This document shows, piece by piece, positions 1-64,000 of a DNA stretch of 64,000 bases. The notes under the pieces were generated by a model. That model was given only the letters and a program-made list of their open reading frames with translations, did no database searches and had not been told where the DNA came from. Where the stretch lies: the NCBI GenBank assembly GCA_963720545.1, contig OY970399.1, forward strand, positions 3,200,001-3,264,000, given 5' to 3'. This stretch comes from an uncultured Acidobacteriota bacterium (GTDB taxonomy: Bacteria > Acidobacteriota > Vicinamibacteria > Fen-336). Position 1 is the first letter of the stretch, and the number at the start of each line of letters is the position of its first letter. The translations under genes were made by a program, and so were the position numbers.

Positions 1-1
1 G

Positions 2-715
2 TCGATCGCCGCCCACTCGCACTGCGACCAGCTGTCCGTGCTGCTGCGGGTGTCCGGCCAGGACCTGCTGACGGACGGCGGCACCTGCGTCTATCACACC
101 GAAGAAAAATGGCGCCGCTACTTCAAGGGCACCACGGCGCACAACACGGTGCGCGTGGACGAACGGGACCAGGCCGAGTATGCCGGTGCCTTCCTCTGGG
201 CGACTCACGCCGAAGGCCGGCTCGATCCGCCGCGTGAAATGGGCGGGAGCTTCGAGATCGTCGGCCGCCACGACGGCTACCGGCGCCTCGCCGACCCAGT
301 GAGCCACCAGCGCAACGTTTCGTGGCGTGCGGGAGTCGGCTACCGCATCGTGGACGTCCTCACCGGAGAGAAGCCGCACCGTTTCGAGCTCGTCTGGAAC
401 GTCGGCAGCGCCTTCACGGCGCATCGCGTCGAGCTGCCGGTGGATCGAGTGGCGGCGGCGTGGCGCATCGATGGCTCCGCGGGTCCGGTGGCGCACGTGG
501 TGGTGATCGCGGCACGCCGTACTGGCGCAAGCCAGTACCACGGTGACACGGAGCGGCCGGCCGGCTTCGAGTCGCGCGCCTACCTCGAGAAGACGCCGTG
601 CGACCAGCTGGTGGTGAGCGCCGCCGGCGACGCTTCCTGGACGGCGGCCACCTACGTCGTTTTTGGTGGCGAGCTGCCGGACATGCGATCCCTCGAGGGG
701 CGGTGGGACAGCTAG
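2..715 (+). CDS. Heparinase II/III-family protein, C-terminal part (5'-truncated by window edge)
   Basis: Frame open from base 2: SIAAHSHCDQLS...TDGGTCVY...YFKGTTAHNTVRVDERDQ, matching the H-x-H-x-D and AHNT motifs of heparinase II/III-like proteins of EPS loci. Confidence 0.8.
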   Translation, partial: SIAAHSHCDQLSVLLRVSGQDLLTDGGTCVYHTEEKWRRYFKGTTAHNTVRVDERDQAEYAGAFLWATHAEGRLDPPREMGGSFEIVGRHDGYRRLADPVSHQRNVSWRAGVGYRIVDVLTGEKPHRFELVWNVGSAFTAHRVELPVDRVAAAWRIDGSAGPVAHVVVIAARRTGASQYHGDTERPAGFESRAYLEKTPCDQLVVSAAGDASWTAATYVVFGGELPDMRSLEGRWDS

Positions 716-718
716 TTC

Positions 719-2614
719 ATGTGCGGCATCACGGGGTTCTTCAACTTCAAGAGCGGCGCGGCGGCGCCCGACCAGGACGTACTCGCGCGCATGATGACAG
801 CGATCGCGCACCGCGGGCCCGACGACGAGGGCATGCTGATCGACCGCTCGGTCGCGCTCGGCTTCAGGCGCCTCGCGATCATCGACCTGAGCGGCGGCCA
901 CCAGCCGATGGCGAGCGACTGCGGCCGCTACACGCTGATCTTCAACGGCGAGATCTACAACTACCAGGACGTGCGCGCCGAGCTGGTCCGCAGCCACGGT
1001 GTGTCGTTCCGGACCAATTCCGACAGCGAGGTCATCCTCAACGCGTACCGGCAGTGGGGCGCAGCGGCGGTCGAGCGCTTCAACGGCATGTTCGGCTTCG
1101 CCATCTGGGATCACCGCGACGAGACGCTGTTCCTGGCCCGCGACCGCTTCGGCAAGAAGCCGGTCTTCTACGTGCGCACGCCCGAGGGCTTCTGCTTCGC
1201 CTCTGAAGTGAAGTCGCTGTTGCAGCACCCGCGGGTCAGCGCCGCCGTGGACGTGGAGCGCCTGCCGGCATTTCTCGCCTATCGCTACGTGCCCGGCGAC
1301 GAGACGCTGTTCCGCGACGTCCAGTGCCTGCCCCCCGCCTCGCACCTCACCGTGTCGATGCGCGCGGGTTTAGGCGAGCCGGTGCGCTACTGGGACTACT
1401 CGTTCGCGGAGCCGTCGCCGGAACCTTCGGTTGGCGAATCGCTCGAGAAGCTCGGCACGCTCGTCAAGGACTCCGTGCGCCTGCGCATGATCGCCGACGT
1501 GCCGGTTGGCGCCTTCCTCTCCGGCGGGCTCGACTCGTCGATAACGGTCGCGCTGATGGCGAAGATCCATCCCGAGCGGCTCAAGACCTTCTCGATCGGC
1601 TTCGACACCGGTTTCAGCGAGGAAGGCTACGCGCGCATCGTCGCGAAGCAGTTCGACACCGACCACCACGAGATCATCGTCTCGTCGCAGGATCTCATCG
1701 CGCACATGCCGGCGGTGCTGCACGCGCGCGAGACGCCGATCACCGAAGCGTCCGACATCCCCATCTCGCTGCTCGCCCGGCTCGCGCGCCAGAAGGTCAC
1801 CGTGGTGCTTTCGGGCGAGGGCAGCGACGAGATCTTCGCCGGCTATCCCAAGTACGCGTTCGAGCGGCGCTTCGGCGCTGCGCTGCGGCTCGTGCCCGGT
1901 GCGGCGCTGCGGGGTGCGGCGGGAACGCTGCCCTTCTCGCTGCGCCGCGCGCAACTCGCGCTCGAGTGCCTGGCGCAGCGCGACCGCTTCGAGGGCTACG
2001 CCGGCTGGTTCGGCGCCTTCGGCCCGGAAGCGCGCGAGCGGCTGCGCGGCCCGAACTTGCCGCAGGCCGACCCGCACGCCTTCGCCCGCGCCGCCGTCGC
2101 CGGCCACACGTTCCCGGGGCGGGTTGACGAGATGCTCTACCTCGACACCCGCCACTGGCTGCCCGCGAACCTGCTGCTGCGCGGCGACCGCATGGCGATG
2201 GCGCATTCGCTCGAGCTGCGGTGTCCCTTTCTCGACTACCGCCTCGCCGAGTTCGCCGCGCGCGAGATGCCGACGTCGCAGAAGATCCGCGGCAGCCGCG
2301 GCAAGTGGCTGCTGCAGCAGTGGGCGAAGACCTTCCTGCCGGCGGAGATCTTCGAACGGCCGAAGTGGGGGTTCAAGGTGCCGCTCTACGCGTGGTTCCG
2401 CGGCCCGCTCGCGAAGGTGTTCCGCGACGTGATGTTCTCGCCCGCGGCGCGCGCCCGCGGCTACTTCAACGAAGCCGAACTGCGGCGCCTCATCGACCAG
2501 CACGAGAGCGGCAGGATCAACCTCGAGAAGCAGCTGTGGATCCTGTTCCAGCTGGAGCTGTGGCACCTGATGTACGTCGATCACACGCTCCAGGCGACCG
2601 ACTCGCTGGCCTGA
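719..2614 (+). CDS. asnB: Asparagine synthase (glutamine-hydrolysing) / amidotransferase
   Basis: N-terminal MCGI Ntn nucleophile, HRGPD, FNGEIYN, LARDRFGKKP, FLSGGLDSS, LSGEGSDE motifs. Confidence 0.95.
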   Translation: MCGITGFFNFKSGAAAPDQDVLARMMTAIAHRGPDDEGMLIDRSVALGFRRLAIIDLSGGHQPMASDCGRYTLIFNGEIYNYQDVRAELVRSHGVSFRTNSDSEVILNAYRQWGAAAVERFNGMFGFAIWDHRDETLFLARDRFGKKPVFYVRTPEGFCFASEVKSLLQHPRVSAAVDVERLPAFLAYRYVPGDETLFRDVQCLPPASHLTVSMRAGLGEPVRYWDYSFAEPSPEPSVGESLEKLGTLVKDSVRLRMIADVPVGAFLSGGLDSSITVALMAKIHPERLKTFSIGFDTGFSEEGYARIVAKQFDTDHHEIIVSSQDLIAHMPAVLHARETPITEASDIPISLLARLARQKVTVVLSGEGSDEIFAGYPKYAFERRFGAALRLVPGAALRGAAGTLPFSLRRAQLALECLAQRDRFEGYAGWFGAFGPEARERLRGPNLPQADPHAFARAAVAGHTFPGRVDEMLYLDTRHWLPANLLLRGDRMAMAHSLELRCPFLDYRLAEFAAREMPTSQKIRGSRGKWLLQQWAKTFLPAEIFERPKWGFKVPLYAWFRGPLAKVFRDVMFSPAARARGYFNEAELRRLIDQHESGRINLEKQLWILFQLELWHLMYVDHTLQATDSLA

Positions 2615-2628
2615 TACACTTCCGCGGC

Positions 2629-2979
2629 GTGCACGCCTTCATCACCGGGATCGCCATCAGGATCGGGCAATATTTCTGGCACCGCAAGCTGCTCATGGCA
2701 GCGAGCGCCATCCTGTTGGTCGAGCTGTTCCTGCGCTACGTCCTGCCGCGCTCGCGGGCGTATTCACTGTGGACCCGGGCTTTCCAGGCGGTCGGCAAGG
2801 TATGGACGGTGGTGCTTCTCTCCATCATCTATCTGTTGTCAGTCGGCCCCATCGCCGTGGTCATGCGTCTCCTGGGCAAGGACATGCTCGACAAGCGGGT
2901 CGAGACGGAACCGTCGTTCTGGCGTCATCACGAACCAGGTCCGTTGCCGCCGGCGGCCGCCGCGCGACACCAGTTCTGA
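2629..2979 (+). CDS. SxtJ-family small membrane protein
   Basis: GTG at 2629 in frame with ORF 2221..2979; hydrophobic segments, LLGKDML..SFW and terminal QF; directly upstream of a carbamoyltransferase. Confidence 0.7.
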   Translation: MHAFITGIAIRIGQYFWHRKLLMAASAILLVELFLRYVLPRSRAYSLWTRAFQAVGKVWTVVLLSIIYLLSVGPIAVVMRLLGKDMLDKRVETEPSFWRHHEPGPLPPAAAARHQF

Positions 2980-2985
2980 GGTGAA

Positions 2986-4731
2986 GTGATGAACGTGCTG
3001 GGGATTTCCTGCTTCTATCACGACGCCGCCGCGGCCCTCCTTCGCGATGGTGAGGTCGTGGCCGCCGCCCAGGAGGAGCGCTTTACCCGCAAGCGCCACG
3101 ACGCCGATTTTCCGATGAATGCCGTGAAATACGTGCTGCGTGAGGGCGGCATCACCGTCGACCAGATCGACTCGGTCGGGTTCTACGACAAGCCGATCCT
3201 GAAGTTCGAACGCATGCTGACGACCTACGTCGCGACTTTCCCGCGCTCGTTCGGTTCCTTCCGCAAGGCCCTGCCGGTCTGGGTCCACGAGAAGCTGTGG
3301 ACACCGTCGGTGATCCGCAAGAAGCTCGCGCCATACAAGGGCCCGATCCTGTTCGCCGAGCACCACATGAGCCATGCGGCATCGGCGTTCCTGGTTTCGC
3401 CGTTCGAGGAGGCCGCGATTCTCACCGTCGACGGCGTCGGCGAGTGGGCGACCTCATCGTTCGGCGTGGGCCACGGCACCGACATCAAGCTGCACGAGGA
3501 GATTCGCTTCCCGCACAGTCTCGGCCTGCTCTACAGCGCCTTCACCTACTACCTCGGCTTCAAGGTCAACAGCGCCGAGTACAAGGTGATGGGTCTGGCA
3601 CCGTACGGCAAGCCGGTGCACTTCGACCGGATCATGAAGGAGATGGTCCACCTGCAGCCGGACGGTTCTTTCAAGCTCGACATGAAGTACTTTGCGTACG
3701 ACTACGGCCTGCGCATGACCAGCGGCGCCTTCGACGAGTTCTTCGGCGGGCCGCCGCGCGTTGGCGAATCGCGGATGAACGAGCGCGAGTTCGACATCGC
3801 CGCCTCGGTGCAGAAGGTCTGCGAAGAAGTGGTGCTGCAGATGGTGCGCCACCTCCACCAGACCACCGCGCTCACCGACTTGTGCATGGCCGGCGGCGTG
3901 GCGCTCAATTGCGTGGCCAACGGCAGGGTGATCCGCGAGACGCCGATCAAGCGGTTGTTCGTGCAGCCCGCCGCGGGCGATGCCGGCGGCGCGGTCGGGG
4001 TGGCGCACTACATCTACAACACCCTCGAGAAGAAGCCGCGCGGCAAGGCGTGGACGCACTCTTACCTTGGACCCGAGTACAAGGATGCCGAGATCACCGA
4101 GTACCTGCAAAGCGTCGGCGCCAGCTACGAAACCCTGTCGGACGCCGAACTGGTGCAGAAGACCGCCAGGCTGATGTCGGAAGGCAGCGTGGTCGGCTGG
4201 TTCCAGGGCCGCATGGAATTCGGACCGCGGGCCCTCGGCGGTCGCAGCATCCTCGCGGATCCGCGCGACCCGAAGATGCGCGACACGCTCAACATGAAGA
4301 TCAAGTTCCGCGAGGGTTTTCGCCCGTTCGCGCCGTCGGTGCTCGCAGAGAAATCGAGCGAATGGTTCGAGATGGATTGCGACAGCCCGTTCATGCTGCT
4401 GGTGGCGCCGGTGCGCGAAGGCAAGCGCGTGATCCCGGCGGTCACCCACGTCGACCATTCCGCGCGCGTCCAGACCGTGACTCGCGAGGACAGCCCGCTG
4501 TATTTCGCCCTGATCGAGGAATTCGGCCGGCTGACCGGGGTGCCGATCGTCATCAACACGTCCTTCAACGTGCGCGGCGAGCCGATCGTATGCACCCCGC
4601 ACGATGCCTACATGTGCTTCATGCGCACCAACATGGATATCCTGGTGGTCGGCCATCAGTTGTTGCTGAAGCCGAACCAGCCGCCGCTGAAGGAAGACAT
4701 CGACTGGCGAGCGCTGTTCCCGCTCGACTAG
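2986..4731 (+). CDS. Carbamoyltransferase (CmcH/NodU family)
   Basis: [67 protein letters not shown] motifs. Confidence 0.95.
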
Positions 4732-4746
4732 GCGGCACTACCCCGG

Positions 4747-5898
4747 CTAGCGCGCCGCGGCGCGCTCGAGAGCGCGCCGATACACCTCGAGGGTGCGCGC
4801 CGCCACCACCGCCGGATGGAAGCGCTCGGCGGCGATGCGCCGCCCGGCGGCGCTCATCGCGGCGGCGAGCGGTGGTTGTGAGAGCACTGCCTCGAGGCGC
4901 GCCGCCACGTCCGCCGGGTCATGCGGATCGACGAGAAAGCCCGACTCGCCGTCGCGCACCATGTACGGCATGCCGCAGCGATTCGAGGTGACCACCGGGA
5001 TCGCGGCGGCCATCGCCTCCTCGATGCCCATCGGCGAGTTCTCCTCGAGCGAGGTCAGTGCGAAGACGGCGGCAGTCTCGAGTTCCGCGCGCACCTGTTC
5101 GTAGGGGATGAGGCCGAGGCGCACCACCGAGTCCTGCAGCCCGTGCGCTGCGACCGCGGCTTCCAGTTCCCGGCCGTACTGCGCGTGCGCCACCTTGCCA
5201 GCGAGCCGCAGCTGTGCCGCGATGCCGCGCTCGCGCAGGCGCTGCAACGCCTGCACCAGCACCAGGGTGTTCTTGCGCGGCGAGATCTCTGCGGCGCAGA
5301 AGATCCGGCCGGGAACCACGCGCCTTGCGACCGTGAAGAAGTCCTCGCGGATCGGGTTGTCGATGTCGTGGACGATCGCGCCGGTGCGCCCCGTGAGGAA
5401 CTCGCGGACGTACGGGCTGATCGAGACGATGTGCTGCTTGTCGGCCCAGCCGCGCACCTCGAACGGCTTCCAGACCTGGGCGCGCAGCCACGGCAGCTTG
5501 TTGCCCGAGACCAGCGTGTCCTTGTGGATGAAGCCGTGGACGGTGAACACCCGCGGTGCCGGAAGCGGCAGGCCGTTCACCATCATCCCGTAGGTGTCGT
5601 GCGCGTGCACCAGGTCGGGCTTCAGTTCGAGCAGGCGTGCGCTTACCTGGCGGCGGCCGGGGCCGATGGCGTTGCGCAGCACCGAGACGCGCGGCTGCGG
5701 CAGGCGGTGGATGGTGACGCCCTGCCACGCAGCCTCCTGCGGCGACTCGACCGACGGATCCTGGGTCACCACATGCCAGTCGATCTGCGGCGCGGCGCGG
5801 GCGAGATACTCGACCAGCGTGACGCTCACCGACTGCACGCCGCCGGACGGCCGCCCGGGATCGGCGGGGAAGCTGGTGACGACGGCGATGCGGGTCAC
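4747..5898 (-). CDS. Glycosyltransferase family 4
   Basis: Start GTG 5898 (VTRIAVVTS); HAHD, FTVHG, EENSPMGIEEAMAA (Ex7E) motif; overlaps upstream GT stop by 4 nt. Confidence 0.9.
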   Translation of the reverse strand: MTRIAVVTSFPADPGRPSGGVQSVSVTLVEYLARAAPQIDWHVVTQDPSVESPQEAAWQGVTIHRLPQPRVSVLRNAIGPGRRQVSARLLELKPDLVHAHDTYGMMVNGLPLPAPRVFTVHGFIHKDTLVSGNKLPWLRAQVWKPFEVRGWADKQHIVSISPYVREFLTGRTGAIVHDIDNPIREDFFTVARRVVPGRIFCAAEISPRKNTLVLVQALQRLRERGIAAQLRLAGKVAHAQYGRELEAAVAAHGLQDSVVRLGLIPYEQVRAELETAAVFALTSLEENSPMGIEEAMAAAIPVVTSNRCGMPYMVRDGESGFLVDPHDPADVAARLEAVLSQPPLAAAMSAAGRRIAAERFHPAVVAARTLEVYRRALERAAAR

Positions 5899-7073
5899 GG
5901 ATGCCCGTGCTTTTTGGGCGTTGCCTGGCGGAAAACCTGCTCGAATCGCGGCATCACACTTTCGAAGGCGTGATTCTCCACGAAATAGCGGCGCGCGTTC
6001 TGCGAGGCCTGCGCCCACGCGGTGGGCGCGCCCAGCAGCCGCCGCAGCGCCGCCGCGAGCCCCGCGGCGTCGCTCGCGAACTCGCCCAGGGAGCGCGCGG
6101 CGATCAGGCCGTCGGGGTCCACGGTCGAGACGATCGGCAGGCCATGGCTCCACGCTTCGAGGAACGTGTTGGGGAAGCCCTCGAACTCGGACGTGCAGCA
6201 AAGCGCCTGGCGGCCCTGGTAGAAGTCGTCGAGCTGGTGGCGCCGCAGCCGGCCGACCACGGTCACGTTTGCGGCCGCGGCGGCGCGCTCGCGCAGCGCG
6301 GCCGAGTAGGCGCTGTCCTGGTCCCACGGTCCGGCGACGTCGAACTCGATCTCGGGGACGAGCGCCGCCACCTCGAGCAGCAACTCGAGGCGTTTCACCG
6401 GCGCCACCCGGCCGATCCACGCGACCCGGACCCTGCCGGCGTGCGGCGGCGCGGGCGGCACGTACGCGGCATCATCCGGCCCCTCGCACGGCATCGGGAT
6501 CATGATCGATTCGCGTGCGAACCCGTCGCGCAGCATCTGCTGCTGGCGGCGCGTCTGCACCACGACTTGATTCGCGCGGCGCAGGCCGTGGCGATAGAGG
6601 ACGCGCTCGCGCACCGTGCGCAGCGCGGGCAGCGCCGGATCGCAGTCGGGATCGCTCGCGACAGAATAGACGAAGCCGCGGCCGTTGCGTCGCGTCCAGA
6701 ACGCCACCTGCCCGGTGACGTACTCGGCCGTGTTCTGGTAGTACACGGCGGCGTTGGCGCGGCGCATGGCCGCGACCAGGCTGGTCCAGCGCGGCGAGAA
6801 GAAACGCATTCCCGGCAGGCCGGCGCCGCGGCGGCAGGCGGACAGGACGCGCACCGAGTCGAGCGGCTTGCCGTCCTCGTGGCCTTCGTCCCAGGTGATC
6901 ATCGAGACATCGTGGCCGCGGCGGGCCAGCCAGCGCGCCATGATGCTCTGCTGGTGCTCGATGCCGCCGATGTAGCCCTGCTGCTCGCCGCTCATGGCGC
7001 CGAACGCGTTGTGCGCCACGAAACAGACCGACAGGGGCGGCAACGGCGATGGCGACGACGAGTCCGGCGCCAT
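5895..7073 (-). CDS. Glycosyltransferase family 4
   Basis: GGIEHQ, WIGRVAPVKR, EGFPNTFLEAWSHGLP GT-B motifs. Confidence 0.9.
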   Translation of the reverse strand: MAPDSSSPSPLPPLSVCFVAHNAFGAMSGEQQGYIGGIEHQQSIMARWLARRGHDVSMITWDEGHEDGKPLDSVRVLSACRRGAGLPGMRFFSPRWTSLVAAMRRANAAVYYQNTAEYVTGQVAFWTRRNGRGFVYSVASDPDCDPALPALRTVRERVLYRHGLRRANQVVVQTRRQQQMLRDGFARESIMIPMPCEGPDDAAYVPPAPPHAGRVRVAWIGRVAPVKRLELLLEVAALVPEIEFDVAGPWDQDSAYSAALRERAAAAANVTVVGRLRRHQLDDFYQGRQALCCTSEFEGFPNTFLEAWSHGLPIVSTVDPDGLIAARSLGEFASDAAGLAAALRRLLGAPTAWAQASQNARRYFVENHAFESVMPRFEQVFRQATPKKHGHP

Positions 7074-7085
7074 CGTCGCCGGGAT

Positions 7086-8402
7086 CTAGCGCCGGATGTC
7101 CAGGCCGTACAGGCTCTGGAACGCGGCGTACACGGTTTCCGCCGCGACGCTGGTGATGGTGACGCCGCCCTCGGTCTGCGCCGAGCTGACCGCCTGGCTG
7201 TTCGACTTGTTGCCGGACAGCTCGAGCCGCGCGATGCGGACTGCGTGCAGCGGGTCGAGCGCGCCGCCCGAGATCTCGTTGTCCACCAGGAACCAGTCCT
7301 CGCCGCCAGTGATGTAGATGGACGAGCACTCCCACACGGCGCCGTCGCCGCAGGCCCGCCGCGGCCCGGTCATGTTGCTGATCTGGTTGCGGACCGCATA
7401 CGACTTGCGGTCGCGCGCCTCGCCGCCGAGGTCGCCGCCCGCGAAGATGCCGATGGTGCAGTCGTGCAGGTTGTTGGCGAGGAACCAGACGTTCTCGCTG
7501 CCGTACTGGTAGCCGACGCATGGGCCGGGATTGAACGAGGCGGCGGAGTTGCCGAACACCTCGTTCTCGGAAACGATGATGTCCTTGCCCATCTTGATGC
7601 CGATGCCGCTCTGGTTGGTGGGACCGATCTTGTTCTTGCCGATGTACACGGAGCTGATGGTGCCGCGCCCGCTTTCGTAGGGGTAGGGGTTCACCTGCAC
7701 GCCGTCGCCGCTGTTGCGGTACGCCTCGTTCTCCAGGATCCAGACCCGCCGCGAGCCCTGGCCGGGCGAGATCGCGTGCGCGTCCTGGTCGAAGCGCGCG
7801 TGGGTGTCGCCGCGGTCGTGCACCTTGTTCCTGTAGATGACGATGTCCGAAGCGTCGCCGATGCCGATGCCGGCGCTGGCACCCTGCTGCGAGTACGGGC
7901 CGGAGATGTCGGAGTTGCGCAGCGCGATGTGGTCGCCGGTGAGGCCGATCGTCGCTTCTTCGCCTGCGAACACCAGGCCGTCGAGGATGCACCAGCTGCC
8001 GCGCACCAGCCAGGAGCCGGTGATGCGGTGCCCCTCGCCGCCGACGATGAAAGCGGGCGCGGCCTGGGTGCCGGCGCAATGGATCTCTTCCTCGCCGTGG
8101 GTGCCGCGCACTTCGACGACGGCGCCGGGCCCGACGTTTTGCAGCGCCTCCGGCCCGTCGGCGAACGCGGTGGCGGCGCCGTGGGTCTCCTTCAGGCCAA
8201 GCGGCGGGTCCGGGATGCCGAGGTACTGTCCGCGCACGCCCAGAGAGCCGGTGGCGGATCCGCCGCCCGGCGCGTCCGCGTCGCCGCCGTCGTTCGTGTC
8301 GCTCGCCCCGCAGGCGGACGCGCACAGGCACATGGCCAGGACGACAAGCACTCTTGCAAGGCCCGGAGGCATCTCGAACTTGAACATGACCGTCACCGTC
8401 AA
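7086..8402 (-). CDS. Exported (probable lipoprotein) right-handed parallel beta-helix protein
   Basis: Hydrophobic leader ending in LCASAC (lipobox-like); repeated Asn-ladder strands (IVIYRNKVHD, WILENEAYRN, IIVSENEV, WFLANNLHD); exact start uncertain (8402/8387). Confidence 0.7.
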   Translation of the reverse strand: MTVTVMFKFEMPPGLARVLVVLAMCLCASACGASDTNDGGDADAPGGGSATGSLGVRGQYLGIPDPPLGLKETHGAATAFADGPEALQNVGPGAVVEVRGTHGEEEIHCAGTQAAPAFIVGGEGHRITGSWLVRGSWCILDGLVFAGEEATIGLTGDHIALRNSDISGPYSQQGASAGIGIGDASDIVIYRNKVHDRGDTHARFDQDAHAISPGQGSRRVWILENEAYRNSGDGVQVNPYPYESGRGTISSVYIGKNKIGPTNQSGIGIKMGKDIIVSENEVFGNSAASFNPGPCVGYQYGSENVWFLANNLHDCTIGIFAGGDLGGEARDRKSYAVRNQISNMTGPRRACGDGAVWECSSIYITGGEDWFLVDNEISGGALDPLHAVRIARLELSGNKSNSQAVSSAQTEGGVTITSVAAETVYAAFQSLYGLDIRR

Positions 8403-9367
8403 CGTTCGCCGGGGGCCGGTGCGGCCTCGCTGCTGCGCGCCAGACGTCTTGCGATGCTGGCGCTCACTGCCGCGAACTCGGCCTGCGAAGCGAAGTCCCT
8501 CTCCAGGCGCTGCATGTAGGGCGCCATCTTGCTGCGACGTTCTGCCGAAGAACCGGGGCCGTCCGCGTACATCATCGCGAGGTCGACGACGGTCCAGAAG
8601 TACGAAGGATCCTGGCGCAACGAGAGGAGGTAGAAGTGTTCCGCGGCGTCACGATTCCCCAAGGCATTGTACGCCGCGCCCCGGAGGTAGTCGATGCGTC
8701 CTGGCTTCGCCGGTGACGGCCAGCGCGCCGCAGCGGGCAGGAGCGCGAGGCCCCGTCCGGGCTCGCCGTGCTCGATCAGCCAGTGGGCCGCTTCTGCATC
8801 CGCTTCGCGCCGGTCGCGCAGCCAGCTGGTGCCGAGGGCACCGGCAATGAGGACGCCGGTGAGCAGCGTGCCGGCGAGGCTTCGACCGCGCTCGGCGCCC
8901 GCGGCGCCACGCGGCGTCCGCATGCGCGCGTAGAGCCACGCGGCCAGGGCGAGCGCCGCGAACAGTGCGGTCTCGGCCAGCAGGCCCGCGGGGATCAGGC
9001 CCTGCACCGGGCCGAAGGCGCGCGTCGAGAGCGGCCAGAGCAGCATGCGGTCGCTCGATTGCAGCATGTCGAGCACGTCGTGGAGGGCAATCGAGCCGAG
9101 GGTGATGACGAACGCGGCGCGCCGAGAGACCCCGAGTGCCCGGCGCACCGGGAGGGTGAGCAGAAGCGCGTAAAAAAAACCGCAGGGAAGCGAGTGGCTG
9201 CATGCCCGCGCCGCCGCCACGCCCAGAACAGCCAACACCTGGCTTGCAACATCTGGTGCATACGCCAGGACCGCCAGGGTGAGAAGTGTGAACCGACGTG
9301 TCACCAGACGTTCACCCAGGACCTCCCGGGCCGCAATTGCGGTCAGTCCGTGACCCACTACGGGCAT
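8399..9367 (-). CDS. Membrane-bound metal-dependent hydrolase (YdjM-like) with C-terminal TPR-like region
   Basis: GH...APD...SHSL...LHDVLD...LLWPL motifs; C-terminal helical YLRGAAYNALG..AEHFY..QDP. Confidence 0.7.
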   Translation of the reverse strand: MPVVGHGLTAIAAREVLGERLVTRRFTLLTLAVLAYAPDVASQVLAVLGVAAARACSHSLPCGFFYALLLTLPVRRALGVSRRAAFVITLGSIALHDVLDMLQSSDRMLLWPLSTRAFGPVQGLIPAGLLAETALFAALALAAWLYARMRTPRGAAGAERGRSLAGTLLTGVLIAGALGTSWLRDRREADAEAAHWLIEHGEPGRGLALLPAAARWPSPAKPGRIDYLRGAAYNALGNRDAAEHFYLLSLRQDPSYFWTVVDLAMMYADGPGSSAERRSKMAPYMQRLERDFASQAEFAAVSASIARRLARSSEAAPAPGER

Positions 9368-9369
9368 AC

Positions 9370-9385
9370 AGTGACGGCCCTCACG
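9370..9385. promoter_or_regulatory. Degenerate CRP/Clp-type box AGTGA-N6-TCACG
   Basis: GTGA-N6-TCAC palindrome 3 nt upstream of the start of the minus-strand operon. Confidence 0.3.
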
Positions 9386-9483
9386 CGGCGTTCACACCGC
9401 GTCCGGACGTTACTTTCGGTGACGCAGGTGCTTGTGGCAGATTCGATAAACCCCAGCAGGATCATCGAAATACAGGCAGGCAG

Positions 9484-9499
9484 TGTGACAAGCATCACA
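9484..9499. promoter_or_regulatory. CRP-family consensus site TGTGA-CAAGCA-TCACA
   Basis: Perfect TGTGA-N6-TCACA in the 9368-9721 divergent intergenic region. Confidence 0.6.
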
Positions 9500-9721
9500 G
9501 AACTGTCGTAAGCCCTCACCCACAATGACGGCGCCGACGGTTCAGACGGGCCGCCTGCAATCCATAGAGCAACAGACCGGTCGTTCACGCTGTCTCCAAC
9601 ACGGGGATGCCAGCGATTGAAGCGAAGCGGTGACCCCTCCGGGTGGGAGTTCCTTGTACCGACGTCATCAAGTCTCGAATCTCCTGCGCCGTCAATTAAG
9701 CCGTCAAACCGTGAGTCGCAA

Positions 9722-12295
9722 GTGTTCAATCAATATATTTTGAAGTCGTTCCTGGCCGCCGCTGCCAGCCTTGTCGCTGCTTCCGCGTTTGCACAGTATC
9801 AGCCCCCTCTGGGCATTCCCGCGCCGCCCTTCGGCATCAACGAGCCGAAGCGCGCCGTGACGGCTGTTGCCAATCCTGGCCAGCTGCCTTCAACACTCGC
9901 TGCGGGCGCCGTCGTCGAGGTCCGTGGAAATCATTCTGACGAAACAATCACTTGCAATGGCACCGCCGCAAATCCCGCTTTCCTCGTCGGCGGCGCCGGG
10001 GTGAACCTCACCGGCGACTGGACGATCCGCGGCAGCTACTGCATCCTCGATGGCCTCAAGTTCTCCGGCAGCCATAGCCTCGGCATCCTCGGGAATCACA
10101 TCGCAGTACGCAACAGCGACTCGACCGGCGTGCCCGGCGAAGGCCCGACTGCCGCGTTTGCGAGCGGCGGCGGCGCTTCGGACGTGGTGTTCTACAGGAA
10201 CACCGTGCACGATCACGGCAACGTCAACGCGAACAACGACCAGGACGCCCACTGCATCTCGGTGAGCCTCGATTCGACGCGCATCTGGATACTCGAAAAC
10301 GAGACCTATCGGTGCTCGGGCGACGGCATCAACCTGAACACCTATCCCTACAACACCGCCAACCGCGACCGCATCGGCTTCGTCTACATCGGCAAGAACA
10401 AGAGCCACGACAACAAGCAGAGCGGCATCTGGACGAAGCAGTCGCACGACGTGATCGTTTCGCAGAACGAGGTCTGGAACCATCGCATCGGCAACTCGTC
10501 CTACGGGCAGTGCATCGGCTATCAGTACGGCACCCAGCGCGCCTGGTACCTCTTCAACAACCTGCACGACTGCAACGTCGGCGTCGGCATTTCCGGCGAC
10601 CTTGGCGGGGAAGCGGCGAACCGCGACACCTACATCATCGGCAACACCTTCACGCGCATCACCGGCGCCGGCTGCGGCGGCGGCGTGTGGGACTGCGCAC
10701 CCGTCTACCTCACCGGCGGCGCTCGCTACCACGTGGTCGCCAACACGGCGACCGCCAGCAGCGAGGGCATTCACGCGGTGCGCGGCGGCCCGCTCTATTC
10801 CCTGGGCAACGTCGGCTTGCCGATCGATTCCGAGATCTCCTCGCAGGCGGAGACCGGCGACGTCTACGCGGTTTTCCAGCAGCTCTACGGGATAAGCATC
10901 CGCGGCGCCAACCCGAGTCCGACGCCGACGCCCAATCCGACGCCGACGCCGACGCCTAACCCGACGCCGACGCCGAATCCGACGCCGAGCCCGACTCCGC
11001 GGCCGACGCCGACGCCGACACCCAATCCGACGCCGACGCCTAACCCGACGCCGACGCCGACTCCGAACCCGACGCCGACGCCGAACCCGACTCCGACGCC
11101 GTCGCCGGGCTCCGGTTCGCTCACGGTCGACGATACCTCGGTGGCCGAGCCGCGCACCGGCACGCGTGAAGCCAATTTCGTGGTGCGCCTCTCGCGTCCG
11201 CTCTCCCGCACCGTCTGGGTCGATTACACGACGGTGCCGGGCAGCGCCTCGACGAGCGACTTCGTCCCCGCCTCCGGCCGCCTCTACATCCCGGCCGGAT
11301 CCAGGGAGCGCACCATCGAAGTCGCGGTTCGCAGCGACACCGTACGCGAGACGCCCGAGACGTTCCGCGTGCGGCTCAGCAACCCCAACGGGGCCTCGCT
11401 GGCCCGTGCCGAAGCCGTTGGCCGCATCGTCCAGCCGGGGTCGCTCACCGACTTCGACGGCGACGGCAGGGCCGACCCGACCGTGTTCCGTCCGTCCACC
11501 GGCGTGTGGTGGGAGAACCACTACTACTGGCATCGAGAAGTCCAGTGGGGTGCCTGGAACGACGTCCCGGTTCCCGGCGACTACGACGGTGACGGCAAGA
11601 CCGACCAGGCCTACTGGCGGCCCTCCACCCGCACGTTCTGGGTGAAGTTCAGCAGCAACCAGTCGGTGAACTCGCAACAGCTGGGCGGCGACGGCGACGA
11701 CCCCACGGTCGTTGCCGACTACGATGGCGACGGCAAGACCGATTTCGCCACGTATCGCCGCGGTGACGACGTCGGCGACGACAGCGTCTGGACCATCCGT
11801 CAAAGTTCCGACGGCCAGGTCAAGACGTACCGGTTCGGCAAGGGTGGCGACACTCCCGCGCCGGCCGATTACGACGGTGATGGCAAGGTCGACCTGGCTG
11901 TCCAGCATGGGCCGCGCGATCAACCCGCCGAATTCGTGATCCGCTCCTCCGAAACCGAGGAAGTCAGCACTGTGCCCTTCGGCAACGGCGGCGACGTCGC
12001 TGTCTGCGCGGACTTCGACGGCGATGGCAAGGCCGACGTGGCCGTGTGGAAGGCCGTCGGCGGCCGCTGGCAGGTCCGCCGCAGCGATGGTGGCGGCACG
12101 GCCACGGCTACGCTCGGGCAGCCGGGCGACAAGGTGGTTCCCGCCGACTACGACGGCGATGGACGCACCGACCTCGGGATCTTCCGGCCGTCGACCGGGA
12201 CCTTCTCGTTCTTCTACAGCCGCAATTTCGGAACCAACAGCATCAGGTGGGGACAGGCGGCCGACTATCCGGTCGCGAACTCACTGGCGCACTGA
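9722..12295 (+). CDS. Secreted modular protein: beta-helix domain + Pro/Thr linker + Calx-beta + FG-GAP/VCBS repeats
   Basis: Signal peptide (..AASAFA|QY); beta-helix strands; (PT/PN)n linker; Calx-beta ([26 protein letters not shown]); repeated [13 protein letters not shown] motifs. Confidence 0.85.
10910..11107 (+). repeat. Coding low-complexity repeat (CCGACG-based) encoding a PTPTPN linker
   Basis: Imperfect hexamer tandem ccgacg/cccaat/cctaac/ccgact. Confidence 0.9.
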
Positions 12296-12354
12296 GGCCG
12301 CAAAGGGCTCGACCAGAACCGCGGCGTCCCCCCCAGGGGACGCCCGGCAAACCG

Positions 12355-12383
12355 GCCCGCCTGGCGACAGGCGGGCTTTTTTT
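12355..12383 (+). terminator. Rho-independent terminator
   Basis: GCCCGCCTG-gcga-CAGGCGGGC 9-bp stem followed by T7. Confidence 0.85.
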
Positions 12384-12390
12384 CCCTTCA

Positions 12391-12420
12391 TTGACAGCTT
12401 CCTCACCTTCATGACACGAT
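12391..12420 (+). promoter_or_regulatory. Putative sigma70 promoter of the export operon
   Basis: TTGACA at 12391 and TGnCACGAT extended -10-like element at 12412-12420, just after the terminator. Confidence 0.45.
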
Positions 12421-12478
12421 CCGCCGTTCCCCTTCGGCTACCGGCTTGTAGATCGCCTCAATGCCGTATGGATTACCC

Positions 12479-13117
12479 ATGAAGAACTTCCATCCCCTGA
12501 TCCTTTCGAGCCTCCTCTGCGGGAGCGGCAGCGTCGCGTTGGCGCAAGCTCCTGCGGCCAGCCCCCGCCCCGCAGCGGCGGCGCCGGCTTCGGTGCCAGC
12601 CTCGGCACCAGCACCTCGCGATCCGCGCTCCGAATACCGCATCGGCTCCGGCGACGTGCTGCAGGTCTACGTATGGAAGGAACCCGACCTGTCGCGCGAC
12701 GTCACGGTGCGCATGGACGGCAAGATCAGCGTGCCGCTGCTCGGCGATGTCGAGGCGGCGGGGCGCACGCCGCAGCAACTGGGCGCCGAGCTCGCCACCG
12801 GCTGGAGCAAGTTTCTCGCTGCGCCGCAGGTGACGCTGGGCGTCGTCCAGCCGAACAGCACCCGCTTCTACGTTCTGGGCAAGGTCGGAAAGGCGGGCGA
12901 GTTCCCGCTCACCGGACGCGTCACGATCCTGCAGGCGCTGGCGCTCGCCGGCGGCACTTCCGAATACGCCAAGACCGACCAGATCGTGGTGATTCGCCAG
13001 GACCCGGGGCAGGGAGGCCAGACCTTCATCCCGTTCAATTACAAGCGCATCGAGGAAGCCAAGGACATCGCGCAGAACATCCTCCTGCGCCCCGGCGACA
13101 CGATCATCGTCCCGTGA
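12479..13117 (+). CDS. Polysaccharide biosynthesis/export protein (Wza/OPX family, short form with SLBB domain)
   Basis: YRIGSGDVLQVYVWKEPDLSRDVTVRMDGKISVPLLG PES motif; C-terminal LRPGDTIIVP. Confidence 0.92.
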   Translation: MKNFHPLILSSLLCGSGSVALAQAPAASPRPAAAAPASVPASAPAPRDPRSEYRIGSGDVLQVYVWKEPDLSRDVTVRMDGKISVPLLGDVEAAGRTPQQLGAELATGWSKFLAAPQVTLGVVQPNSTRFYVLGKVGKAGEFPLTGRVTILQALALAGGTSEYAKTDQIVVIRQDPGQGGQTFIPFNYKRIEEAKDIAQNILLRPGDTIIVP

Positions 13118-14436
13118 CGTCCGCGACGCCGGGCCGCAAGCCAAGCCGTTGCCTGTGCTCGTTGTTCGCGACCGCCTTGCTGCTCGGCGGGCTGGCAGCG
13201 CCGGTGCTTGCGCAGGCTCCATCCGGCCCGCCCGATACGCAGGTAGGTCAGCCGGTGCAGGGGCCGCCGCCCCCGTCGAGCCGCCCGGCGCGCCGCGAAC
13301 CGCGCTTCTCGCTGTGGGCGCGCGCCGAGGAGAGCTACGAGGTGAACCCGCAGCTGCGGCAGGACGGCGACGACCTCAACTCGTTCGTCGACAACCTCAG
13401 CGCCGGGCTCGGCTATACATTCCGCGGCCCGCGCGGCGACCTCACGTTCAACGTCGACGGCGGCCGCCTCAACTATCACGACCTTCCCGACCTCAGCCGC
13501 TGGACCTACGGCGGCGGCGTGAAGGGCCTCTACAACTTCTCGCCGCGAGCCTCCTTCGCGGTGCGCGAGCGTTACACCGTCTCGGCGCAGAACGCTGCCG
13601 CCGTGCTCGAGTCGAGCGGCCTGCCGGTGTCGCTCGTCAACAGCCGCACCAACGCGGCCGACGCCAACCTGCACCTGGGCGTGACCCGTCGCACCAACCT
13701 CGACCTCGGCGTGCGCCACGAAAAGATCACCTTCGACGCAGACGCCTCGCTGCCCGGCACCGGCCCGCTGGTCAGCGGTAACGTCCTCACCGCCGACGCG
13801 CGGCTGTCGCGCCGCATCGGCAACGAGGACAACATCGGGCTCGGCTACTCGTATGCCTTCAACCTCGTGAGCGGCACCGGCGCCGACGTCCAGACAGCCT
13901 ATCTCTCGTGGAGCGGCCGCCTCGGACGCCGTGTCGGCGCGGCCCTCACCGGCGGCGCCAGCAGGCTGTCGCCGCTCGAGGTGACAGGGGTGCCCGGAGT
14001 GCCGCCGGATCCCACGGCGCCGCCGATCGCGCCGATCGCGGCGAAATGGCGGCCTTCGGGTTCCGCCGCCCTGACAGCCGAGTTCCGCCACGGCTCGCTC
14101 GGCGCCGGATATTCGCGCACGGTCGGCCAGGCATTCGGCTTCGGCGTCGAGCGCGTCGCCGACATCGCAGCGCTGTACGGCGACCACCGTTTTGGCCGCA
14201 ACACCACGATGAGCTTCAACGGCAGCTTCGGCCGCACCCGCGAGGCGAGCGGGTCCGACGTCAACAGCTTTGACACGATATCCGCGGGTGCCGCGTTGCG
14301 ACACCTGCTGTCGCGGCGTTTCGAATTGAACGGCGGCTACACCTACGGGCGGATCAAGCCCGCCGACACGCTCATCGCCCCTTACCGGACGGGCCGCGCC
14401 TTCCTGGCGCTCGCATACGGCAGGCTGCGCGAATGA
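13114..14436 (+). CDS. Outer-membrane beta-barrel protein, likely polysaccharide secretion partner of the short Wza
   Basis: GTG overlapping wza stop; signal peptide; alternating aromatic/Gly beta-strands throughout. Confidence 0.7.
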   Translation: MTSATPGRKPSRCLCSLFATALLLGGLAAPVLAQAPSGPPDTQVGQPVQGPPPPSSRPARREPRFSLWARAEESYEVNPQLRQDGDDLNSFVDNLSAGLGYTFRGPRGDLTFNVDGGRLNYHDLPDLSRWTYGGGVKGLYNFSPRASFAVRERYTVSAQNAAAVLESSGLPVSLVNSRTNAADANLHLGVTRRTNLDLGVRHEKITFDADASLPGTGPLVSGNVLTADARLSRRIGNEDNIGLGYSYAFNLVSGTGADVQTAYLSWSGRLGRRVGAALTGGASRLSPLEVTGVPGVPPDPTAPPIAPIAAKWRPSGSAALTAEFRHGSLGAGYSRTVGQAFGFGVERVADIAALYGDHRFGRNTTMSFNGSFGRTREASGSDVNSFDTISAGAALRHLLSRRFELNGGYTYGRIKPADTLIAPYRTGRAFLALAYGRLRE

Positions 14437-14470
14437 ACGTCAGCCGCTCCCACCGCTAGACAGGCCGCCC

Positions 14471-15463
14471 TTGAAACTCGCAAAGCTGAAGTCGGCGGTT
14501 AAGTCGCTTCACGCCTCGCGCCACGCGTGGCGCCTCGGGCGGCCGTTCCATCCGCGGGGGGTCGCGGTCCTGATGTACCACCGCATCGGCCGCGTCGCGC
14601 CGTTCTATGGCCTCGACCCGGAGACCTTTCGCAAGCACATCGAGTGGCTCGCCGCCAACTGCGAGATCGTCGCGCCGCAGGACCTGCAGGAGAGCTGCCG
14701 CCTGAGCAAGAGCAGCCGCCGCCGCAAGGTGGTGCTCACGTTCGACGACGGCTTCGCCGGCTACTACCAGCACGCTTATCCGGTGCTGAAGCGCCACGGC
14801 GCGCCCGCGGCGGTGTTCCTCGCGACCGCCTCGATCGACGACCCATCGCTGTTGATCTGGCCGGACCGTGTGACCCTCGCGGTGACGCGCACCGAGCGCC
14901 AGTCGATCGCGGCGCCGTGGAACGAGCGGCTGCATTGCGACCTGTCGACGCCGCGCGCCCGCCGGGTGTTCATCCACGACTTCAAGATCGCCGCCAAGCT
15001 GGCGCCCGACGCGGAACGTCGTCGTATGATCGAGCAAATGCTCGCGGCGCTCGACATCCGCGACCTGGCCACCTCCCGGCAGATGATGAACTGGGACGAA
15101 GTGCGCGCCGCATCCGACCTCACCACCTGGGGCGGCCACACCCACACGCATCCCGTCCTCAGCAGGGTAGCCGACGCAGACCTCGACTACGAGGTGCGGA
15201 TGTCGCGTGACCGGATTGCGGAAAACACGGGATCGGCGCCGCGATTCTTCGCCTACCCGAATGGGCGGACGATGGATTACGACGAGCGCAGCCGGGCCGC
15301 CTTGAGCAAGTACGGTTTCGAGATCGCCTTCGCCACCGATGAAGGGCTGAACGGGCCGGCCACCGACTGGCACGCCGTCCGCCGGCTGCCCGGCGACTGC
15401 AACGTCGCCGAGCTGGCATGGATGCTGTCGGGCCTTGGCGCCGCCGGACGGAACCCGACCTGA
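14471..15463 (+). CDS. Polysaccharide deacetylase (CE4/NodB-like)
   Basis: LMYHR, LTFDDG, GGHTHTHP, FAYPNG motifs. Confidence 0.92.
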   Translation: MKLAKLKSAVKSLHASRHAWRLGRPFHPRGVAVLMYHRIGRVAPFYGLDPETFRKHIEWLAANCEIVAPQDLQESCRLSKSSRRRKVVLTFDDGFAGYYQHAYPVLKRHGAPAAVFLATASIDDPSLLIWPDRVTLAVTRTERQSIAAPWNERLHCDLSTPRARRVFIHDFKIAAKLAPDAERRRMIEQMLAALDIRDLATSRQMMNWDEVRAASDLTTWGGHTHTHPVLSRVADADLDYEVRMSRDRIAENTGSAPRFFAYPNGRTMDYDERSRAALSKYGFEIAFATDEGLNGPATDWHAVRRLPGDCNVAELAWMLSGLGAAGRNPT

Positions 15464-16632
15464 GGCAAGCATTCATCTTCGGCCGCAGCGTGACTGCGCT
15501 CGCGGCAATGCGCTCGTTCGGCGCAGCCGGGATACCGCTACGGGTGTTTGGCGCAGCGGGCACGTTCGCGGTGCGCTCGCGCTATTACAGCCGGCATCCG
15601 CAGGTCAGCGGCGAAGACCTCGTCGAAGCGCAGCTCGCCGGCTTTCTCGAGAGCCTGGGCGGCGAGGGCGCGGTGCTGTTCCCCTGTTCGGACGACTGGC
15701 TGAAGGCGGTGGCGGCGCTGCCCGCGACGTTGCGGCAGCGCTTCCCGACTTCGCTGCCGGCACCCGAGACGATCGAGGACTTCGCCGACAAGCTGCGTTT
15801 CGCGGGCGTGATGCAGCGACTGGCGCTGCCGCACCCCCGCACCCGGCTCATCTCCTCGGCGGCGGAGGTCGATGCTCTGCCCGACGACGCCTTCCCGCGC
15901 TCGTTCCTGAAGCCCGCGAACTCGCAGGCGTTCGCGCGTGTCTACAGCGCCAAGGCGTTCCGGCCGACGACCCGCGCCGAAGCCGCGGCGGCGTGGCGCA
16001 TGGCCCACGCCGACGGCCACGTCCTGCTGTTCCAGGAATACATCCAGGGCCCGCCCAGCGAGCACTACTTCGTCGACGGCTTCATCGACCGCCACGGCAC
16101 GCCGCGCGCCGTGCTGGCGCGCCGCCGGGTGCGCATGGATCCGCCCGACCTCGGCAACAGCAGCCAGATCGTCTCGGTGCCGCCCGACGAGATCCGGCCC
16201 GCGCTCGACGACACGCTGCGGCTGATGCGCGCGGTGTCGTACCGCGGGATCTTCAGCGTCGAGTTCAAGCACGACCGGGCGGACGGCCTCTACAAGTTCC
16301 TCGAGGTGAACGCGCGGCCCTGGTGGTACCTGGCGTTTGCCGCGCACTGCGGCATGGACGTGGCGCGGATGGCGTACGCCGATGCGCTTGAACAGGACGT
16401 GGCAACCATCGCGAACTACAAGGTCGGCGAGCGCTGCACCTACCTGCTGCCCGACTTCAAGGCCGCGCGGCGTGCGATCCGCGCCGGCGACCTCAGTTAT
16501 GGAGCGTGGCTGCGCAGCCTGCGCGGCTCGAGCTGGCCGGTGTTCGAGTGGCACGATCCCGGACCAGCGCTCGCGATGCTGTCGCTGCACGTGCCCGCCT
16601 TCTTCCGCCGCAGCCCAGGGCAAGAACGGTGA
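15418..16632 (+). CDS. ATP-grasp ligase (D-aspartate-ligase/carboxylate-amine-ligase-like)
   Basis: LFPCSD, DK, FLKP, FQEYIQG, VEFK.D, FLEVNAR motifs. Confidence 0.85.
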   Translation: MDAVGPWRRRTEPDLRQAFIFGRSVTALAAMRSFGAAGIPLRVFGAAGTFAVRSRYYSRHPQVSGEDLVEAQLAGFLESLGGEGAVLFPCSDDWLKAVAALPATLRQRFPTSLPAPETIEDFADKLRFAGVMQRLALPHPRTRLISSAAEVDALPDDAFPRSFLKPANSQAFARVYSAKAFRPTTRAEAAAAWRMAHADGHVLLFQEYIQGPPSEHYFVDGFIDRHGTPRAVLARRRVRMDPPDLGNSSQIVSVPPDEIRPALDDTLRLMRAVSYRGIFSVEFKHDRADGLYKFLEVNARPWWYLAFAAHCGMDVARMAYADALEQDVATIANYKVGERCTYLLPDFKAARRAIRAGDLSYGAWLRSLRGSSWPVFEWHDPGPALAMLSLHVPAFFRRSPGQER

Positions 16633-18299
16633 ACGGCGCCGAGCGCGTCTGCGCCACCCTGGGAGCATTGGGCTCCGATACCGTCTTCGGGTTGCCCGGC
16701 AGCCAGAACGTCGGCCTGTACGCGGCGGCGGGGCAGTCGCCCCTGCGGCTCTGCGGCGCCACCTCGGAGACCGCCGCCGCCTTCATGGCCAATGGCTACG
16801 CGCGCGCCACCGGCGCTCCGGGAATCCTGTTCACGATCCCCGGTCCCGGGTTCGCGTTCGCGCTGCCCGGCATCGCCGAGGCGTGGCTCGACTCCGTGCC
16901 GCTCATACACTTTACGGGCATGCCGGCGCGCGCCCCGGGTCGCGCCTTCCAGCTGCAGGCGATCGACCAGGCGGCGATGGCCAGGCCGGTCGTGAAGGCC
17001 GTGATCGAGGTGCAAGCGGGCGCCCAGGTGGATGCGGCCGTGCGCGAGGCGCATGCCCTGAGCCTCGCGGGCGAGCCGGGGCCGGTGCTGGTGCAGCTGG
17101 CGCCGGAAGCGCTCAGCGAACGGGCCGACCCGGGCCGCGCCGCGCCGCCGATGCCGACCTTACAGGCGCAGCCGGATGGCGCTGCGCTCGAGGCGCTGGT
17201 GGCGCGGCTGCGTGCGGCGCATCGCCCGCTGCTCTACGCCGGCCAGGGCGCACAGGACGAGGGTGCCTTGCTCGCGAGCCTCTGCGAAGCCGCGCGCGCG
17301 CCGCTGCTCACCACCACCTCGGGCCGCGGCGCGGTGGCCGAAAGCCACCCCTGGCTCATTGCCTCGGATCTGGCGCCCTCGGCGGCCGTGCAGGACCTGT
17401 TCGCCGCCGCCGACCTGGTGCTGGCGATCGGCGTGAAGTTCTCGCACAACGGCGCGCGCGGTTTTCGCCTGGCGCTGCCGCCGGCGAACCTGGTGCACGT
17501 CGACAGCGCACAGCGCAACCTCGGCGCCAACTACCCCGCGTCGCTGAGCCTCGGCTGCGACGCCCACCTGCTGTTGCGCGCGCTGGTGCCGCGGCTCGGC
17601 GGAGCCTCCTCGCGCTGGACCGCCGCCGAAATCGCGGCATGGCGTGTGCGGCTTGCGGCCGTAGACGGCGCGGAAGAGCCATTGCTGCGCGGCACGAAAC
17701 CGCCCGAGGCCGCCGCGTTCTTTGCGGCGCTTGGCGCGGCGTTGCCGGCGCAGGGCGTGCTGACGCTCGATTCGGGCCGTCACCAGATGCTGGCGCGGCG
17801 GCACCTGCGCATCAAGGGGCCGCGCAGCTTGATGGCGCCGACCAACTTCCAGTCGATGGGCTACGCGATTCCGGCGGCGATCGGCGCGCTCTGCGGCCGG
17901 CCCGACGCGACCGCGGTGGCGGTGGTGGGCGACGGCGGCTTCGCGCTCAGCGGCATGGAGCTGCTGTCCGCGGCGCGTGAGCGGTTCGACCTGACCGTGG
18001 TCGTCTGCAACGACGGCCACTACAGCCTGATTCGCGACCAGCAACTGGGCGCGCACGGCACTGCCCACGGCACTTCATTGTGGAACCCCGACTTCGCCCG
18101 CTTCGCCGCGGCTGCCGGCGTGCGCCACGTGCGCGTCCGCGGCGACCTGCACAAGGCTGTCGGCGAAATGTTGGCGCCGGGCCGCGGCGTCGTCCTGGCG
18201 GAGGTGGTGTTGCGCGATTCGGTGCGTCGGCGCCTGTCGCAGTTGCGGGACAAGGCGGCCGGGCGGGCGCGCGGGCTGCTGCGTTTCGCGAGGCGTTGA
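16629..18299 (+). CDS. Thiamine-diphosphate-dependent enzyme (acetolactate-synthase-like)
   Basis: GTG 16629 overlaps upstream stop; VFGLPG, ETAAAFMANGYARATG, PGPG, SMGYAIPAAIG, GDGGF...N ThDP motif. Confidence 0.9.
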   Translation: MNGAERVCATLGALGSDTVFGLPGSQNVGLYAAAGQSPLRLCGATSETAAAFMANGYARATGAPGILFTIPGPGFAFALPGIAEAWLDSVPLIHFTGMPARAPGRAFQLQAIDQAAMARPVVKAVIEVQAGAQVDAAVREAHALSLAGEPGPVLVQLAPEALSERADPGRAAPPMPTLQAQPDGAALEALVARLRAAHRPLLYAGQGAQDEGALLASLCEAARAPLLTTTSGRGAVAESHPWLIASDLAPSAAVQDLFAAADLVLAIGVKFSHNGARGFRLALPPANLVHVDSAQRNLGANYPASLSLGCDAHLLLRALVPRLGGASSRWTAAEIAAWRVRLAAVDGAEEPLLRGTKPPEAAAFFAALGAALPAQGVLTLDSGRHQMLARRHLRIKGPRSLMAPTNFQSMGYAIPAAIGALCGRPDATAVAVVGDGGFALSGMELLSAARERFDLTVVVCNDGHYSLIRDQQLGAHGTAHGTSLWNPDFARFAAAAGVRHVRVRGDLHKAVGEMLAPGRGVVLAEVVLRDSVRRRLSQLRDKAAGRARGLLRFARR

Positions 18300-18369
18300 C
18301 GCCTGGTGTGAGCGCCGCCACTCCCCGGCCGCGGGGACGCTTTTGGGACCCTCGATTCTCAGGCCCGAA

Positions 18370-18378
18370 TGATAAAAT
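18370..18378 (+). promoter_or_regulatory. Putative extended -10 element (TGATAAAAT) for the wzc-PPTase-NRPS-PKS operon
   Basis: TGnTAAAAT in 18300-18487 intergenic region; GGAGG RBS at 18476-18480. Confidence 0.4.
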
Positions 18379-18487
18379 CCTCAGTTGCTGCTTTCGGCAT
18401 CGCAGCGGCAGGCGACTGGATACACTAAGTGTCATCGAAAGGGCCCACGAGAGGCGCTGCCAACAGCCCTTCGCGGGAGGGTGAGAA

Positions 18488-20017
18488 GTGAGCGAAGAGC
18501 AAGACTTCGAGCAGGCCGGATCGCACAGCCTCAAGCGCTATCTCGAGATCCCCAAGCGGCGCCCCTGGCACATCGTGGTGCCTTGCATCAGCCTCGCCAT
18601 CGTTGCGCTCGGCGTCAGCTTCCTCATCCCCAAGCTCTACAAGACCCAGACCATGATCCTGGTCGAGAGCCAGAAGGTGCCGGAGTCGATCGTGCGCCGC
18701 AGCTCCGAAGACGAGCAGGCGAAGCCGCGGCTCGCCACCATCCGCCAGGAGATCATGAGCCGCACGCGCATCGAGACCGTGCTGAAGGAGCTGAATCCTT
18801 ACCCAGACCTCATGGGCCGAACCCCGCTCACCAGCATCGTCGAGAAGATGCGCTCCGCCACCGAGATCGTCGTCAAGGGCAACGAGGCCTTCAGCATCGA
18901 GTACGTGCACGAGGACCCGAAGAAGGCCATGGAGGTGACCAACCGCCTCGCCACCTTGTTCATCGACGAGACCTCGCGTTCGCGCGAAGACAGCGTCAAG
19001 GGCGCGAACTCGTTCCTCGAGGAGCAGCTTGCGGACGCGAAGAAGGAGCTCGACGAGAAAGACCGCGAGGTGCGCCGCTACAAGGAGCTGCACACCGGGC
19101 GCCTGCCCGAGCAGACGCCTTCCAACCTGGCGGCGCTCGAGCGCTTCCAGATGGAGCGGCAGAACATCGAAACGCAGCTGTCGTCCGCGCGCCAGCGCGA
19201 GTTGATGCTGGAGCGTGGCGTCGGCGACACCATCACCACCCCCAGCGGGCAGGTGGTCGCCGCCGTCGACCCGAACCGCGACCTCAACAAGGCGCGCGAG
19301 GAGCTCGCGGTGATGCGCACCCGCTACACCGACGAACACCCCGACGTGCGCGCGCAGCTGGCGCGCATCGCGCGGCTGGAGCGCGAAGCCGGCGACGCCG
19401 AGCGCCGCGCCGCCGCCACCACCACGCCGCCGGCGCCGCCCGCCGGCAACCGCATGCAGCTGGAGCAGGTGCGCAGCGACATCCGCGCCCTCGAGATGCG
19501 CAAGGGGCAGACCGAAGCGCAGATGAGCGCCTACCAGGGCCGCGTCGAGGACTCGCCGCGCACCGAGCAGGAGCTGAAGACGCTGACGCGCGACTTCGAC
19601 CAGTTGAACGAGAACTACAAGTCGCTGCTCGCGAAGAAGATCAATGCGCAGATGGCCGAGAAAATGGAGGAGCGCTGGAAGGGCGAGCGCTTCAGCGTCC
19701 TCGACCCGGCCTACGTGCCCGAGGAACCGTACTTTCCGAACCGCACGCTGTTCGCGCTGGTGGGCGCCGTCGCCGGCCTCATCATCGGCCTCAGCCTCGC
19801 GTTCGGCGCCGAACTCTTCGACCAGTCGGTGAAGGACCAGGACGACCTCGCCGACCTCATTCCGCAGCCGGTGCTCGTGATCTTCCCGAGCATCCCGGCG
19901 ACCATCGGACCGGCCCGCGGCGGGCGCAGCGGCGGCGGCGGCTATACGGCGCGCGGCTCAGCCGACGTCCTCGAGCTCGACGAATGGCGGTCGCGCGGCA
20001 GGGCGTCCCGTGGTTGA
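18488..20017 (+). CDS. Polysaccharide chain-length determinant / co-polymerase (Wzz/GumC; N-terminal half of split Wzc)
   Basis: Two TM segments flanking coiled-coil; YTDEHPDV, FSVLDPAYVPEEPYFPNR motifs. Confidence 0.9.
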   Translation: MSEEQDFEQAGSHSLKRYLEIPKRRPWHIVVPCISLAIVALGVSFLIPKLYKTQTMILVESQKVPESIVRRSSEDEQAKPRLATIRQEIMSRTRIETVLKELNPYPDLMGRTPLTSIVEKMRSATEIVVKGNEAFSIEYVHEDPKKAMEVTNRLATLFIDETSRSREDSVKGANSFLEEQLADAKKELDEKDREVRRYKELHTGRLPEQTPSNLAALERFQMERQNIETQLSSARQRELMLERGVGDTITTPSGQVVAAVDPNRDLNKAREELAVMRTRYTDEHPDVRAQLARIARLEREAGDAERRAAATTTPPAPPAGNRMQLEQVRSDIRALEMRKGQTEAQMSAYQGRVEDSPRTEQELKTLTRDFDQLNENYKSLLAKKINAQMAEKMEERWKGERFSVLDPAYVPEEPYFPNRTLFALVGAVAGLIIGLSLAFGAELFDQSVKDQDDLADLIPQPVLVIFPSIPATIGPARGGRSGGGGYTARGSADVLELDEWRSRGRASRG

Positions 20018-20882
20018 GTCGCGCAAGCAGAAGCGCGCCCGCGAGCGCGAGGAATACCGTCACAGCGACGGCGGCACCATCGAGCCGGGCGACCGCGACC
20101 TCCTGGCGCGCGAGCGCCCGACGAGCGACTATGACATCGAGTTCTCGTCGGCAGCCTCGCCCATGGAGGAGGTGAGCTTCGCCACCGTCGCCGAGGTGCG
20201 GCCCCAGCCCGCCTCGCGGCCGGTGGAGTCGGCGCTCGGCGAGAACCACCTCATCTCCGAGGAATTGCGCCTGCTGGTGGTGAAGCTGCGCATCATCGCC
20301 GAGCAGCGGCCGTTTCGCTGCATCGGGATAGCCAGCGCGCTCGGCAACGAGGGCAAGACGACGCTCTCCATCGGCATCGCGGCGGCGCTGGCGCGCGAGA
20401 CCGACACCAACGTGCTGCTGCTCGAGGCCGACCTGCGCCGTCCCGGCATCGAGAACTCGCTCGGCCTGCCGGCGGTGCCCGGCGTCGGCGAATGGATCCA
20501 GGGTGAACCCGGTCCGGTGGCGCTGCGCGTGGTGACTCCGCCCGGATTCTCGGTGCTGAGCGCCGGCAAGACCTCGTTCGAGCGCCCCGAACTCCTGAGC
20601 GGCGGGCGCATGAGCAGCCTGCTGCGCGCCGCGCGCCAGCAGTTCGACTACGTGGTCGTCGACTGTCCGCCGATCCTGCCGGTGGCCGACACCGTCATGC
20701 TGCAGGACCGCCTCGACGGCTTCCTGCTGGTGGTGCGTTCGCGTGCCAGCCCGCGCGAAGCCGTGAAGCGCGCCGCTGCCGCGCTCAAGCCCGACCGCAT
20801 CCAGGGGATCTTGTTCAACGACAGCCAGGAAGCCCTTCACAGCTACGACAAGTACTACTCCCACTACCGCTATCGCCAGTAA
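20010..20882 (+). CDS. CpsD/CapB-family bacterial tyrosine kinase
   Basis: Walker A SALGNEGKTT, EADLRRP, VVVDCPP, C-terminal Tyr cluster SYDKYYSHYRY. Confidence 0.92.
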   Translation: MVESRKQKRAREREEYRHSDGGTIEPGDRDLLARERPTSDYDIEFSSAASPMEEVSFATVAEVRPQPASRPVESALGENHLISEELRLLVVKLRIIAEQRPFRCIGIASALGNEGKTTLSIGIAAALARETDTNVLLLEADLRRPGIENSLGLPAVPGVGEWIQGEPGPVALRVVTPPGFSVLSAGKTSFERPELLSGGRMSSLLRAARQQFDYVVVDCPPILPVADTVMLQDRLDGFLLVVRSRASPREAVKRAAAALKPDRIQGILFNDSQEALHSYDKYYSHYRYRQ

Positions 20883-20892
20883 CCGCGCCGGC

Positions 20893-21672
20893 ATGCTCGG
20901 CGAGGGGGAAGTGGTCTTTGCGTTCGTGCCGCTCGACCATGAACCCGGACCCGCCGAGCACGCCTTGATCGACGCGGAAGAGCGCGCCCGCAGCGAACGC
21001 TTCGTGTACCCCGCGGACCGCCGCCGCTACGTGGTCGCACACGCGGCGTTGCGCCAGTTTCTCGCCGCAACGCTTGGGATCGCGGCCGATGCCGTCCGCT
21101 ACGCCGGAGCAGCGCTCGGCAAGCCGCGGCTGCGTAGCGCCGGCGCCGACGGTCCCTTCTTCAACATGTCGCATTCGGGCGAATTCGCGCTGCTCGCGGC
21201 GACTCGCTGCGGCCCGCTCGGCGTGGACCTCGAGGCGCAGCGCGAGGTGGCCCTGCTTGCCGAGGTCGCCGCAAAAAATTTCTCCGCGGCCGAGTGCCGC
21301 CAGCTCTTCGACCTCCCGCCTGCGGACCATGCTGGGGCATTCCTTCGCTGTTGGACGCGCAAGGAGGCGCTCATCAAGGCCGACGGGCGTGGTTTGTCGC
21401 TGCCGCTCGACAGTTTCGACGTGGAGCTTTGCGGCGGCGCCGGCAACCTCCTGCTCCGGGCTGCCGACGCCGCCGGGCTCGACGGCAGCAAGACTTGGAG
21501 CATCAACGACTTGAAGGCGCCCGTGGGCTACGCCGCCGCCGGCGCGCTCGGCACCGGCGTGTGTCTTCCCGCACGCTGGCGGGAGGTTGTGGGCCCGTCA
21601 CTGGGCGGCGCGAACCCGCACGCTAAGATCGCTTCATCCATGCAACCCAATGGGCCGGGCGGCCGCGCGTGA
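20893..21672 (+). CDS. 4'-phosphopantetheinyl transferase (Sfp type)
   Basis: GKP, FNMSHSG, LGVDLE, WTRKEALIKA motifs. Confidence 0.93.
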   Translation: MLGEGEVVFAFVPLDHEPGPAEHALIDAEERARSERFVYPADRRRYVVAHAALRQFLAATLGIAADAVRYAGAALGKPRLRSAGADGPFFNMSHSGEFALLAATRCGPLGVDLEAQREVALLAEVAAKNFSAAECRQLFDLPPADHAGAFLRCWTRKEALIKADGRGLSLPLDSFDVELCGGAGNLLLRAADAAGLDGSKTWSINDLKAPVGYAAAGALGTGVCLPARWREVVGPSLGGANPHAKIASSMQPNGPGGRA

Positions 21673-21682
21673 GCCGCACAGC

Positions 21683-28003
<6,321 letters not shown>

Positions 28004-31000
28004 GTGAGCTACCAGGACGCCTACGATCCCGAAGAGGGCATCGCCATCATCGGCCTCGCCGGCCGCTTCCCGGGCGCCGCGGACGTGGACGAATTCTGGC
28101 GCAACCTCGAGGCCGGCCGCGAGACGATCGCGAGCTTTGCGCCCGGCGAACTCGAGCCGGCGCTGGGCGAAGAGGCGCCGTCGCGCAACGACCCCGCGTA
28201 CGTGCGCGCGCGCGGCATTCTCGAGGGCATCGACCTCTTCGACGCGTCGTTCTTCGGCATCACGCCGAAGGAGGCCGAGATCCTCGACCCGCAGCAGCGC
28301 GTGTTCATGGAGGCGGCCTGGCACGCCCTCGAGAACGCCGGCTACGACGCACGCGCCTTCGGCGGCGCCATCGGCGTGTTCGCGGGCATGAGCAACAACA
28401 CCTATTTCCGCGAGAACCTCGCGGCGCGTGCCGACGTCACCGACCTGGCGGGCTGGCTGACGACGATGATGGCGAACGAGAAGGACTATCTCGCGACGCG
28501 CATCGCCTACAAGTTCGACCTGCGCGGCCCGGCGCTCAACATCCAGACCGCGTGCTCCACTTCGCTGGTCGCCGTGTGCGCCGCGGTGCAGAGCCTGCTG
28601 ACCTACCAGTGCGACCTGGCGCTTGCCGGCGGCGTCTCGATCACGCTGCCGCAGCGGCGCGGCTACCTGCACCAGGAGGGCGGCATCACCTCGAGCGACG
28701 GCCATTGCCGCACCTTCGACGCGAGCGCCTCGGGCACCGTCTTCAGCAATGGCCTGGGGCTCGTCGCCCTGCGCCGCCTGCGCGACGCGCTCGCCGACCG
28801 CGACACGATCTACGCGGTCATCAAGGGCGCCGGCATGAACAACGACGGCTCGGCGAAGGTGAGTTTCACCGCGCCCAGCGTTTCCGGGCACGCCGCCGTC
28901 ATCGCCCTTGCGCAGGCGCTCTCCGGCATCGACCCGCAGACGATCTCCTACGTCGAGGCGCACGGCACCGCGACACCACTCGGCGACCCGGTCGAGCTTG
29001 CGGGATTGACGCAGGCGTTTCGCGCCGGCGGTGCCGCAGGCACCGGTTTCTGCGCGATCGGCTCGGTGAAGAGCAATGTCGGCCACCTCGACGCCGCCGC
29101 CGGCGTCGCGGGCCTCATCAAGACGGCGCTGGCGCTGCACCACAAGACGCTGCCCGCGAGCCTGCACTTCCAGGCGCCGAATCCCAAGCTCGAGCTCGAG
29201 TCGTCGCCCTTTCGCGTGGTGACGGCGCGCGAGGACTGGCGGCCGGCTCCGGGCTTTCCGCGGCGCGCCGCGGTCAGTTCGTTCGGCGTCGGCGGCACCA
29301 ACGCCCATGTGGTGCTCGAAGAGGCGCCGCCGCACGCAGGAGCCGGCGGCGGGGACAGCGACGGCGAACAACTGCTGGTGCTCTCGGCGCGCTCGCGCGA
29401 AGCGCTCGATCTCGCGACCGGGCACCTCGGCGAGTATCTCGCGAGCCGCAGCGACATTGCGCTCGCCGACGCCGCGTTCACGCTGCAGGCGGGCCGCCGG
29501 CGCTTCAACCACCGGCGCGCGCTGGTGGTGCGCGATCGCGCCGACGCGCTGCAGCAGCTGGCGGCGGCGGGGAAGGCGGTCGCAACCGAGAGCGCCGACG
29601 AGGGCCGCACGGTTTCCTTCCTGTTTCCCGGACAGGGCTCGCAGGCGCCGTCGATGGCGCGCGGGCTGTACGACGGCGACCCGGCGTTTCGCAGCGACAT
29701 CGACGAGTGCGCGCAGGTGCTGCGCGCCGCCCTCGGCTTCGACTTGCGCGAAGTGCTCTATCCGGCGCCGGCACAGGAAGCAGCGGCGGCGGAGAGACTG
29801 CTGCAGACTTCGGTCACGCAGCCGGCGCTGTTTGTCGTCGAGTACGCGCTGGCGCGTGCGTGGCAGCGGCTGGGCGTCGAGCCCGACGGCATGCTGGGCC
29901 ATTCGGTCGGCGAGTACGTCGCCGCCACGCTTGGGTCGGTGTTCACCCGCGACGACGCCCTGCGCCTCGTGGCGCAGCGTGGCCAACTGATGCAGGCGCT
30001 GCCGCCGGGCGCCATGCTCGCCGTGAAGGCCGGCGCCGAAGCCGTGGCGGAGCTGCTGGCCGCGTTCGATGGCGCTGGCGTCGAGATTGCCGCCCGCAAC
30101 GCGCCGCTCCTGACCGTGGTCTCCGGGACGGAAGAGAAGATCGCCGCCTTCGAGGAGCGCGCGCGCGGTGCGGGCCTCGCCGCGAAGCGCCTCGCCACCT
30201 CGCACGCGTTCCACTCGGCGATGATGGAGCCGATCCTCGAAACCTTCACGAAGCTGGTGGCCGCGACGCCGCGCAGCGCGCCGCAGCTGCCATGGGTCTC
30301 GAGCCTCACCGGCACGTGGATCACGACCGCCGAGGCGCAATCGCCGGCGTACTGGGCCGAGCAGCTGCGCCGCCCGGTGTTGTTCGCCACCGGCGCTGCG
30401 ACGCTCCTCGCCGATCCACGGCGGGTCACGCTCGAGGTCGGGCCAGGCCAGCAGCTCACGGGTCTCGTCCGCCAGACGGTTCAAGGCCGCGCCGGTGCGG
30501 CATCGCTTGCGCCTTCGCTCCTCGCGGCGGCCGCTCGCTTGTGGACCGTCGGCGTCGACCTCGACTGGACGGCGTTCCAGCAAGGCGCCGCGCGGCGACG
30601 TGTGCCGCTCCCCGGCTATCCGTTCGAACACAAGCGCTATTGGGTCGAACCCGGGACCCAGGCGCTGCCCCCGGCCGCCGTCGCCTTTTCACAACCGGAA
30701 CAACATGAGGAACAGCAGATGACAGTCACCGCCGTTTCCGCCCCCGCGCGCATCGACGCCCTGGTGGTCCGGCTGCAGGCGCTCTTCTCCGACTTGTCGG
30801 GCATCGACGCCGCGAGCCTGCCGCCGGGGACCGCCTTCCTCGAACTCGGGCTCGACTCGCTGTTCCTCACCCAGGCGGCGACGCTGCTGCAGAAGACCTT
30901 CGGCGTGAAGGTGACGTTCCGCGAGCTGCTCGACGAGCTGTCCACGATCGGCGCGCTGGCCGCCCACCTCGACAAGCTCCTGCCCCCGGACGCGGCGCCC

Positions 31001-32785
31001 GCGGCGCCCGGCACGGCGGCGCATGCAGCTGCGGCAGCGCGTCCCGCGGCCGCCGCCGCGGCGGCGACATTCGCCGGTGCCGGCGGCAGCGCCGTGGAAC
31101 GCCTGATCGCCGACCAGCTCGAGTTGATGCGCCAACAGCTCGAGATGATGCGCGGCGGCGCTCCGGCCCCGGCGGCGGCAGCACGGCCCGCGGAGCTTGC
31201 GCCACAGGCGGCAGCGCCGGCGCGCGTGGTGACGAACGCGCCGCCGATCGCCGCACCGGTTGTCGCCTTCGGCCCGTACCGTCCGCCCGCCAAGGGTCCG
31301 ATGGGCGGCCTCACCGAGCGCCAGCAGCAGGGCCTCGCCGCCATCATCGAGCGCTATACGAAGAAGACCGCGGGCTCGAAGGCGGCGACCGCGAAGAACC
31401 GCCCGCACCTCGCCGATCCGCGCTCGGTTGCCGGCTTCCGCCTCATGTGGAAGGAAATCGTCTACCCGATCGTCACGGTGCGCTCTCTCGGCTCGCGACT
31501 CTGGGACGTGGACGGCAACGAGTACGTGGACCTCACCAACGGCTTCGGCATGATCTTCTTCGGCCACAACCCGCAGTTCGTGCGCGACGCGGTGAAGGCG
31601 CAGATGGACCAGGGCGTCGAGATCGGGCCGCAGTCGCCGCTGGCGGGCGAAGTTGCCGAGCGCGTGGCGCGCATGGTCGGCATGGACCGCGTCGCTTTCT
31701 GCAACACCGGCTCGGAAGCGGTCACCGCGGCGATCCGCCTGGCGCGCACGGTCAGCGGCCGCGACAAGATCGCGATGTTCGCCGGCGCCTACCACGGCAT
31801 CTTCGACGAGGTGCTGGTGCGGCCGGCAGGGCAGCGCTCGATGCCGATCGCCCCGGGCATCCCGGCCGGCATGGTCGACAACGTCGTGATCCTCGACTAC
31901 GGCAGCGACAGCGCGCTGGAATACCTGAAGGCGCACGGCTCGGAGCTGGCTGCGCTGCTGGTGGAGCCGGTGCAGAGCCGGCGCCCAGACCTGCAGCCGC
32001 GCGAGTTCCTGCACGAGGTACGCCGCCTCACCGAGGCCTCGGGCACGGCGCTGGTGTTCGACGAAGTGGTCACCGGCTTCCGCACGCATCCCGGCGGCGC
32101 GCAGGCGATCTTCGGCATCAAGGCCGACATGGCGACCTACGGCAAGGTGATCGGCGGCGGCCTGCCGATCGGCCTGATCACCGGCCGCCGCGAATACATG
32201 GACGCGCTCGACGGCGGCTCCTGGCAGTACGGCGACGATTCGATCCCGGAAGTCGGCGTGACCTTCTTCGCCGGCACCTTCGTTCGTCATCCGTTGGCTC
32301 TGGCTGCGGCCAGGGCGGTGGTGGCGCACCTCGAGGAGGCTGGTCCCGAGCTGCAGCGCGGGCTGAACAAGAAGACCACTGCCTTCGCGGCGCGCCTCAA
32401 CGACCACGCCGCGCAGGTCAACGCGCCGGTGCGCGCCATGCACTTCTCGTCGTGGATCTACGTCAACTTCCCGGCCGACGTGAGCCACTCGGGCCTGTTC
32501 CACTTCCTGATGCGCGCGCGCGGCGTGCACGTGTGGGAGGGCCGCTGCTGGTTCCTGACCACCAGCCACACCGACGCCGACCTCGACTTCGTGTTCGAGG
32601 CGTTCCGCGACACGATCGCCGAACTGCAGGCGGCGGAGTTCCTGCCGGGCGGAGTGAGCGAAGCGCCGCTCGCCGGCGCGCGCCGCGGCAAGGACGCCGC
32701 CGGCCGCGACGCCTGGTTCGTTCCGGATCCGGACCGTCCGGGCAAGTACTTCCAGGTCGAGGAGGGTGCGGCCACCCCTAACTGA
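28004..32785 (+). CDS. Type I PKS module KS-AT-ACP fused to class III PLP aminotransferase
   Basis: KS TACSTS/EAHGT/KSNVGH; AT GHSVG, HAFHS; ACP LGLDSL; aminotransferase NTGSEA, FDEVVTGFR, YGKVIGGG. Confidence 0.93.
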   Translation: MSYQDAYDPEEGIAIIGLAGRFPGAADVDEFWRNLEAGRETIASFAPGELEPALGEEAPSRNDPAYVRARGILEGIDLFDASFFGITPKEAEILDPQQRVFMEAAWHALENAGYDARAFGGAIGVFAGMSNNTYFRENLAARADVTDLAGWLTTMMANEKDYLATRIAYKFDLRGPALNIQTACSTSLVAVCAAVQSLLTYQCDLALAGGVSITLPQRRGYLHQEGGITSSDGHCRTFDASASGTVFSNGLGLVALRRLRDALADRDTIYAVIKGAGMNNDGSAKVSFTAPSVSGHAAVIALAQALSGIDPQTISYVEAHGTATPLGDPVELAGLTQAFRAGGAAGTGFCAIGSVKSNVGHLDAAAGVAGLIKTALALHHKTLPASLHFQAPNPKLELESSPFRVVTAREDWRPAPGFPRRAAVSSFGVGGTNAHVVLEEAPPHAGAGGGDSDGEQLLVLSARSREALDLATGHLGEYLASRSDIALADAAFTLQAGRRRFNHRRALVVRDRADALQQLAAAGKAVATESADEGRTVSFLFPGQGSQAPSMARGLYDGDPAFRSDIDECAQVLRAALGFDLREVLYPAPAQEAAAAERLLQTSVTQPALFVVEYALARAWQRLGVEPDGMLGHSVGEYVAATLGSVFTRDDALRLVAQRGQLMQALPPGAMLAVKAGAEAVAELLAAFDGAGVEIAARNAPLLTVVSGTEEKIAAFEERARGAGLAAKRLATSHAFHSAMMEPILETFTKLVAATPRSAPQLPWVSSLTGTWITTAEAQSPAYWAEQLRRPVLFATGAATLLADPRRVTLEVGPGQQLTGLVRQTVQGRAGAASLAPSLLAAAARLWTVGVDLDWTAFQQGAARRRVPLPGYPFEHKRYWVEPGTQALPPAAVAFSQPEQHEEQQMTVTAVSAPARIDALVVRLQALFSDLSGIDAASLPPGTAFLELGLDSLFLTQAATLLQKTFGVKVTFRELLDELSTIGALAAHLDKLLPPDAAPAAPGTAAHAAAAARPAAAAAAATFAGAGGSAVERLIADQLELMRQQLEMMRGGAPAPAAAARPAELAPQAAAPARVVTNAPPIAAPVVAFGPYRPPAKGPMGGLTERQQQGLAAIIERYTKKTAGSKAATAKNRPHLADPRSVAGFRLMWKEIVYPIVTVRSLGSRLWDVDGNEYVDLTNGFGMIFFGHNPQFVRDAVKAQMDQGVEIGPQSPLAGEVAERVARMVGMDRVAFCNTGSEAVTAAIRLARTVSGRDKIAMFAGAYHGIFDEVLVRPAGQRSMPIAPGIPAGMVDNVVILDYGSDSALEYLKAHGSELAALLVEPVQSRRPDLQPREFLHEVRRLTEASGTALVFDEVVTGFRTHPGGAQAIFGIKADMATYGKVIGGGLPIGLITGRREYMDALDGGSWQYGDDSIPEVGVTFFAGTFVRHPLALAAARAVVAHLEEAGPELQRGLNKKTTAFAARLNDHAAQVNAPVRAMHFSSWIYVNFPADVSHSGLFHFLMRARGVHVWEGRCWFLTTSHTDADLDFVFEAFRDTIAELQAAEFLPGGVSEAPLAGARRGKDAAGRDAWFVPDPDRPGKYFQVEEGAATPN

Positions 32786-32812
32786 GCGCTGGCAAGAACA
32801 CGGTTCGGCCGT

Positions 32813-33673
32813 TCACAACAGCTCGACCAACGGCAGGACGACTTGCATGACGCTCAACACGGCGCCGATCATTTTGCTTTTGAGGGACCAGCCGCTGGCA
32901 GCCATCGAGGCGCAGTAGTCCTTCTTGAAGTTGGCCCAGTTGGCCTGGTTCGCGCCGTTGATCGATACCGTGATCGAAGGGCTGAGGATGCGCGCGGTGT
33001 GCCACCAGCCAGACGGTACGAACAGCGTCTCGCCCGCGTGGAGCTGGAAACGGATGCCCTGCGCCTTGTCGAAGAGCGGAAACTTCGCCAGGTCGGGCTG
33101 CATGCCGTCTCCCACCTGCGACTCGTTCCCGTACTTGCTGGTCGTGTTCGGATACACGAATGGCGTCTGATCCGGTGCGTACGCCACGTACTCCTTGTCG
33201 CCGAACACCTGCATCAGGAAGGCGTGCGTGTGGTAACCGTCGTAGTGCAGGACGTGGAACCTTGCACCCGGCCCGCCGATGAAGATCTCCTTGTAAGTCT
33301 GGTCGACTCGCGAAGGAAACAAGGCACTCGCCAACCAGTTGGGCTCGGTGCAGTCGGGCATCGGTGAAATGTCCTTGTGCAACTCCTTCGGCCACTCGGA
33401 GAGCTTCTGGTTGCGCAGATAAGGGGCTGGTTGGCTTGGGCTCGAGGCCATGACCTGGTCGATCAGGTCGTGAAGCGGCATTTCCTTGCCATCGACGCGC
33501 ACCTGCAGGTCGCCGTGGTTGACCTTGAAGAAATCCGGTGTCCAGCGGCCGAGCGCCGGCCAATGCCGGATCGCGTCGGTGATGATGACGGGCCGCAGTG
33601 GCAGCAGGTATTGGAGGATGAAGTCCTCATGGCGCATGCCGCTGCGCCGGTCAATCGCGTTGTCCACCAACAT
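32813..33673 (-). CDS. JmjC/cupin-like Fe(II)/2-oxoglutarate oxygenase
   Basis: RPVII..WPAL..WT N-terminus; HYD...GWWH facial triad; GETLFVPSGWWH. Confidence 0.88.
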   Translation of the reverse strand: MLVDNAIDRRSGMRHEDFILQYLLPLRPVIITDAIRHWPALGRWTPDFFKVNHGDLQVRVDGKEMPLHDLIDQVMASSPSQPAPYLRNQKLSEWPKELHKDISPMPDCTEPNWLASALFPSRVDQTYKEIFIGGPGARFHVLHYDGYHTHAFLMQVFGDKEYVAYAPDQTPFVYPNTTSKYGNESQVGDGMQPDLAKFPLFDKAQGIRFQLHAGETLFVPSGWWHTARILSPSITVSINGANQANWANFKKDYCASMAASGWSLKSKMIGAVLSVMQVVLPLVELL

Positions 33674-33712
33674 AGGTTCGTCTCCTGATCCGATCCGTCC
33701 GATCCTGATCCG

Positions 33713-34621
33713 TCAGCCGGTGTCGACACCCGCCAATGCCGGGCGCGCGGCGGCGTCGGCGTCGACGAAGCCGCGCATCCAATCGACGACTACGCTCGTG
33801 AGCCGGTCCGCTGCGTCGAGCGGAGCAAATGTGTGGTTCGTGCCACCGATGACCGCAACCTGCAACGCGGGGCCTGTCACCAGGCGCCGGGAGAGAAGCT
33901 TGCGGAAGTTATGGTACGACACGTCGTGTCTGGAGTACACGAGGAGAATGCGCCGCGTGCGGCAAGCTTCCTGAATGTCCCTGACCACGTCCTGCCAGGC
34001 CTGGTCTTCGACCAGGCGGTCCTGGCTGATGGGAGTTTCCATCCCCTCCGGTGGCGCCGGCGGCGCCGACCAGACGCTTGTCAGCCCCCTGACGATCAGG
34101 CCCGGATCGCGGAAGGCGCGGCTCCAGGTTCGCGCGTAGAACGCCCGCGCGACCTTGCGGCGCAGTTCGTAGGAAGGGCTGTCGGCCGAGTAGAGCTCGG
34201 CAAGGACGGCGCCGACGACCCGGGGTTCGACGCGCACGATCGCCAGGCCGTTGTCGGCGCCCGAGCAGATGCCGAAGAGGGCGAACTTGCGGATGCCGAG
34301 CCGTTCGTCCAGGAGTCGCATCGCCGCGCGCACTTCGCCGAGAACGCGCTCGCCGTGGCCGGCGTCCGTTGCCGCAAACTCGCTCTCACCGATCCCCGAG
34401 AGGTCGAAACGCAGGGACGCGAACCCGTGCTCGGCCAGGCTTCGCGCCAGCGTGACATGGCAGCGGTTCGGCCCGACGCGATGCACGATGCCGGCGTTCA
34501 GGAAGATCATGGCGACGTCGCGGCAAGGTTGGCCCGGCTCGAGGAGGATCCCCGACAGGGCGTGCCGGTCGCCGAACGCCACGGGCGTTTCCCGGATCAC
34601 GTCGCGTCGGCGCTCAGCCAT
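33713..34621 (-). CDS. Alpha/beta-hydrolase-fold protein with Cys at nucleophile elbow (GICSG)
   Basis: LNAG..HRVGPNR, LRFDLSGIGES, GICSG, TNHTF; resembles EPS/exosortase-associated hydrolase 1 type. Confidence 0.8.
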   Translation of the reverse strand: MAERRRDVIRETPVAFGDRHALSGILLEPGQPCRDVAMIFLNAGIVHRVGPNRCHVTLARSLAEHGFASLRFDLSGIGESEFAATDAGHGERVLGEVRAAMRLLDERLGIRKFALFGICSGADNGLAIVRVEPRVVGAVLAELYSADSPSYELRRKVARAFYARTWSRAFRDPGLIVRGLTSVWSAPPAPPEGMETPISQDRLVEDQAWQDVVRDIQEACRTRRILLVYSRHDVSYHNFRKLLSRRLVTGPALQVAVIGGTNHTFAPLDAADRLTSVVVDWMRGFVDADAAARPALAGVDTG

Positions 34622-35397
34622 TTGACGATCTGCGTGAGGGTGACGGCAGGCACCACGCCCTGGACCGGGTCTTCATCGTCCTTCCAGACCGACACCGGGC
34701 AGGTCGCTTCCTCGACCACCGCGGCGAGCTTTGCCCCCCTGACCGTGGCTGCTCCCGCCGTCGCCGCGCGCGTGTCCGCGTCGATGACCAGCGCGCGTTC
34801 GGCAAGGCGGCGATCGAACGTCTGCAGGGTGAAACCGGCGATCGACTGCCGCATGGCGACCCCGAGGGAAAGGCCGAACATATCCCAGGTTGGGTCCTGC
34901 GGACGCGCGGCGCGCGAAGTGACCCATGGCCGATGGTCGATCCAGGCCTGATGCGTGGCCCAGAGCTCGTCGAGATAGGCCGAACCGTCCCAGACGGGTT
35001 CCCACAGCACCAGGCTTCGCACGTCGCGGCGGGCTCGCGCCGCGAGGCACCCGATGGCCGTGCCCAGGCGCATGCCGACGATCGCCAACCGGGAGACTCC
35101 ACTTTCCTTCTTCAGGATGTCGAGCGCGGCCTGCGTGTCCGACACCCAGTTCTCCAGGCTCGCGTCGGCAAGCGCGCCGGCCGAGTCGCCGGTGCCGCGA
35201 TAGTCGAACCGCAGCACGTGGCAGCCTGCCCGCGCCAACTGCAAACCGAGCCGCCGCAGCGCCCGGTGCGCGCGAAGGTACTCGGCTCCAAAAGGCTGGC
35301 AGACCACGATGCCGAGATCGCGGTCCGCTGAAGACAGGGGCGGCTGGTGAACGCCGAACAGGCGCCCGTCCGCCGGCCCGAAATGGAAGGTTTTCAT
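34597..35397 (-). CDS. Alpha/beta-hydrolase-fold protein with Arg at elbow (GMRLG)
   Basis: ATG 35397 overlaps NRPS stop (ATGA); PFGAE, LRFDYRGTGDSAG, GMRLG, LWEPV.DG..YL; resembles EPS/exosortase-associated hydrolase 2 type. Confidence 0.8.
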   Translation of the reverse strand: MKTFHFGPADGRLFGVHQPPLSSADRDLGIVVCQPFGAEYLRAHRALRRLGLQLARAGCHVLRFDYRGTGDSAGALADASLENWVSDTQAALDILKKESGVSRLAIVGMRLGTAIGCLAARARRDVRSLVLWEPVWDGSAYLDELWATHQAWIDHRPWVTSRAARPQDPTWDMFGLSLGVAMRQSIAGFTLQTFDRRLAERALVIDADTRAATAGAATVRGAKLAAVVEEATCPVSVWKDDEDPVQGVVPAVTLTQIVKWLSADAT

Positions 35398-38300
35398 CCC
35401 GATCGGCTGCGCCGGAGGAGTCGGTCGAGAAAACCGCCGCCATCGGCCGGCGCGTTCGCGGGGGGCTTTGAAACCACCTTGGGCTCGGCCACACCAACGG
35501 TCTGCAGGGAGGCGGCGATCTGCCCCAACGTCTGGAAGATGAGGTCGCGGGTGTGAAGCTTCACGCCGGTGAGCGCGTGGATGCGTTGGGCAGCGTTGAT
35601 GGCCAGGAGGGAGTGGCCGCCCAGGTCGAAGAAATTGTCCTCCGGCCCGACAGTCTCCACTTCGAGGAGTTCGCTCCACACGCCACCGACCAGCCGTTCG
35701 GCGTCGGTGCGCAGCGGCGCCGGCGGCACGCGGCCGCCCGCATGGACGGCGTCGGGCGCGGGCAGTTGCGCCTTGTCGATCTTGCCGTTGGGGGTCAGGG
35801 GCAGCCTGGGAAGAACCACGATCGAGGCGGGCACCATGTACTCGGGGAGCTGCGCGCGCAGCAGCTTGCGCAACTCGTCGATGCCGCCGCGCGATTCGTC
35901 GGCGGCCACATAGGCGACGAGACGCTTGTCGCCAGGCCGATCCTCGCGCACCATGACCGCCGCTTCGCGGATGCCCGGTTGCTGGCCGAGGACCGCCTCG
36001 ATCTCGCCCGGCTCGATGCGGAATCCGCGGATCTTCACCTGCTGGTCGATGCGGCCGAGGTATTCGAGATCGCCGCTCTCGAGGCGCCGGGCAAGGTCTC
36101 CCGAACGGTACAGGCGCCCGGAGCCGGCGAACGTGTCGGGGACGAAGCGCTGCGCCGTGAGCTCCGGCCTGTTCAGGTACCCCGCCGCGACGCCAGCTCC
36201 GCCGACGACGATCTCGCCCGGGACACCCTGCGGCACGGGCTCGCCATCGCCGTCGAGAAGGTAGACACGCAAGTCGGGGATCGGTTCGCCGATGACGCTG
36301 CCGGCGCCCGACTCGAGGTCGGCCAGCCTGATGGGTCGATAGGTCACGTGCACGGTTGTTTCGGTGATCCCGTACATGTTCACCAGGAGCGGCCGGTCCT
36401 CACCGTGCCGCTCGAACCAGGGACGCAGGCTCTGCAGCTCCAGCGCCTCGCCGCCGAAGATGACGTAGCGCAGCTTCAAGGGTGTCACCGTCTCGCTGCC
36501 GAGGTCGGCCTGGATGAGCTGTCGGAACGCCGATGGTGTCTGGTTCAGGACGGTGACACCCTCCGCTGCGAGCAGCTCCAGGAACGACTCCGGCGCACGG
36601 CTGACCCACTGCGGAACGATCACGACGCGTCCGCCGTAGAGCAGCGCGCCCCACAATTCCCATACGGAAAAGTCGAAGGCGTACGAGTGAAACAGCGTCC
36701 AGACGTCGTCCGCGTCGAAGTGAAACCAGTCGTTCGTCGCTTCCAACAGCCGGGCGACGTTGTGGTGGGTGACCCTGACGCCCTTGGGCTTGCCGGTGGA
36801 TCCCGACGTGTAGATGACGTACGCCAGGTCGTCGGGAGCCGAACCGGACGCCGGGATGTCGTCAGCGGCCTCGATCTCGTCGATGAGCGCCACCGTCACC
36901 GTGGCGCCTGCGAAATCATCGGCCAGGGCACGCTCCGTCACGGCTACACGGACGCCGGCGTCCTCGAGCATGAACGTGATCCGGTCGCGCGGATAGGCGG
37001 GATCCATGGGCAGGTATGCGCCACCCGCCTTGAGGATGCCGAGGATGCCGACGGCGACGGACAACGAACGCTCGGTGCGCAAGGCAACCAGGTGGTTGCG
37101 CTCGACGCCCATCTCCCGGAGCCGGGCAGCGAGTCCGTTCGCGCGCCGGTTCAACTCCGCGTAGGTCATGCTGTCGCCGTCGCACGTGGCGGCGACCGCC
37201 GTGGGGCGTGCCCGCGCAACAGCTTCGAACCGTTCATGGAGGCTGCGGCCAGGCGGGGAAGCCACTCGCGGGTTGAAGCGGCCCAGGACATCGGTGCGCT
37301 CGTTCGACGTGAGCAGGCTCAAGGAAGAGTTGACGGCGTCGGGGTTCGCGACGATCGACCGGAGCAGCGTCTCGTAGTGCGCGAGCCAGCGCTTGATGGC
37401 CGCGCCGGTGAACAGGTCGGAGTTGTACGCGCATTCGACGAGCGCGTCCTTGCCGCTGTCCACGACGTTCACCGCGAGCTCGAAGTTCGTGTAGGCCTTC
37501 GGCACCGTCAGTGACGCGATCGCGACGTCCTCGAAGTCGAACGGGGCGCCGATCTTGTCGATGTTGAAGGTGACGGCCACCAGCGGCGTGCGGCTCGCAT
37601 CGCGCGGGATTCTCAGGCGGCGGACCAGGCTGCCGAACGTCAGGTGCGGATGTTCCTGCGCATCCGCCAGGGCCAGGCGAACCGCGCGCAGGTGGGCGAG
37701 GAAAGGCTGGGTTGGATCGACGCGGACGCGCAGCGGCAGCGTGTGGACACAGTGCCCGACGAGCCGCGAGTCGTCGAGAAAGGCCTGGCCGGCGAGCGGG
37801 ATTCCAACGACGAAGTCGTTCTGCCGGGAAAGACGATGGACCAGGAGCTCGAAGGCGGCGAGCAGCGTCGCGAACAGCGTTGCGCCGGCCTTGGCGCCCG
37901 CGCCCTTCAGCGCCGCGTAGAGCTGCGGGTCGATGCGGTGCGTTTCCTGGGCGCCACGGAACGTCTTGGCCTCGGGTCGCGCCCGTGACAGCGGCAGGTC
38001 CAGCACGGGCGCGCCGTCCGCGAATTGGGCCGCCCAGTAGTCCTCGTCGGCCTTCCGGCCTGCGGCGGCGGACGCACCCGCCTGTTCGGTGACGTAGGCC
38101 GCATAGGAGGGCGCTGGCGGCAGTTGCGCGTCGATGCCGGAGCGATCGGCCGCGTAACAGCGGGCGAGATCGCTGAACAGCACGCTCGACGACCAGCCGT
38201 CGCACACGATGTGGTGAACCGTCAGCACGAAGCGGTTGCTGCGTTCGCCCTCGCGGACGACGAGAGCCCGAATCAGCGGGCCGCGCTCGAGGTCGAAGGA

Positions 38301-38681
38301 CGTTTCGCACTCGCGTTCCACGAGGGAATCGATCTCTCGCGCGCGTGCCTCGGTATCGAGCCCCGACATGTCGAGGACCGGCATCTCGACCGAAAACGCC
38401 GGCCGGAGCGTCTGGCCCGAGCCGTCCGCGGAGAGGACGGCTCGCAGCGCGGCGTGACGGGAGACGACCTGTGCGAGGGCCGCGCGCAGGGACTCGGTGC
38501 GCAATTCGCCCTCGAGGGTGAACACGAAGCACTGGTTGTACGAGCGGTTGGCGTCCTCGTCCATCGCCGCCGCGGTCCACATTTCGGCCTGCGGCTCGGT
38601 GAGTGGCAAGGTGTCTGGCTGGCTCTGCGGCGCAAACGGGTCGAAATCGACCGGTACGAGGTTGTGGCCGGTGTCAGTCAT
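35394..38681 (-). CDS. NRPS, domain order C-A(Thr)-T, no thioesterase
   Basis: HHIVCDGWS (C); YTSGSTGKPKG, FDFSVWE, NMYGITETTVH, NGKIDK (A); GGHSL (T). Confidence 0.93.
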   Translation of the reverse strand: MTDTGHNLVPVDFDPFAPQSQPDTLPLTEPQAEMWTAAAMDEDANRSYNQCFVFTLEGELRTESLRAALAQVVSRHAALRAVLSADGSGQTLRPAFSVEMPVLDMSGLDTEARAREIDSLVERECETSFDLERGPLIRALVVREGERSNRFVLTVHHIVCDGWSSSVLFSDLARCYAADRSGIDAQLPPAPSYAAYVTEQAGASAAAGRKADEDYWAAQFADGAPVLDLPLSRARPEAKTFRGAQETHRIDPQLYAALKGAGAKAGATLFATLLAAFELLVHRLSRQNDFVVGIPLAGQAFLDDSRLVGHCVHTLPLRVRVDPTQPFLAHLRAVRLALADAQEHPHLTFGSLVRRLRIPRDASRTPLVAVTFNIDKIGAPFDFEDVAIASLTVPKAYTNFELAVNVVDSGKDALVECAYNSDLFTGAAIKRWLAHYETLLRSIVANPDAVNSSLSLLTSNERTDVLGRFNPRVASPPGRSLHERFEAVARARPTAVAATCDGDSMTYAELNRRANGLAARLREMGVERNHLVALRTERSLSVAVGILGILKAGGAYLPMDPAYPRDRITFMLEDAGVRVAVTERALADDFAGATVTVALIDEIEAADDIPASGSAPDDLAYVIYTSGSTGKPKGVRVTHHNVARLLEATNDWFHFDADDVWTLFHSYAFDFSVWELWGALLYGGRVVIVPQWVSRAPESFLELLAAEGVTVLNQTPSAFRQLIQADLGSETVTPLKLRYVIFGGEALELQSLRPWFERHGEDRPLLVNMYGITETTVHVTYRPIRLADLESGAGSVIGEPIPDLRVYLLDGDGEPVPQGVPGEIVVGGAGVAAGYLNRPELTAQRFVPDTFAGSGRLYRSGDLARRLESGDLEYLGRIDQQVKIRGFRIEPGEIEAVLGQQPGIREAAVMVREDRPGDKRLVAYVAADESRGGIDELRKLLRAQLPEYMVPASIVVLPRLPLTPNGKIDKAQLPAPDAVHAGGRVPPAPLRTDAERLVGGVWSELLEVETVGPEDNFFDLGGHSLLAINAAQRIHALTGVKLHTRDLIFQTLGQIAASLQTVGVAEPKVVSKPPANAPADGGGFLDRLLRRSRSG

Positions 38682-38840
38682 TGAAGATCAGACGTCTCCT
38701 GGCGGGATGACGTGGGCGCCCTTTGCACCACACGAACGAACGCGATCCCATGAGCCGATCCCGCTAAGAGGGGCAGGATCATCCAAGCGTGCCAAATGCT
38801 TCTTGTCCGTGATGTTAGCAGGTTTCATCAGGGGCGCCGT

Positions 38841-38874
38841 GGTGAAGCCCGTCACGGATGCGTAGCGCATCACA
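38841..38874. promoter_or_regulatory. Two adjacent degenerate CRP/Clp-like boxes upstream of the minus-strand NRPS
   Basis: GGTGA-AGCCCG-TCACG (38841-38856) and TGCGT-AGCGCA-TCACA (38859-38874). Confidence 0.35.
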
Positions 38875-38914
38875 ATCGATTCAGTGGGGCGATCAGAGGG
38901 CTATCCCGGCTGCT

Positions 38915-39880
38915 TCATTCCGCGCGTTCGAGCCAGATTTCCCGCCAATACATCAGCTCGCCGCGCGGGCAGTCGCCCAGTTCGTCCTCGCAAAGACAGT
39001 CCCAGTCGTTCAGCTTCTTCGTCCCGGTGCGGACGTTGCGCAACAGGACTGTATCGCGCATTTCCCGCATTTCGCCGGTCGTCTCGTTGATGATCCGGTC
39101 AACCCGCTCCCTGACCTCGGCGCGCGCCCCGCAGTACCTGGTCATTTCGCGGCAGATGCCCATGCCCCGGTTGCTCCGCTTCTGATTCAGGGTCGCTGTG
39201 ATCTCGGCGCGGCTCTTGATTCGGACCGGGTCTCCGGTGATCAGGCCGAGCGAATGGCTCGGCGTGTTCTTGTTGGGTCCGCGGAGCACCCGCTTGCCGT
39301 TCATCGCGCGCTGCAAGCGCAGCGACGACCAGGTGAACAGCACCTTCAGCATCTCCACCAACGAACGATCGCCGTTGAGGATTTCCCGAAGAGCTACGCG
39401 CAACATCCACGGGCTCTTTTTCCCGGGGAAAGCTTCCGTGGCATTCAGCAGCTGGGTGGACTGACAGAAATAGCGCCTCTCATCCGTCCTGGTCTTCAGG
39501 CGAGCGCGCAACGCTTCGGTTCCGGGTTCGGACGCGGGTGTCGGCGTTTCGCCCGCACCGAGCGGCCGCAACCACGCTTCCTTCCAGAAGATCTTGCAGG
39601 CGCGCTTGCAACCATCGTGGCCGCTGCCGTCGCACCGTGACCCCGTCAGGACGACCACGTCGTTCGCGGCAAAACGCCGGTTGGGATATTCGGGAGGCGC
39701 GACCGCCACGCACGTCTTCTCCACCCGATGCTCGACGCGCAGGGGCTTGCCGCACCAATCGAGCATTTCAGGCATGAAGGGCAGGCCGTCCAGGGTGCCG
39801 TCGGCATCCAGGGTCTTCAGGATCTCCTCGGGAGAGCGAACCACCACTGGGTCCCCTGCGCGGAGTCTGTTGCGTTTCAT
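38915..39880 (-). CDS. Hypothetical protein with two internally repeated Cys-containing domains
   Basis: L.GD.V.v.S..EI..TL...EM...CG...V..RV...C...C...W.E.WL appears twice. Confidence 0.75.
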   Translation of the reverse strand: MKRNRLRAGDPVVVRSPEEILKTLDADGTLDGLPFMPEMLDWCGKPLRVEHRVEKTCVAVAPPEYPNRRFAANDVVVLTGSRCDGSGHDGCKRACKIFWKEAWLRPLGAGETPTPASEPGTEALRARLKTRTDERRYFCQSTQLLNATEAFPGKKSPWMLRVALREILNGDRSLVEMLKVLFTWSSLRLQRAMNGKRVLRGPNKNTPSHSLGLITGDPVRIKSRAEITATLNQKRSNRGMGICREMTRYCGARAEVRERVDRIINETTGEMREMRDTVLLRNVRTGTKKLNDWDCLCEDELGDCPRGELMYWREIWLERAE

Positions 39881-39948
39881 GATGATCCTCGTCCGTCTTC
39901 CCGCAGCGTCGTCGTGGTGCTCGCAGGCGAGCTACAGTCGGAGGGGGC

Positions 39949-41514
39949 TCACTCTCTTGCCAGCCCGACGCGCGCGAGGATTTTCGCACGGAGCGACGAA
40001 TCCAGGGCGAACCGCCAGTACAGGGGGACCAGGCTCACCAGCGCCCACGCCGCGGCAACTCCGAGCATGCCCCACGGTCTCGGTATCGGCAAATGATGGA
40101 TGAAAAACAGGCCTAAAGCATAGGGCGTGCAGTAGATGAACGGCTTGGCCAGCGATGACTTGTAGTAGCTAAACACGTTGAAGTGCAGGACGCGCGCCGC
40201 GGCGATCGGCGTGACCGTGCCCACAAAGACGGTGCGTGCCAGCGACACGGCGAGCGCCGCGCCCGTGAGCCCCCAGCCAAGCCGCACGGTGAACAGGTAG
40301 CTGAGCCCGAGGCCGGTGGCCGCGGCGAGCAGCGATTGCTTCGCGAACTGGCCGTGGCGGTTGAGCCCGGCGAGCACTGCCCACACCGGCTTGAACACGA
40401 TGCCCACCAGATTGCCGAGCGCCAGCGCCGCAACCAGGTAACCGTGCGGCGAATACGCCGGCCCCATCCAGGCCCAGAGCAGGTCGTCACCGAGGATCGC
40501 GAAGCTGGTCATCAGAGGCACGACGAAGAATGCGGTGGTGCGCGTCGCCGAAAAGAGCAGATCGCGCACGGCAGTCATGTCGCCGCGGCCCTGCAGCGAG
40601 CTGGCCGTCGGCGTCAGGACGAACGCGAACTTGTCGGCGAGGCTCTCTGTGTGGCGAATGATTGCCCACGGCCGCGCATAGAGGGCGAGCTGCGAGACGC
40701 CGGCGGCGGCAGTGACCATGAGGCTGTTGCCCTGGATCAGGATCAGCGACGAGAGTTGCACGAGGCTGGTCTTGAGGCCGTACGCGAAGGTCTCCTTCGC
40801 CTGCCCGCGGTCGAAGAGCGCGAGCGACACGCGCATCTCCGGACAGACCCTGTAGGCGAGCCTGGCGCGGAACAGCTCGGTGAGGATGGTGATGACGAGC
40901 GTCGCCACGCCAAGGCCGACGATGCCGTAGCCGAGCATCAGCACGATGATGTTGGCGATCACCTGCACGGCGTACGATCCGGCCGCGAGGGCGTTGTGCA
41001 GGTCCCAGCGGTGGCAGCCGGTGATGACGCCGCGGTAGAGGTCGAACGCCATCTGCACGGCAAGGCTCAGGCCGAGCAGCGCCACCAGGACCTGCGCCCG
41101 GCCCACGTCCTCGCCGAGCTGCGCGCCGAACCAGTGTGGCACGCCCCAGGTGGCGGCCAGGGTAAAGAGGGTAACGAGCAGCGCGACGCCGAGCTGCAGC
41201 ATCATCGTCGACGAGGTGACCCGGCGCAGCCCCGCGACGTCGTGCACCGCCCGGTGCTTGGCGACGTAACGGTTCACGGACGAGCCGATGCCGACCTGGG
41301 CGATGCCGAAGTAGGCGACCAGGTTCCAGGCGAAGTCCCAGAGGCCGAGCCCGGCCTGGCCGACCTTGCGGTCGATGATCGGCGGCACGATGAAGCCGCC
41401 GACGATGAAGACGAGGTAGCCGCCCCAGCTCGTCAGGACGTTGCGCAGCAGGCGGCTGCGGCCGGTGAGATCGATGGGGCCGGTCTCGATCCGCGCCGGC
41501 GGCGGATCGCTCAT
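39949..41514 (-). CDS. Oligosaccharide flippase (Wzx/MOP superfamily)
   Basis: Multiple TM helices; RLLRNVLTSW..., GIGSSVNRYVA; start uncertain (41514 or 41574). Confidence 0.85.
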   Translation of the reverse strand: MSDPPPARIETGPIDLTGRSRLLRNVLTSWGGYLVFIVGGFIVPPIIDRKVGQAGLGLWDFAWNLVAYFGIAQVGIGSSVNRYVAKHRAVHDVAGLRRVTSSTMMLQLGVALLVTLFTLAATWGVPHWFGAQLGEDVGRAQVLVALLGLSLAVQMAFDLYRGVITGCHRWDLHNALAAGSYAVQVIANIIVLMLGYGIVGLGVATLVITILTELFRARLAYRVCPEMRVSLALFDRGQAKETFAYGLKTSLVQLSSLILIQGNSLMVTAAAGVSQLALYARPWAIIRHTESLADKFAFVLTPTASSLQGRGDMTAVRDLLFSATRTTAFFVVPLMTSFAILGDDLLWAWMGPAYSPHGYLVAALALGNLVGIVFKPVWAVLAGLNRHGQFAKQSLLAAATGLGLSYLFTVRLGWGLTGAALAVSLARTVFVGTVTPIAAARVLHFNVFSYYKSSLAKPFIYCTPYALGLFFIHHLPIPRPWGMLGVAAAWALVSLVPLYWRFALDSSLRAKILARVGLARE

Positions 41515-41572
41515 CGGCGACTGCGGCGTCAGCGGCTCGCTCACCGGCGGGCCCGGTATATCATCCTTCCCC

Positions 41573-42760
41573 ATGCCTATCGGAACCCCGCTTCACAGCC
41601 GCACATCACAGTTGTGCGAGAGCCTCAACTGGCGCGACTGGGCCGGTTACTTCGCAGTCAGCGCCTATGAAGCGACCCACGAACACGAGTACAACGCCAT
41701 CCGGCAGGCTTCGGCGCTCATCGACATCTCGCCGCTGTTCAAGTATCTCGTCACCGGAACCGACGCGGCAAGGCTCATCGACCGCGTGATCACCCGCGAC
41801 GCGCACAAGATCTCCGTGGGTCAGGTCGTCTATACCCACTGGTGCGACGGTGACGGCAAGGTGATCGATGACGGCACTGTGGCGCGGCTCGAGGACGGAC
41901 TTTACAGGTGGACCGCGGCGGAGCCTACTCTGCGCTGGATCCGCCAGAACGCAACCGGCCTCGACGTCAACGTCGAGGACGTCTCGGAACGCATCGCCGC
42001 GCTCGCGCTGCAGGGGCCCACTTCGAAGGCGCTGCTCGCGAGCTGCGCCGAGGGCGACATCGCCGGCCTCAAGTATTTCCGCGTGATGAAGTCGCGCATC
42101 GGCGGCATCGACGTGCAGGTCTCGCGCACCGGCTACACCGGCGACCTCGGCTACGAGATCTGGTCGGCGGCCGGAGACGGGCCGCGCGTCTGGGACGCGC
42201 TGATGGACGCGGGCCGCGCCTTCGACATCACGCCCACCGGCATCCTGGCTCTCGACGTCGCGCGCATCGAGGCCGGCATGATCATGCTCGACGTCGACTA
42301 CACCGGTGCCAAGAAGGCGATGATTCCCTCGCAACGCTACACGCCGTACGAAATCGGCCTCGGCCGGCTCGTCAAGCTCGACAAGGGCCCCTTCATCGGC
42401 CAGCAGGCGCTGCAGCGTGAAGCAAAGCGCGGCCCGGCGCGCAGCCTCGTGGGAATAGAGGTGGACTGGCACGACGTCGAGAGCCTGCACGACAAGGCCG
42501 GCCTGCCGCCGCAGATCGCGGCCACCGCTTCGCGCGCCTCGATCCCGCTCTACCAGGACTCGGTGCAGGTGGGCCGCGTGACGAGCAGCGCCTGGTCGCC
42601 GCTCCTCAAGAAGCTCATCGGCCTCGCGTCGGTGCGCACCGACATGGCAAAGCCAGGCCAGCGGCTCGACATGGAACTCACGGTCGACCACAAGCGATTG
42701 CTGGCGGGCGCCACGGTAGCAAACCTGCCGTTCTTCGACCCGCCGCGCAAGAAGGCCTGA
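41573..42760 (+). CDS. Aminomethyltransferase (GcvT/DmdA) family protein
   Basis: GTPLH, DISPLFK, GKVIDDG, LQGP, SRTGYTGDLGYE, ARIEAG, PFFDP motifs. Confidence 0.9.
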   Translation: MPIGTPLHSRTSQLCESLNWRDWAGYFAVSAYEATHEHEYNAIRQASALIDISPLFKYLVTGTDAARLIDRVITRDAHKISVGQVVYTHWCDGDGKVIDDGTVARLEDGLYRWTAAEPTLRWIRQNATGLDVNVEDVSERIAALALQGPTSKALLASCAEGDIAGLKYFRVMKSRIGGIDVQVSRTGYTGDLGYEIWSAAGDGPRVWDALMDAGRAFDITPTGILALDVARIEAGMIMLDVDYTGAKKAMIPSQRYTPYEIGLGRLVKLDKGPFIGQQALQREAKRGPARSLVGIEVDWHDVESLHDKAGLPPQIAATASRASIPLYQDSVQVGRVTSSAWSPLLKKLIGLASVRTDMAKPGQRLDMELTVDHKRLLAGATVANLPFFDPPRKKA

Positions 42761-42764
42761 AGCC

Positions 42765-43199
42765 CTAGTTCTTGTCGGGCCCTTGCGGCAAGGGCGGGTT
42801 GGCGGTGTGGTTCTTCGTGTTCTTGCCGCCCCATTGGAGGCTCACGAGATCGGCGGCCCCCGGATGGCTGGGCGTGCGCACGTTCATGCCACGCCCATAG
42901 ATCGAATACTCGAGCCCAAAGCTGTCCCACCACTGCTGCATCGTGGTGTTGACATCCCGCGGCGCGGCCCGCACATCGATCGTGTCGTGAAACCGCGGCG
43001 AGTCGGGAAGGATCGGAGTCCCAGGCGGCCCATCGGAATACTGGGCGCCCCAAGGCCCGAGATTGAGCCGCGGCCTCGGCGCCCTGGCGTTGGATTTCGC
43101 GGTGCCCTTGGCGCCCGGCGACGGCGAAGCATGCTGCGCAACAGCGCTCCCCGCCACCAGCAAGGCCACCACGCCCAGCGCCGCCACCAGACCCTTCAT
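42765..43199 (-). CDS. Small exported hypothetical protein
   Basis: ATG 43199 gives signal peptide MKGLVAALGVVALLVAGSAVA|Q. Confidence 0.6.
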   Translation of the reverse strand: MKGLVAALGVVALLVAGSAVAQHASPSPGAKGTAKSNARAPRPRLNLGPWGAQYSDGPPGTPILPDSPRFHDTIDVRAAPRDVNTTMQQWWDSFGLEYSIYGRGMNVRTPSHPGAADLVSLQWGGKNTKNHTANPPLPQGPDKN

Positions 43200-43521
43200 C
43201 CCGTCCACTCTACCAATCTTGATCCAGCGAACGAGCCCTACGCGCACTGCTGCCGGAACAATGGTGGTCGATGCTGTGCGATCGGCGCGGTTGTTGGCTT
43301 GGTTGGCCGTGGGCACGCGGCGGCATCGTTAGGTGCGTTCGTGGCGCCGTGACGCCAGGGAAGCGAAGCCGCCGATCACTGGTGACGATCAATGAAGCTC
43401 ACACCGAAAAGCGAGTGGTCAGGAGACGCAATGAAACTCCTCTTCGGTGGGGCGTATCGCTCGGAGTCCATTACACGGCGGCCGTGCTGCAGCGGGTTGC
43501 ACGCCGAGGTTGGTGACGGAC

Positions 43522-43537
43522 TCCCAAAATGTAGGTG
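43522..43537 (+). promoter_or_regulatory. Distal NrdR-box-like site
   Basis: TCCCAAAATGTAGGTG fits the core CwAnATnTwG of the NrdR consensus. Confidence 0.45.
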
Positions 43538-43719
43538 CGCCTTGAGGACACTGACTTATCTAATGGTAATCACGAGTTGTGCGTCAATGGCTCGTGTTTC
43601 GCTTCTGCCAGTGCCGGCTAAGAGGGCGATGGCACGATACTTTTTTTCTGGGCGTTTTCAGGCGATTTTGCGAATTCCCAGCAAAGAGGCGGGTTCGGTG
43701 CGACGCTAAAGTCTTGTAA

Positions 43720-43766
43720 CGACAAGGTATAGCGCGATAGAATGAGAGCACCACAAGATGTAGCGC
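43720..43766 (+). promoter_or_regulatory. Tandem NrdR boxes upstream of nrdJ
   Basis: CGACAAGGTATAGCGC (43720-43735) and CCACAAGATGTAGCGC (43751-43766), 31-bp periodicity; TTGACA at 43774. Confidence 0.8.
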
Positions 43767-43930
43767 TTTTTTCTTGACAGTCCCGCTACGCCCGAGAAAA
43801 ATACCGATCCGCTAAACGGCACAGGACGCGATTGAACGAAGCGGAATGTTAGGGGTCGGGCCCGGGGCGGCAACGAGCCGGGTGACCATTAGAAGTAAGC
43901 AATATTGAGAGTCGAGCAGGAGGACCACAC

Positions 43931-46726
43931 ATGTCCACTCATCCCGTCGAGAGCGGGAGAACCGAGCGCAGGGCCGCCACGGCAGCCGAGCGACGCAAGC
44001 TGAACTTCAAGCGGCATTTCACCAGGCCCGGCCGGAGTCCGTACGACGAGGTTGTGTGGGAGACGCGGTCCGCCGTCATCAACGACGAGAAGGGCAAGCC
44101 GGTGTTCGAGCAGCACGACATCGAAGTGCCGGTGTCGTGGAGCCAGACGGCCACCAACATCGTGGCCTCCAAATACTTCCGCGGCCAGATGGGCACGCCG
44201 GAGCGCGAGAAGAGCGTCCGCGGCCTCATCGGCCGCGTCGCCGACACCATCGTCGGCTGGGCGAAGGCGCAGGGATATTTCGCGACCGCCGAAGACCTGC
44301 AGGCGTTCAGCGACGAGCTGACACACCTGCTCCTCGAGCAGAAGGCCGCCTTCAACTCTCCTGTGTGGTTCAACGTCGGCGTCGAGGCGCGTCCGCAGGC
44401 CTCCGCCTGCTTCATCAACTCGGTGCAGGACACGATGGATTCCATCCTCGGCCTCGCCAAGACCGAAGGCATGCTCTTCAAGTTCGGCTCGGGCACCGGC
44501 TCCAACCTGTCCACCATCCGCTCCTCCAAGGAACATCTCGCGGGCGGCGGCACCGCGTCGGGTCCGGTCTCGTTCATGCGCGGCTACGACGCGTTTGCCG
44601 GCGTCATCAAGAGCGGCGGCAAGACGCGCCGCGCCGCCAAGATGGTGATCCTCAACATCGACCATCCCGACGTCGAGGAGTTCATCACCAGCAAGGCCGA
44701 TGAAGAGCGCAAGGCGTGGGCGCTGATCGACGCCGGCTACGACGGCGCCTTCAACGTGCGCGGCGGCGCCTACGACTCGGTGTTCTTCCAGAACGCCAAC
44801 CACTCGGTGCGCGTCACCGACGAGTTCATGCGCGCGGTGGTCGAGGACAAGCCGTGGCAGACGCGCTTCGTCCTCAAGGAGCGCGTCGCCGAAACCTTCC
44901 AGGCGCGCGACCTCATGAAGAAGATGGCGGAAGCGGCCTGGCAGTGCGGCGACCCCGGGATGCAGTACGACACCACCATCAACGACTGGCACACGTGTCC
45001 GAACACGGCGCGCATCAACGCCAGCAACCCGTGCTCCGAATACATGTTCCTCGACGACACGGCCTGCAACCTGGCCTCGCTCAACCTCATGAAGTTCCGC
45101 CGCGAGGATGGCGAGTTCGACACCGAAGCGTTCCAGGCCGCGTGCCGCACGCTCATCACCGCGCAGGAAATCCTGGTGGACAACGCCAGCTACCCGACGC
45201 CGGCGATCGAGCGCAACAGCCACGACTTCCGGCCGCTCGGCCTCGGCTACGCCAACCTCGGCGTGCTGCTCATGGACCGCGGCCTGCCTTACGACTCCGA
45301 TGCCGGCCGCAGCTTCGCGGCCGCCATCACCGCCCTGATGCACGGCGAGGCCTACGCGCAGAGCGCGCGGGTGGCGGCAGCCATGGGCCCGTTCGCGGGC
45401 TACGCGGTGAACGCCGAGCCGATGCTGAAAGTCATCGACAAGCACCGCCAGCACGCCCACAAGATCGACGAGAACCTGGTGGCGAAAGACCTGCTGCGCG
45501 CGGCGCTCGACGTCTGGGACGAGACCTACGCGCTCGGTGTGCAGCACGGCTATCGCAACAGCCAGGTCACCGTGCTGGCGCCCACCGGCACCATCGGCTT
45601 CATGATGGACTGCGACACCACCGGCATCGAGCCGGACATCGCGCTCGTCAAGTACAAGAAGCTGGTCGGCGGCGGCATGATCAAGATCGTCAACCAGTCG
45701 ACGCCCGGCATCCTCAAGAAGCTCGGCTACGGCGGCGGCCAGGTGGAGGACATTGTCAAGTACATCGACGAGCGCGAAACCATCGAAGGCGCGCCGCACC
45801 TGAAGGACGAGCACCTCGCGGTGTTCGACTGCGCCTTCCCGCCGGCGAACGGCAAGCGCACCATCCACTACATGGGCCACATCAAGATGATGGCGGCGGT
45901 GCAGCCGTTCCTCTCGGGCGCCATCTCCAAGACGGTCAACATGCCGACCGACGCCACGCCCGACGAAATCTCGAATGCCTACCTCGAGTCGTGGCGCATG
46001 GGCCTCAAGGCGGTGGCCGTCTACCGCGACGGCTGCAAGCGCAGCCAGCCGCTCAGCACCAGCAAGGACGAGGGCAAGACCGCGGTCGTTGCGGCGGCGG
46101 ATGGCGCCATGGTCCCTCTCGAAGGCGGTGTGATGCCGGCGCGGCGCAAGCTGCCCGACGAACGCCACTCCATCACCCACAAGTTCTCGATTTCCGGCCA
46201 CGAGGGCTACATCACGGCCGGCATGTACGAGGACGGCAAGCCCGGCGAGATCTTCGTGGTGATGGCCAAGGAAGGCTCCACCATCTCCGGCGTGATGGAC
46301 GCGTTCGCCACCTCCATCTCGATGGCGCTGCAGTACGGCGTGCCGCTGGAGGCGCTGGTCGAGAAGTTCGCGCACGTGCGCTACGAGCCGTCCGGCTTCA
46401 CCACCAACCCGGAGATCCCGTTCGCCAAGAGCATCACCGACTACATCTTCCGGTGGCTCGCGTCGAAGTTCCTCAGCACCGAGGCGCAGGAGGCGGTGGG
46501 CAACCAGGTGTCGGCCAAGCCGAAGAACGAGATCTCCTCGGCCAGCGTTCGCGAAGGCGCCGCGGCGGTTTCGCACCACACGGCTCCGGTGACAACGAGT
46601 TCTGCGCCCTCGGCGTTCAAGAGCCAGCTCGATGCACCGTCTTGCCACTACTGCGGCAGCATTATGACCCGCAACGGCAGCTGCTACCGCTGCGCCAACT
46701 GCGGCTCCACCAGTGGCTGCTCCTGA
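43931..46726 (+). CDS. nrdJ: Vitamin B12-dependent (class II) ribonucleotide reductase
   Basis: FNSPVWFN, QASACFI, NPCSE, APTGTI, ISKTVN, YRDG; C-terminal CHYC...CANC...GCS; GGAGG RBS. Confidence 0.96.
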   Translation: MSTHPVESGRTERRAATAAERRKLNFKRHFTRPGRSPYDEVVWETRSAVINDEKGKPVFEQHDIEVPVSWSQTATNIVASKYFRGQMGTPEREKSVRGLIGRVADTIVGWAKAQGYFATAEDLQAFSDELTHLLLEQKAAFNSPVWFNVGVEARPQASACFINSVQDTMDSILGLAKTEGMLFKFGSGTGSNLSTIRSSKEHLAGGGTASGPVSFMRGYDAFAGVIKSGGKTRRAAKMVILNIDHPDVEEFITSKADEERKAWALIDAGYDGAFNVRGGAYDSVFFQNANHSVRVTDEFMRAVVEDKPWQTRFVLKERVAETFQARDLMKKMAEAAWQCGDPGMQYDTTINDWHTCPNTARINASNPCSEYMFLDDTACNLASLNLMKFRREDGEFDTEAFQAACRTLITAQEILVDNASYPTPAIERNSHDFRPLGLGYANLGVLLMDRGLPYDSDAGRSFAAAITALMHGEAYAQSARVAAAMGPFAGYAVNAEPMLKVIDKHRQHAHKIDENLVAKDLLRAALDVWDETYALGVQHGYRNSQVTVLAPTGTIGFMMDCDTTGIEPDIALVKYKKLVGGGMIKIVNQSTPGILKKLGYGGGQVEDIVKYIDERETIEGAPHLKDEHLAVFDCAFPPANGKRTIHYMGHIKMMAAVQPFLSGAISKTVNMPTDATPDEISNAYLESWRMGLKAVAVYRDGCKRSQPLSTSKDEGKTAVVAAADGAMVPLEGGVMPARRKLPDERHSITHKFSISGHEGYITAGMYEDGKPGEIFVVMAKEGSTISGVMDAFATSISMALQYGVPLEALVEKFAHVRYEPSGFTTNPEIPFAKSITDYIFRWLASKFLSTEAQEAVGNQVSAKPKNEISSASVREGAAAVSHHTAPVTTSSAPSAFKSQLDAPSCHYCGSIMTRNGSCYRCANCGSTSGCS

Positions 46727-46730
46727 CAGC

Positions 46731-46761
46731 GTGAGAAGCGCCGGCTGACGGCGCTTCTCAC
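46731..46761 (+). terminator. 13-bp perfect hairpin after nrdJ (terminator-like)
   Basis: GTGAGAAGCGCCG-gctga-CGGCGCTTCTCAC; weak U-tract. Confidence 0.6.
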
Positions 46762-46784
46762 TTCATCCTGACGGCCGCAGACTG

Positions 46785-49184
46785 ATGCGTCCGCCGCGAG
46801 CGCGGGATTTTCTTCTCGCGCTCGTTTTCTTTTTGCTGCACGCTTTGGCGCGCGAGGTAGACGGGGCACTCGGCGCCCTGCTGCACACGAGCGTCGACGT
46901 ACCGTCGGTGCTCATCCACCTGCCGCAAGCCTTCGCTCCAGCGGCCGGGGTGCGCATCGCGGCGTGGCTTGCTGCCGGCGTCCTGGGAGCGTTGTGGGTG
47001 GCTTCTGTCGAGCGCCCCCCGGCCCCTCGCGGGGTTGCAACGGCATTTGCGCCGCTCTTGTTGCGCTGTGTCATCACCGCGCTGGCCCTTGCGAGCGTGG
47101 CGCTGCGGCCGCACTATCCCTACGCCTTCACCTTGCCGGTCGCGCTCACGCAGGATCTCGGCCGGGCGCAGGATGCCGCGGCGCTTGCGGCGTTCCTGGC
47201 GGCACGGCCCTGGGGGTCCTTCGCGTTTCTCCGCCGGCTGCGCGCGCCGTCGCCTCTCGTTCTCGGTGTGGTCGCTTTCCTGCTGTTCGCCGCGTTCGTG
47301 CCACCGTCGATGCGCAGCTACGACGGGCACACCGGCAACGAGCCCAAGACGCTGCGCATGGCGGTGACACTTGGGCTGCGCGGCAGCCTCGACGTCGAGG
47401 GCATCGACCAGCCGATGGAGCAGGTCGCCGCGCGCCCCCTGGCCGCGAACCTGCGCTCTGCCGCGGCATCGCTGGGCCGGGAGACGTTCGCCATGGTGCG
47501 CGCCGCGCTGCCGGGCGGCGCCGGGCTCGGCCGTGACGCGCTCGCCGCCTCCCGCCTGTCTCGGCAGACGGTGACCGGGAAGGACGGCGGCGCTTTTCAC
47601 GTGCTGGCGCCCGGACCCTCTCTGCTGCTGGCGCCGCTGTTGCGCGCCGATCGGGCGCTGAACCTGTGGCGCGGCACGCCGGGCGGCCTGGCGCTGACCC
47701 TATGCGCCTGGTTCGCGATGTCGGCGCTCATCGTCTCGCTGATGCAACGGACCATGCGTGAACTGGGTACAGGTGCCGTGGCGGCCGCGCTGACGGCGGC
47801 GCTCGGCGCGCTGCTGCCGCCGCTCGTCTTCTTCTGGTACCAGTTCTATCCGGAGAGCCTGGGTGCCCTGGCGTTCCTCTGGATCGCACGGCGCCTGTTT
47901 CTCGTGGGCCGGCTCGATGACGATCGCGGCGGTGCCTTGTGGCAGCTCGCGTTCGTGATCGCGGCCATGCCGTGGCTGCACCAGAAGTTCCTCGCGGTGT
48001 GGGTCGCCCTCATCGTTGTGGCGGTGGGGAAGGCCGTGCACGACCTTGTTTCGTGGCGGACGGTCGCGGTGCTGCTGTGGCCGCAGGCGCTCTCGGCGTT
48101 CGCGTATGCGCTCTATAACTTTGCGATCACCGGCAGCGCTCGTCCCGACGCGCTGTTCCTCGCCTGGGGGCCGGGCGGCATCTCCAGCGCGCGCCTCGGC
48201 CTCGGCCTGTTCGGCCTGCTGTTCGACGCACGCTATGGCCTGCTGCCGTACGCGCCCTTCCTCCTGCTGGCGCCCGCCGGCGTCGTGCTCCTGTGGCGCT
48301 GCCGTTCGCCGATGCTCTTCATGCTGTTCCCGGCGGCCGTCTACTTCGTGACGGTCGCGTCGGCCAACAACTGGGCCGGCTCCATCTGCAACCTCGGCCG
48401 CTTCATGCTGGTGCTCGTACCGCTGATGGTGGTGGCCGCCGGGGTCGTCCTCGGTCATGTCGCGAAGGACCCCGGCCGCGTGGCCGTGTGCCTGGCGCTC
48501 GCGCTCTGGAGCCTGCTCTTCGCGCATGGACTGTGGCACGATCCTGAGGGCCTCAACGACTGTGCCGTGTTCCTGCGCGGCAGCGCCTACGCCGACGGCA
48601 ACGTCTACATCCCGAACTTGTGGCTGCCCGGCTGGAACAGCGCCACGCCGGCCCTGTTCGTTCGTCTGGCCGCCTGGCTCGCCGCCACCTTGGCGCTGAG
48701 CGGGTGGCTACTCCACGGCCATGATTCGCATCCCCGTCCCTATCGAATCATGGCCGTTTTCCTGGGCGTCACCCTCGCGCTCACCTTCCTACTCGAATTC
48801 ACTGGTTCGTTCCGCTCGTCCCCGATCTACGAAGACGCTCTTGCTTGGAGCGATGCTGACCCTGCGACCGCCACGGATCTCGTCTTCGTCGAAGGCGCCA
48901 CCGTCCACCGCGGACAGAACGCCATGGCACCCGCCGCCGGCGAAGTCCGCTTCCTGGTGCGCTCCCGCCGGCCGCTCGTACAACTGCCGCTGCTCGTGTT
49001 TGGCGACGGCCACGCCGCGTCGCGCGCCGGCTACTCGCAGCTGCGTCCCGCCGGCGTGCCGCTGAACGTGCCGCTCGAGTCGTTCGCGACACTGCGCGGC
49101 CGCGACGGCAACGAAGAGACGCTTTCGCGCGGTACGCTGCGCCTTCTTGCCGCGGCGCCGGTCAGCCTCGAAGTGCGCCGCTAG
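46785..49184 (+). CDS. Large polytopic membrane protein, GT-C/PMT-like
   Basis: Many TM helices; GNEPK acidic loop motif, QFYPE, PWLHQK, GLLFDARYGLLPYAP. Confidence 0.6.
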   Translation: MRPPRARDFLLALVFFLLHALAREVDGALGALLHTSVDVPSVLIHLPQAFAPAAGVRIAAWLAAGVLGALWVASVERPPAPRGVATAFAPLLLRCVITALALASVALRPHYPYAFTLPVALTQDLGRAQDAAALAAFLAARPWGSFAFLRRLRAPSPLVLGVVAFLLFAAFVPPSMRSYDGHTGNEPKTLRMAVTLGLRGSLDVEGIDQPMEQVAARPLAANLRSAAASLGRETFAMVRAALPGGAGLGRDALAASRLSRQTVTGKDGGAFHVLAPGPSLLLAPLLRADRALNLWRGTPGGLALTLCAWFAMSALIVSLMQRTMRELGTGAVAAALTAALGALLPPLVFFWYQFYPESLGALAFLWIARRLFLVGRLDDDRGGALWQLAFVIAAMPWLHQKFLAVWVALIVVAVGKAVHDLVSWRTVAVLLWPQALSAFAYALYNFAITGSARPDALFLAWGPGGISSARLGLGLFGLLFDARYGLLPYAPFLLLAPAGVVLLWRCRSPMLFMLFPAAVYFVTVASANNWAGSICNLGRFMLVLVPLMVVAAGVVLGHVAKDPGRVAVCLALALWSLLFAHGLWHDPEGLNDCAVFLRGSAYADGNVYIPNLWLPGWNSATPALFVRLAAWLAATLALSGWLLHGHDSHPRPYRIMAVFLGVTLALTFLLEFTGSFRSSPIYEDALAWSDADPATATDLVFVEGATVHRGQNAMAPAAGEVRFLVRSRRPLVQLPLLVFGDGHAASRAGYSQLRPAGVPLNVPLESFATLRGRDGNEETLSRGTLRLLAAAPVSLEVRR

Positions 49185-50560
49185 GCGCTGGCGCCTTCGT
49201 TTCGACCGTAGCCGGTGGTCACCGCGATTGCCACTGCGGCGAGCAAGAACCATGAATAGAAGTTGTGGACGCCGATGGCGCCGGCGGAGAGGTGCGGCAT
49301 GCCCGCCGCCGCGCCAGCAGCCGTGGTGCCCGCGGCGAGGATCGTCGGCAGGAAGTACGGGAACAGGAACGGGTACGTGCACACCGTCATGTCGAGCAGG
49401 TTGGCGCGGCGATACGCCGAGATGCCGAAGCGCTCGCCGGTGGCGCGCGTGAACGGGCCGACGGCGAGCATGGCGACGACGCTGTGGGTGGTGAGCAGCA
49501 CCGCTCCGGAGACGGCGCCGACGATCCACAGTTCGGCGCCGCGCGGCGAGCGCGTGCGCGCGGCCGCGAACGCGACGAGACGCGGCAGCGTCTCGGTTGC
49601 CTGCAGGCTCGCCACCAGGCCGGCGAGGAACAGCGTGAACACGGAAACGCCGACGCCGCGCTCGAGGCCCTCGACCAGCACGCCGCGCCCGCCGAACTGG
49701 CTGCGGTCCACGTGGAAGAGGGCGCCTGGCGAAACCAGGCCGAGGGCCAGCGACACCACGACTGCGAGCAGGATGCCAAGCAGCAAGCCCTCGACCAGGT
49801 GGCGCTTGTTGAGCAACATCGCGACCACGAACACCGGCACGACCACGAGCGGCAGGCCGCGGTGGCTGGCCAGCGTGCCAACGACGCCGCCCGCTGATGC
49901 GCTTCCGGACGTGCCGCCGAACGCCGCGTAGATCGCGAGCGCGGCGAACGCAGCCGGCAACGCGTACTTCATGCGGCTGCGCACCACGCCGCCGATGTCG
50001 GCGCCCTGCGTGCCCGCGGACGCGATGGTGGTGTCGGAGATGGGCGAGAGGCTGTCGCCGAAGGTCGCGCCCGCGAGGATCCCGCCGGCGAGCCACACTG
50101 CGCTGGCGCCGAGCGCACCGCCCGCCGGGTAGAGGAGCGGACCGCAGATGAGGATGGTGCCGAAGCTGGTGCCGGTGGACATCGACACCAGGCAGCACGC
50201 GGCAAACGCCGCGCACACGTAGCCGGCCCCGGTCAGGTGCAGGCTCTGTGCCGCCCAGACGAGCGCCTCGACGAATCCCGCGGCTGCCAGCAGCGCGCTG
50301 AGGGCACCCGACAGCAGCCACGCCAGGATCATGATCATCACGATCGGCTGGCTCATGCCGTCGATGAGCGTTTCGCAATAGCGGGTGCGATCGCGCGCCA
50401 GCAGCAGGCCGAGGATGAGCGCCGCAAGCAGCACCGGCCACAGGCCGCGCTCATCGGGCGCGCCCGTGAGGCCGAGCCAGGCGACCCCGGCCACGAACAA
50501 CAGAAAGGGCACCAGCGAGCCCGGGATGCCGAGATGGAAACGGAGCGGTGGCGATGCCAA
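49181..50560 (-). CDS. NhaC-family transporter
   Basis: STGTSFGT, GATFGDSLSPISDTT motifs; start TTG 50560 inferred. Confidence 0.85.
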   Translation of the reverse strand: MASPPLRFHLGIPGSLVPFLLFVAGVAWLGLTGAPDERGLWPVLLAALILGLLLARDRTRYCETLIDGMSQPIVMIMILAWLLSGALSALLAAAGFVEALVWAAQSLHLTGAGYVCAAFAACCLVSMSTGTSFGTILICGPLLYPAGGALGASAVWLAGGILAGATFGDSLSPISDTTIASAGTQGADIGGVVRSRMKYALPAAFAALAIYAAFGGTSGSASAGGVVGTLASHRGLPLVVVPVFVVAMLLNKRHLVEGLLLGILLAVVVSLALGLVSPGALFHVDRSQFGGRGVLVEGLERGVGVSVFTLFLAGLVASLQATETLPRLVAFAAARTRSPRGAELWIVGAVSGAVLLTTHSVVAMLAVGPFTRATGERFGISAYRRANLLDMTVCTYPFLFPYFLPTILAAGTTAAGAAAGMPHLSAGAIGVHNFYSWFLLAAVAIAVTTGYGRNEGASA

Positions 50561-50581
50561 GGGCGCGGCTATGCTACCGCG

Positions 50582-50941
50582 ATGAAGAAGGCCGCCGCCC
50601 GCGACTCGTTCACGCTCTACGACCTGCGGGTCGAGGTGGTTGCAACGCCGGGCCGGCGCATGGTGTGCAACCATCGCGCGGGCGACTCCTTCACGCTCTC
50701 TGGCGAGAACCTGTCGCTGCCGCCGGGCCAGACGTTCCCCATCTACCCGCTCGCGGCGCTGCTGCCGCTGCTCACCGCCAAGCAGCGCCCCACGCACCGC
50801 AACGACTGGATGACGACCGATGCGCTCATCGCTTGCCCCGACCCGCACTGCGGCGGCCGGTTCCGCATCGTGCGCATCCGCCGCCGGCGCTTCCGCCACG
50901 CCGAAGTCTCGGCCGTGCCGCTGCGGGCGAAACGCCGTTGA
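50582..50941 (+). CDS. TIGR04076-family small Cys-containing protein
   Basis: LYDLRVEV...CNHRAGDSF...LLPLL.AKQR...IACPDPHCG pattern. Confidence 0.75.
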   Translation: MKKAAARDSFTLYDLRVEVVATPGRRMVCNHRAGDSFTLSGENLSLPPGQTFPIYPLAALLPLLTAKQRPTHRNDWMTTDALIACPDPHCGGRFRIVRIRRRRFRHAEVSAVPLRAKRR

Positions 50942-50943
50942 AG

Positions 50944-51972
50944 ATGCAACGCATTGCGCTGGCGCCCGGCTACGAGGTCTCGCGCATCGTCAAGGGCTCG
51001 TGGCAGCTCGCCGGCGGTCATGGTGCCGTTGACGCGGACGCCGCCATCGCGGACATGCGCCTCTACGCCGAGGCCGGCATCACCACCTTCGATTGCGCCG
51101 ACATCTACACCGGCGTCGAGGAGCGCATCGGCGCCTTCCGCGCCGCATACCCGCGGCTCGCGCAGGACGTGCAGGTGCACACCAAGTACGTCCCGGACCT
51201 CGGCGACCTGCATGGCCTCGACGCGCGCGCCATCGAAGCCGCCATCGACCGCTCGCTGCGCCGGCTGCGCGTGGACATGCTCGACCTCGTGCAGTTCCAC
51301 TGGTGGGACTACGATGCGCCCGGTTATCTGGCTGCGGCGCAGGTGCTCGGCGAGCTGCGCCAGAAGGGCAAGATCCGCAACGTCGGCGCCACCAACTTCG
51401 ATACCGGCCACTTGGGCGAGCTGCTGGATGCCGGTGTGCCGATCGTCTCCCATCAGGTGCAGTACTCCCTCCTCGACCGCCGTCCCGCGGCGGCGATGAC
51501 GGCGCTGTGCCGCGAGCGCGGCGTGGCGCTCATCGCCTACGGCGCCGTCCTCGGCGGCTTCTTCGCGGAACGCTGGCTCGGCGCCGCGGCGCCGCACGAA
51601 CCGCTCGAGAACCGGTCGCTCGTGAAGTACCGGCTGATCATCGAGGAGTTCGGCGGCTGGGCCGCGTTTCAGGAGGTGCTGCGACTAGCCGCGGACATCG
51701 GCCGCAAGCATTCGGTGTCGGCCGCGGCCGTGAGCATCGCCTGGACGCTCGCGCAGCCCGCGGTCGCGGCGGTGATCGCCGGCGCCCGGCACCGCCGCCA
51801 TCTCGACGACACGCTGGCCACCGGTTCCGTCCGCCTCGACGCGCACGACCTGCAGGTCCTGGGAGATGCGGCAGCCGCCGCGCCCGGACCCTCGGGCGAT
51901 ACCTACGCCCTCGAGCGCGTCGCGGGCGGGCGCCACGCGCGCATCATGAAGACCGGGTTGAACGCCTCTTAG
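50944..51972 (+). CDS. Aldo/keto reductase
   Basis: FDCADIY, TK, SLRRL..D.LDLVQFHW, GKIRNVGATN, QVQYSLLDR. Confidence 0.92.
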   Translation: MQRIALAPGYEVSRIVKGSWQLAGGHGAVDADAAIADMRLYAEAGITTFDCADIYTGVEERIGAFRAAYPRLAQDVQVHTKYVPDLGDLHGLDARAIEAAIDRSLRRLRVDMLDLVQFHWWDYDAPGYLAAAQVLGELRQKGKIRNVGATNFDTGHLGELLDAGVPIVSHQVQYSLLDRRPAAAMTALCRERGVALIAYGAVLGGFFAERWLGAAAPHEPLENRSLVKYRLIIEEFGGWAAFQEVLRLAADIGRKHSVSAAAVSIAWTLAQPAVAAVIAGARHRRHLDDTLATGSVRLDAHDLQVLGDAAAAAPGPSGDTYALERVAGGRHARIMKTGLNAS

Positions 51973-52855
51973 GGTCTTTCTCGTTCTGCGGCGCCTTCTC
52001 GAACCAGCGCGGCCCGGAGGTGTACTCCTCTTCACTCTGCCGCAGCTGCACCAGCGCCTTCTTCGGCCGCACCTGCGCACAAGCAACCAGGATGCCGTTC
52101 AGCAGCGCCATCGGCGCCGCGTACGAACCGGCGAAGGAATCGCCGCCGATCGGCGCCAGCAGGTAGCTGTCGGACTTGCGCGCGATCGCGGTGGTGTCGC
52201 TGTCGGTGATGCCGAAGGTCGGCACGCGCTGGGCGCTGGCGCGCTCGACCGCCAGCACCGTCTCGCGCAGGCAACGCCCGAAGCTGATGGCGATGAGCAG
52301 GTCCTTGGGCGTCAGGATGCGCACCTTGTGGTGCAGGTTGCCCGAGCTCGGCACCGGCGCCTCGATGTTGAAGCCGAGCGGCAGGAGCCCGTAGGCAAGG
52401 AACCAGGCGAGCGAGTGCGCGATGTCGGCGCCCACCACCAGCACCCGCCGCGAGGCGTGGATGCGGCGCGCGAGCGCCAGGAACGCGTTCGGGTCGAGCA
52501 CCGCGCGCAGCGCCTCGATGTTGGCCACGTCCTTGTCGATGCTGTGGCTGATGTGGTCGGCGGCGCTGCGCCGCTCGCGCACGCTCGCCTCGAGGATGCG
52601 GTAGGGCGTGATGCGCGAGACGAAGTGCGCGCGCAGGTCGGCGGCGAAGTCGGCGTAGCGCTTGTAACCGAGCGCCTGGATGGTGCGCACGATGGTCGCG
52701 GGGTCCACCTTGTAGCGCCGCGCCAGCGCCCGCGACGACAGGAAGTAGGTTTCGTCGGGCGACTCGAGGGTGCGGTGGATGAGGCGCCGCCGTCCGGGGC
52801 TCAGCTTGTCGCCGGCCTGCGCCAGGCGGCTCTCGATCGTAGTGCTCGCGGCCAT
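51944..52855 (-). CDS. MurR/RpiR-family transcriptional regulator
   Basis: HTH LARRYKVDPATIVRTIQALGY plus SIS domain (LIAISF, GITD). Confidence 0.88.
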   Translation of the reverse strand: MAASTTIESRLAQAGDKLSPGRRRLIHRTLESPDETYFLSSRALARRYKVDPATIVRTIQALGYKRYADFAADLRAHFVSRITPYRILEASVRERRSAADHISHSIDKDVANIEALRAVLDPNAFLALARRIHASRRVLVVGADIAHSLAWFLAYGLLPLGFNIEAPVPSSGNLHHKVRILTPKDLLIAISFGRCLRETVLAVERASAQRVPTFGITDSDTTAIARKSDSYLLAPIGGDSFAGSYAAPMALLNGILVACAQVRPKKALVQLRQSEEEYTSGPRWFEKAPQNEKDPKRRSTRSS

Positions 52856-53005
52856 TGGAGGTTCCTGACGGGCCAGTTTTTGGGGCTTGGTCCGCGGGAT
52901 GTTAACCCAAACATTCATTGGAACGATCGGCGCCGCACCCGCGTAGGGCTGTTGACGGTACGCCCGCGGGCTTCGACTAACATGGAGGGCTTCGAGGAGC
53001 GATAG

Positions 53006-53527
53006 ATGATGCGCATGCGACTTGAGCCGGTCCTGTTGTCGTTGCTGGTCGTAAGCGCCGCCGCAGCACCAATGGCGCGCGCCCAGGCGGCCGACCCCCA
53101 TGACCACGCCGCGGGGGAGCCCACACCGGGGCCGGCGCCCGGCGAACAGATCAAGGACTTCTCGGTGCAGACGCTCACCGGCAGCACCCAGCCGGTGGTC
53201 ATCTCCAAGACCCAGCCCACGGTGATCCTGTTCTTCTCGTCGGGCTGCCCGGTGTGCCGGCGCATGCTGCCGATCTGGAACGAGCAGCTCACGAAGAAGC
53301 CGAAGAACCTCACCGTCCTCGGCCTGCTCACCGACCGCGAGCCACCGGAGTTCTTCAACATGTTCCCGGTCAGCTTCCCGGTGGTGCGCGCCTCGCGCGA
53401 GCTGATGGCGAGCTTCAAGGTGGCGCGCGTGCCGATGACCATCCGCATCAAGCCCGGCGGCATCGTCGAGTCCACGGCGGTCGGCATCCTCGACCCGATC
53501 AAGCTCGGCGAGATGTTCCGCCCCTAG
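53006..53527 (+). CDS. Exported thioredoxin-like (TlpA/redoxin) protein
   Basis: Signal peptide; FFSSGCPVC motif; VP cis-Pro. Confidence 0.8.
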   Translation: MMRMRLEPVLLSLLVVSAAAAPMARAQAADPHDHAAGEPTPGPAPGEQIKDFSVQTLTGSTQPVVISKTQPTVILFFSSGCPVCRRMLPIWNEQLTKKPKNLTVLGLLTDREPPEFFNMFPVSFPVVRASRELMASFKVARVPMTIRIKPGGIVESTAVGILDPIKLGEMFRP

Positions 53528-53528
53528 C

Positions 53529-54467
53529 GTGGCAGACACCGACACCGAGCTCGTCGCGTTCGATGCGCTGGGCGTCAGCTACGGAGCCCACCCGGCTCTG
53601 GCATCGGTCACCGGGACGTTCGGCAACGGCGCCACTGGCCTCCTCGGGCCGAACGGCGCCGGCAAGACGACGCTGCTGAAGACGCTGCTCGGTTTCCTCA
53701 CGCCGTCCACCGGCAGCGTGCGCGCCTTCGGCATCGACCCGGTGCGCGCCCCGCTCGAGGTGCGCCGGCGCATCGGCTACATGCCCGAGTCCGACTGCCA
53801 CATTCCCGGAATGACGGCGAGCGCCTTCGTTGCCTTTGCCGGCGAGCTCTCCGGCATGCCGCGCGGCGACGCCATCAGCCGCGCCCACGAGGTGCTCTAT
53901 TACGTCGGCCTCGAGGAGGCGCGCTACCGCACCGTCGACACCTACTCGGCGGGCATGAAGCAGCGGGTCAAGCTGGCGCAGGCGCTCGTCCACGACCCCG
54001 ACCTGCTGCTGCTCGACGAGCCGACGAACGGGCTCGACCCGAATGGACGCGACGAGATGCTGGCCCTCATCGTGGACATCCGCGACCGCCGGCAGATGAA
54101 CCTGGTGCTGTGCTCGCACCTGCTGCGCGACGTCGAACAGGTCTGCGACCGCGTCATCGTCTTCAACCAGGGCAAGGTGGCGGCGGCCGGGCGCATCGCC
54201 GACCTCACCGGACCGCGGCGCGCGGCGTTCGACGTGCGGGTGAAGGGCGAGATGACGGCGCTGCTCACCGACCTCAAGGACAGCGGCTGCGAGTGGAGCG
54301 AGGGCGAGGACGGCTACCGCATCTTCGTGCCCGAGGGGCAGGGAGCCGAGCTCATCTTCCGCACCGCCGCCGAGTGCTCGGTGCAGGTGCGCTACCTGCG
54401 ACCCGGCAACGAAACCCTCGAGGACGTGTTCCTGCGCGCGCTCGACGACGGCACGCCGGCGGCCTGA
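53529..54467 (+). CDS. ABC transporter ATP-binding protein
   Basis: GPNGAGKT, YSAGMKQR, LLLDEP. Confidence 0.95.
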   Translation: MADTDTELVAFDALGVSYGAHPALASVTGTFGNGATGLLGPNGAGKTTLLKTLLGFLTPSTGSVRAFGIDPVRAPLEVRRRIGYMPESDCHIPGMTASAFVAFAGELSGMPRGDAISRAHEVLYYVGLEEARYRTVDTYSAGMKQRVKLAQALVHDPDLLLLDEPTNGLDPNGRDEMLALIVDIRDRRQMNLVLCSHLLRDVEQVCDRVIVFNQGKVAAAGRIADLTGPRRAAFDVRVKGEMTALLTDLKDSGCEWSEGEDGYRIFVPEGQGAELIFRTAAECSVQVRYLRPGNETLEDVFLRALDDGTPAA

Positions 54468-54470
54468 ACG

Positions 54471-55319
54471 ATGCCCATCTACGAGCAGACGTATCGCCGC
54501 TACGAGGCTCGCGCGCCGCTGCGCACCACGCGCTTCTGGCCGATCACCCGCGAGGGGCTGCGCCTCATCTACTCGAAGAAGGCGTTCATCTTCCTCACGC
54601 TCCTGTGCCTGCTGCCGCTCGTCGTCTACGTCATCCAGGTCTTCATCGTGACGCGCTTCCCGGACGCGAGCCGCATCCTGCCGCTCGACGCGTCGCTCTT
54701 CGGCCGCTTCCTCTCGGGACAGATCGGCCCGGCCATGCTGCTTGCGGTGTTCGCCGGCGCCGGCCTCGTGGCCAACGACCTGCGCACCGGCGCCATCCTC
54801 GCCTACCTGTCGCGCCCGTTGACGCGCCGCGACTACATCGCCGGCAAGCTCGGCATCGTCCTGGCGCTCACCCTGTCGGTGACGGCCGTGGCCGGGATCT
54901 TCCTGTACCTGGTCGCGGTGGCGCTGGCCCCGGACCGCTTCCTCACGTGGCAGTTGTGGTGGCTGGGTCCGGCCGTGCTCCTCTACGGCACGGTCACCGC
55001 GCTCGTCTTCAGCCTGCTGATCCTCGCCATCTCGGCGCTGGCACGCAGCGCGCGCATCGCCGGGCTCGGCGCCTTCGGCCTGGTGGTCGCGCTCGAGATC
55101 GCGAATGGCATCCTGCGCAACGTCTACGACACGCAGTGGACCAGCATCCTCTCGATCACCTCCAACCTGCGCGCGCTCGGGGTCGCGCTCTTCGGCGTGG
55201 ACGCGCGGCGCTTCGAGGCGATGCCGTGGCCGCTCGCGGCCGGTGCGCTCGCCGTCATCGCCGTTGCCTCGCTCCTCATCCTGCGCTCGCGGGTGCGCGC
55301 CGTGGAGATCGTGAAGTGA
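54471..55319 (+). CDS. ABC-2 type permease
   Basis: About six TM helices; ANDLRTGA..YLSRPLTR..Y..GK. Confidence 0.85.
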   Translation: MPIYEQTYRRYEARAPLRTTRFWPITREGLRLIYSKKAFIFLTLLCLLPLVVYVIQVFIVTRFPDASRILPLDASLFGRFLSGQIGPAMLLAVFAGAGLVANDLRTGAILAYLSRPLTRRDYIAGKLGIVLALTLSVTAVAGIFLYLVAVALAPDRFLTWQLWWLGPAVLLYGTVTALVFSLLILAISALARSARIAGLGAFGLVVALEIANGILRNVYDTQWTSILSITSNLRALGVALFGVDARRFEAMPWPLAAGALAVIAVASLLILRSRVRAVEIVK

Positions 55320-56227
55320 TCGAGTTCACGCGCGCGTCGCGCTGGTACGGATCGGTCATCGCCCTCAACGACGTCACGGCGTCCGTCGGTCCGGGGATCA
55401 CCGGACTCCTCGGGCCGAACGGGGCGGGGAAGTCCACCTTCCTGAAGCTCGCGGCCGGGCAATTGCAGCCGAGCCAGGGCGAGGTGAAGGTGAAGGGCGA
55501 GGCCGCGTGGCGCTCGCCGGGAATCTTCCACGAAGTGGGCCTGTGCCCTGACATCGACTCGTTCTGGGAGCACCTCACCGGCGCGCAGTTCCTGATGTTC
55601 CTGCTGCGCCTCAGCGGTTTCGACGACGCCGAGTGCCGCCGTCGCAGCGACGAGGCGCTGCAAACGGTCGATCTCGAGGCGGCGCGCGACCGCAAGATCG
55701 GCGCCTACAGCAAGGGAATGCGCCAGCGCATCAAGCTGGCGCAGGCGCTCGCGCACGATCCCGACGTGCTGCTGCTCGACGAACCGCTCACCGGCATGGA
55801 CCCGGTGAACCGCAAGCGCTCGGTGGAACTGGTGAAGGGCCTGGCGCGCCGCGGCAAGACCATCCTGGTGTCGAGCCACGTGCTCCACGAGGTCGAGTCG
55901 ATGACCCGCCAGGTGCTGCTGATCTTCAACGGCCGCATCCTCGCCGAAGGCGACGTGCGCGAGATCCGCGACCTGATGGACGAACACCCGCACACTGTGG
56001 CGGTGCGCGCCCGCGACCCGCGGCGGCTCGCGCGCCACATCGTGGACGCGCCGCACATCCTCTCGATGTCGTTCGGCGCGGAAGGCGAGTGGCTGACCGT
56101 GCAGACGGCGCGGCCCGACGAGCTCTACGGAGCGCTGCAGCAAGGCGCCGCCGAGGCCGGCGTCAGCGAGCTCTATTCGCCCGACGAAGACCTGGGCTCG
56201 GTGTTTCGCTACCTGGTGGCGCGTTGA
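55316..56227 (+). CDS. ABC transporter ATP-binding protein
   Basis: GTG 55316; GPNGAGKST, YSKGMRQR, LLLDEP. Confidence 0.93.
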   Translation: MIEFTRASRWYGSVIALNDVTASVGPGITGLLGPNGAGKSTFLKLAAGQLQPSQGEVKVKGEAAWRSPGIFHEVGLCPDIDSFWEHLTGAQFLMFLLRLSGFDDAECRRRSDEALQTVDLEAARDRKIGAYSKGMRQRIKLAQALAHDPDVLLLDEPLTGMDPVNRKRSVELVKGLARRGKTILVSSHVLHEVESMTRQVLLIFNGRILAEGDVREIRDLMDEHPHTVAVRARDPRRLARHIVDAPHILSMSFGAEGEWLTVQTARPDELYGALQQGAAEAGVSELYSPDEDLGSVFRYLVAR

Positions 56228-57030
56228 CGACGCGCAAGCCGGTGGTGCCGTTCCTGCGCGCCGCGAAAGCGGTGTTCGACCTGAGCCTCGAGGGCATGCT
56301 CGGCAGCCGCCGCAGCCTGGTGATGGGCATCCTGCTGGGCCTGCCGCTGCTGTTTGCGCTCATCTACCGGCTGGTGCTCGCGAGCAAGCTGCCGCCGCAA
56401 GTGACGCCGTTCGACCTCTACGGCATCATCGTCGCCTTTTACTACGTGCGCAACGTGATCCCGCTGGCCGCGCTCTTCCACGGCAGCTCGCTGATCGCCG
56501 ACGAGGTCGAGGGCAAGACCATCACCTATCTCCTCAGCCGGCCGGTCTCGCGTGTTTCGATCTTCTGCGGCAAGTTCGCGGCGTACGTGGTCGCAACACT
56601 CGCGCTCGCGCTGCCCGGCCTCGTCCTCACCTACGTCCTGCTGATGACGGGCTCCGGCTGGGGCGGCCTCGCCCGGGGGCTTCCCGACCTGTGGCGCGAC
56701 GCCGCGGTCCTGGCCCTGGGCCTCGTGGTCTACGGCGCCTTCTTCGCGCTCCTCGGCGTGCTGCTGAAGCGGCCGACGATCGCCGGGCTGCTGTTCCTGT
56801 TCGGCTGGGAGTTGCTCGCAAACCTGCCCGGCTACATGCCGCGGTTCACGATCACCGCCTACCTGCGCTCCCTCACCCGCCACCGGCCGCCCGACGAGGG
56901 GCTGGCGCAGCTGTTCGGCCAGGTGCTGCCCGTCGGCGACTGCCTGCTGGCCCTGGCGGGGATCTTCGCCTTCTGCCTGGGGGCAGGAATCTGGATCTTT
57001 TCGAGCCGTGAATACGTTCTCGATCAGTAG
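56224..57030 (+). CDS. ABC-2 type permease
   Basis: TTG 56224; DEVEGKTITYLLSRPVSR..GK; TM helices. Confidence 0.85.
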   Translation: MTTRKPVVPFLRAAKAVFDLSLEGMLGSRRSLVMGILLGLPLLFALIYRLVLASKLPPQVTPFDLYGIIVAFYYVRNVIPLAALFHGSSLIADEVEGKTITYLLSRPVSRVSIFCGKFAAYVVATLALALPGLVLTYVLLMTGSGWGGLARGLPDLWRDAAVLALGLVVYGAFFALLGVLLKRPTIAGLLFLFGWELLANLPGYMPRFTITAYLRSLTRHRPPDEGLAQLFGQVLPVGDCLLALAGIFAFCLGAGIWIFSSREYVLDQ

Positions 57031-57060
57031 AGCTACCATGGCTTTGCTGGAGGATTTTTC

Positions 57061-58146
57061 ATGACCCGCACCCGCGGCCTCGTTTACACGCTGTTCGGCA
57101 TCAGCGCCCTGGGCCTCGCGCTCGCGAGCGCGTCGTTCTTCACCGGCTCCGCGCGCGCCGCGGTCGGTCCGATGCCGGCCGAAGCGCTGGCCCTGCCGGC
57201 CGATGCCACCTTCGTCATCGGCGTCGACGTCCACAAGTTCGTGAGCAGCCCGCTCTACGTGCGCCACAAGGAACAGGCCGGTGCGGGGCGGATCGATGCG
57301 CTGCGCGAGCTGCAGGAGAAGGCCGGCCTCGACCCCGAGAAGGACATCGACCAGATCGTCATCGCCGGCAGCCACAAGGACCAGGCTGGCGCGGCGCTCG
57401 TCATCGGCCGGTTCGACCGCACCCGCATCCAGCAGGCGGTGGAGGCGAGCAGCAAGGGCAAGGCCACCTGGAAGAACCAGGGCGGCACCACCATCTACAT
57501 GTTCGACGAGGGCAGGAAGGGGCCATCGGCGCTCGCGTTCATCGCCGACAACACCCTCGCGATCGGTACGCAGTCGAGTGTCGAGTCGATCGCCGCCAAC
57601 ACCGCGGCGCCGGGCAAGGGGTTGAAGGCCAACGCCTCGCTGCTCAAGCTGGTCGAGGGCGTCGCACCGGGCTCGACCTTCTGGATGGTGGGCGACCAGA
57701 GCCTCCTCTCGGGCCTCTCCGGGCCGCACCAGCGAAATCCCGCGCCCTCCCTGCGGCCGGCTTCGATCGAGGTGGGGGCGCCCGCTGCCGGACCCGCGGG
57801 CCCGTCGGGCCCCGAGAATTTCTTGGCCGGCCTGCCGCCGCTCAAGAGCATCGTCGTCACCGGCGACCTCGATCCGGTGGTCAGCTTCCACGCAGCGGGT
57901 GAAGCCGCCGACGCCGCGACCGCCGGCAAGCTCGCCGACGTGCTGCGCGGGTTCCTGGCGCTGGCGCAGCTGCAGGCGGCGCAGAAGCCGGAGTTCAAGG
58001 ACCTGGCAACCGCCGTGAGCGTGACGCAGGACCAGCAGAAGGTGCTGATCAACGGGCGCTTTCCCTACGAGCTGCTGGATGCGCTGCAGCCGCGCAAGCC
58101 AGCCAAAGCGGCAGCGCCGGCCGCGGCCCCCAAGCCCGGCGTCTAG
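57061..58146 (+). CDS. Exported hypothetical protein
   Basis: GGAGG RBS, signal peptide, GC3-rich coding pattern. Confidence 0.7.
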   Translation: MTRTRGLVYTLFGISALGLALASASFFTGSARAAVGPMPAEALALPADATFVIGVDVHKFVSSPLYVRHKEQAGAGRIDALRELQEKAGLDPEKDIDQIVIAGSHKDQAGAALVIGRFDRTRIQQAVEASSKGKATWKNQGGTTIYMFDEGRKGPSALAFIADNTLAIGTQSSVESIAANTAAPGKGLKANASLLKLVEGVAPGSTFWMVGDQSLLSGLSGPHQRNPAPSLRPASIEVGAPAAGPAGPSGPENFLAGLPPLKSIVVTGDLDPVVSFHAAGEAADAATAGKLADVLRGFLALAQLQAAQKPEFKDLATAVSVTQDQQKVLINGRFPYELLDALQPRKPAKAAAPAAAPKPGV

Positions 58147-58171
58147 CCAGACTCGGCGGCGCGACCGCCCT

Positions 58172-58201
58172 TGACCCGGCCGGAGCGGTCCCGCCGGGTC
58201 A
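58172..58201. terminator. Hairpin between convergent genes
   Basis: TGACCCGGC...GCCGGGTCA 9-bp stem; no U-tract. Confidence 0.35.
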
Positions 58202-59308
58202 GTAGTTGTAGCGCAGTTCGACGCGGAAGCGCTTCACCCAGCGGTCCTGTTCGACCGCCACGAAGCTGTCCTTGAAGCGGATCTTCTGTGCCACGCCGTG
58301 CAGGCTGGCCTTGGCGGCGATGCGCGTGCCGACGTCGATGCGATGGCCTTCCCAGCCCGTCTGCCAGAAGAAGTCGTCACCGGCGTAGGCGGCGAGCGTC
58401 GCGTCGCGGTCGACTTGCGCGAAGGTGTATTCGGCGCGCAGCGGGCTCCTCTGCACGGAACCGATGGCGGCCGCCAGCCACAGCCCCTTCTTGCGCTCCT
58501 CGTCCGCCTCGAGGTTGATGCAGTAGTCGGCGGTCAGCTGCGCCGGCAGGCTGCCGCTCGACTGCAGGCGGCCAACGATGTCGACCACGTGATAGCGCGT
58601 GGCCAGGCCGGGACCCTCCGGCGCGCGGCTGTTCTGGCGCAGCAGGAAGACGGGCAGTGAGCTTGCGTTGTTGAAGCGGATGTAGGAGCCGCTCAACTCG
58701 AAGCGCGACTGCGCGCCCGACTGCACGCCCAGCGTCGCCGAGGCGACGAGCATGTCCACGTCGTTGTCGTCGAAGACATGGCTGCCCTTCGCCCCGAGCA
58801 CCGTGAGGCCGAACTTCGTATTGCCGCCGGCGTCGAGCGCGCGGATGCTCAGCGCCGCGCCCTGCGGCCGCAGGTCCTTGTCCCAGGTCATCTCGGTGAG
58901 CGGCACCGGCATGACGAAGCGGCCGGCCTCGAGCTTGATGTTCTGCGACGGATTGAGGCTCGCGTAGGCGAGGTCGAGGCGGAAGTTGCGCGAGTTGTAG
59001 TTGTCGCGCAGCAGCGTCGGCGGCGCCGCGTCCTCGTCGAAGTTGTGGTCGCTGCCCAGGTTGAGGTCGGCGCCGAGGCCGAACGAGAACGAGCGCGCCG
59101 TGACCTCGAAGCGGGGACGGAAGTTGACGAGGCGCCGGCTCTGGTCGACGCTGTCGTCGGGCGCCACGAAGATGTCGCGCGTCCATTCCTGGCGGAGGAT
59201 GGCGTCGGCATGCAGCTCGCCGCCGAGCGAAGTCTGCGACTGCGACTGGGCATCCGCGGATGCCGCGCCCAACAGACAAAAACCCGCCAGCATCAAGCAC
59301 TTGCGCAT
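58199..59308 (-). CDS. Putative porin / outer-membrane beta-barrel
   Basis: Signal peptide; LDLAY, WDKDLRPQG; C-terminal RVELRYNY beta-signal. Confidence 0.75.
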   Translation of the reverse strand: MRKCLMLAGFCLLGAASADAQSQSQTSLGGELHADAILRQEWTRDIFVAPDDSVDQSRRLVNFRPRFEVTARSFSFGLGADLNLGSDHNFDEDAAPPTLLRDNYNSRNFRLDLAYASLNPSQNIKLEAGRFVMPVPLTEMTWDKDLRPQGAALSIRALDAGGNTKFGLTVLGAKGSHVFDDNDVDMLVASATLGVQSGAQSRFELSGSYIRFNNASSLPVFLLRQNSRAPEGPGLATRYHVVDIVGRLQSSGSLPAQLTADYCINLEADEERKKGLWLAAAIGSVQRSPLRAEYTFAQVDRDATLAAYAGDDFFWQTGWEGHRIDVGTRIAAKASLHGVAQKIRFKDSFVAVEQDRWVKRFRVELRYNY

Positions 59309-59380
59309 GTTTAGCTCCGCCGTCGATTGTAGCAGGCCCCCCGCGCCCAGGATCCTGCTCGCCACTAAGATAGCCGCGGC

Positions 59381-61036
59381 ATGCGCCGCTCCTCCATCGC
59401 GCTGGCACTCGCCTTTGCGGCGCTCGGCTGCTTCTCCACTTGGCAGGCCCCCTTCGGTGGCTGGACCAACCGCGTGTTCGCCTTCGACCTCTGGCTCAAC
59501 CAGGATCCCGGCGGCTGGTACATTCCGGCGGCTCACGACCTGCTGGTCCGTCCCGGGACCACGTCCTTTCCGGGCCACCCGGGCCTGCCGCTGCAGCTCG
59601 CGCTCGCGGCCGAGCAGTGGAGCCTGCACGCGGTCGCGCGCGCGCATGGCGAGGGCCTGGATCTCACGCCCTACGTCGCGCGCCACACACGCGCGGTGTG
59701 GCTCTGTGCCGGCCTGTCGATGGTGCTCCTGCAGCTCGCCTCGTTCGCGGCGCTCTACGGCTACGCGCGAGCGCTGCAGCCGTCCATGGCGGTCGCGCGC
59801 CTGGCGGTGCTGCTCTACGCGACGTCTTTTCCCGTCCTCTACTACCTCACGCGCGTGTCGGTGGAATCGACGACGGTGCTGTTCTTCCTGCTCACCGTCA
59901 CGTGTGTCGCCAGGGCGTGGCCGCGTGAGGCGGGCCGCGTGTCGCCGAGTGCGTGGGCCGCCCTCGCCGGTGCGTGCGCGGTCTCGGCGTTCTTCTCGAA
60001 GGTGCACCTGATGGCGGCGTGGCCGCTCTATGCCGCGGCGCTCCTGGCGTGGCGGCGATTTGAACCGCCGGAACAGGCGCGCCGCCGCCGCCGGCTGCTC
60101 GCTGCCTACGCCGCCGGTTGCCTGGCCGCCGGCTTCTTCTATTCGCTCGTCTTCGACTGGGCCGCGTTTGCCGGCGGCTGGTCCACGTTCACGCGCGCGA
60201 CACCGCACCTCGCCCCGGATCGCGCCGCGCCGGGGTTCTTCTCTGGCATGGCGCTGGAGGTGGCGACGGCGCTCTTCCGCAGGGCGCGCGCGCTCGACCT
60301 GCGCGTCTTCTTGCCGGGGTGGAACGCGCGCAGCCTGTTCTCGTGCCTCGAAGCGCTGTTCCTGGCCGCGGCCGCCTTGGGCGCGTGGCGAGCGCTGCGA
60401 CGGCCGGCGGCGTCCGGCGTCGACGCGCGCTTGATGAAATGGCTCCTGGGCTACGGCGCGCTGGTGGTCTCGGTGTGGTGGTACCGCGAAGCGGCCTGGA
60501 ACCTGCCGAGCTTCCACTACCTGTTCCCGGTGCTTGCGATTCTCGCGCCGGTTGCGGCGCTCGGTCTCACGCGCCTGGTGCCGGCACTCGGCGCGACGGA
60601 GCAGGCGGAGCGGCCAGTAGCGCGCGTACTCCTGTTGCTGCTGACGCTGGCGATCGTTCACGGCGCCGCCTTCACGGCCGCCGTCGATTCGCGGCGCCAG
60701 GACCGGGCCGCGTATCGCGAGTTGCGCGCGGCTCCCTACACTGCGGCGCTGGCGCGCGCGGCGAGCGACGAAACCGTTGCCGTGATCGACGGCGCTCCGG
60801 GGCGTTACCACGCCCTGTCCGCGAGCTTCGCGCCGCGCGGCCGCAGTTCGCCGCTCGTGGACGAGCTGGACCGTTTGTTCATGGCGCGCTCCCGGCCGCT
60901 CGATTGCCAGCGCTTCCTGCTGCGCGCGCGGCTGCGCCGCGTCTCCCAGGTGGTCGACTTCGGCCTGGCCGATCCTGGCCCACGCTCGCTCGCGGCATGG
61001 TCGGCGCTTCCCGAAGCCGGCCGCTGCACGCGGTAA
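59381..61036 (+). CDS. Polytopic membrane protein, GT-C/PMT-like
   Basis: TM helices; GHPG loop, SVEST, SK after TM. Confidence 0.55.
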   Translation: MRRSSIALALAFAALGCFSTWQAPFGGWTNRVFAFDLWLNQDPGGWYIPAAHDLLVRPGTTSFPGHPGLPLQLALAAEQWSLHAVARAHGEGLDLTPYVARHTRAVWLCAGLSMVLLQLASFAALYGYARALQPSMAVARLAVLLYATSFPVLYYLTRVSVESTTVLFFLLTVTCVARAWPREAGRVSPSAWAALAGACAVSAFFSKVHLMAAWPLYAAALLAWRRFEPPEQARRRRRLLAAYAAGCLAAGFFYSLVFDWAAFAGGWSTFTRATPHLAPDRAAPGFFSGMALEVATALFRRARALDLRVFLPGWNARSLFSCLEALFLAAAALGAWRALRRPAASGVDARLMKWLLGYGALVVSVWWYREAAWNLPSFHYLFPVLAILAPVAALGLTRLVPALGATEQAERPVARVLLLLLTLAIVHGAAFTAAVDSRRQDRAAYRELRAAPYTAALARAASDETVAVIDGAPGRYHALSASFAPRGRSSPLVDELDRLFMARSRPLDCQRFLLRARLRRVSQVVDFGLADPGPRSLAAWSALPEAGRCTR

Positions 61037-61047
61037 TATTTCCCATC

Positions 61048-61542
61048 ATGACCACTCCCGCCGATGGTTCCTACCTCGACCGCTTGCTCGGACTCGTCTC
61101 CGGTCAGGACACACTTGCATCCCTGGCCGAGAGCGGCGAGCGCGTCGGCGCGGTGGTGCGCGCGCTCGGACCGGCGCGCATGGGCAAGGCGTGGGCGGAG
61201 GGCAAGTGGACCGGCGCGCAGGTGCTCGCGCACCTGGCCGATGCCGAGCTGGTGATGGGCTATCGTGCGCGCCAGACGCTGACCCAGCAGCCGTTCACCG
61301 TGCAGGAGTACGACGAGTCCGCATGGCTCGGACTCTACGGCGGCGTCGAGGTCGACGCGGCGCTCGACACCTTCCTGGCGGCGCGGCGCTGGAACCTCGC
61401 GCTCTTCCGCCGCCTCGACGACGCGCAGTGGCAGCGCGTCTGCCGCCACCCGAGCCGCGGCGAAGAAACGCTCGGCACCGCCATTCGCGCCCTCGCCGGC
61501 CACACCGTGAACCACCTGGCGCAGATCGAAAAGCTGCGCTGA
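61048..61542 (+). CDS. DinB-family protein
   Basis: GKWT..QVLAHLADAE ... AGH..NHL.QI. Confidence 0.88.
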   Translation: MTTPADGSYLDRLLGLVSGQDTLASLAESGERVGAVVRALGPARMGKAWAEGKWTGAQVLAHLADAELVMGYRARQTLTQQPFTVQEYDESAWLGLYGGVEVDAALDTFLAARRWNLALFRRLDDAQWQRVCRHPSRGEETLGTAIRALAGHTVNHLAQIEKLR

Positions 61543-61567
61543 ACGCGCCTGTGGCAAGATCGAACCC

Positions 61568-61840
61568 ATGGAACTAGCAGGCGCCTGCGCGCATATCCGC
61601 GACCTCGGCAAGGTGCTGGACGCGAAGCGGCGCGAGTGCGAAGACTGCGTGAAGATCGGCAGCGAATGGCTGCACCTGCGCACCTGTCAGTCGTGCGGCG
61701 CCACGCGCTGCTGCGATTCTTCGCCGCACCGCCACGCAAGCAAGCACGCACGCAAGGCGCAGCACCCGGTGATCAACTCCGCCGAACCCGGCGAAGCCTG
61801 GCTCTACTGCTACAGCGACGACGTCGGGGTCGAATACTGA
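61568..61840 (+). CDS. UBP-type zinc finger protein
   Basis: CAH, CEDC, WLHLRTCQSCG..CCDSSP.RHASKH. Confidence 0.9.
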   Translation: MELAGACAHIRDLGKVLDAKRRECEDCVKIGSEWLHLRTCQSCGATRCCDSSPHRHASKHARKAQHPVINSAEPGEAWLYCYSDDVGVEY

Positions 61841-61924
61841 GCGTTTGATCGCGGCTTCGCAGGCGTGCGAACCTCTGCATGCGCCTGCAACCGCGGCGTC
61901 CAGCGCCTTGAACGAGGAGAACGC

Positions 61925-63442
61925 ATGACCCTTGCCGCTCGCGCAACGTCTGTCGTGGTGGCCGCACTGCTCACGCTCGGCGCGGCCGCCGCCCAGGACC
62001 TCCAGAGCTTCGAGAAACGGGTGAGTGTCAGGACCCTCGCGAACGGGCTGACGCTCGTCGTCTGCGAGCGTCCGGAGGCGCCGGTCTTCTCCTTCTACAC
62101 GCACGTCGACTCGGGCTCCGACCGCGAGGTCCCCGGCATCACCGGGCTCGCGCACATGTTCGAGCACATGGCGTTCAAGGGCACCGACACGATCGGTTCG
62201 AAGAACTTCACCGCCGAGAAGGCGGCGCTGGCGAAGGTGGAGACGGCGTACGCCGCCTACGAGCAGGAGCGGCTGAAGAGCGTGGGCAGGGACGAGAAGG
62301 TGCTGGCCGCGCGGGAAAAGGCGTGGCGCGACGCGATGGCGGCGGCCGACGCCTACGTGGTGCCGAACGCGTTCGGCGAGGTCATCGAGCGCGAGGGCGG
62401 CGCCGGGCTCAACGCCACCACCTACTCGGATTACACCGCCTACTACTATTCGCTCCCGGCGAACCGCCTCGAGCTGTGGGCGTATCTCGAGTCGGAGCGT
62501 TTCCTGAAGCCGGTGATGCGCGAGTTCTACCGCGAGCGCGGCGTCGTCATGGAAGAGCGCCGCATGCGCACCGAGAGCAACCCGGTCGGGCGGCTGGTGG
62601 AGCAGTTCATCGCCGCCTCCTTCACCGCGCATCCCTACGGCCAGGCGGGCGTCGGCTGGCCCTCCGACCTGCAGTCGTTCTCCGCCACCGACGCCATGGC
62701 GTTCTTCAACAAGCACTATGTCCCGGCCAACATGACGATGGCGATCGTCGGCGACGTCAAGGCCGCGGAGGTGTTCGCGGTCGCCGAGCGTTACTTCGGC
62801 CGCTTGCCGAAGCGCGACAAGCCAGAGCCGCTGCGCACCGTCGAGCCGCCGCAGCGCTCCGAGCGGCAGGTGGTGATTCGCGACGCGTCGCAGCCGGTCT
62901 ACCTCGAGGGCTATCACAAGCCGGGCTACCTCGATGCCGACGAGGCGGTCTACGACGTCATCTCCGACCTGCTGACGAGCGGCCGCACGTCGCGGCTCTA
63001 CCGCTCGCTGGTGCGCGACCAGAAGATCGCGGCGCAGGCCGGCGGCTTCGGCGGGTTCCCGGGCAACAAATACCCCAACGCCTTCATCGTCTATGCGTTC
63101 ACCGCGCCCGGCCACAGCAACGAAGAGGTGCAGCGCGCGCTGCGCGCCGAGATCGAGCGGCTCAAGAGCGAGGACGTGAGCGCCGACGAGCTCGCGATGG
63201 TGAAGACGCGCGCCAAGGCCGCGCTCATCGAAGGGCTCGGCGACAACGAAGGGCTCGCGAGCGGGCTGGGCTTCGCGCAGGCGCGCTACGGCGACTGGCG
63301 CGAAGTGTTCCGCGGTGTGGACAAGATCGACAAGGTGACGCAGGCCGACATCCGCCGGGTGGCGCAGTCGGCATTCGTCGCGTCGAACCGCACGGTCGGC
63401 TACATCGAAACGGCCAAACCGGACGCGAAGGGAGGCCGGTGA
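61925..63442 (+). CDS. M16 (pitrilysin) zinc peptidase, catalytic subunit
   Basis: Signal peptide; GLAHMFEHMAFKG (HxxEH); LNATT; EERRMR. Confidence 0.93.
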   Translation: MTLAARATSVVVAALLTLGAAAAQDLQSFEKRVSVRTLANGLTLVVCERPEAPVFSFYTHVDSGSDREVPGITGLAHMFEHMAFKGTDTIGSKNFTAEKAALAKVETAYAAYEQERLKSVGRDEKVLAAREKAWRDAMAAADAYVVPNAFGEVIEREGGAGLNATTYSDYTAYYYSLPANRLELWAYLESERFLKPVMREFYRERGVVMEERRMRTESNPVGRLVEQFIAASFTAHPYGQAGVGWPSDLQSFSATDAMAFFNKHYVPANMTMAIVGDVKAAEVFAVAERYFGRLPKRDKPEPLRTVEPPQRSERQVVIRDASQPVYLEGYHKPGYLDADEAVYDVISDLLTSGRTSRLYRSLVRDQKIAAQAGGFGGFPGNKYPNAFIVYAFTAPGHSNEEVQRALRAEIERLKSEDVSADELAMVKTRAKAALIEGLGDNEGLASGLGFAQARYGDWREVFRGVDKIDKVTQADIRRVAQSAFVASNRTVGYIETAKPDAKGGR

Positions 63443-64000
63443 TGGCGATGCGTGCCTTTGCGGCCCTGGCGTTCGCCAGCCTGTGCGCGCAGCCGCCACT
63501 GCTGGCAGCGGCGCAAACAGCTCCCGCAGCGCCGCTGAAGAAGCCGGCGGCGCCGATCGCAAGCGACTGGCGCAGGATCCCGGTCAAGCCGCTGCGCGTG
63601 TGGCACCCGGCGCAGCCGCGGCGCATCGAGCTGCCGAACGGCCTGGTCGTGTTCCTGCAGGAAGACCACGAGCTGCCGGTCGTTTCCGGGATGGCGCGGA
63701 TCCGCGGCGGCTCGCGCGACGAAGCGGCCGCGAAGGCCGGGCTCGTCTCGCTCTACGGACAGGTCTGGCGCACCGGCGGCACCAGGGACAAGACCGGCGA
63801 CGAGCTCGACGACTTCCTCGAGGCGCGCGCCGCGAAGGTGGAAACCGGCGGCAGCCTCGACTCCACCTCCATCTCGTTCAACTGCCTCAAGGCGAACTTC
63901 GACGAGGTGTTCGCGGTGGTCGCCGACCTGGTGCTGGCGCCGGAGTTTCGCAAGGACAAGCTGGCGCTCGCGAAGAACCTCGCCAACACCGCGGTCGCGC
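63439..64000 (+). CDS. M16 peptidase partner subunit (3'-truncated)
   Basis: GTG/ATG overlapping upstream stop; RIELPNGLVVFLQEDHELP; lacks HxxEH at the equivalent position. Confidence 0.85.
   Translation, partial: MMAMRAFAALAFASLCAQPPLLAAAQTAPAAPLKKPAAPIASDWRRIPVKPLRVWHPAQPRRIELPNGLVVFLQEDHELPVVSGMARIRGGSRDEAAAKAGLVSLYGQVWRTGGTRDKTGDELDDFLEARAAKVETGGSLDSTSISFNCLKANFDEVFAVVADLVLAPEFRKDKLALAKNLANTAVA

Follow-up and report, generated by a model that had tools for sequence, protein, structure and literature searches.

DltABCD transfers an adenylated, carrier-bound amino acid to a surface polymer, teichoic acid, by an MBOAT route, and the RkpA/WcbR megasynthases are reducing, fatty-acid-type enzymes of ABC-transporter capsule systems, not of Wzx/Wzy systems. 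Beta-amination by a KS-AT-ACP-aminotransferase module is familiar from mycosubtilin MycA, microcystin McyE and zeamine, whose long lines terminate in a thioesterase (TE) or another release domain and yield a free product; MycA also contains a C-T didomain without an adenylation (A) domain. The exosortase-A/PEP-CTERM exopolysaccharide (EPS) set combines two hydrolases (TIGR03100 and TIGR03101) with a single acyl-CoA ligase (TIGR03098) and a carrier, the three models being themselves hypothetical equivalogs. Thr-modified capsules exist, and that of E. coli K54 bears Thr/Ser (PMC13410964). In the Roseobacter group, an orphan NRPS/PKS/glycosyltransferase/PPTase cluster, its product unknown, occurs in 28 of 57 genomes (PMC4337385). 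Carenaemin production in Collimonas arenae Cal35 depends genetically on a Wzy-type locus, and the authors propose a peptide on the lipid-linked repeat unit (PMC8313283).

Here, an NRPS-PKS assembly line is embedded in a Wzx/Wzy exopolysaccharide locus. Within the window (the whole 64,000-nt stretch of DNA that was analysed) lie Wzx, a polysaccharide co-polymerase (PCP), a kinase and Wza, and a priming glycosyltransferase (GT; PF02397), WecG and a Wzy_C protein are found 21-26 kb ahead of the window start. The window opens with the C-terminal part of a heparinase II/III-like protein of the EPS locus, whose gene begins before the window (2..715, + strand; PF07940), followed on the same strand by an AsnB-like amidotransferase of EPS-locus type (719..2614; PF00733; TIGR03108, 545 bits, below the cut-off of 817) and a carbamoyltransferase of the NodU/CmcH family (2989..4731; PF02543 and PF16861). 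Two GT4 glycosyltransferases occupy the - strand (4747..7019; PF00534/PF13692). The + strand then carries the Wza/OPX polysaccharide export protein (12461..13117; PF02563), a polysaccharide deacetylase (14471..15463; PF01522), which is a candidate supplier of a free amine acceptor, an ATP-grasp-like protein (15544..16632; weak PF15632) whose relatives (cluster c15) repeatedly adjoin the line or the hydrolase pair, and a TPP-dependent, acetolactate-synthase-like enzyme (16629..18299; PF02775/02776/00205).

The + arm consists of the PCP/Wzz-like co-polymerase, the membrane half of a split Wzc (18488..20017; PF13807 and PF02706; TIGR03007-like), a BY-type tyrosine autokinase with a Tyr-rich tail (20010..20882; TIGR03018/TIGR01007-like, and by sequence), a 4'-phosphopantetheinyl transferase (PPTase; 20893..21672; PF01648 and PF22624), NRPS1 (21683..28003, most likely starting at ATG 21683) and the PKS (28004..32785). 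Co-polymerase and kinase overlap by 8 nt, gaps of 10 nt separate the kinase from the PPTase and the PPTase from NRPS1, and NRPS1 abuts the PKS with a 0-nt gap. These coordinates agree with the initial annotation, which had read wzz, kinase, PPTase, NRPS and PKS in this order at gaps of 10 nt or less; its "wzz" and the kinase together represent a Wzc-type protein split in two (TIGR03007, 248 bits against a cut-off of 279; TIGR03018, 113 against 231).

On the - strand, the Wzx-type flippase (39949..41574; PF13440, NF041503 weak) is followed by a Cys-rich protein of an unnamed family with two SH3-like barrels (38915..39880), NRPS2 (35394..38681), Hyd2, a pseudo-hydrolase without a nucleophile (34597..35397; TIGR03101-like, under the cut-off), Hyd1, an alpha/beta-hydrolase-fold protein with Cys119 and His263 (33713..34621; TIGR03100-like, under the cut-off), and a JmjC/cupin_8 oxygenase (32813..33673; PF13621), whose end converges head-on with that of the PKS, 27 nt between them. 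NRPS2 and hyd2 overlap by 4 nt and hyd2 and hyd1 by 25 nt, with gaps of 39 nt between hyd1 and JmjC and 68 nt between the flippase and the Cys-rich gene. The Cys-rich protein belongs to the assembly-line cassette; because 233 nt separate its gene from NRPS2, the flippase and the - arm may not be transcribed together (promoters were scanned over 18000-37999). The earlier view that both halves of the line sit downstream of core EPS genes stands as gene order. The JmjC gene recurs together with the cassette, and its product is likely a tailoring hydroxylase. Pfam/NCBIfam profile searches matched no efflux or resistance family between 18488 and 41514, as had been noted at first for dedicated genes of either kind.

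By domain matches, NRPS1 has the order C-A(Thr)-T-E-C-T, with an epimerisation (E) domain and, as in MycA, an A-less C-T didomain at its end, and NRPS2 is a terminal C-A(Thr)-T module. The PKS (domain matches, motifs) is KS-AT-ACP-aminotransferase (class III PLP) and lies between the NRPS modules, as in a hybrid NRPS-PKS with an aminotransferase module. Catalytic motifs are intact (TACSTS, EAHGT, KSNVGH, GHSVG, HAFH and TYGK, with four carrier Ser motifs), and both A domains bear a Thr code, in keeping with the Thr-containing product first proposed. In homologues the aminotransferase is fused to the following C domain; most begin with a bare A domain, and the amino-acid codes differ widely across the family. 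Unlike the MycA, McyE and zeamine lines, this one is not a canonical line terminated by TE or reductase (R): Pfam detects neither domain in NRPS1, PKS or NRPS2, including the C-termini of NRPS2 and the PKS, and the five PF00975 matches in the genome all fall outside the window. The initial annotation had taken the line to lack any such release domain, which holds for the megasynthases and does not make the line release-less, Hyd1 being a credible free-standing release enzyme. The informative trait is not the absence of a TE, because the hydrolase pair is a likely release unit and a TE is present in those EPS-linked homologues that lack the pair.

The carenaemin loci likewise encode a hybrid PKS/NRPS with KS-AT, aminotransferase and E domains, but they differ in comprising two unlinked loci with their own thioesterase, a diffusible antifungal product and Gln/Ser/Leu codes, and their description includes no hydrolase pair of the Hyd1/Hyd2 type (PMC8313283). 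The Roseobacter cluster, likened here by its description, also combines a small NRPS, a PKS and a PPTase with a sugar-transfer gene; as described, it has four genes, and the account says nothing of an aminotransferase domain, of a hydrolase pair or of a Wzx/Wzc setting (PMC4337385). RkpA/WcbR share with this line the placement of a megasynthase gene within a cluster for surface-polysaccharide biosynthesis and export (PMC3908369), but are PKSs without NRPS or aminotransferase. Identity with these capsule PKSs was considered and rejected, as the window PKS has no KR, DH or ER and is flanked by NRPS modules on both sides.

Hyd1 and Hyd2 are encoded as an adjacent pair in an EPS locus, as in the TIGR03100/TIGR03101 sets, and these are their best NCBIfam matches; models of the exosortase-A (XrtA) locus also match best the co-polymerase, kinase, Wza and amidotransferase. 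All window scores are nevertheless under the cut-offs (Hyd1 against TIGR03100, 74.9 bits, cut-off 168.45; Hyd2 against TIGR03101, 88.9 bits, cut-off 202.75), so that by score the two do not qualify as exosortase-A-associated hydrolases 1 and 2, and the donor here is a three-protein NRPS-PKS, in contrast to a single ligase with a carrier. In the genome, which is 94.8% complete, no match to exosortase (PF09721) was found, and a simple pattern run over 3142 rough ORFs returned no PEP-CTERM tails. Hyd1 has the hallmarks of a Cys-nucleophile alpha/beta-hydrolase, namely a G-x-C-x-G elbow (GICSG), a C-terminal His and fold matches at Z about 20; Cys119 and His263 are invariant in all 40 aligned rows, and the nucleophile is absent from Hyd2 in 37 of 37. 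Structure modelling predicts that the two proteins bind each other, with a complex score of 0.87 against 0.00 for the best control, runs that share at least 79% of contacts and a partner pLDDT of at least 85; the mark set for this score is attained by 116 of 157 solved pairs and 2 of 215 mismatched pairs. Natural Hyd2-Hyd1 fusions occur in some bacteria, adjoining a carrier protein and an amino-acid:ACP ligase. Hyd1 is likely a release or transacylation enzyme. GrgF (PDB 6lzh) is a chain-fusing alpha/beta-hydrolase that joins the chain made by a PKS to a second acyl chain (PMC8902786). It has the fold in common with Hyd1 (Z 19.6, rmsd 4.9, 222 aligned), and the elbow Cys of the two proteins align (E 0.033); however, GrgF is fungal, is 18% identical and ties in Z with many esterases, standing level in the fold search with esterases, dienelactone hydrolases and a thioesterase. 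We know of no pseudo-enzyme partner of GrgF. Cys nucleophiles are found in true hydrolases too.

In relatives, linkage between the line and EPS genes exceeds chance. In 24 of 50 genomes (about 3.9 expected), a homologous line has wza or a priming GT no more than 50 kb away; among the 25 well-assembled genomes that give a full view, of 80 kb or more, the number is 17 (about 2.5 expected). These counts overstate significance because they include related, non-independent genomes. The linkage recurs in Pseudomonadota, Actinomycetota, Bacteroidota, Ignavibacteriota and Myxococcota with differing gene orders, and all five same-architecture clusters on long contigs have a priming GT no more than 30 kb away, four of these clusters lying amid Wzx/Wzy and GT genes. 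In the family relatives G020, G024 and G036, the hydrolase pair stands between EPS genes and another megasynthase set, the EPS core of G020 and G036 resembling that of the window at 40-52%. Eleven further hyd1 loci have glycan genes in ten cases and carrier or adenylation genes in nine, and the pair occurs among EPS genes alongside unrelated carrier systems. The four Lautropia genomes all have an unlinked line with no pair beside it, and hyd1 is 3.1-3.3 kb from a priming GT, in the co-directional order priming GT, UDP-sugar dehydrogenase, hyd2, hyd1 (read in two of the four). In each of the genomes without hyd1 (6 of the 25), a TE is found no further than 6 kb from the line, and the TE nucleophile is Cys in four of five free and seven of nine fused TEs read. 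The co-occurrence expected at the outset is largely borne out by the counts, though not throughout: by the 50-kb test, 8 of the 25 full-view genomes show no linkage, and because such unlinked homologues exist, what the initial annotation had named as speaking against a tie is seen in a minority of cases.

We favour, with a probability of roughly 0.55, the transfer of a Thr/beta-amino-acyl unit to the lipid-linked repeat unit by transacylation, ahead of flipping; attachment of the product to the glycan is what we infer. In this scheme, the PPTase would prime the four carrier domains, and NRPS1 would load Thr, couple it to a starter at the first C domain, epimerise it and hand it through the A-less C-T didomain. 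The PKS would add one malonate and its aminotransferase would replace the beta-ketone by an amine to yield a 3,4-diamino-acyl unit, to which NRPS2 would supply a second Thr, with JmjC likely hydroxylating one position. Hyd1, held by the catalytically dead Hyd2, would accept the chain as a Cys thioester and pass it, in the cytoplasm, to an amine or hydroxyl group, either on a nucleotide sugar or on the undecaprenyl-linked repeat unit, and the decorated unit would be flipped by Wzx and polymerised and exported by Wzy, Wzc and Wza. We propose that the line is a widespread variant of carrier-protein glycan acylation, unlike Dlt and amino-acid-bearing capsules such as that of E. coli K54, which involve single amino acids and no elongation. 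More tentatively, and at slightly less than even odds, interchangeable lines (NRPS-PKS, multi-PKS or amino-acid:ACP ligase) may all feed Wzx/Wzy through one heterodimeric active/dead Cys transacylase, as a general and so far unrecognised way of making exopolysaccharides that bear peptides. If so, many "orphan" soil NRPS-PKS clusters would make matrix chemistry rather than metabolites for secretion, and the glycan acyltransferase that is missing would be found in pairs of the TIGR03100/03101 type.

Transacylation onto the repeat unit would bring megasynthase chemistry to biofilm matrix structure; genome mining reads such clusters as sources of secreted products, and a polymer-bound product would escape extract-based screens. 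The coupling step gains a concrete candidate enzyme, Hyd1 Cys119 with Hyd2, and two long-unassigned hydrolase families of EPS loci a candidate function. The finding points to cultured strains, namely Hyphomicrobium sp. GJ21, Thiomonas delicata (DSM 16361), Variovorax spp. (sp. CF313 among them) and Lautropia dentalis.

The linkage, a cytoplasmic transacylase and the missing efflux pump would be accounted for equally if the line and the Wzx machinery made a small diffusible glycoconjugate along the lines suggested for carenaemin, in which the peptide is attached to a lipid-linked oligosaccharide and, after flipping, set free. The 835/849 Da product of Collimonas arenae needs both a KS-AT-aminotransferase hybrid and a Wzy-dependent locus (PMC8313283), and a heparinase-like lyase gene is present in our locus. 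We nevertheless consider this unlikely, since the line here stands directly behind a co-polymerase and kinase that serve long-chain export, whereas the cluster for carenaemin shows no linkage to the Wzy locus and includes regulators and a thioesterase gene of its own, and the carenaemin model is itself unproven, with no complementation (PMC8313283).

A touch less probable still is that Hyd1/Hyd2 is a plain hydrolytic thioesterase that sets free a small peptide-polyketide, acting as signal, surfactant or chelator and merely co-regulated with matrix genes. This would suit the Variovorax genomes G087, G098 and G099, in which the pair adjoins the line and EPS markers are more than 140 kb off or on other contigs, the plasmid copies in Spirosoma and Variovorax WDL1 without EPS export genes, and the second pair of the same genome, which ends a multi-PKS cluster where 92 kb of sequence read showed no Wzx/Wzy gene. 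It would also suit the Ser-type TEs that terminate the Pedobacter and Mucilaginibacter versions, and the 52% identity of aminotransferase domains in large Ralstonia NRPS/PKS genes, presumably the ralstonin lipopeptide line. However, it leaves unaccounted for the Lautropia pair in EPS operons away from the line, the pair among EPS genes with unrelated carrier systems, and the predominance of Cys in three differing release architectures.

It is improbable that the product is a lipopeptide by which the polymer is anchored at the cell surface, a function attributed to RkpA/WcbR-type PKSs in capsule loci; the initial annotation also named an anchor role. Type I PKS genes do occur in capsule clusters (PMC3908369), and a fatty acyl starter is conceivable at the first C domain. 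The anchor is nonetheless poorly supported, because the Pfam search of the cassette turned up neither a fatty-acyl ligase nor any reductive PKS domain (KR, DH or ER); moreover, a bare A domain starts most homologues, and Thr residues with a free amine would give a polar product. Least probable of all is the hitch-hiking of a mobile biosynthetic cassette in a variable EPS island, to which the megasynthases closest to proteobacterial and mycobacterial copies (47-62%), the EPS core closest to family relatives and the transposases adjoining some homologues would point, but against which stand the recurrence in five phyla with differing gene orders, the translational coupling to the kinase and the 0 of 21 other TE matches within 50 kb of wza or a priming GT in the same 25 genomes (an eye count with contig sizes unaccounted for, hence a weak control).

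Glycan acylation of the Dlt/MBOAT type was also considered and rejected, with no MBOAT match among the window and upstream proteins scanned. One Myxococcales homologue holds an MBOAT.

The pairing of an NRPS-PKS assembly line with an exopolysaccharide (EPS) locus in the window is real, intact and widespread, and the hydrolase pair hyd1 (33713..34621, -) and hyd2 (34597..35397, -) is proposed as the specific, predicted candidate for the coupling enzyme. ORF calling and family scans of the source genome (G000; one contig, 4.09 Mb, 68.7% GC, 94.8% complete; window at C1:3200001-3264000) bore out the gene map of the initial annotation, in which both halves of the line sit downstream of core EPS genes. 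On the plus strand, the co-polymerase gene (18488-20017) overlaps the kinase gene (20010-20882) by 8 nt, followed by the PPTase (20893-21672) after 10 nt, NRPS1 (about 21683-28003) after another 10 nt and the PKS (28004-32785) with a 0-nt gap. The minus-strand order is Wzx, the Cys-rich gene, NRPS2, hyd2, hyd1 and JmjC, spaced in turn by a 68-nt gap, a 233-nt gap, a 4-nt overlap, a 25-nt overlap and a 39-nt gap; a promoter and terminator scan of positions 18000-37999 gave a signal no better than chance. The EPS locus extends beyond the stretch first flagged. Family scans place Wza, a deacetylase, an ATP-grasp-like protein, a TPP-dependent enzyme, two GT4s, AsnB and a carbamoyltransferase at positions 1-18300. 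Within 26 kb before the window, with unrelated genes in between, there are a UDP-GlcNAc 2-epimerase, a priming glycosyltransferase (GT), WecG, a Wzy_C protein and a sulfotransferase.

Several minor features accompany this locus. At G000:C1:3181600-3197500 it is split by carA/carB, a molybdopterin oxidoreductase subunit, a sulfatase and TPR genes, with fragmented ORFs and possible frameshifts around 3191000-3196500, and at window positions 7086-12295 it is interrupted by a beta-helix protein, a YdjM-like membrane protein and a Calx-beta/FG-GAP surface protein. Directly after wza, a 424-aa secreted-looking protein (13162-14436) has no Pfam or NCBIfam match, and its position would suit an outer-membrane barrel partner of Wza. 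The TPP-dependent enzyme in the EPS operon (16629-18299), which has a counterpart in the homologous locus L117/L118, could supply a branched-chain sugar or acyl unit. The class II (B12-dependent) ribonucleotide reductase with its TSCPD domain (43931-46726) has no relation to the assembly line.

NRPS1 is arranged as C-A-T-E-C-T, the last C-T didomain being without an A domain; its residues about 1075-1534 match epimerisation domains of known structure from the tyrocidine and gramicidin S synthetases and carry the E motifs. The A domains of NRPS1 and NRPS2, 67% identical to each other, share the code DFWNIGMVHK, the code for Thr. The catalytic motifs of the line are all intact: KS, AT, PLP lysine, C-domain histidine and carrier serine. 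C-domain subtypes were assigned from pairwise identity and sequence motifs, not from a reference tree. Because an NRPS2-type C domain comes after the aminotransferase of homologues, and is often fused to it, the order NRPS1, PKS, NRPS2 is fixed. The core product predicted from these domains would be a starter-(D)-Thr unit extended with malonate, aminated at the beta-carbon and joined to L-Thr.

The likely candidate for release of this chain is the hydrolase pair. Neither a TE nor a reductase domain occurs in the line, and all five TE matches of the genome lie elsewhere. Hyd1 and hyd2 are remotely related to TIGR03100 and TIGR03101, with scores under the cut-off. In sequences taken from the loci retrieved, of which some are repeated where stretches overlap, Cys119 and His263 of hyd1 are invariant (40/40) and the nucleophile is absent from hyd2 (37/37); the closest pair in these loci is that of an Acidobacteria record (L097). 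The hyd1 model (pLDDT 83.8) has the alpha/beta-hydrolase fold, and in a VIA-align search it matched GrgF (Z 19.6, rmsd 4.9, 222 aligned), tied with esterases and a thioesterase, with the GrgF Cys aligned to Cys119. GrgF fuses two polyketide chains, according to a review (PMC8902786). The predicted hyd1-hyd2 complex scored 0.87 against 0.00 for the best control. Among solved complexes 116 of 157 reach this mark, and among mismatched pairs 2 of 215; runs share at least 79% of contacts, and partner pLDDT is at least 85. This modelling supports binding of hyd1 to hyd2. On inspection neither protein has a signal peptide, and the transfer step is therefore likely cytoplasmic. We give a probability of about 0.55 to the chain being transacylated onto the repeat-unit precursor in the cytoplasm, a step in which hyd1/hyd2 would move the peptide-polyketide chain to the polysaccharide precursor on the cytoplasmic side. 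A match of hyd2 to an SglT model was weak (E 2e-7) and the lead was dropped; sglT mutants are reported to make normal amounts of EPS, with no enzymology given (PMC9108774).

The pair also occurs in other settings. We found hyd1 in 7 of 60 relatives and in at least 8 of 300 phylum genomes besides the source genome. In three relatives (G020, G024, G036) it has EPS genes on one side and another multi-PKS/NRPS set on the other; the EPS cores of G020 and G036 are 40-52% identical to that of the window, while the closest copies of the window's megasynthases are in other phyla. Eleven further hyd1 loci carry glycan genes in 10 cases and carrier, adenylation or megasynthase genes in 9. An Azospirillum operon encodes a 592-aa hyd2-hyd1 fusion, and 575-aa fusions stand in the same setting among glycosyltransferases in two genomes of the window's phylum; these operons (L134:8356-15942; L167; L168) hold a carrier protein, an acyl-CoA dehydrogenase, an amino-acid:ACP ligase, DUF1839 and a GH2-like protein. 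UDP-sugar enzymes and glycosyltransferases flank the two in the window's phylum, and the operon with the fusion may be a context for orphan amino-acid:ACP ligases.

In its proposed working, the line resembles Dlt, the carrier-protein acylation of surface glycans, but no MBOAT was found among the window and upstream proteins scanned. Parts are likewise shared with the exosortase-A locus set, but the family scores fall under the cut-offs and no exosortase match (PF09721) was found in the 94.8% complete genome; PEP-CTERM membership was considered and not assigned. Partial precedents are capsule loci with PKS genes (PMC3908369), an orphan Roseobacter NRPS/PKS/GT cluster (PMC4337385) and the Thr-modified K54 capsule (PMC13410964). 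Thiopeptidoglycan sheaths, considered as a precedent for peptide-bearing EPS, were not counted as evidence. A literature search of main texts, mostly outside subscription journals, found no characterised NRPS-PKS decorating a Wzx/Wzy polymer. The same machinery might instead make a diffusible glycoconjugate, for which carenaemin is a partial precedent (PMC8313283); we regard this as unlikely, though the foremost of the alternatives.

Slightly less probable, and also doubtful, is a free product that is merely co-regulated with the EPS genes. A second, larger cluster in the source genome (G000:C1:3793000-3838000) holds a type II TE, at least six PKS genes, a two-module NRPS and a second hyd1/hyd2 pair, which closes this PKS cluster at 3.79-3.84 Mb; the 92 kb read there contain no Wzx/Wzy gene. 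On plasmids, the aminotransferase module was seen three times, each without EPS export genes; the Nostoc copy belongs to a larger, different line.

Linkage to EPS genes was assessed among the 195 relatives that an aminotransferase-domain search of the species-genome collection returned, of which the best 80 were retained for locus reading; a whole-PKS query against 60 relatives had given mostly generic KS-AT matches and was set aside. Within 10 kb, the 57 of these 80 loci showing at least three other genes have a hydrolase pair in 30, a PPTase in 35 and a glycan-related gene in 32. The common homologue form is A-T-KS-AT-ACP-aminotransferase followed by C-A-T-C-T, with A-domain codes mostly Val-like and Gly. 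We located wza and priming GT genes for 50 of the 80 loci (contigs of at least 28 kb). A marker of either kind is no more than 50 kb away on the line's contig in 24 of 50 genomes, where marker number and visible span predict 3.9. Among the genomes with at least 80 kb visible the count is 17 of 25 against 2.5 expected. The excess is a pattern and not a p-value, kin not being independent. The tree of aminotransferase domains comprised the window, the 24 linked copies and the 8 unlinked ones with full view, leaving aside 18 unlinked genomes with a short view; on it, the linkage label needs four changes, three of them forced by strong branches. In a rough control read by eye, 0 of 21 TE matches outside these clusters fell within 50 kb of wza or a priming GT.

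The five clusters on long contigs that share the window's architecture (Hyphomicrobium GJ21, two Alphaproteobacteria, a Gammaproteobacterium and a Mycobacteriaceae genome) each have a priming GT no more than 30 kb away. In four of them the line is surrounded by Wzx, Wzy and GT genes; the fifth (L032) has GTs and a priming GT only. Among cultured, non-pathogenic carriers, Hyphomicrobium sp. GJ21 has the C-A-T-E-C-T form, and Thiomonas delicata and Variovorax sp. CF313 have the shorter one. In the Mycobacteriaceae genome (L041; L121-L123) the line adjoins Wzx, Wzy_C and priming GT genes, and its aminotransferase is sister to a gammaproteobacterial copy in an analysis that is not rooted, which suggests transfer between phyla. 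In a Myxococcales EPS locus (L109; L129:12170-16997), the line is immediately preceded by genes for an MBOAT, a small carrier-like protein and a stand-alone A domain, and TIGR04325-family methyltransferases recur next to the shorter form of the line (L060, L066, L070, L104, L110, L133).

Among the unlinked genomes, three Variovorax are true counter-examples to EPS linkage. Lautropia accounts for four of the eight with full view and has no hydrolase pair beside the line; in all four, hyd1 sits 3.1-3.3 kb from a priming GT. In the two stretches read, priming GT, UDP-sugar dehydrogenase, hyd2 and hyd1 follow one another in the same direction, and neither stretch showed a megasynthase-like gene. 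In Hyphococcus, Wzx directly follows the pair. Six of the 25 full-view genomes lack hyd1; in each of the six, a TE lies no more than 6 kb from the line. Two genomes have both hyd1 and a TE. Of the TEs read, 4 of 5 free-standing and 7 of 9 fused ones have Cys as the nucleophile, and the other three have Ser. The closest homologues (L036:14723-15727, L038, L040, L041) have a free-standing TubC_N docking domain and a thioesterase, its nucleophile Cys (GxCAG), in place of the pair. That the product is a lipid anchor is quite improbable; the family scan found neither an acyl ligase nor reductive domains in the line. Least probable is a hitch-hiking cassette with no functional tie to the EPS locus.

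The Cys-rich protein (38915..39880, -) has more than 4,000 homologues with several invariant cysteines, has no Pfam or NCBIfam match and falls only into unnamed Atlas clusters. Its model (pLDDT 89.9) has two SH3-like barrels, and the best fold match, to SH3-like repeats, was below the tool's meaningful level (Z 6.4); our guess is a metal-binding adaptor. The protein travels with the assembly-line cassette: 15 of its 25 metagenome loci also carry a megasynthase, TE, JmjC, PPTase or hydrolase gene, most of the others being short.

Follow-up and report, generated by a model that had tools for sequence, protein, structure and literature searches.

We propose, with a probability of about 0.55, that two overlapping genes in the window (the whole 64,000-nucleotide stretch of DNA analysed here), ORF-B and ORF-A, encode an off-loading acyltransferase in two parts, which would transfer the completed chain of an NRPS/PKS assembly line to a sugar of the Wzx-dependent polysaccharide. 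That the pair off-loads the chain as such is, judged from sequence comparisons, quite probable. ORF-A and ORF-B are real and conserved, a variant of a pair that has been named but not characterised; the comparisons support well the place of such pairs at the end of lines that lack a thioesterase (TE), and they make a glycan acceptor plausible. In the open literature, with most subscription papers and all supplements outside the coverage, no functional study of the pair was found, and neither PMC8313283 (Collimonas) nor PMC13390465 (Actinoplanes), each in excerpt, has the pair as its subject.

The gene pair and its assembly line

The line is laid out as PPTase-NRPS2-PKS on the plus strand and NRPS1-ORF-A-ORF-B-JmjC on the minus strand (Table 1). 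The gene overlaps described in an earlier, sequence-only reading of the window are present: ATGA joins the NRPS1 stop to the ORF-A ATG, and ORF-B overlaps ORF-A either by 4 nt (GTGA, with the ORF-A stop), if it starts at GTG 34600 and has 295 amino acids, or by 25 nt, if it starts at ATG 34621 and has 302. Homologue alignments begin at residue 1-2 of ORF-B in the GTG 34600 numbering. The two proteins are distant paralogues of each other (28% over 109 residues). The pair was found at strong scores in 3 of 40 relatives and is therefore patchy in the source lineage.

Table 1. Features of the gene pair, of its assembly line and of the neighbouring glycan genes (positions in the window)
Feature	Position	Strand	Remark
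Wza-type polysaccharide export protein	12461..13117	+	
Wzz/Wzc-type chain-length regulator and kinase-like partner	18488..20882	+	directly upstream of the PPTase-NRPS2-PKS run
4'-phosphopantetheinyl transferase (PPTase)	20893..21672	+	
NRPS2, C-A-T-E-like-C-T	21587..28003 (probable start 21683)	+	no TE; last module without A
PKS, KS-AT-ACP-aminotransferase	28004..32785	+	no TE
JmjC/cupin-like oxygenase	32813..33673	-	directly after ORF-B; probable tailoring hydroxylase
ORF-B, alpha/beta-hydrolase fold, 295 aa, Cys112/His256	33713..34600	-	predicted catalytic half; TIGR03100-like, below cut-off
ORF-B NHTF motif, residues 255-258 (His256)	33827..33838	-	candidate acids Asp226 or Glu135
ORF-B GICSG elbow, residues 110-114	34259..34273	-	Cys112 codon 34267-34265
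ORF-A, alpha/beta-hydrolase fold, 266 aa, Arg elbow	34597..35397	-	predicted non-catalytic partner; TIGR03101-like, below cut-off
ORF-A GMRLG elbow, residues 108-112	35062..35076	-	Arg110 codon 35070-35068
NRPS1, C-A-T, 38-aa tail	35394..38681	-	no TE; inferred last module
NRPS1 terminal T (carrier) domain, residues 1000-1057	35511..35684	-	candidate donor for ORF-B
Conserved protein, no Pfam family	38915..39880	-	upstream of NRPS1
Wzx-type flippase	39949..41574	-	the Wzx halves of two ORF-B-Wzx fusions show 42-44% identity to it

No TE domain was found in the three megasynthases or elsewhere in the window, and none of the five PF00975 matches of the genome falls within it. Together with the existence of NRPS-T-A and NRPS-T-B fusions, this bears out the suggestion that the pair stands where a TE would be. 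ORF-A and ORF-B have the alpha/beta-hydrolase fold and the place after the last T domain in common with type I/II thioesterases (PF00975), but they carry Cys or Arg instead of Ser at the elbow, they are always paired in the loci read, and neither matches PF00975.

We infer that NRPS1 is the last module because its C domain most resembles those of the post-aminotransferase type (7 of its 10 best matches have an aminotransferase domain immediately before them on the same protein), its T domain is most like terminal T domains, and in an alphaproteobacterial MAG (loci L015/L136) the parts of the line are all colinear and finish with A and B, with glycosyltransferases upstream. A homologue, 56% identical, of the conserved protein encoded at 38915 lies upstream of that colinear line; for the window protein itself, ESM Atlas returned unnamed clusters only. 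By domain homology, the chain would pass from NRPS2 to the PKS-aminotransferase and on to NRPS1, where it would come to rest on the T domain. Both A domains of the line share one specificity code, which we take to be of the Thr type. A code could be read in 36 related terminal modules: it is of one type (presumably Gly) in 21, of a second (presumably Asn-like) in 8 and of other types in 7. This variety indicates that the pair does not depend on a single residue.

Nucleophile elbows and family placement

The alpha/beta-hydrolase fold of both proteins is indicated by Pfam (Hydrolase_4/Abhydrolase_1), by the predicted models, by Foldseek and by the strand-turn-helix elbow. The motifs picked out in the sequence-only reading, GMRLG in ORF-A and GICSG with a downstream NHTF in ORF-B, are all present. 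Its statement that neither protein has GxSxG stands for the two elbows but not for ORF-A overall, which has a literal GDSAG at residues 70-74; as a candidate active site this motif was rejected, being a conserved loop after beta4 that aligned with the same loop of the MHETase 9pjb. In the alignments, GMRLG and GICSG both fall on GLSMG, the nucleophile motif of 9pjb, which puts Cys112 of ORF-B and Arg110 of ORF-A in register with the esterase Ser. In the AlphaFold models (pLDDT of the two, 88.5 and 92.8), R110 of ORF-A lies between strand E103-109 and helix H111-120, and C112 of ORF-B between strand E105-111 and helix H113-124, the strand being beta5 in both.

The conservation of these positions was read from 200 B halves, made up of 112 close split homologues (drawn from 120 listed of 312 matches), 21 canonical TIGR03100 proteins (those over the cut-off from 300 scored genomes) and 67 halves of fused proteins. 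The elbow Cys is present in 198/200 (112/112 split, 21/21 canonical and 65/67 fused), and the His256 position is conserved in 197/200 (112/112 split; 19/21 canonical, the other 2 being truncated; 66/67 fused). The residue after the Cys is Ser in 101/112 split and 48/67 fused B halves, with Gly or Ala in many of the fused ones, and in none of the 21 canonical proteins, all of which have Asp. Ser113 as nucleophile, which would make ORF-B a plain serine thioesterase, was the outcome that the sequence-only reading had set against itself. It would suit the close homologues that have the Ser, but the constancy of the Cys and the Asp that follows it in every canonical protein lead us to reject the adjacent Ser, and in the model Ser113 begins the helix; this alternative is given almost no credence. 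From alignment and model, Cys112 is the likely nucleophile of ORF-B, as had been suggested. The catalytic acid is not fixed at one position in the B halves: Asp226 matches the canonical and fused sets, residue 135 is D, N or E in the split set, and ORF-B has both. The fold and the conservation predict that Cys112, activated by His256 with Asp226 or Glu135, would accept the chain in thioester linkage. Having Cys as the nucleophile does not by itself settle transfer versus hydrolysis.

In the A halves, the elbow Arg is retained in 199/206 (115-116/118 split, 19/20 canonical and 64/68 fused), and Glu/Asp39 is nearly as constant; no His column above 30% was found after residue 200 in the 206 A halves. 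Because the Arg and Glu/Asp39 are constant and a conserved C-terminal His is missing, ORF-A is predicted to be non-catalytic yet under selection, in keeping with the earlier view that the protein with Arg at its elbow is probably non-catalytic. Without nucleophile or His, ORF-A would dock the T domain and/or shape the acceptor site; in relatives, A is found fused behind T, in the position of a TE.

Sequence and fold searches (PDB, Foldseek) gave generic esterases as the closest solved structures for both proteins, and for ORF-B ESM Atlas returned nothing but unnamed hydrolase clusters. The helical insert of ORF-B fits solved structures poorly (TM ~0.5-0.58), so the acceptor site cannot be read off from them.

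A likeness to hydrolases 1 and 2 of exosortase-associated loci had also been suggested, and it held in part. TIGR03100 and TIGR03101 (hydr1_PEP and hydr2_PEP) describe exosortase A system-associated hydrolases 1 and 2 as hypothetical equivalogs, and they are the best NCBIfam matches of ORF-B and ORF-A, respectively. Both proteins nevertheless fell short in the HMM search, with 75.1 bits against a cut-off of 168.45 for ORF-B and TIGR03100 and 90 bits against a cut-off of 202.75 for ORF-A and TIGR03101, and the exosortase link failed, as no PF09721 or TIGR03109 match was found in the source genome (94.8% complete). In a quick IQ-TREE analysis of a sample of 61 rows (25 from the split set, 14 from the canonical set, 20 from the fused set and 2 as outgroup), ORF-B falls among the split proteins with SH-aLRT 95. 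The canonical TIGR03100 proteins form a separate branch (SH-aLRT 100), and ORF-B lies outside this clade of over-cut-off members. Two relatives, G031 and G036, were rejected as pair members, since their weak matches are ordinary serine hydrolases, and were kept as outgroup only. Membership in TIGR03100/TIGR03101 and the exosortase link were therefore dropped: the sub-cut-off scores, the separate tree branches and the lack of an exosortase place ORF-A/ORF-B, by these sequence criteria, as a sister lineage of the exosortase-associated pair and not as members of it.

The two lineages are alike in gene order (carrier, Arg protein, Cys protein), in the Arg elbow and the Cys with His, in an occasional A-B fusion, and in lying in a polysaccharide locus (in the window, one with Wza, Wzz/Wzc, Wzx and GT4). 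They differ in that ORF-A and ORF-B score less than half of the cut-offs and branch separately, in the elbow of ORF-B (GxCSG, compared with the canonical GLCDA/G) and in the carrier, which is here a terminal NRPS T domain and there a stand-alone ACP.

Carrier domains and fusions among relatives

Scanning GTDB genomes with the alignment of B proteins turned up 225 relatives, whose record titles cover many phyla, and the best 80 of the 225, chosen on B alone, were examined. An A gene adjoins B in 80/80 of these loci, in tandem in 59 and divergently in 21. In 43/59 tandem loci A stands behind a terminal carrier domain, either as a separate gene or joined to it: in 29 it comes directly after a gene ending in T (with a tail of 2-47 aa), and in 14 it continues the reading frame behind T, where no further release domain is present. 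The other 16/59 are otherwise arranged, several being cut by contig ends. NRPS/PKS domains occur in the flank of 67 of the best 80 loci, and in canonical TIGR03100 loci a stand-alone ACP gene lies directly upstream of the hydrolase gene(s) in 11/21 (1.5-kb flanks). On these sequence data, a carrier protein is a feature common to pair loci.

Fused proteins repeat this pattern. Among 74 longer relatives of A there are 69 A-B fusions, some of them Burkholderia proteins of ~600 aa, 4 NRPS-T-A proteins and 1 A-B-GT4 protein. A profile search with ORF-B gave 4567 50%-identity representatives at E<=1e-30, canonical and fused relatives included, and the 9 long proteins examined among the 150 best matches are 4 A-B, 1 double A-B, 2 B-Wzx, 1 C-A-T-B (P0442) and 1 B with an unassigned tail. 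On an Azospirillum plasmid an A-B-sized fusion follows genes for an ACP, an acyl-CoA dehydrogenase and an amino acid-ACP ligase; a Caballeronia fusion has no carrier or glycan neighbours. The source genome has a second pair, 34-35% identical, which flanks a T-terminated PKS/NRPS line with its own type II TE.

These arrangements bear on two further explanations. CmaE and SyrC are aminoacyl shuttles that use a Cys nucleophile. ORF-B might similarly serve as an aminoacyl shuttle between carriers, for example by loading the A-less C-T of NRPS2, and the precedent is on record in that CmaE, SyrC homologues and LgnA relay an acyl group through an acyl-enzyme from one T domain to another (PMC8748450, seen in excerpt). 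In support, NRPS2 (C-A-T-E-like-C-T) has no A domain for its last T, and an NRPS of Variovorax likewise ends in C-T. Most related lines, however, consist of complete modules, and the pair adjoins the last T; canonical TIGR03100 loci show a single ACP within 1.5-kb flanks, and fusions behind the terminal T and to Wzx suit off-loading better. CmaE, SyrC and LgnA, which are likened here by description and not by sequence, also act alone and deliver to another T domain, unlike the pair. We regard such a shuttle as improbable.

Slightly less probable still is that the pair does not take the finished chain at all and acts as an editing thioesterase, or as an esterase or quality-control hydrolase of the polysaccharide. 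Bcam1334, of the Bcam1330-1341 biofilm EPS cluster of Burkholderia cenocepacia, is annotated as TIGR03100, and quality-control hydrolase is offered as a guess at its role in PMC3584217, the one paper found to name TIGR03100. It is, like ORF-B, a TIGR03100-type protein in an exopolysaccharide cluster, a likeness of annotation and not of sequence; unlike the window, the Bcam1330-1341 rows of that paper's table contain no NRPS (PMC3584217, in excerpt). The window has no type II TE, which leaves room for an editing role, but a separate type II TE is already present in 7 of the best 80 loci and in the second cluster of the genome, and the 14 loci with A fused in frame behind T would have no other domain to release their chain.

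Glycan context and the acceptor

If the pair off-loads the chain, the question becomes what receives it. Besides the export, chain-length and flippase genes of Table 1, the window has two GT4 genes and encodes a deacetylase, an asparagine synthase and a carbamoyltransferase. Genes for a priming transferase and for Wzy are located outside it, at a distance of 22-25 kb upstream of its start. The window Wzx matches the fused Wzx type, and the other Wzx type of the loci gave no match. The two B-Wzx fusions, each known from one contig, show 58% mutual identity across 800 aa and probably represent one evolutionary event; of the 5 members in the cluster of the A-B-GT4 fusion, 3 are full-length. In many loci the gene immediately after B is a Wzx gene, and in Variovorax paradoxus VAI-C, whose pair is INQ48_42270/42275, the run is NRPS/PKS-NRPS-PPTase-A-B-wza-wzc-sugar transferase. 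The fusions and the gene context together point to a glycan acceptor, which we consider plausible.

With 12 queries, glycan genes were found in 32/80 loci compared with 11/204 20-kb tiles of the source genome, an enrichment inflated by 6/12 queries having come from these loci, by a control of one genome and by ~15 of the 80 loci being one related Myxococcota-type cluster. After later Pfam additions the count was 37/80.

The pair might instead be a stand-alone release enzyme that passes the chain to water, or to some small nucleophile other than a sugar, and so makes a free (lipo)peptide, with the glycan genes being mere neighbours or acting on the product later. The evidence for a place in the position of a TE fits this equally well, and the nearest solved structures are ordinary esterases. 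In addition, 43/80 loci have no glycan gene in the stored flank; in 5/11 loci none came to light when the flanks were lengthened by 20-50 kb (a Pfam scan of 58 genes, in flanks with 179 unlabelled ones); and local queries found no EPS export or flippase gene around the second pair of the genome. Plain hydrolysis, however, leaves the Arg partner in 80/80 loci unexplained, and the B-Wzx and A-B-GT4 fusions, with Wzx directly after B in so many loci, speak against a free product. We therefore hold this explanation to be unlikely, with more in its favour than the shuttle or the editing role, and the acceptor may differ between cluster types.

In the preferred reading, transfer to a sugar, the last step is the weakest: the acyl-enzyme would pass its chain to a lipid-linked sugar repeat, at a hydroxyl or an amine, on the cytoplasmic side and before the Wzx flip, to give a peptide/polyketide-decorated glycan, as the fusions and the gene context suggest. 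Enzymes of this general kind are familiar: CouN7 of the coumermycin pathway, whose acceptor is the sugar noviose, and Pks13-TE are serine enzymes. CouN7 transfers an acyl group from a carrier domain to a free acceptor (PMC8748450, in excerpt), and Pks13-TE transfers acyl groups from a carrier onto polyols, with trehalose preferred (PMC9210659, in excerpt). Both are precedents for carrier-to-acceptor transfer by a likeness that is functional only and not of sequence, and they differ from the pair in being single catalytic units without an Arg pseudo-enzyme partner.

One particular glycan product was considered separately. The sheath polysaccharide of Leptothrix/Sphaerotilus has a Cys-Gly side chain. 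The idea that lines of this kind make that side chain was set aside, having no support among the titles of a literature search or in the excerpted text of PMC11412304.

Soil and sludge genomes commonly contain TE-less assembly lines, whose products are not predictable. If the pair is the release step, it would be a marker for a class of clusters and would give a first function to the hypothetical TIGR03100/TIGR03101 proteins; if the acceptor is a sugar repeat, it would tie NRPS/PKS chemistry to the decoration of polysaccharides. More tentatively, and with somewhat less confidence than in the transfer itself, the pair may be the prototype of a widespread class of two-part transacylases, in which a Cys-His enzyme and a carrier-reading Arg pseudo-enzyme would replace the TE and graft NRPS/PKS products onto lipid-linked repeats before the Wzx flip. 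Were this true, many TE-less "orphan" lines across phyla would make decorated surface polysaccharides and not diffusible metabolites.

NRPS2 of the window's line and a family-less protein

The first domain of NRPS2 is a C domain for which no donor is evident, and its arrangement of initial C, E-like domain and final C-T module was found again in L136, one of the loci with a related hydrolase pair. A homologue (56% identical) of the 321-aa protein is likewise found in L136, ahead of a colinear NRPS-PKS line. The window's protein, whose Atlas matches (0.96-0.97) are all unnamed clusters, could supply a starter or tailoring component that the window's line otherwise lacks. The window's glycan island carries an SxtJ-like small gene and a carbamoyltransferase gene, and two genes further upstream have N termini that appear to resemble carbamoyl-phosphate synthase subunits.

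Features in the window and on its contig (C1) in the same genome (G000); in domain strings, A is adenylation and T is carrier
Feature	Position	Strand	Remarks
321-aa protein	window 38915-39880	-	no Pfam or NCBIfam family matched
NRPS2	window 21587-28003	+	E-like domain, then terminal C-T module without A domain
SxtJ-like small gene and carbamoyltransferase	window 2629-4731	+	within glycan island
Two upstream genes	G000:C1:3182514-3187105		13-17 kb upstream of window
Second Arg/Cys pair (L082)	G000:C1:3836442-3838138		beyond window; 34-35% identity to window's pair
Type II TE of L082 cluster	G000:C1:3793167		

A second pair and other arrangements

The second pair in this genome faces, in convergent orientation, a long PKS run of several genes whose closing member is a C-A-T-C-A-T NRPS lacking a TE; an EamA transporter gene lies between this NRPS and the pair. 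Two complete pairs were observed inside 9 kb in a relative's genome (L098, G028:C195), with an A-T protein ahead of each and, in one of them, hydrolase A (Arg elbow) fused to T.

In a divergent layout (L020, L027, L028, L032, L041, L047, L049, L051, L053, L055, L062, L068, L077, and others), one strand carries hydrolase A heading an A-T-KS-AT-T-aminotransferase-C-A megasynthase, and the opposite strand carries hydrolase B (Cys elbow) and a Wzx flippase; the loci with this layout are mostly from Myxococcota. The B-Wzx fusion protein P0368 has, after its Wzx half, a further tail without an assigned domain. Another long protein, P0329 (cluster of three members), joins B to a 360-aa C-terminal domain with no Pfam match at 1e-4.

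Starter genes and a carrier operon

In five Acidimicrobiia loci (L014, L040, L059, L060, and L073), where hydrolase A is fused to the NRPS, and also in L143, upstream of L017, the pair adjoins genes for an ornithine cyclodeaminase, an acyl-CoA dehydrogenase, a free-standing A domain, and an ACP, a set known from pyrrole-2-carboxyl starter pathways.

At L152:3356-10942, on a plasmid of Azospirillum sp. B510, a fusion of A-B size is the last gene of an operon, preceded by genes for an ACP, an acyl-CoA dehydrogenase, an amino acid-ACP ligase, a DUF1839 protein, and a GH2 glycosidase. Because this fusion closes an ACP/amino acid-ACP ligase operon, the pair would also serve a tRNA-synthetase-like carrier system.
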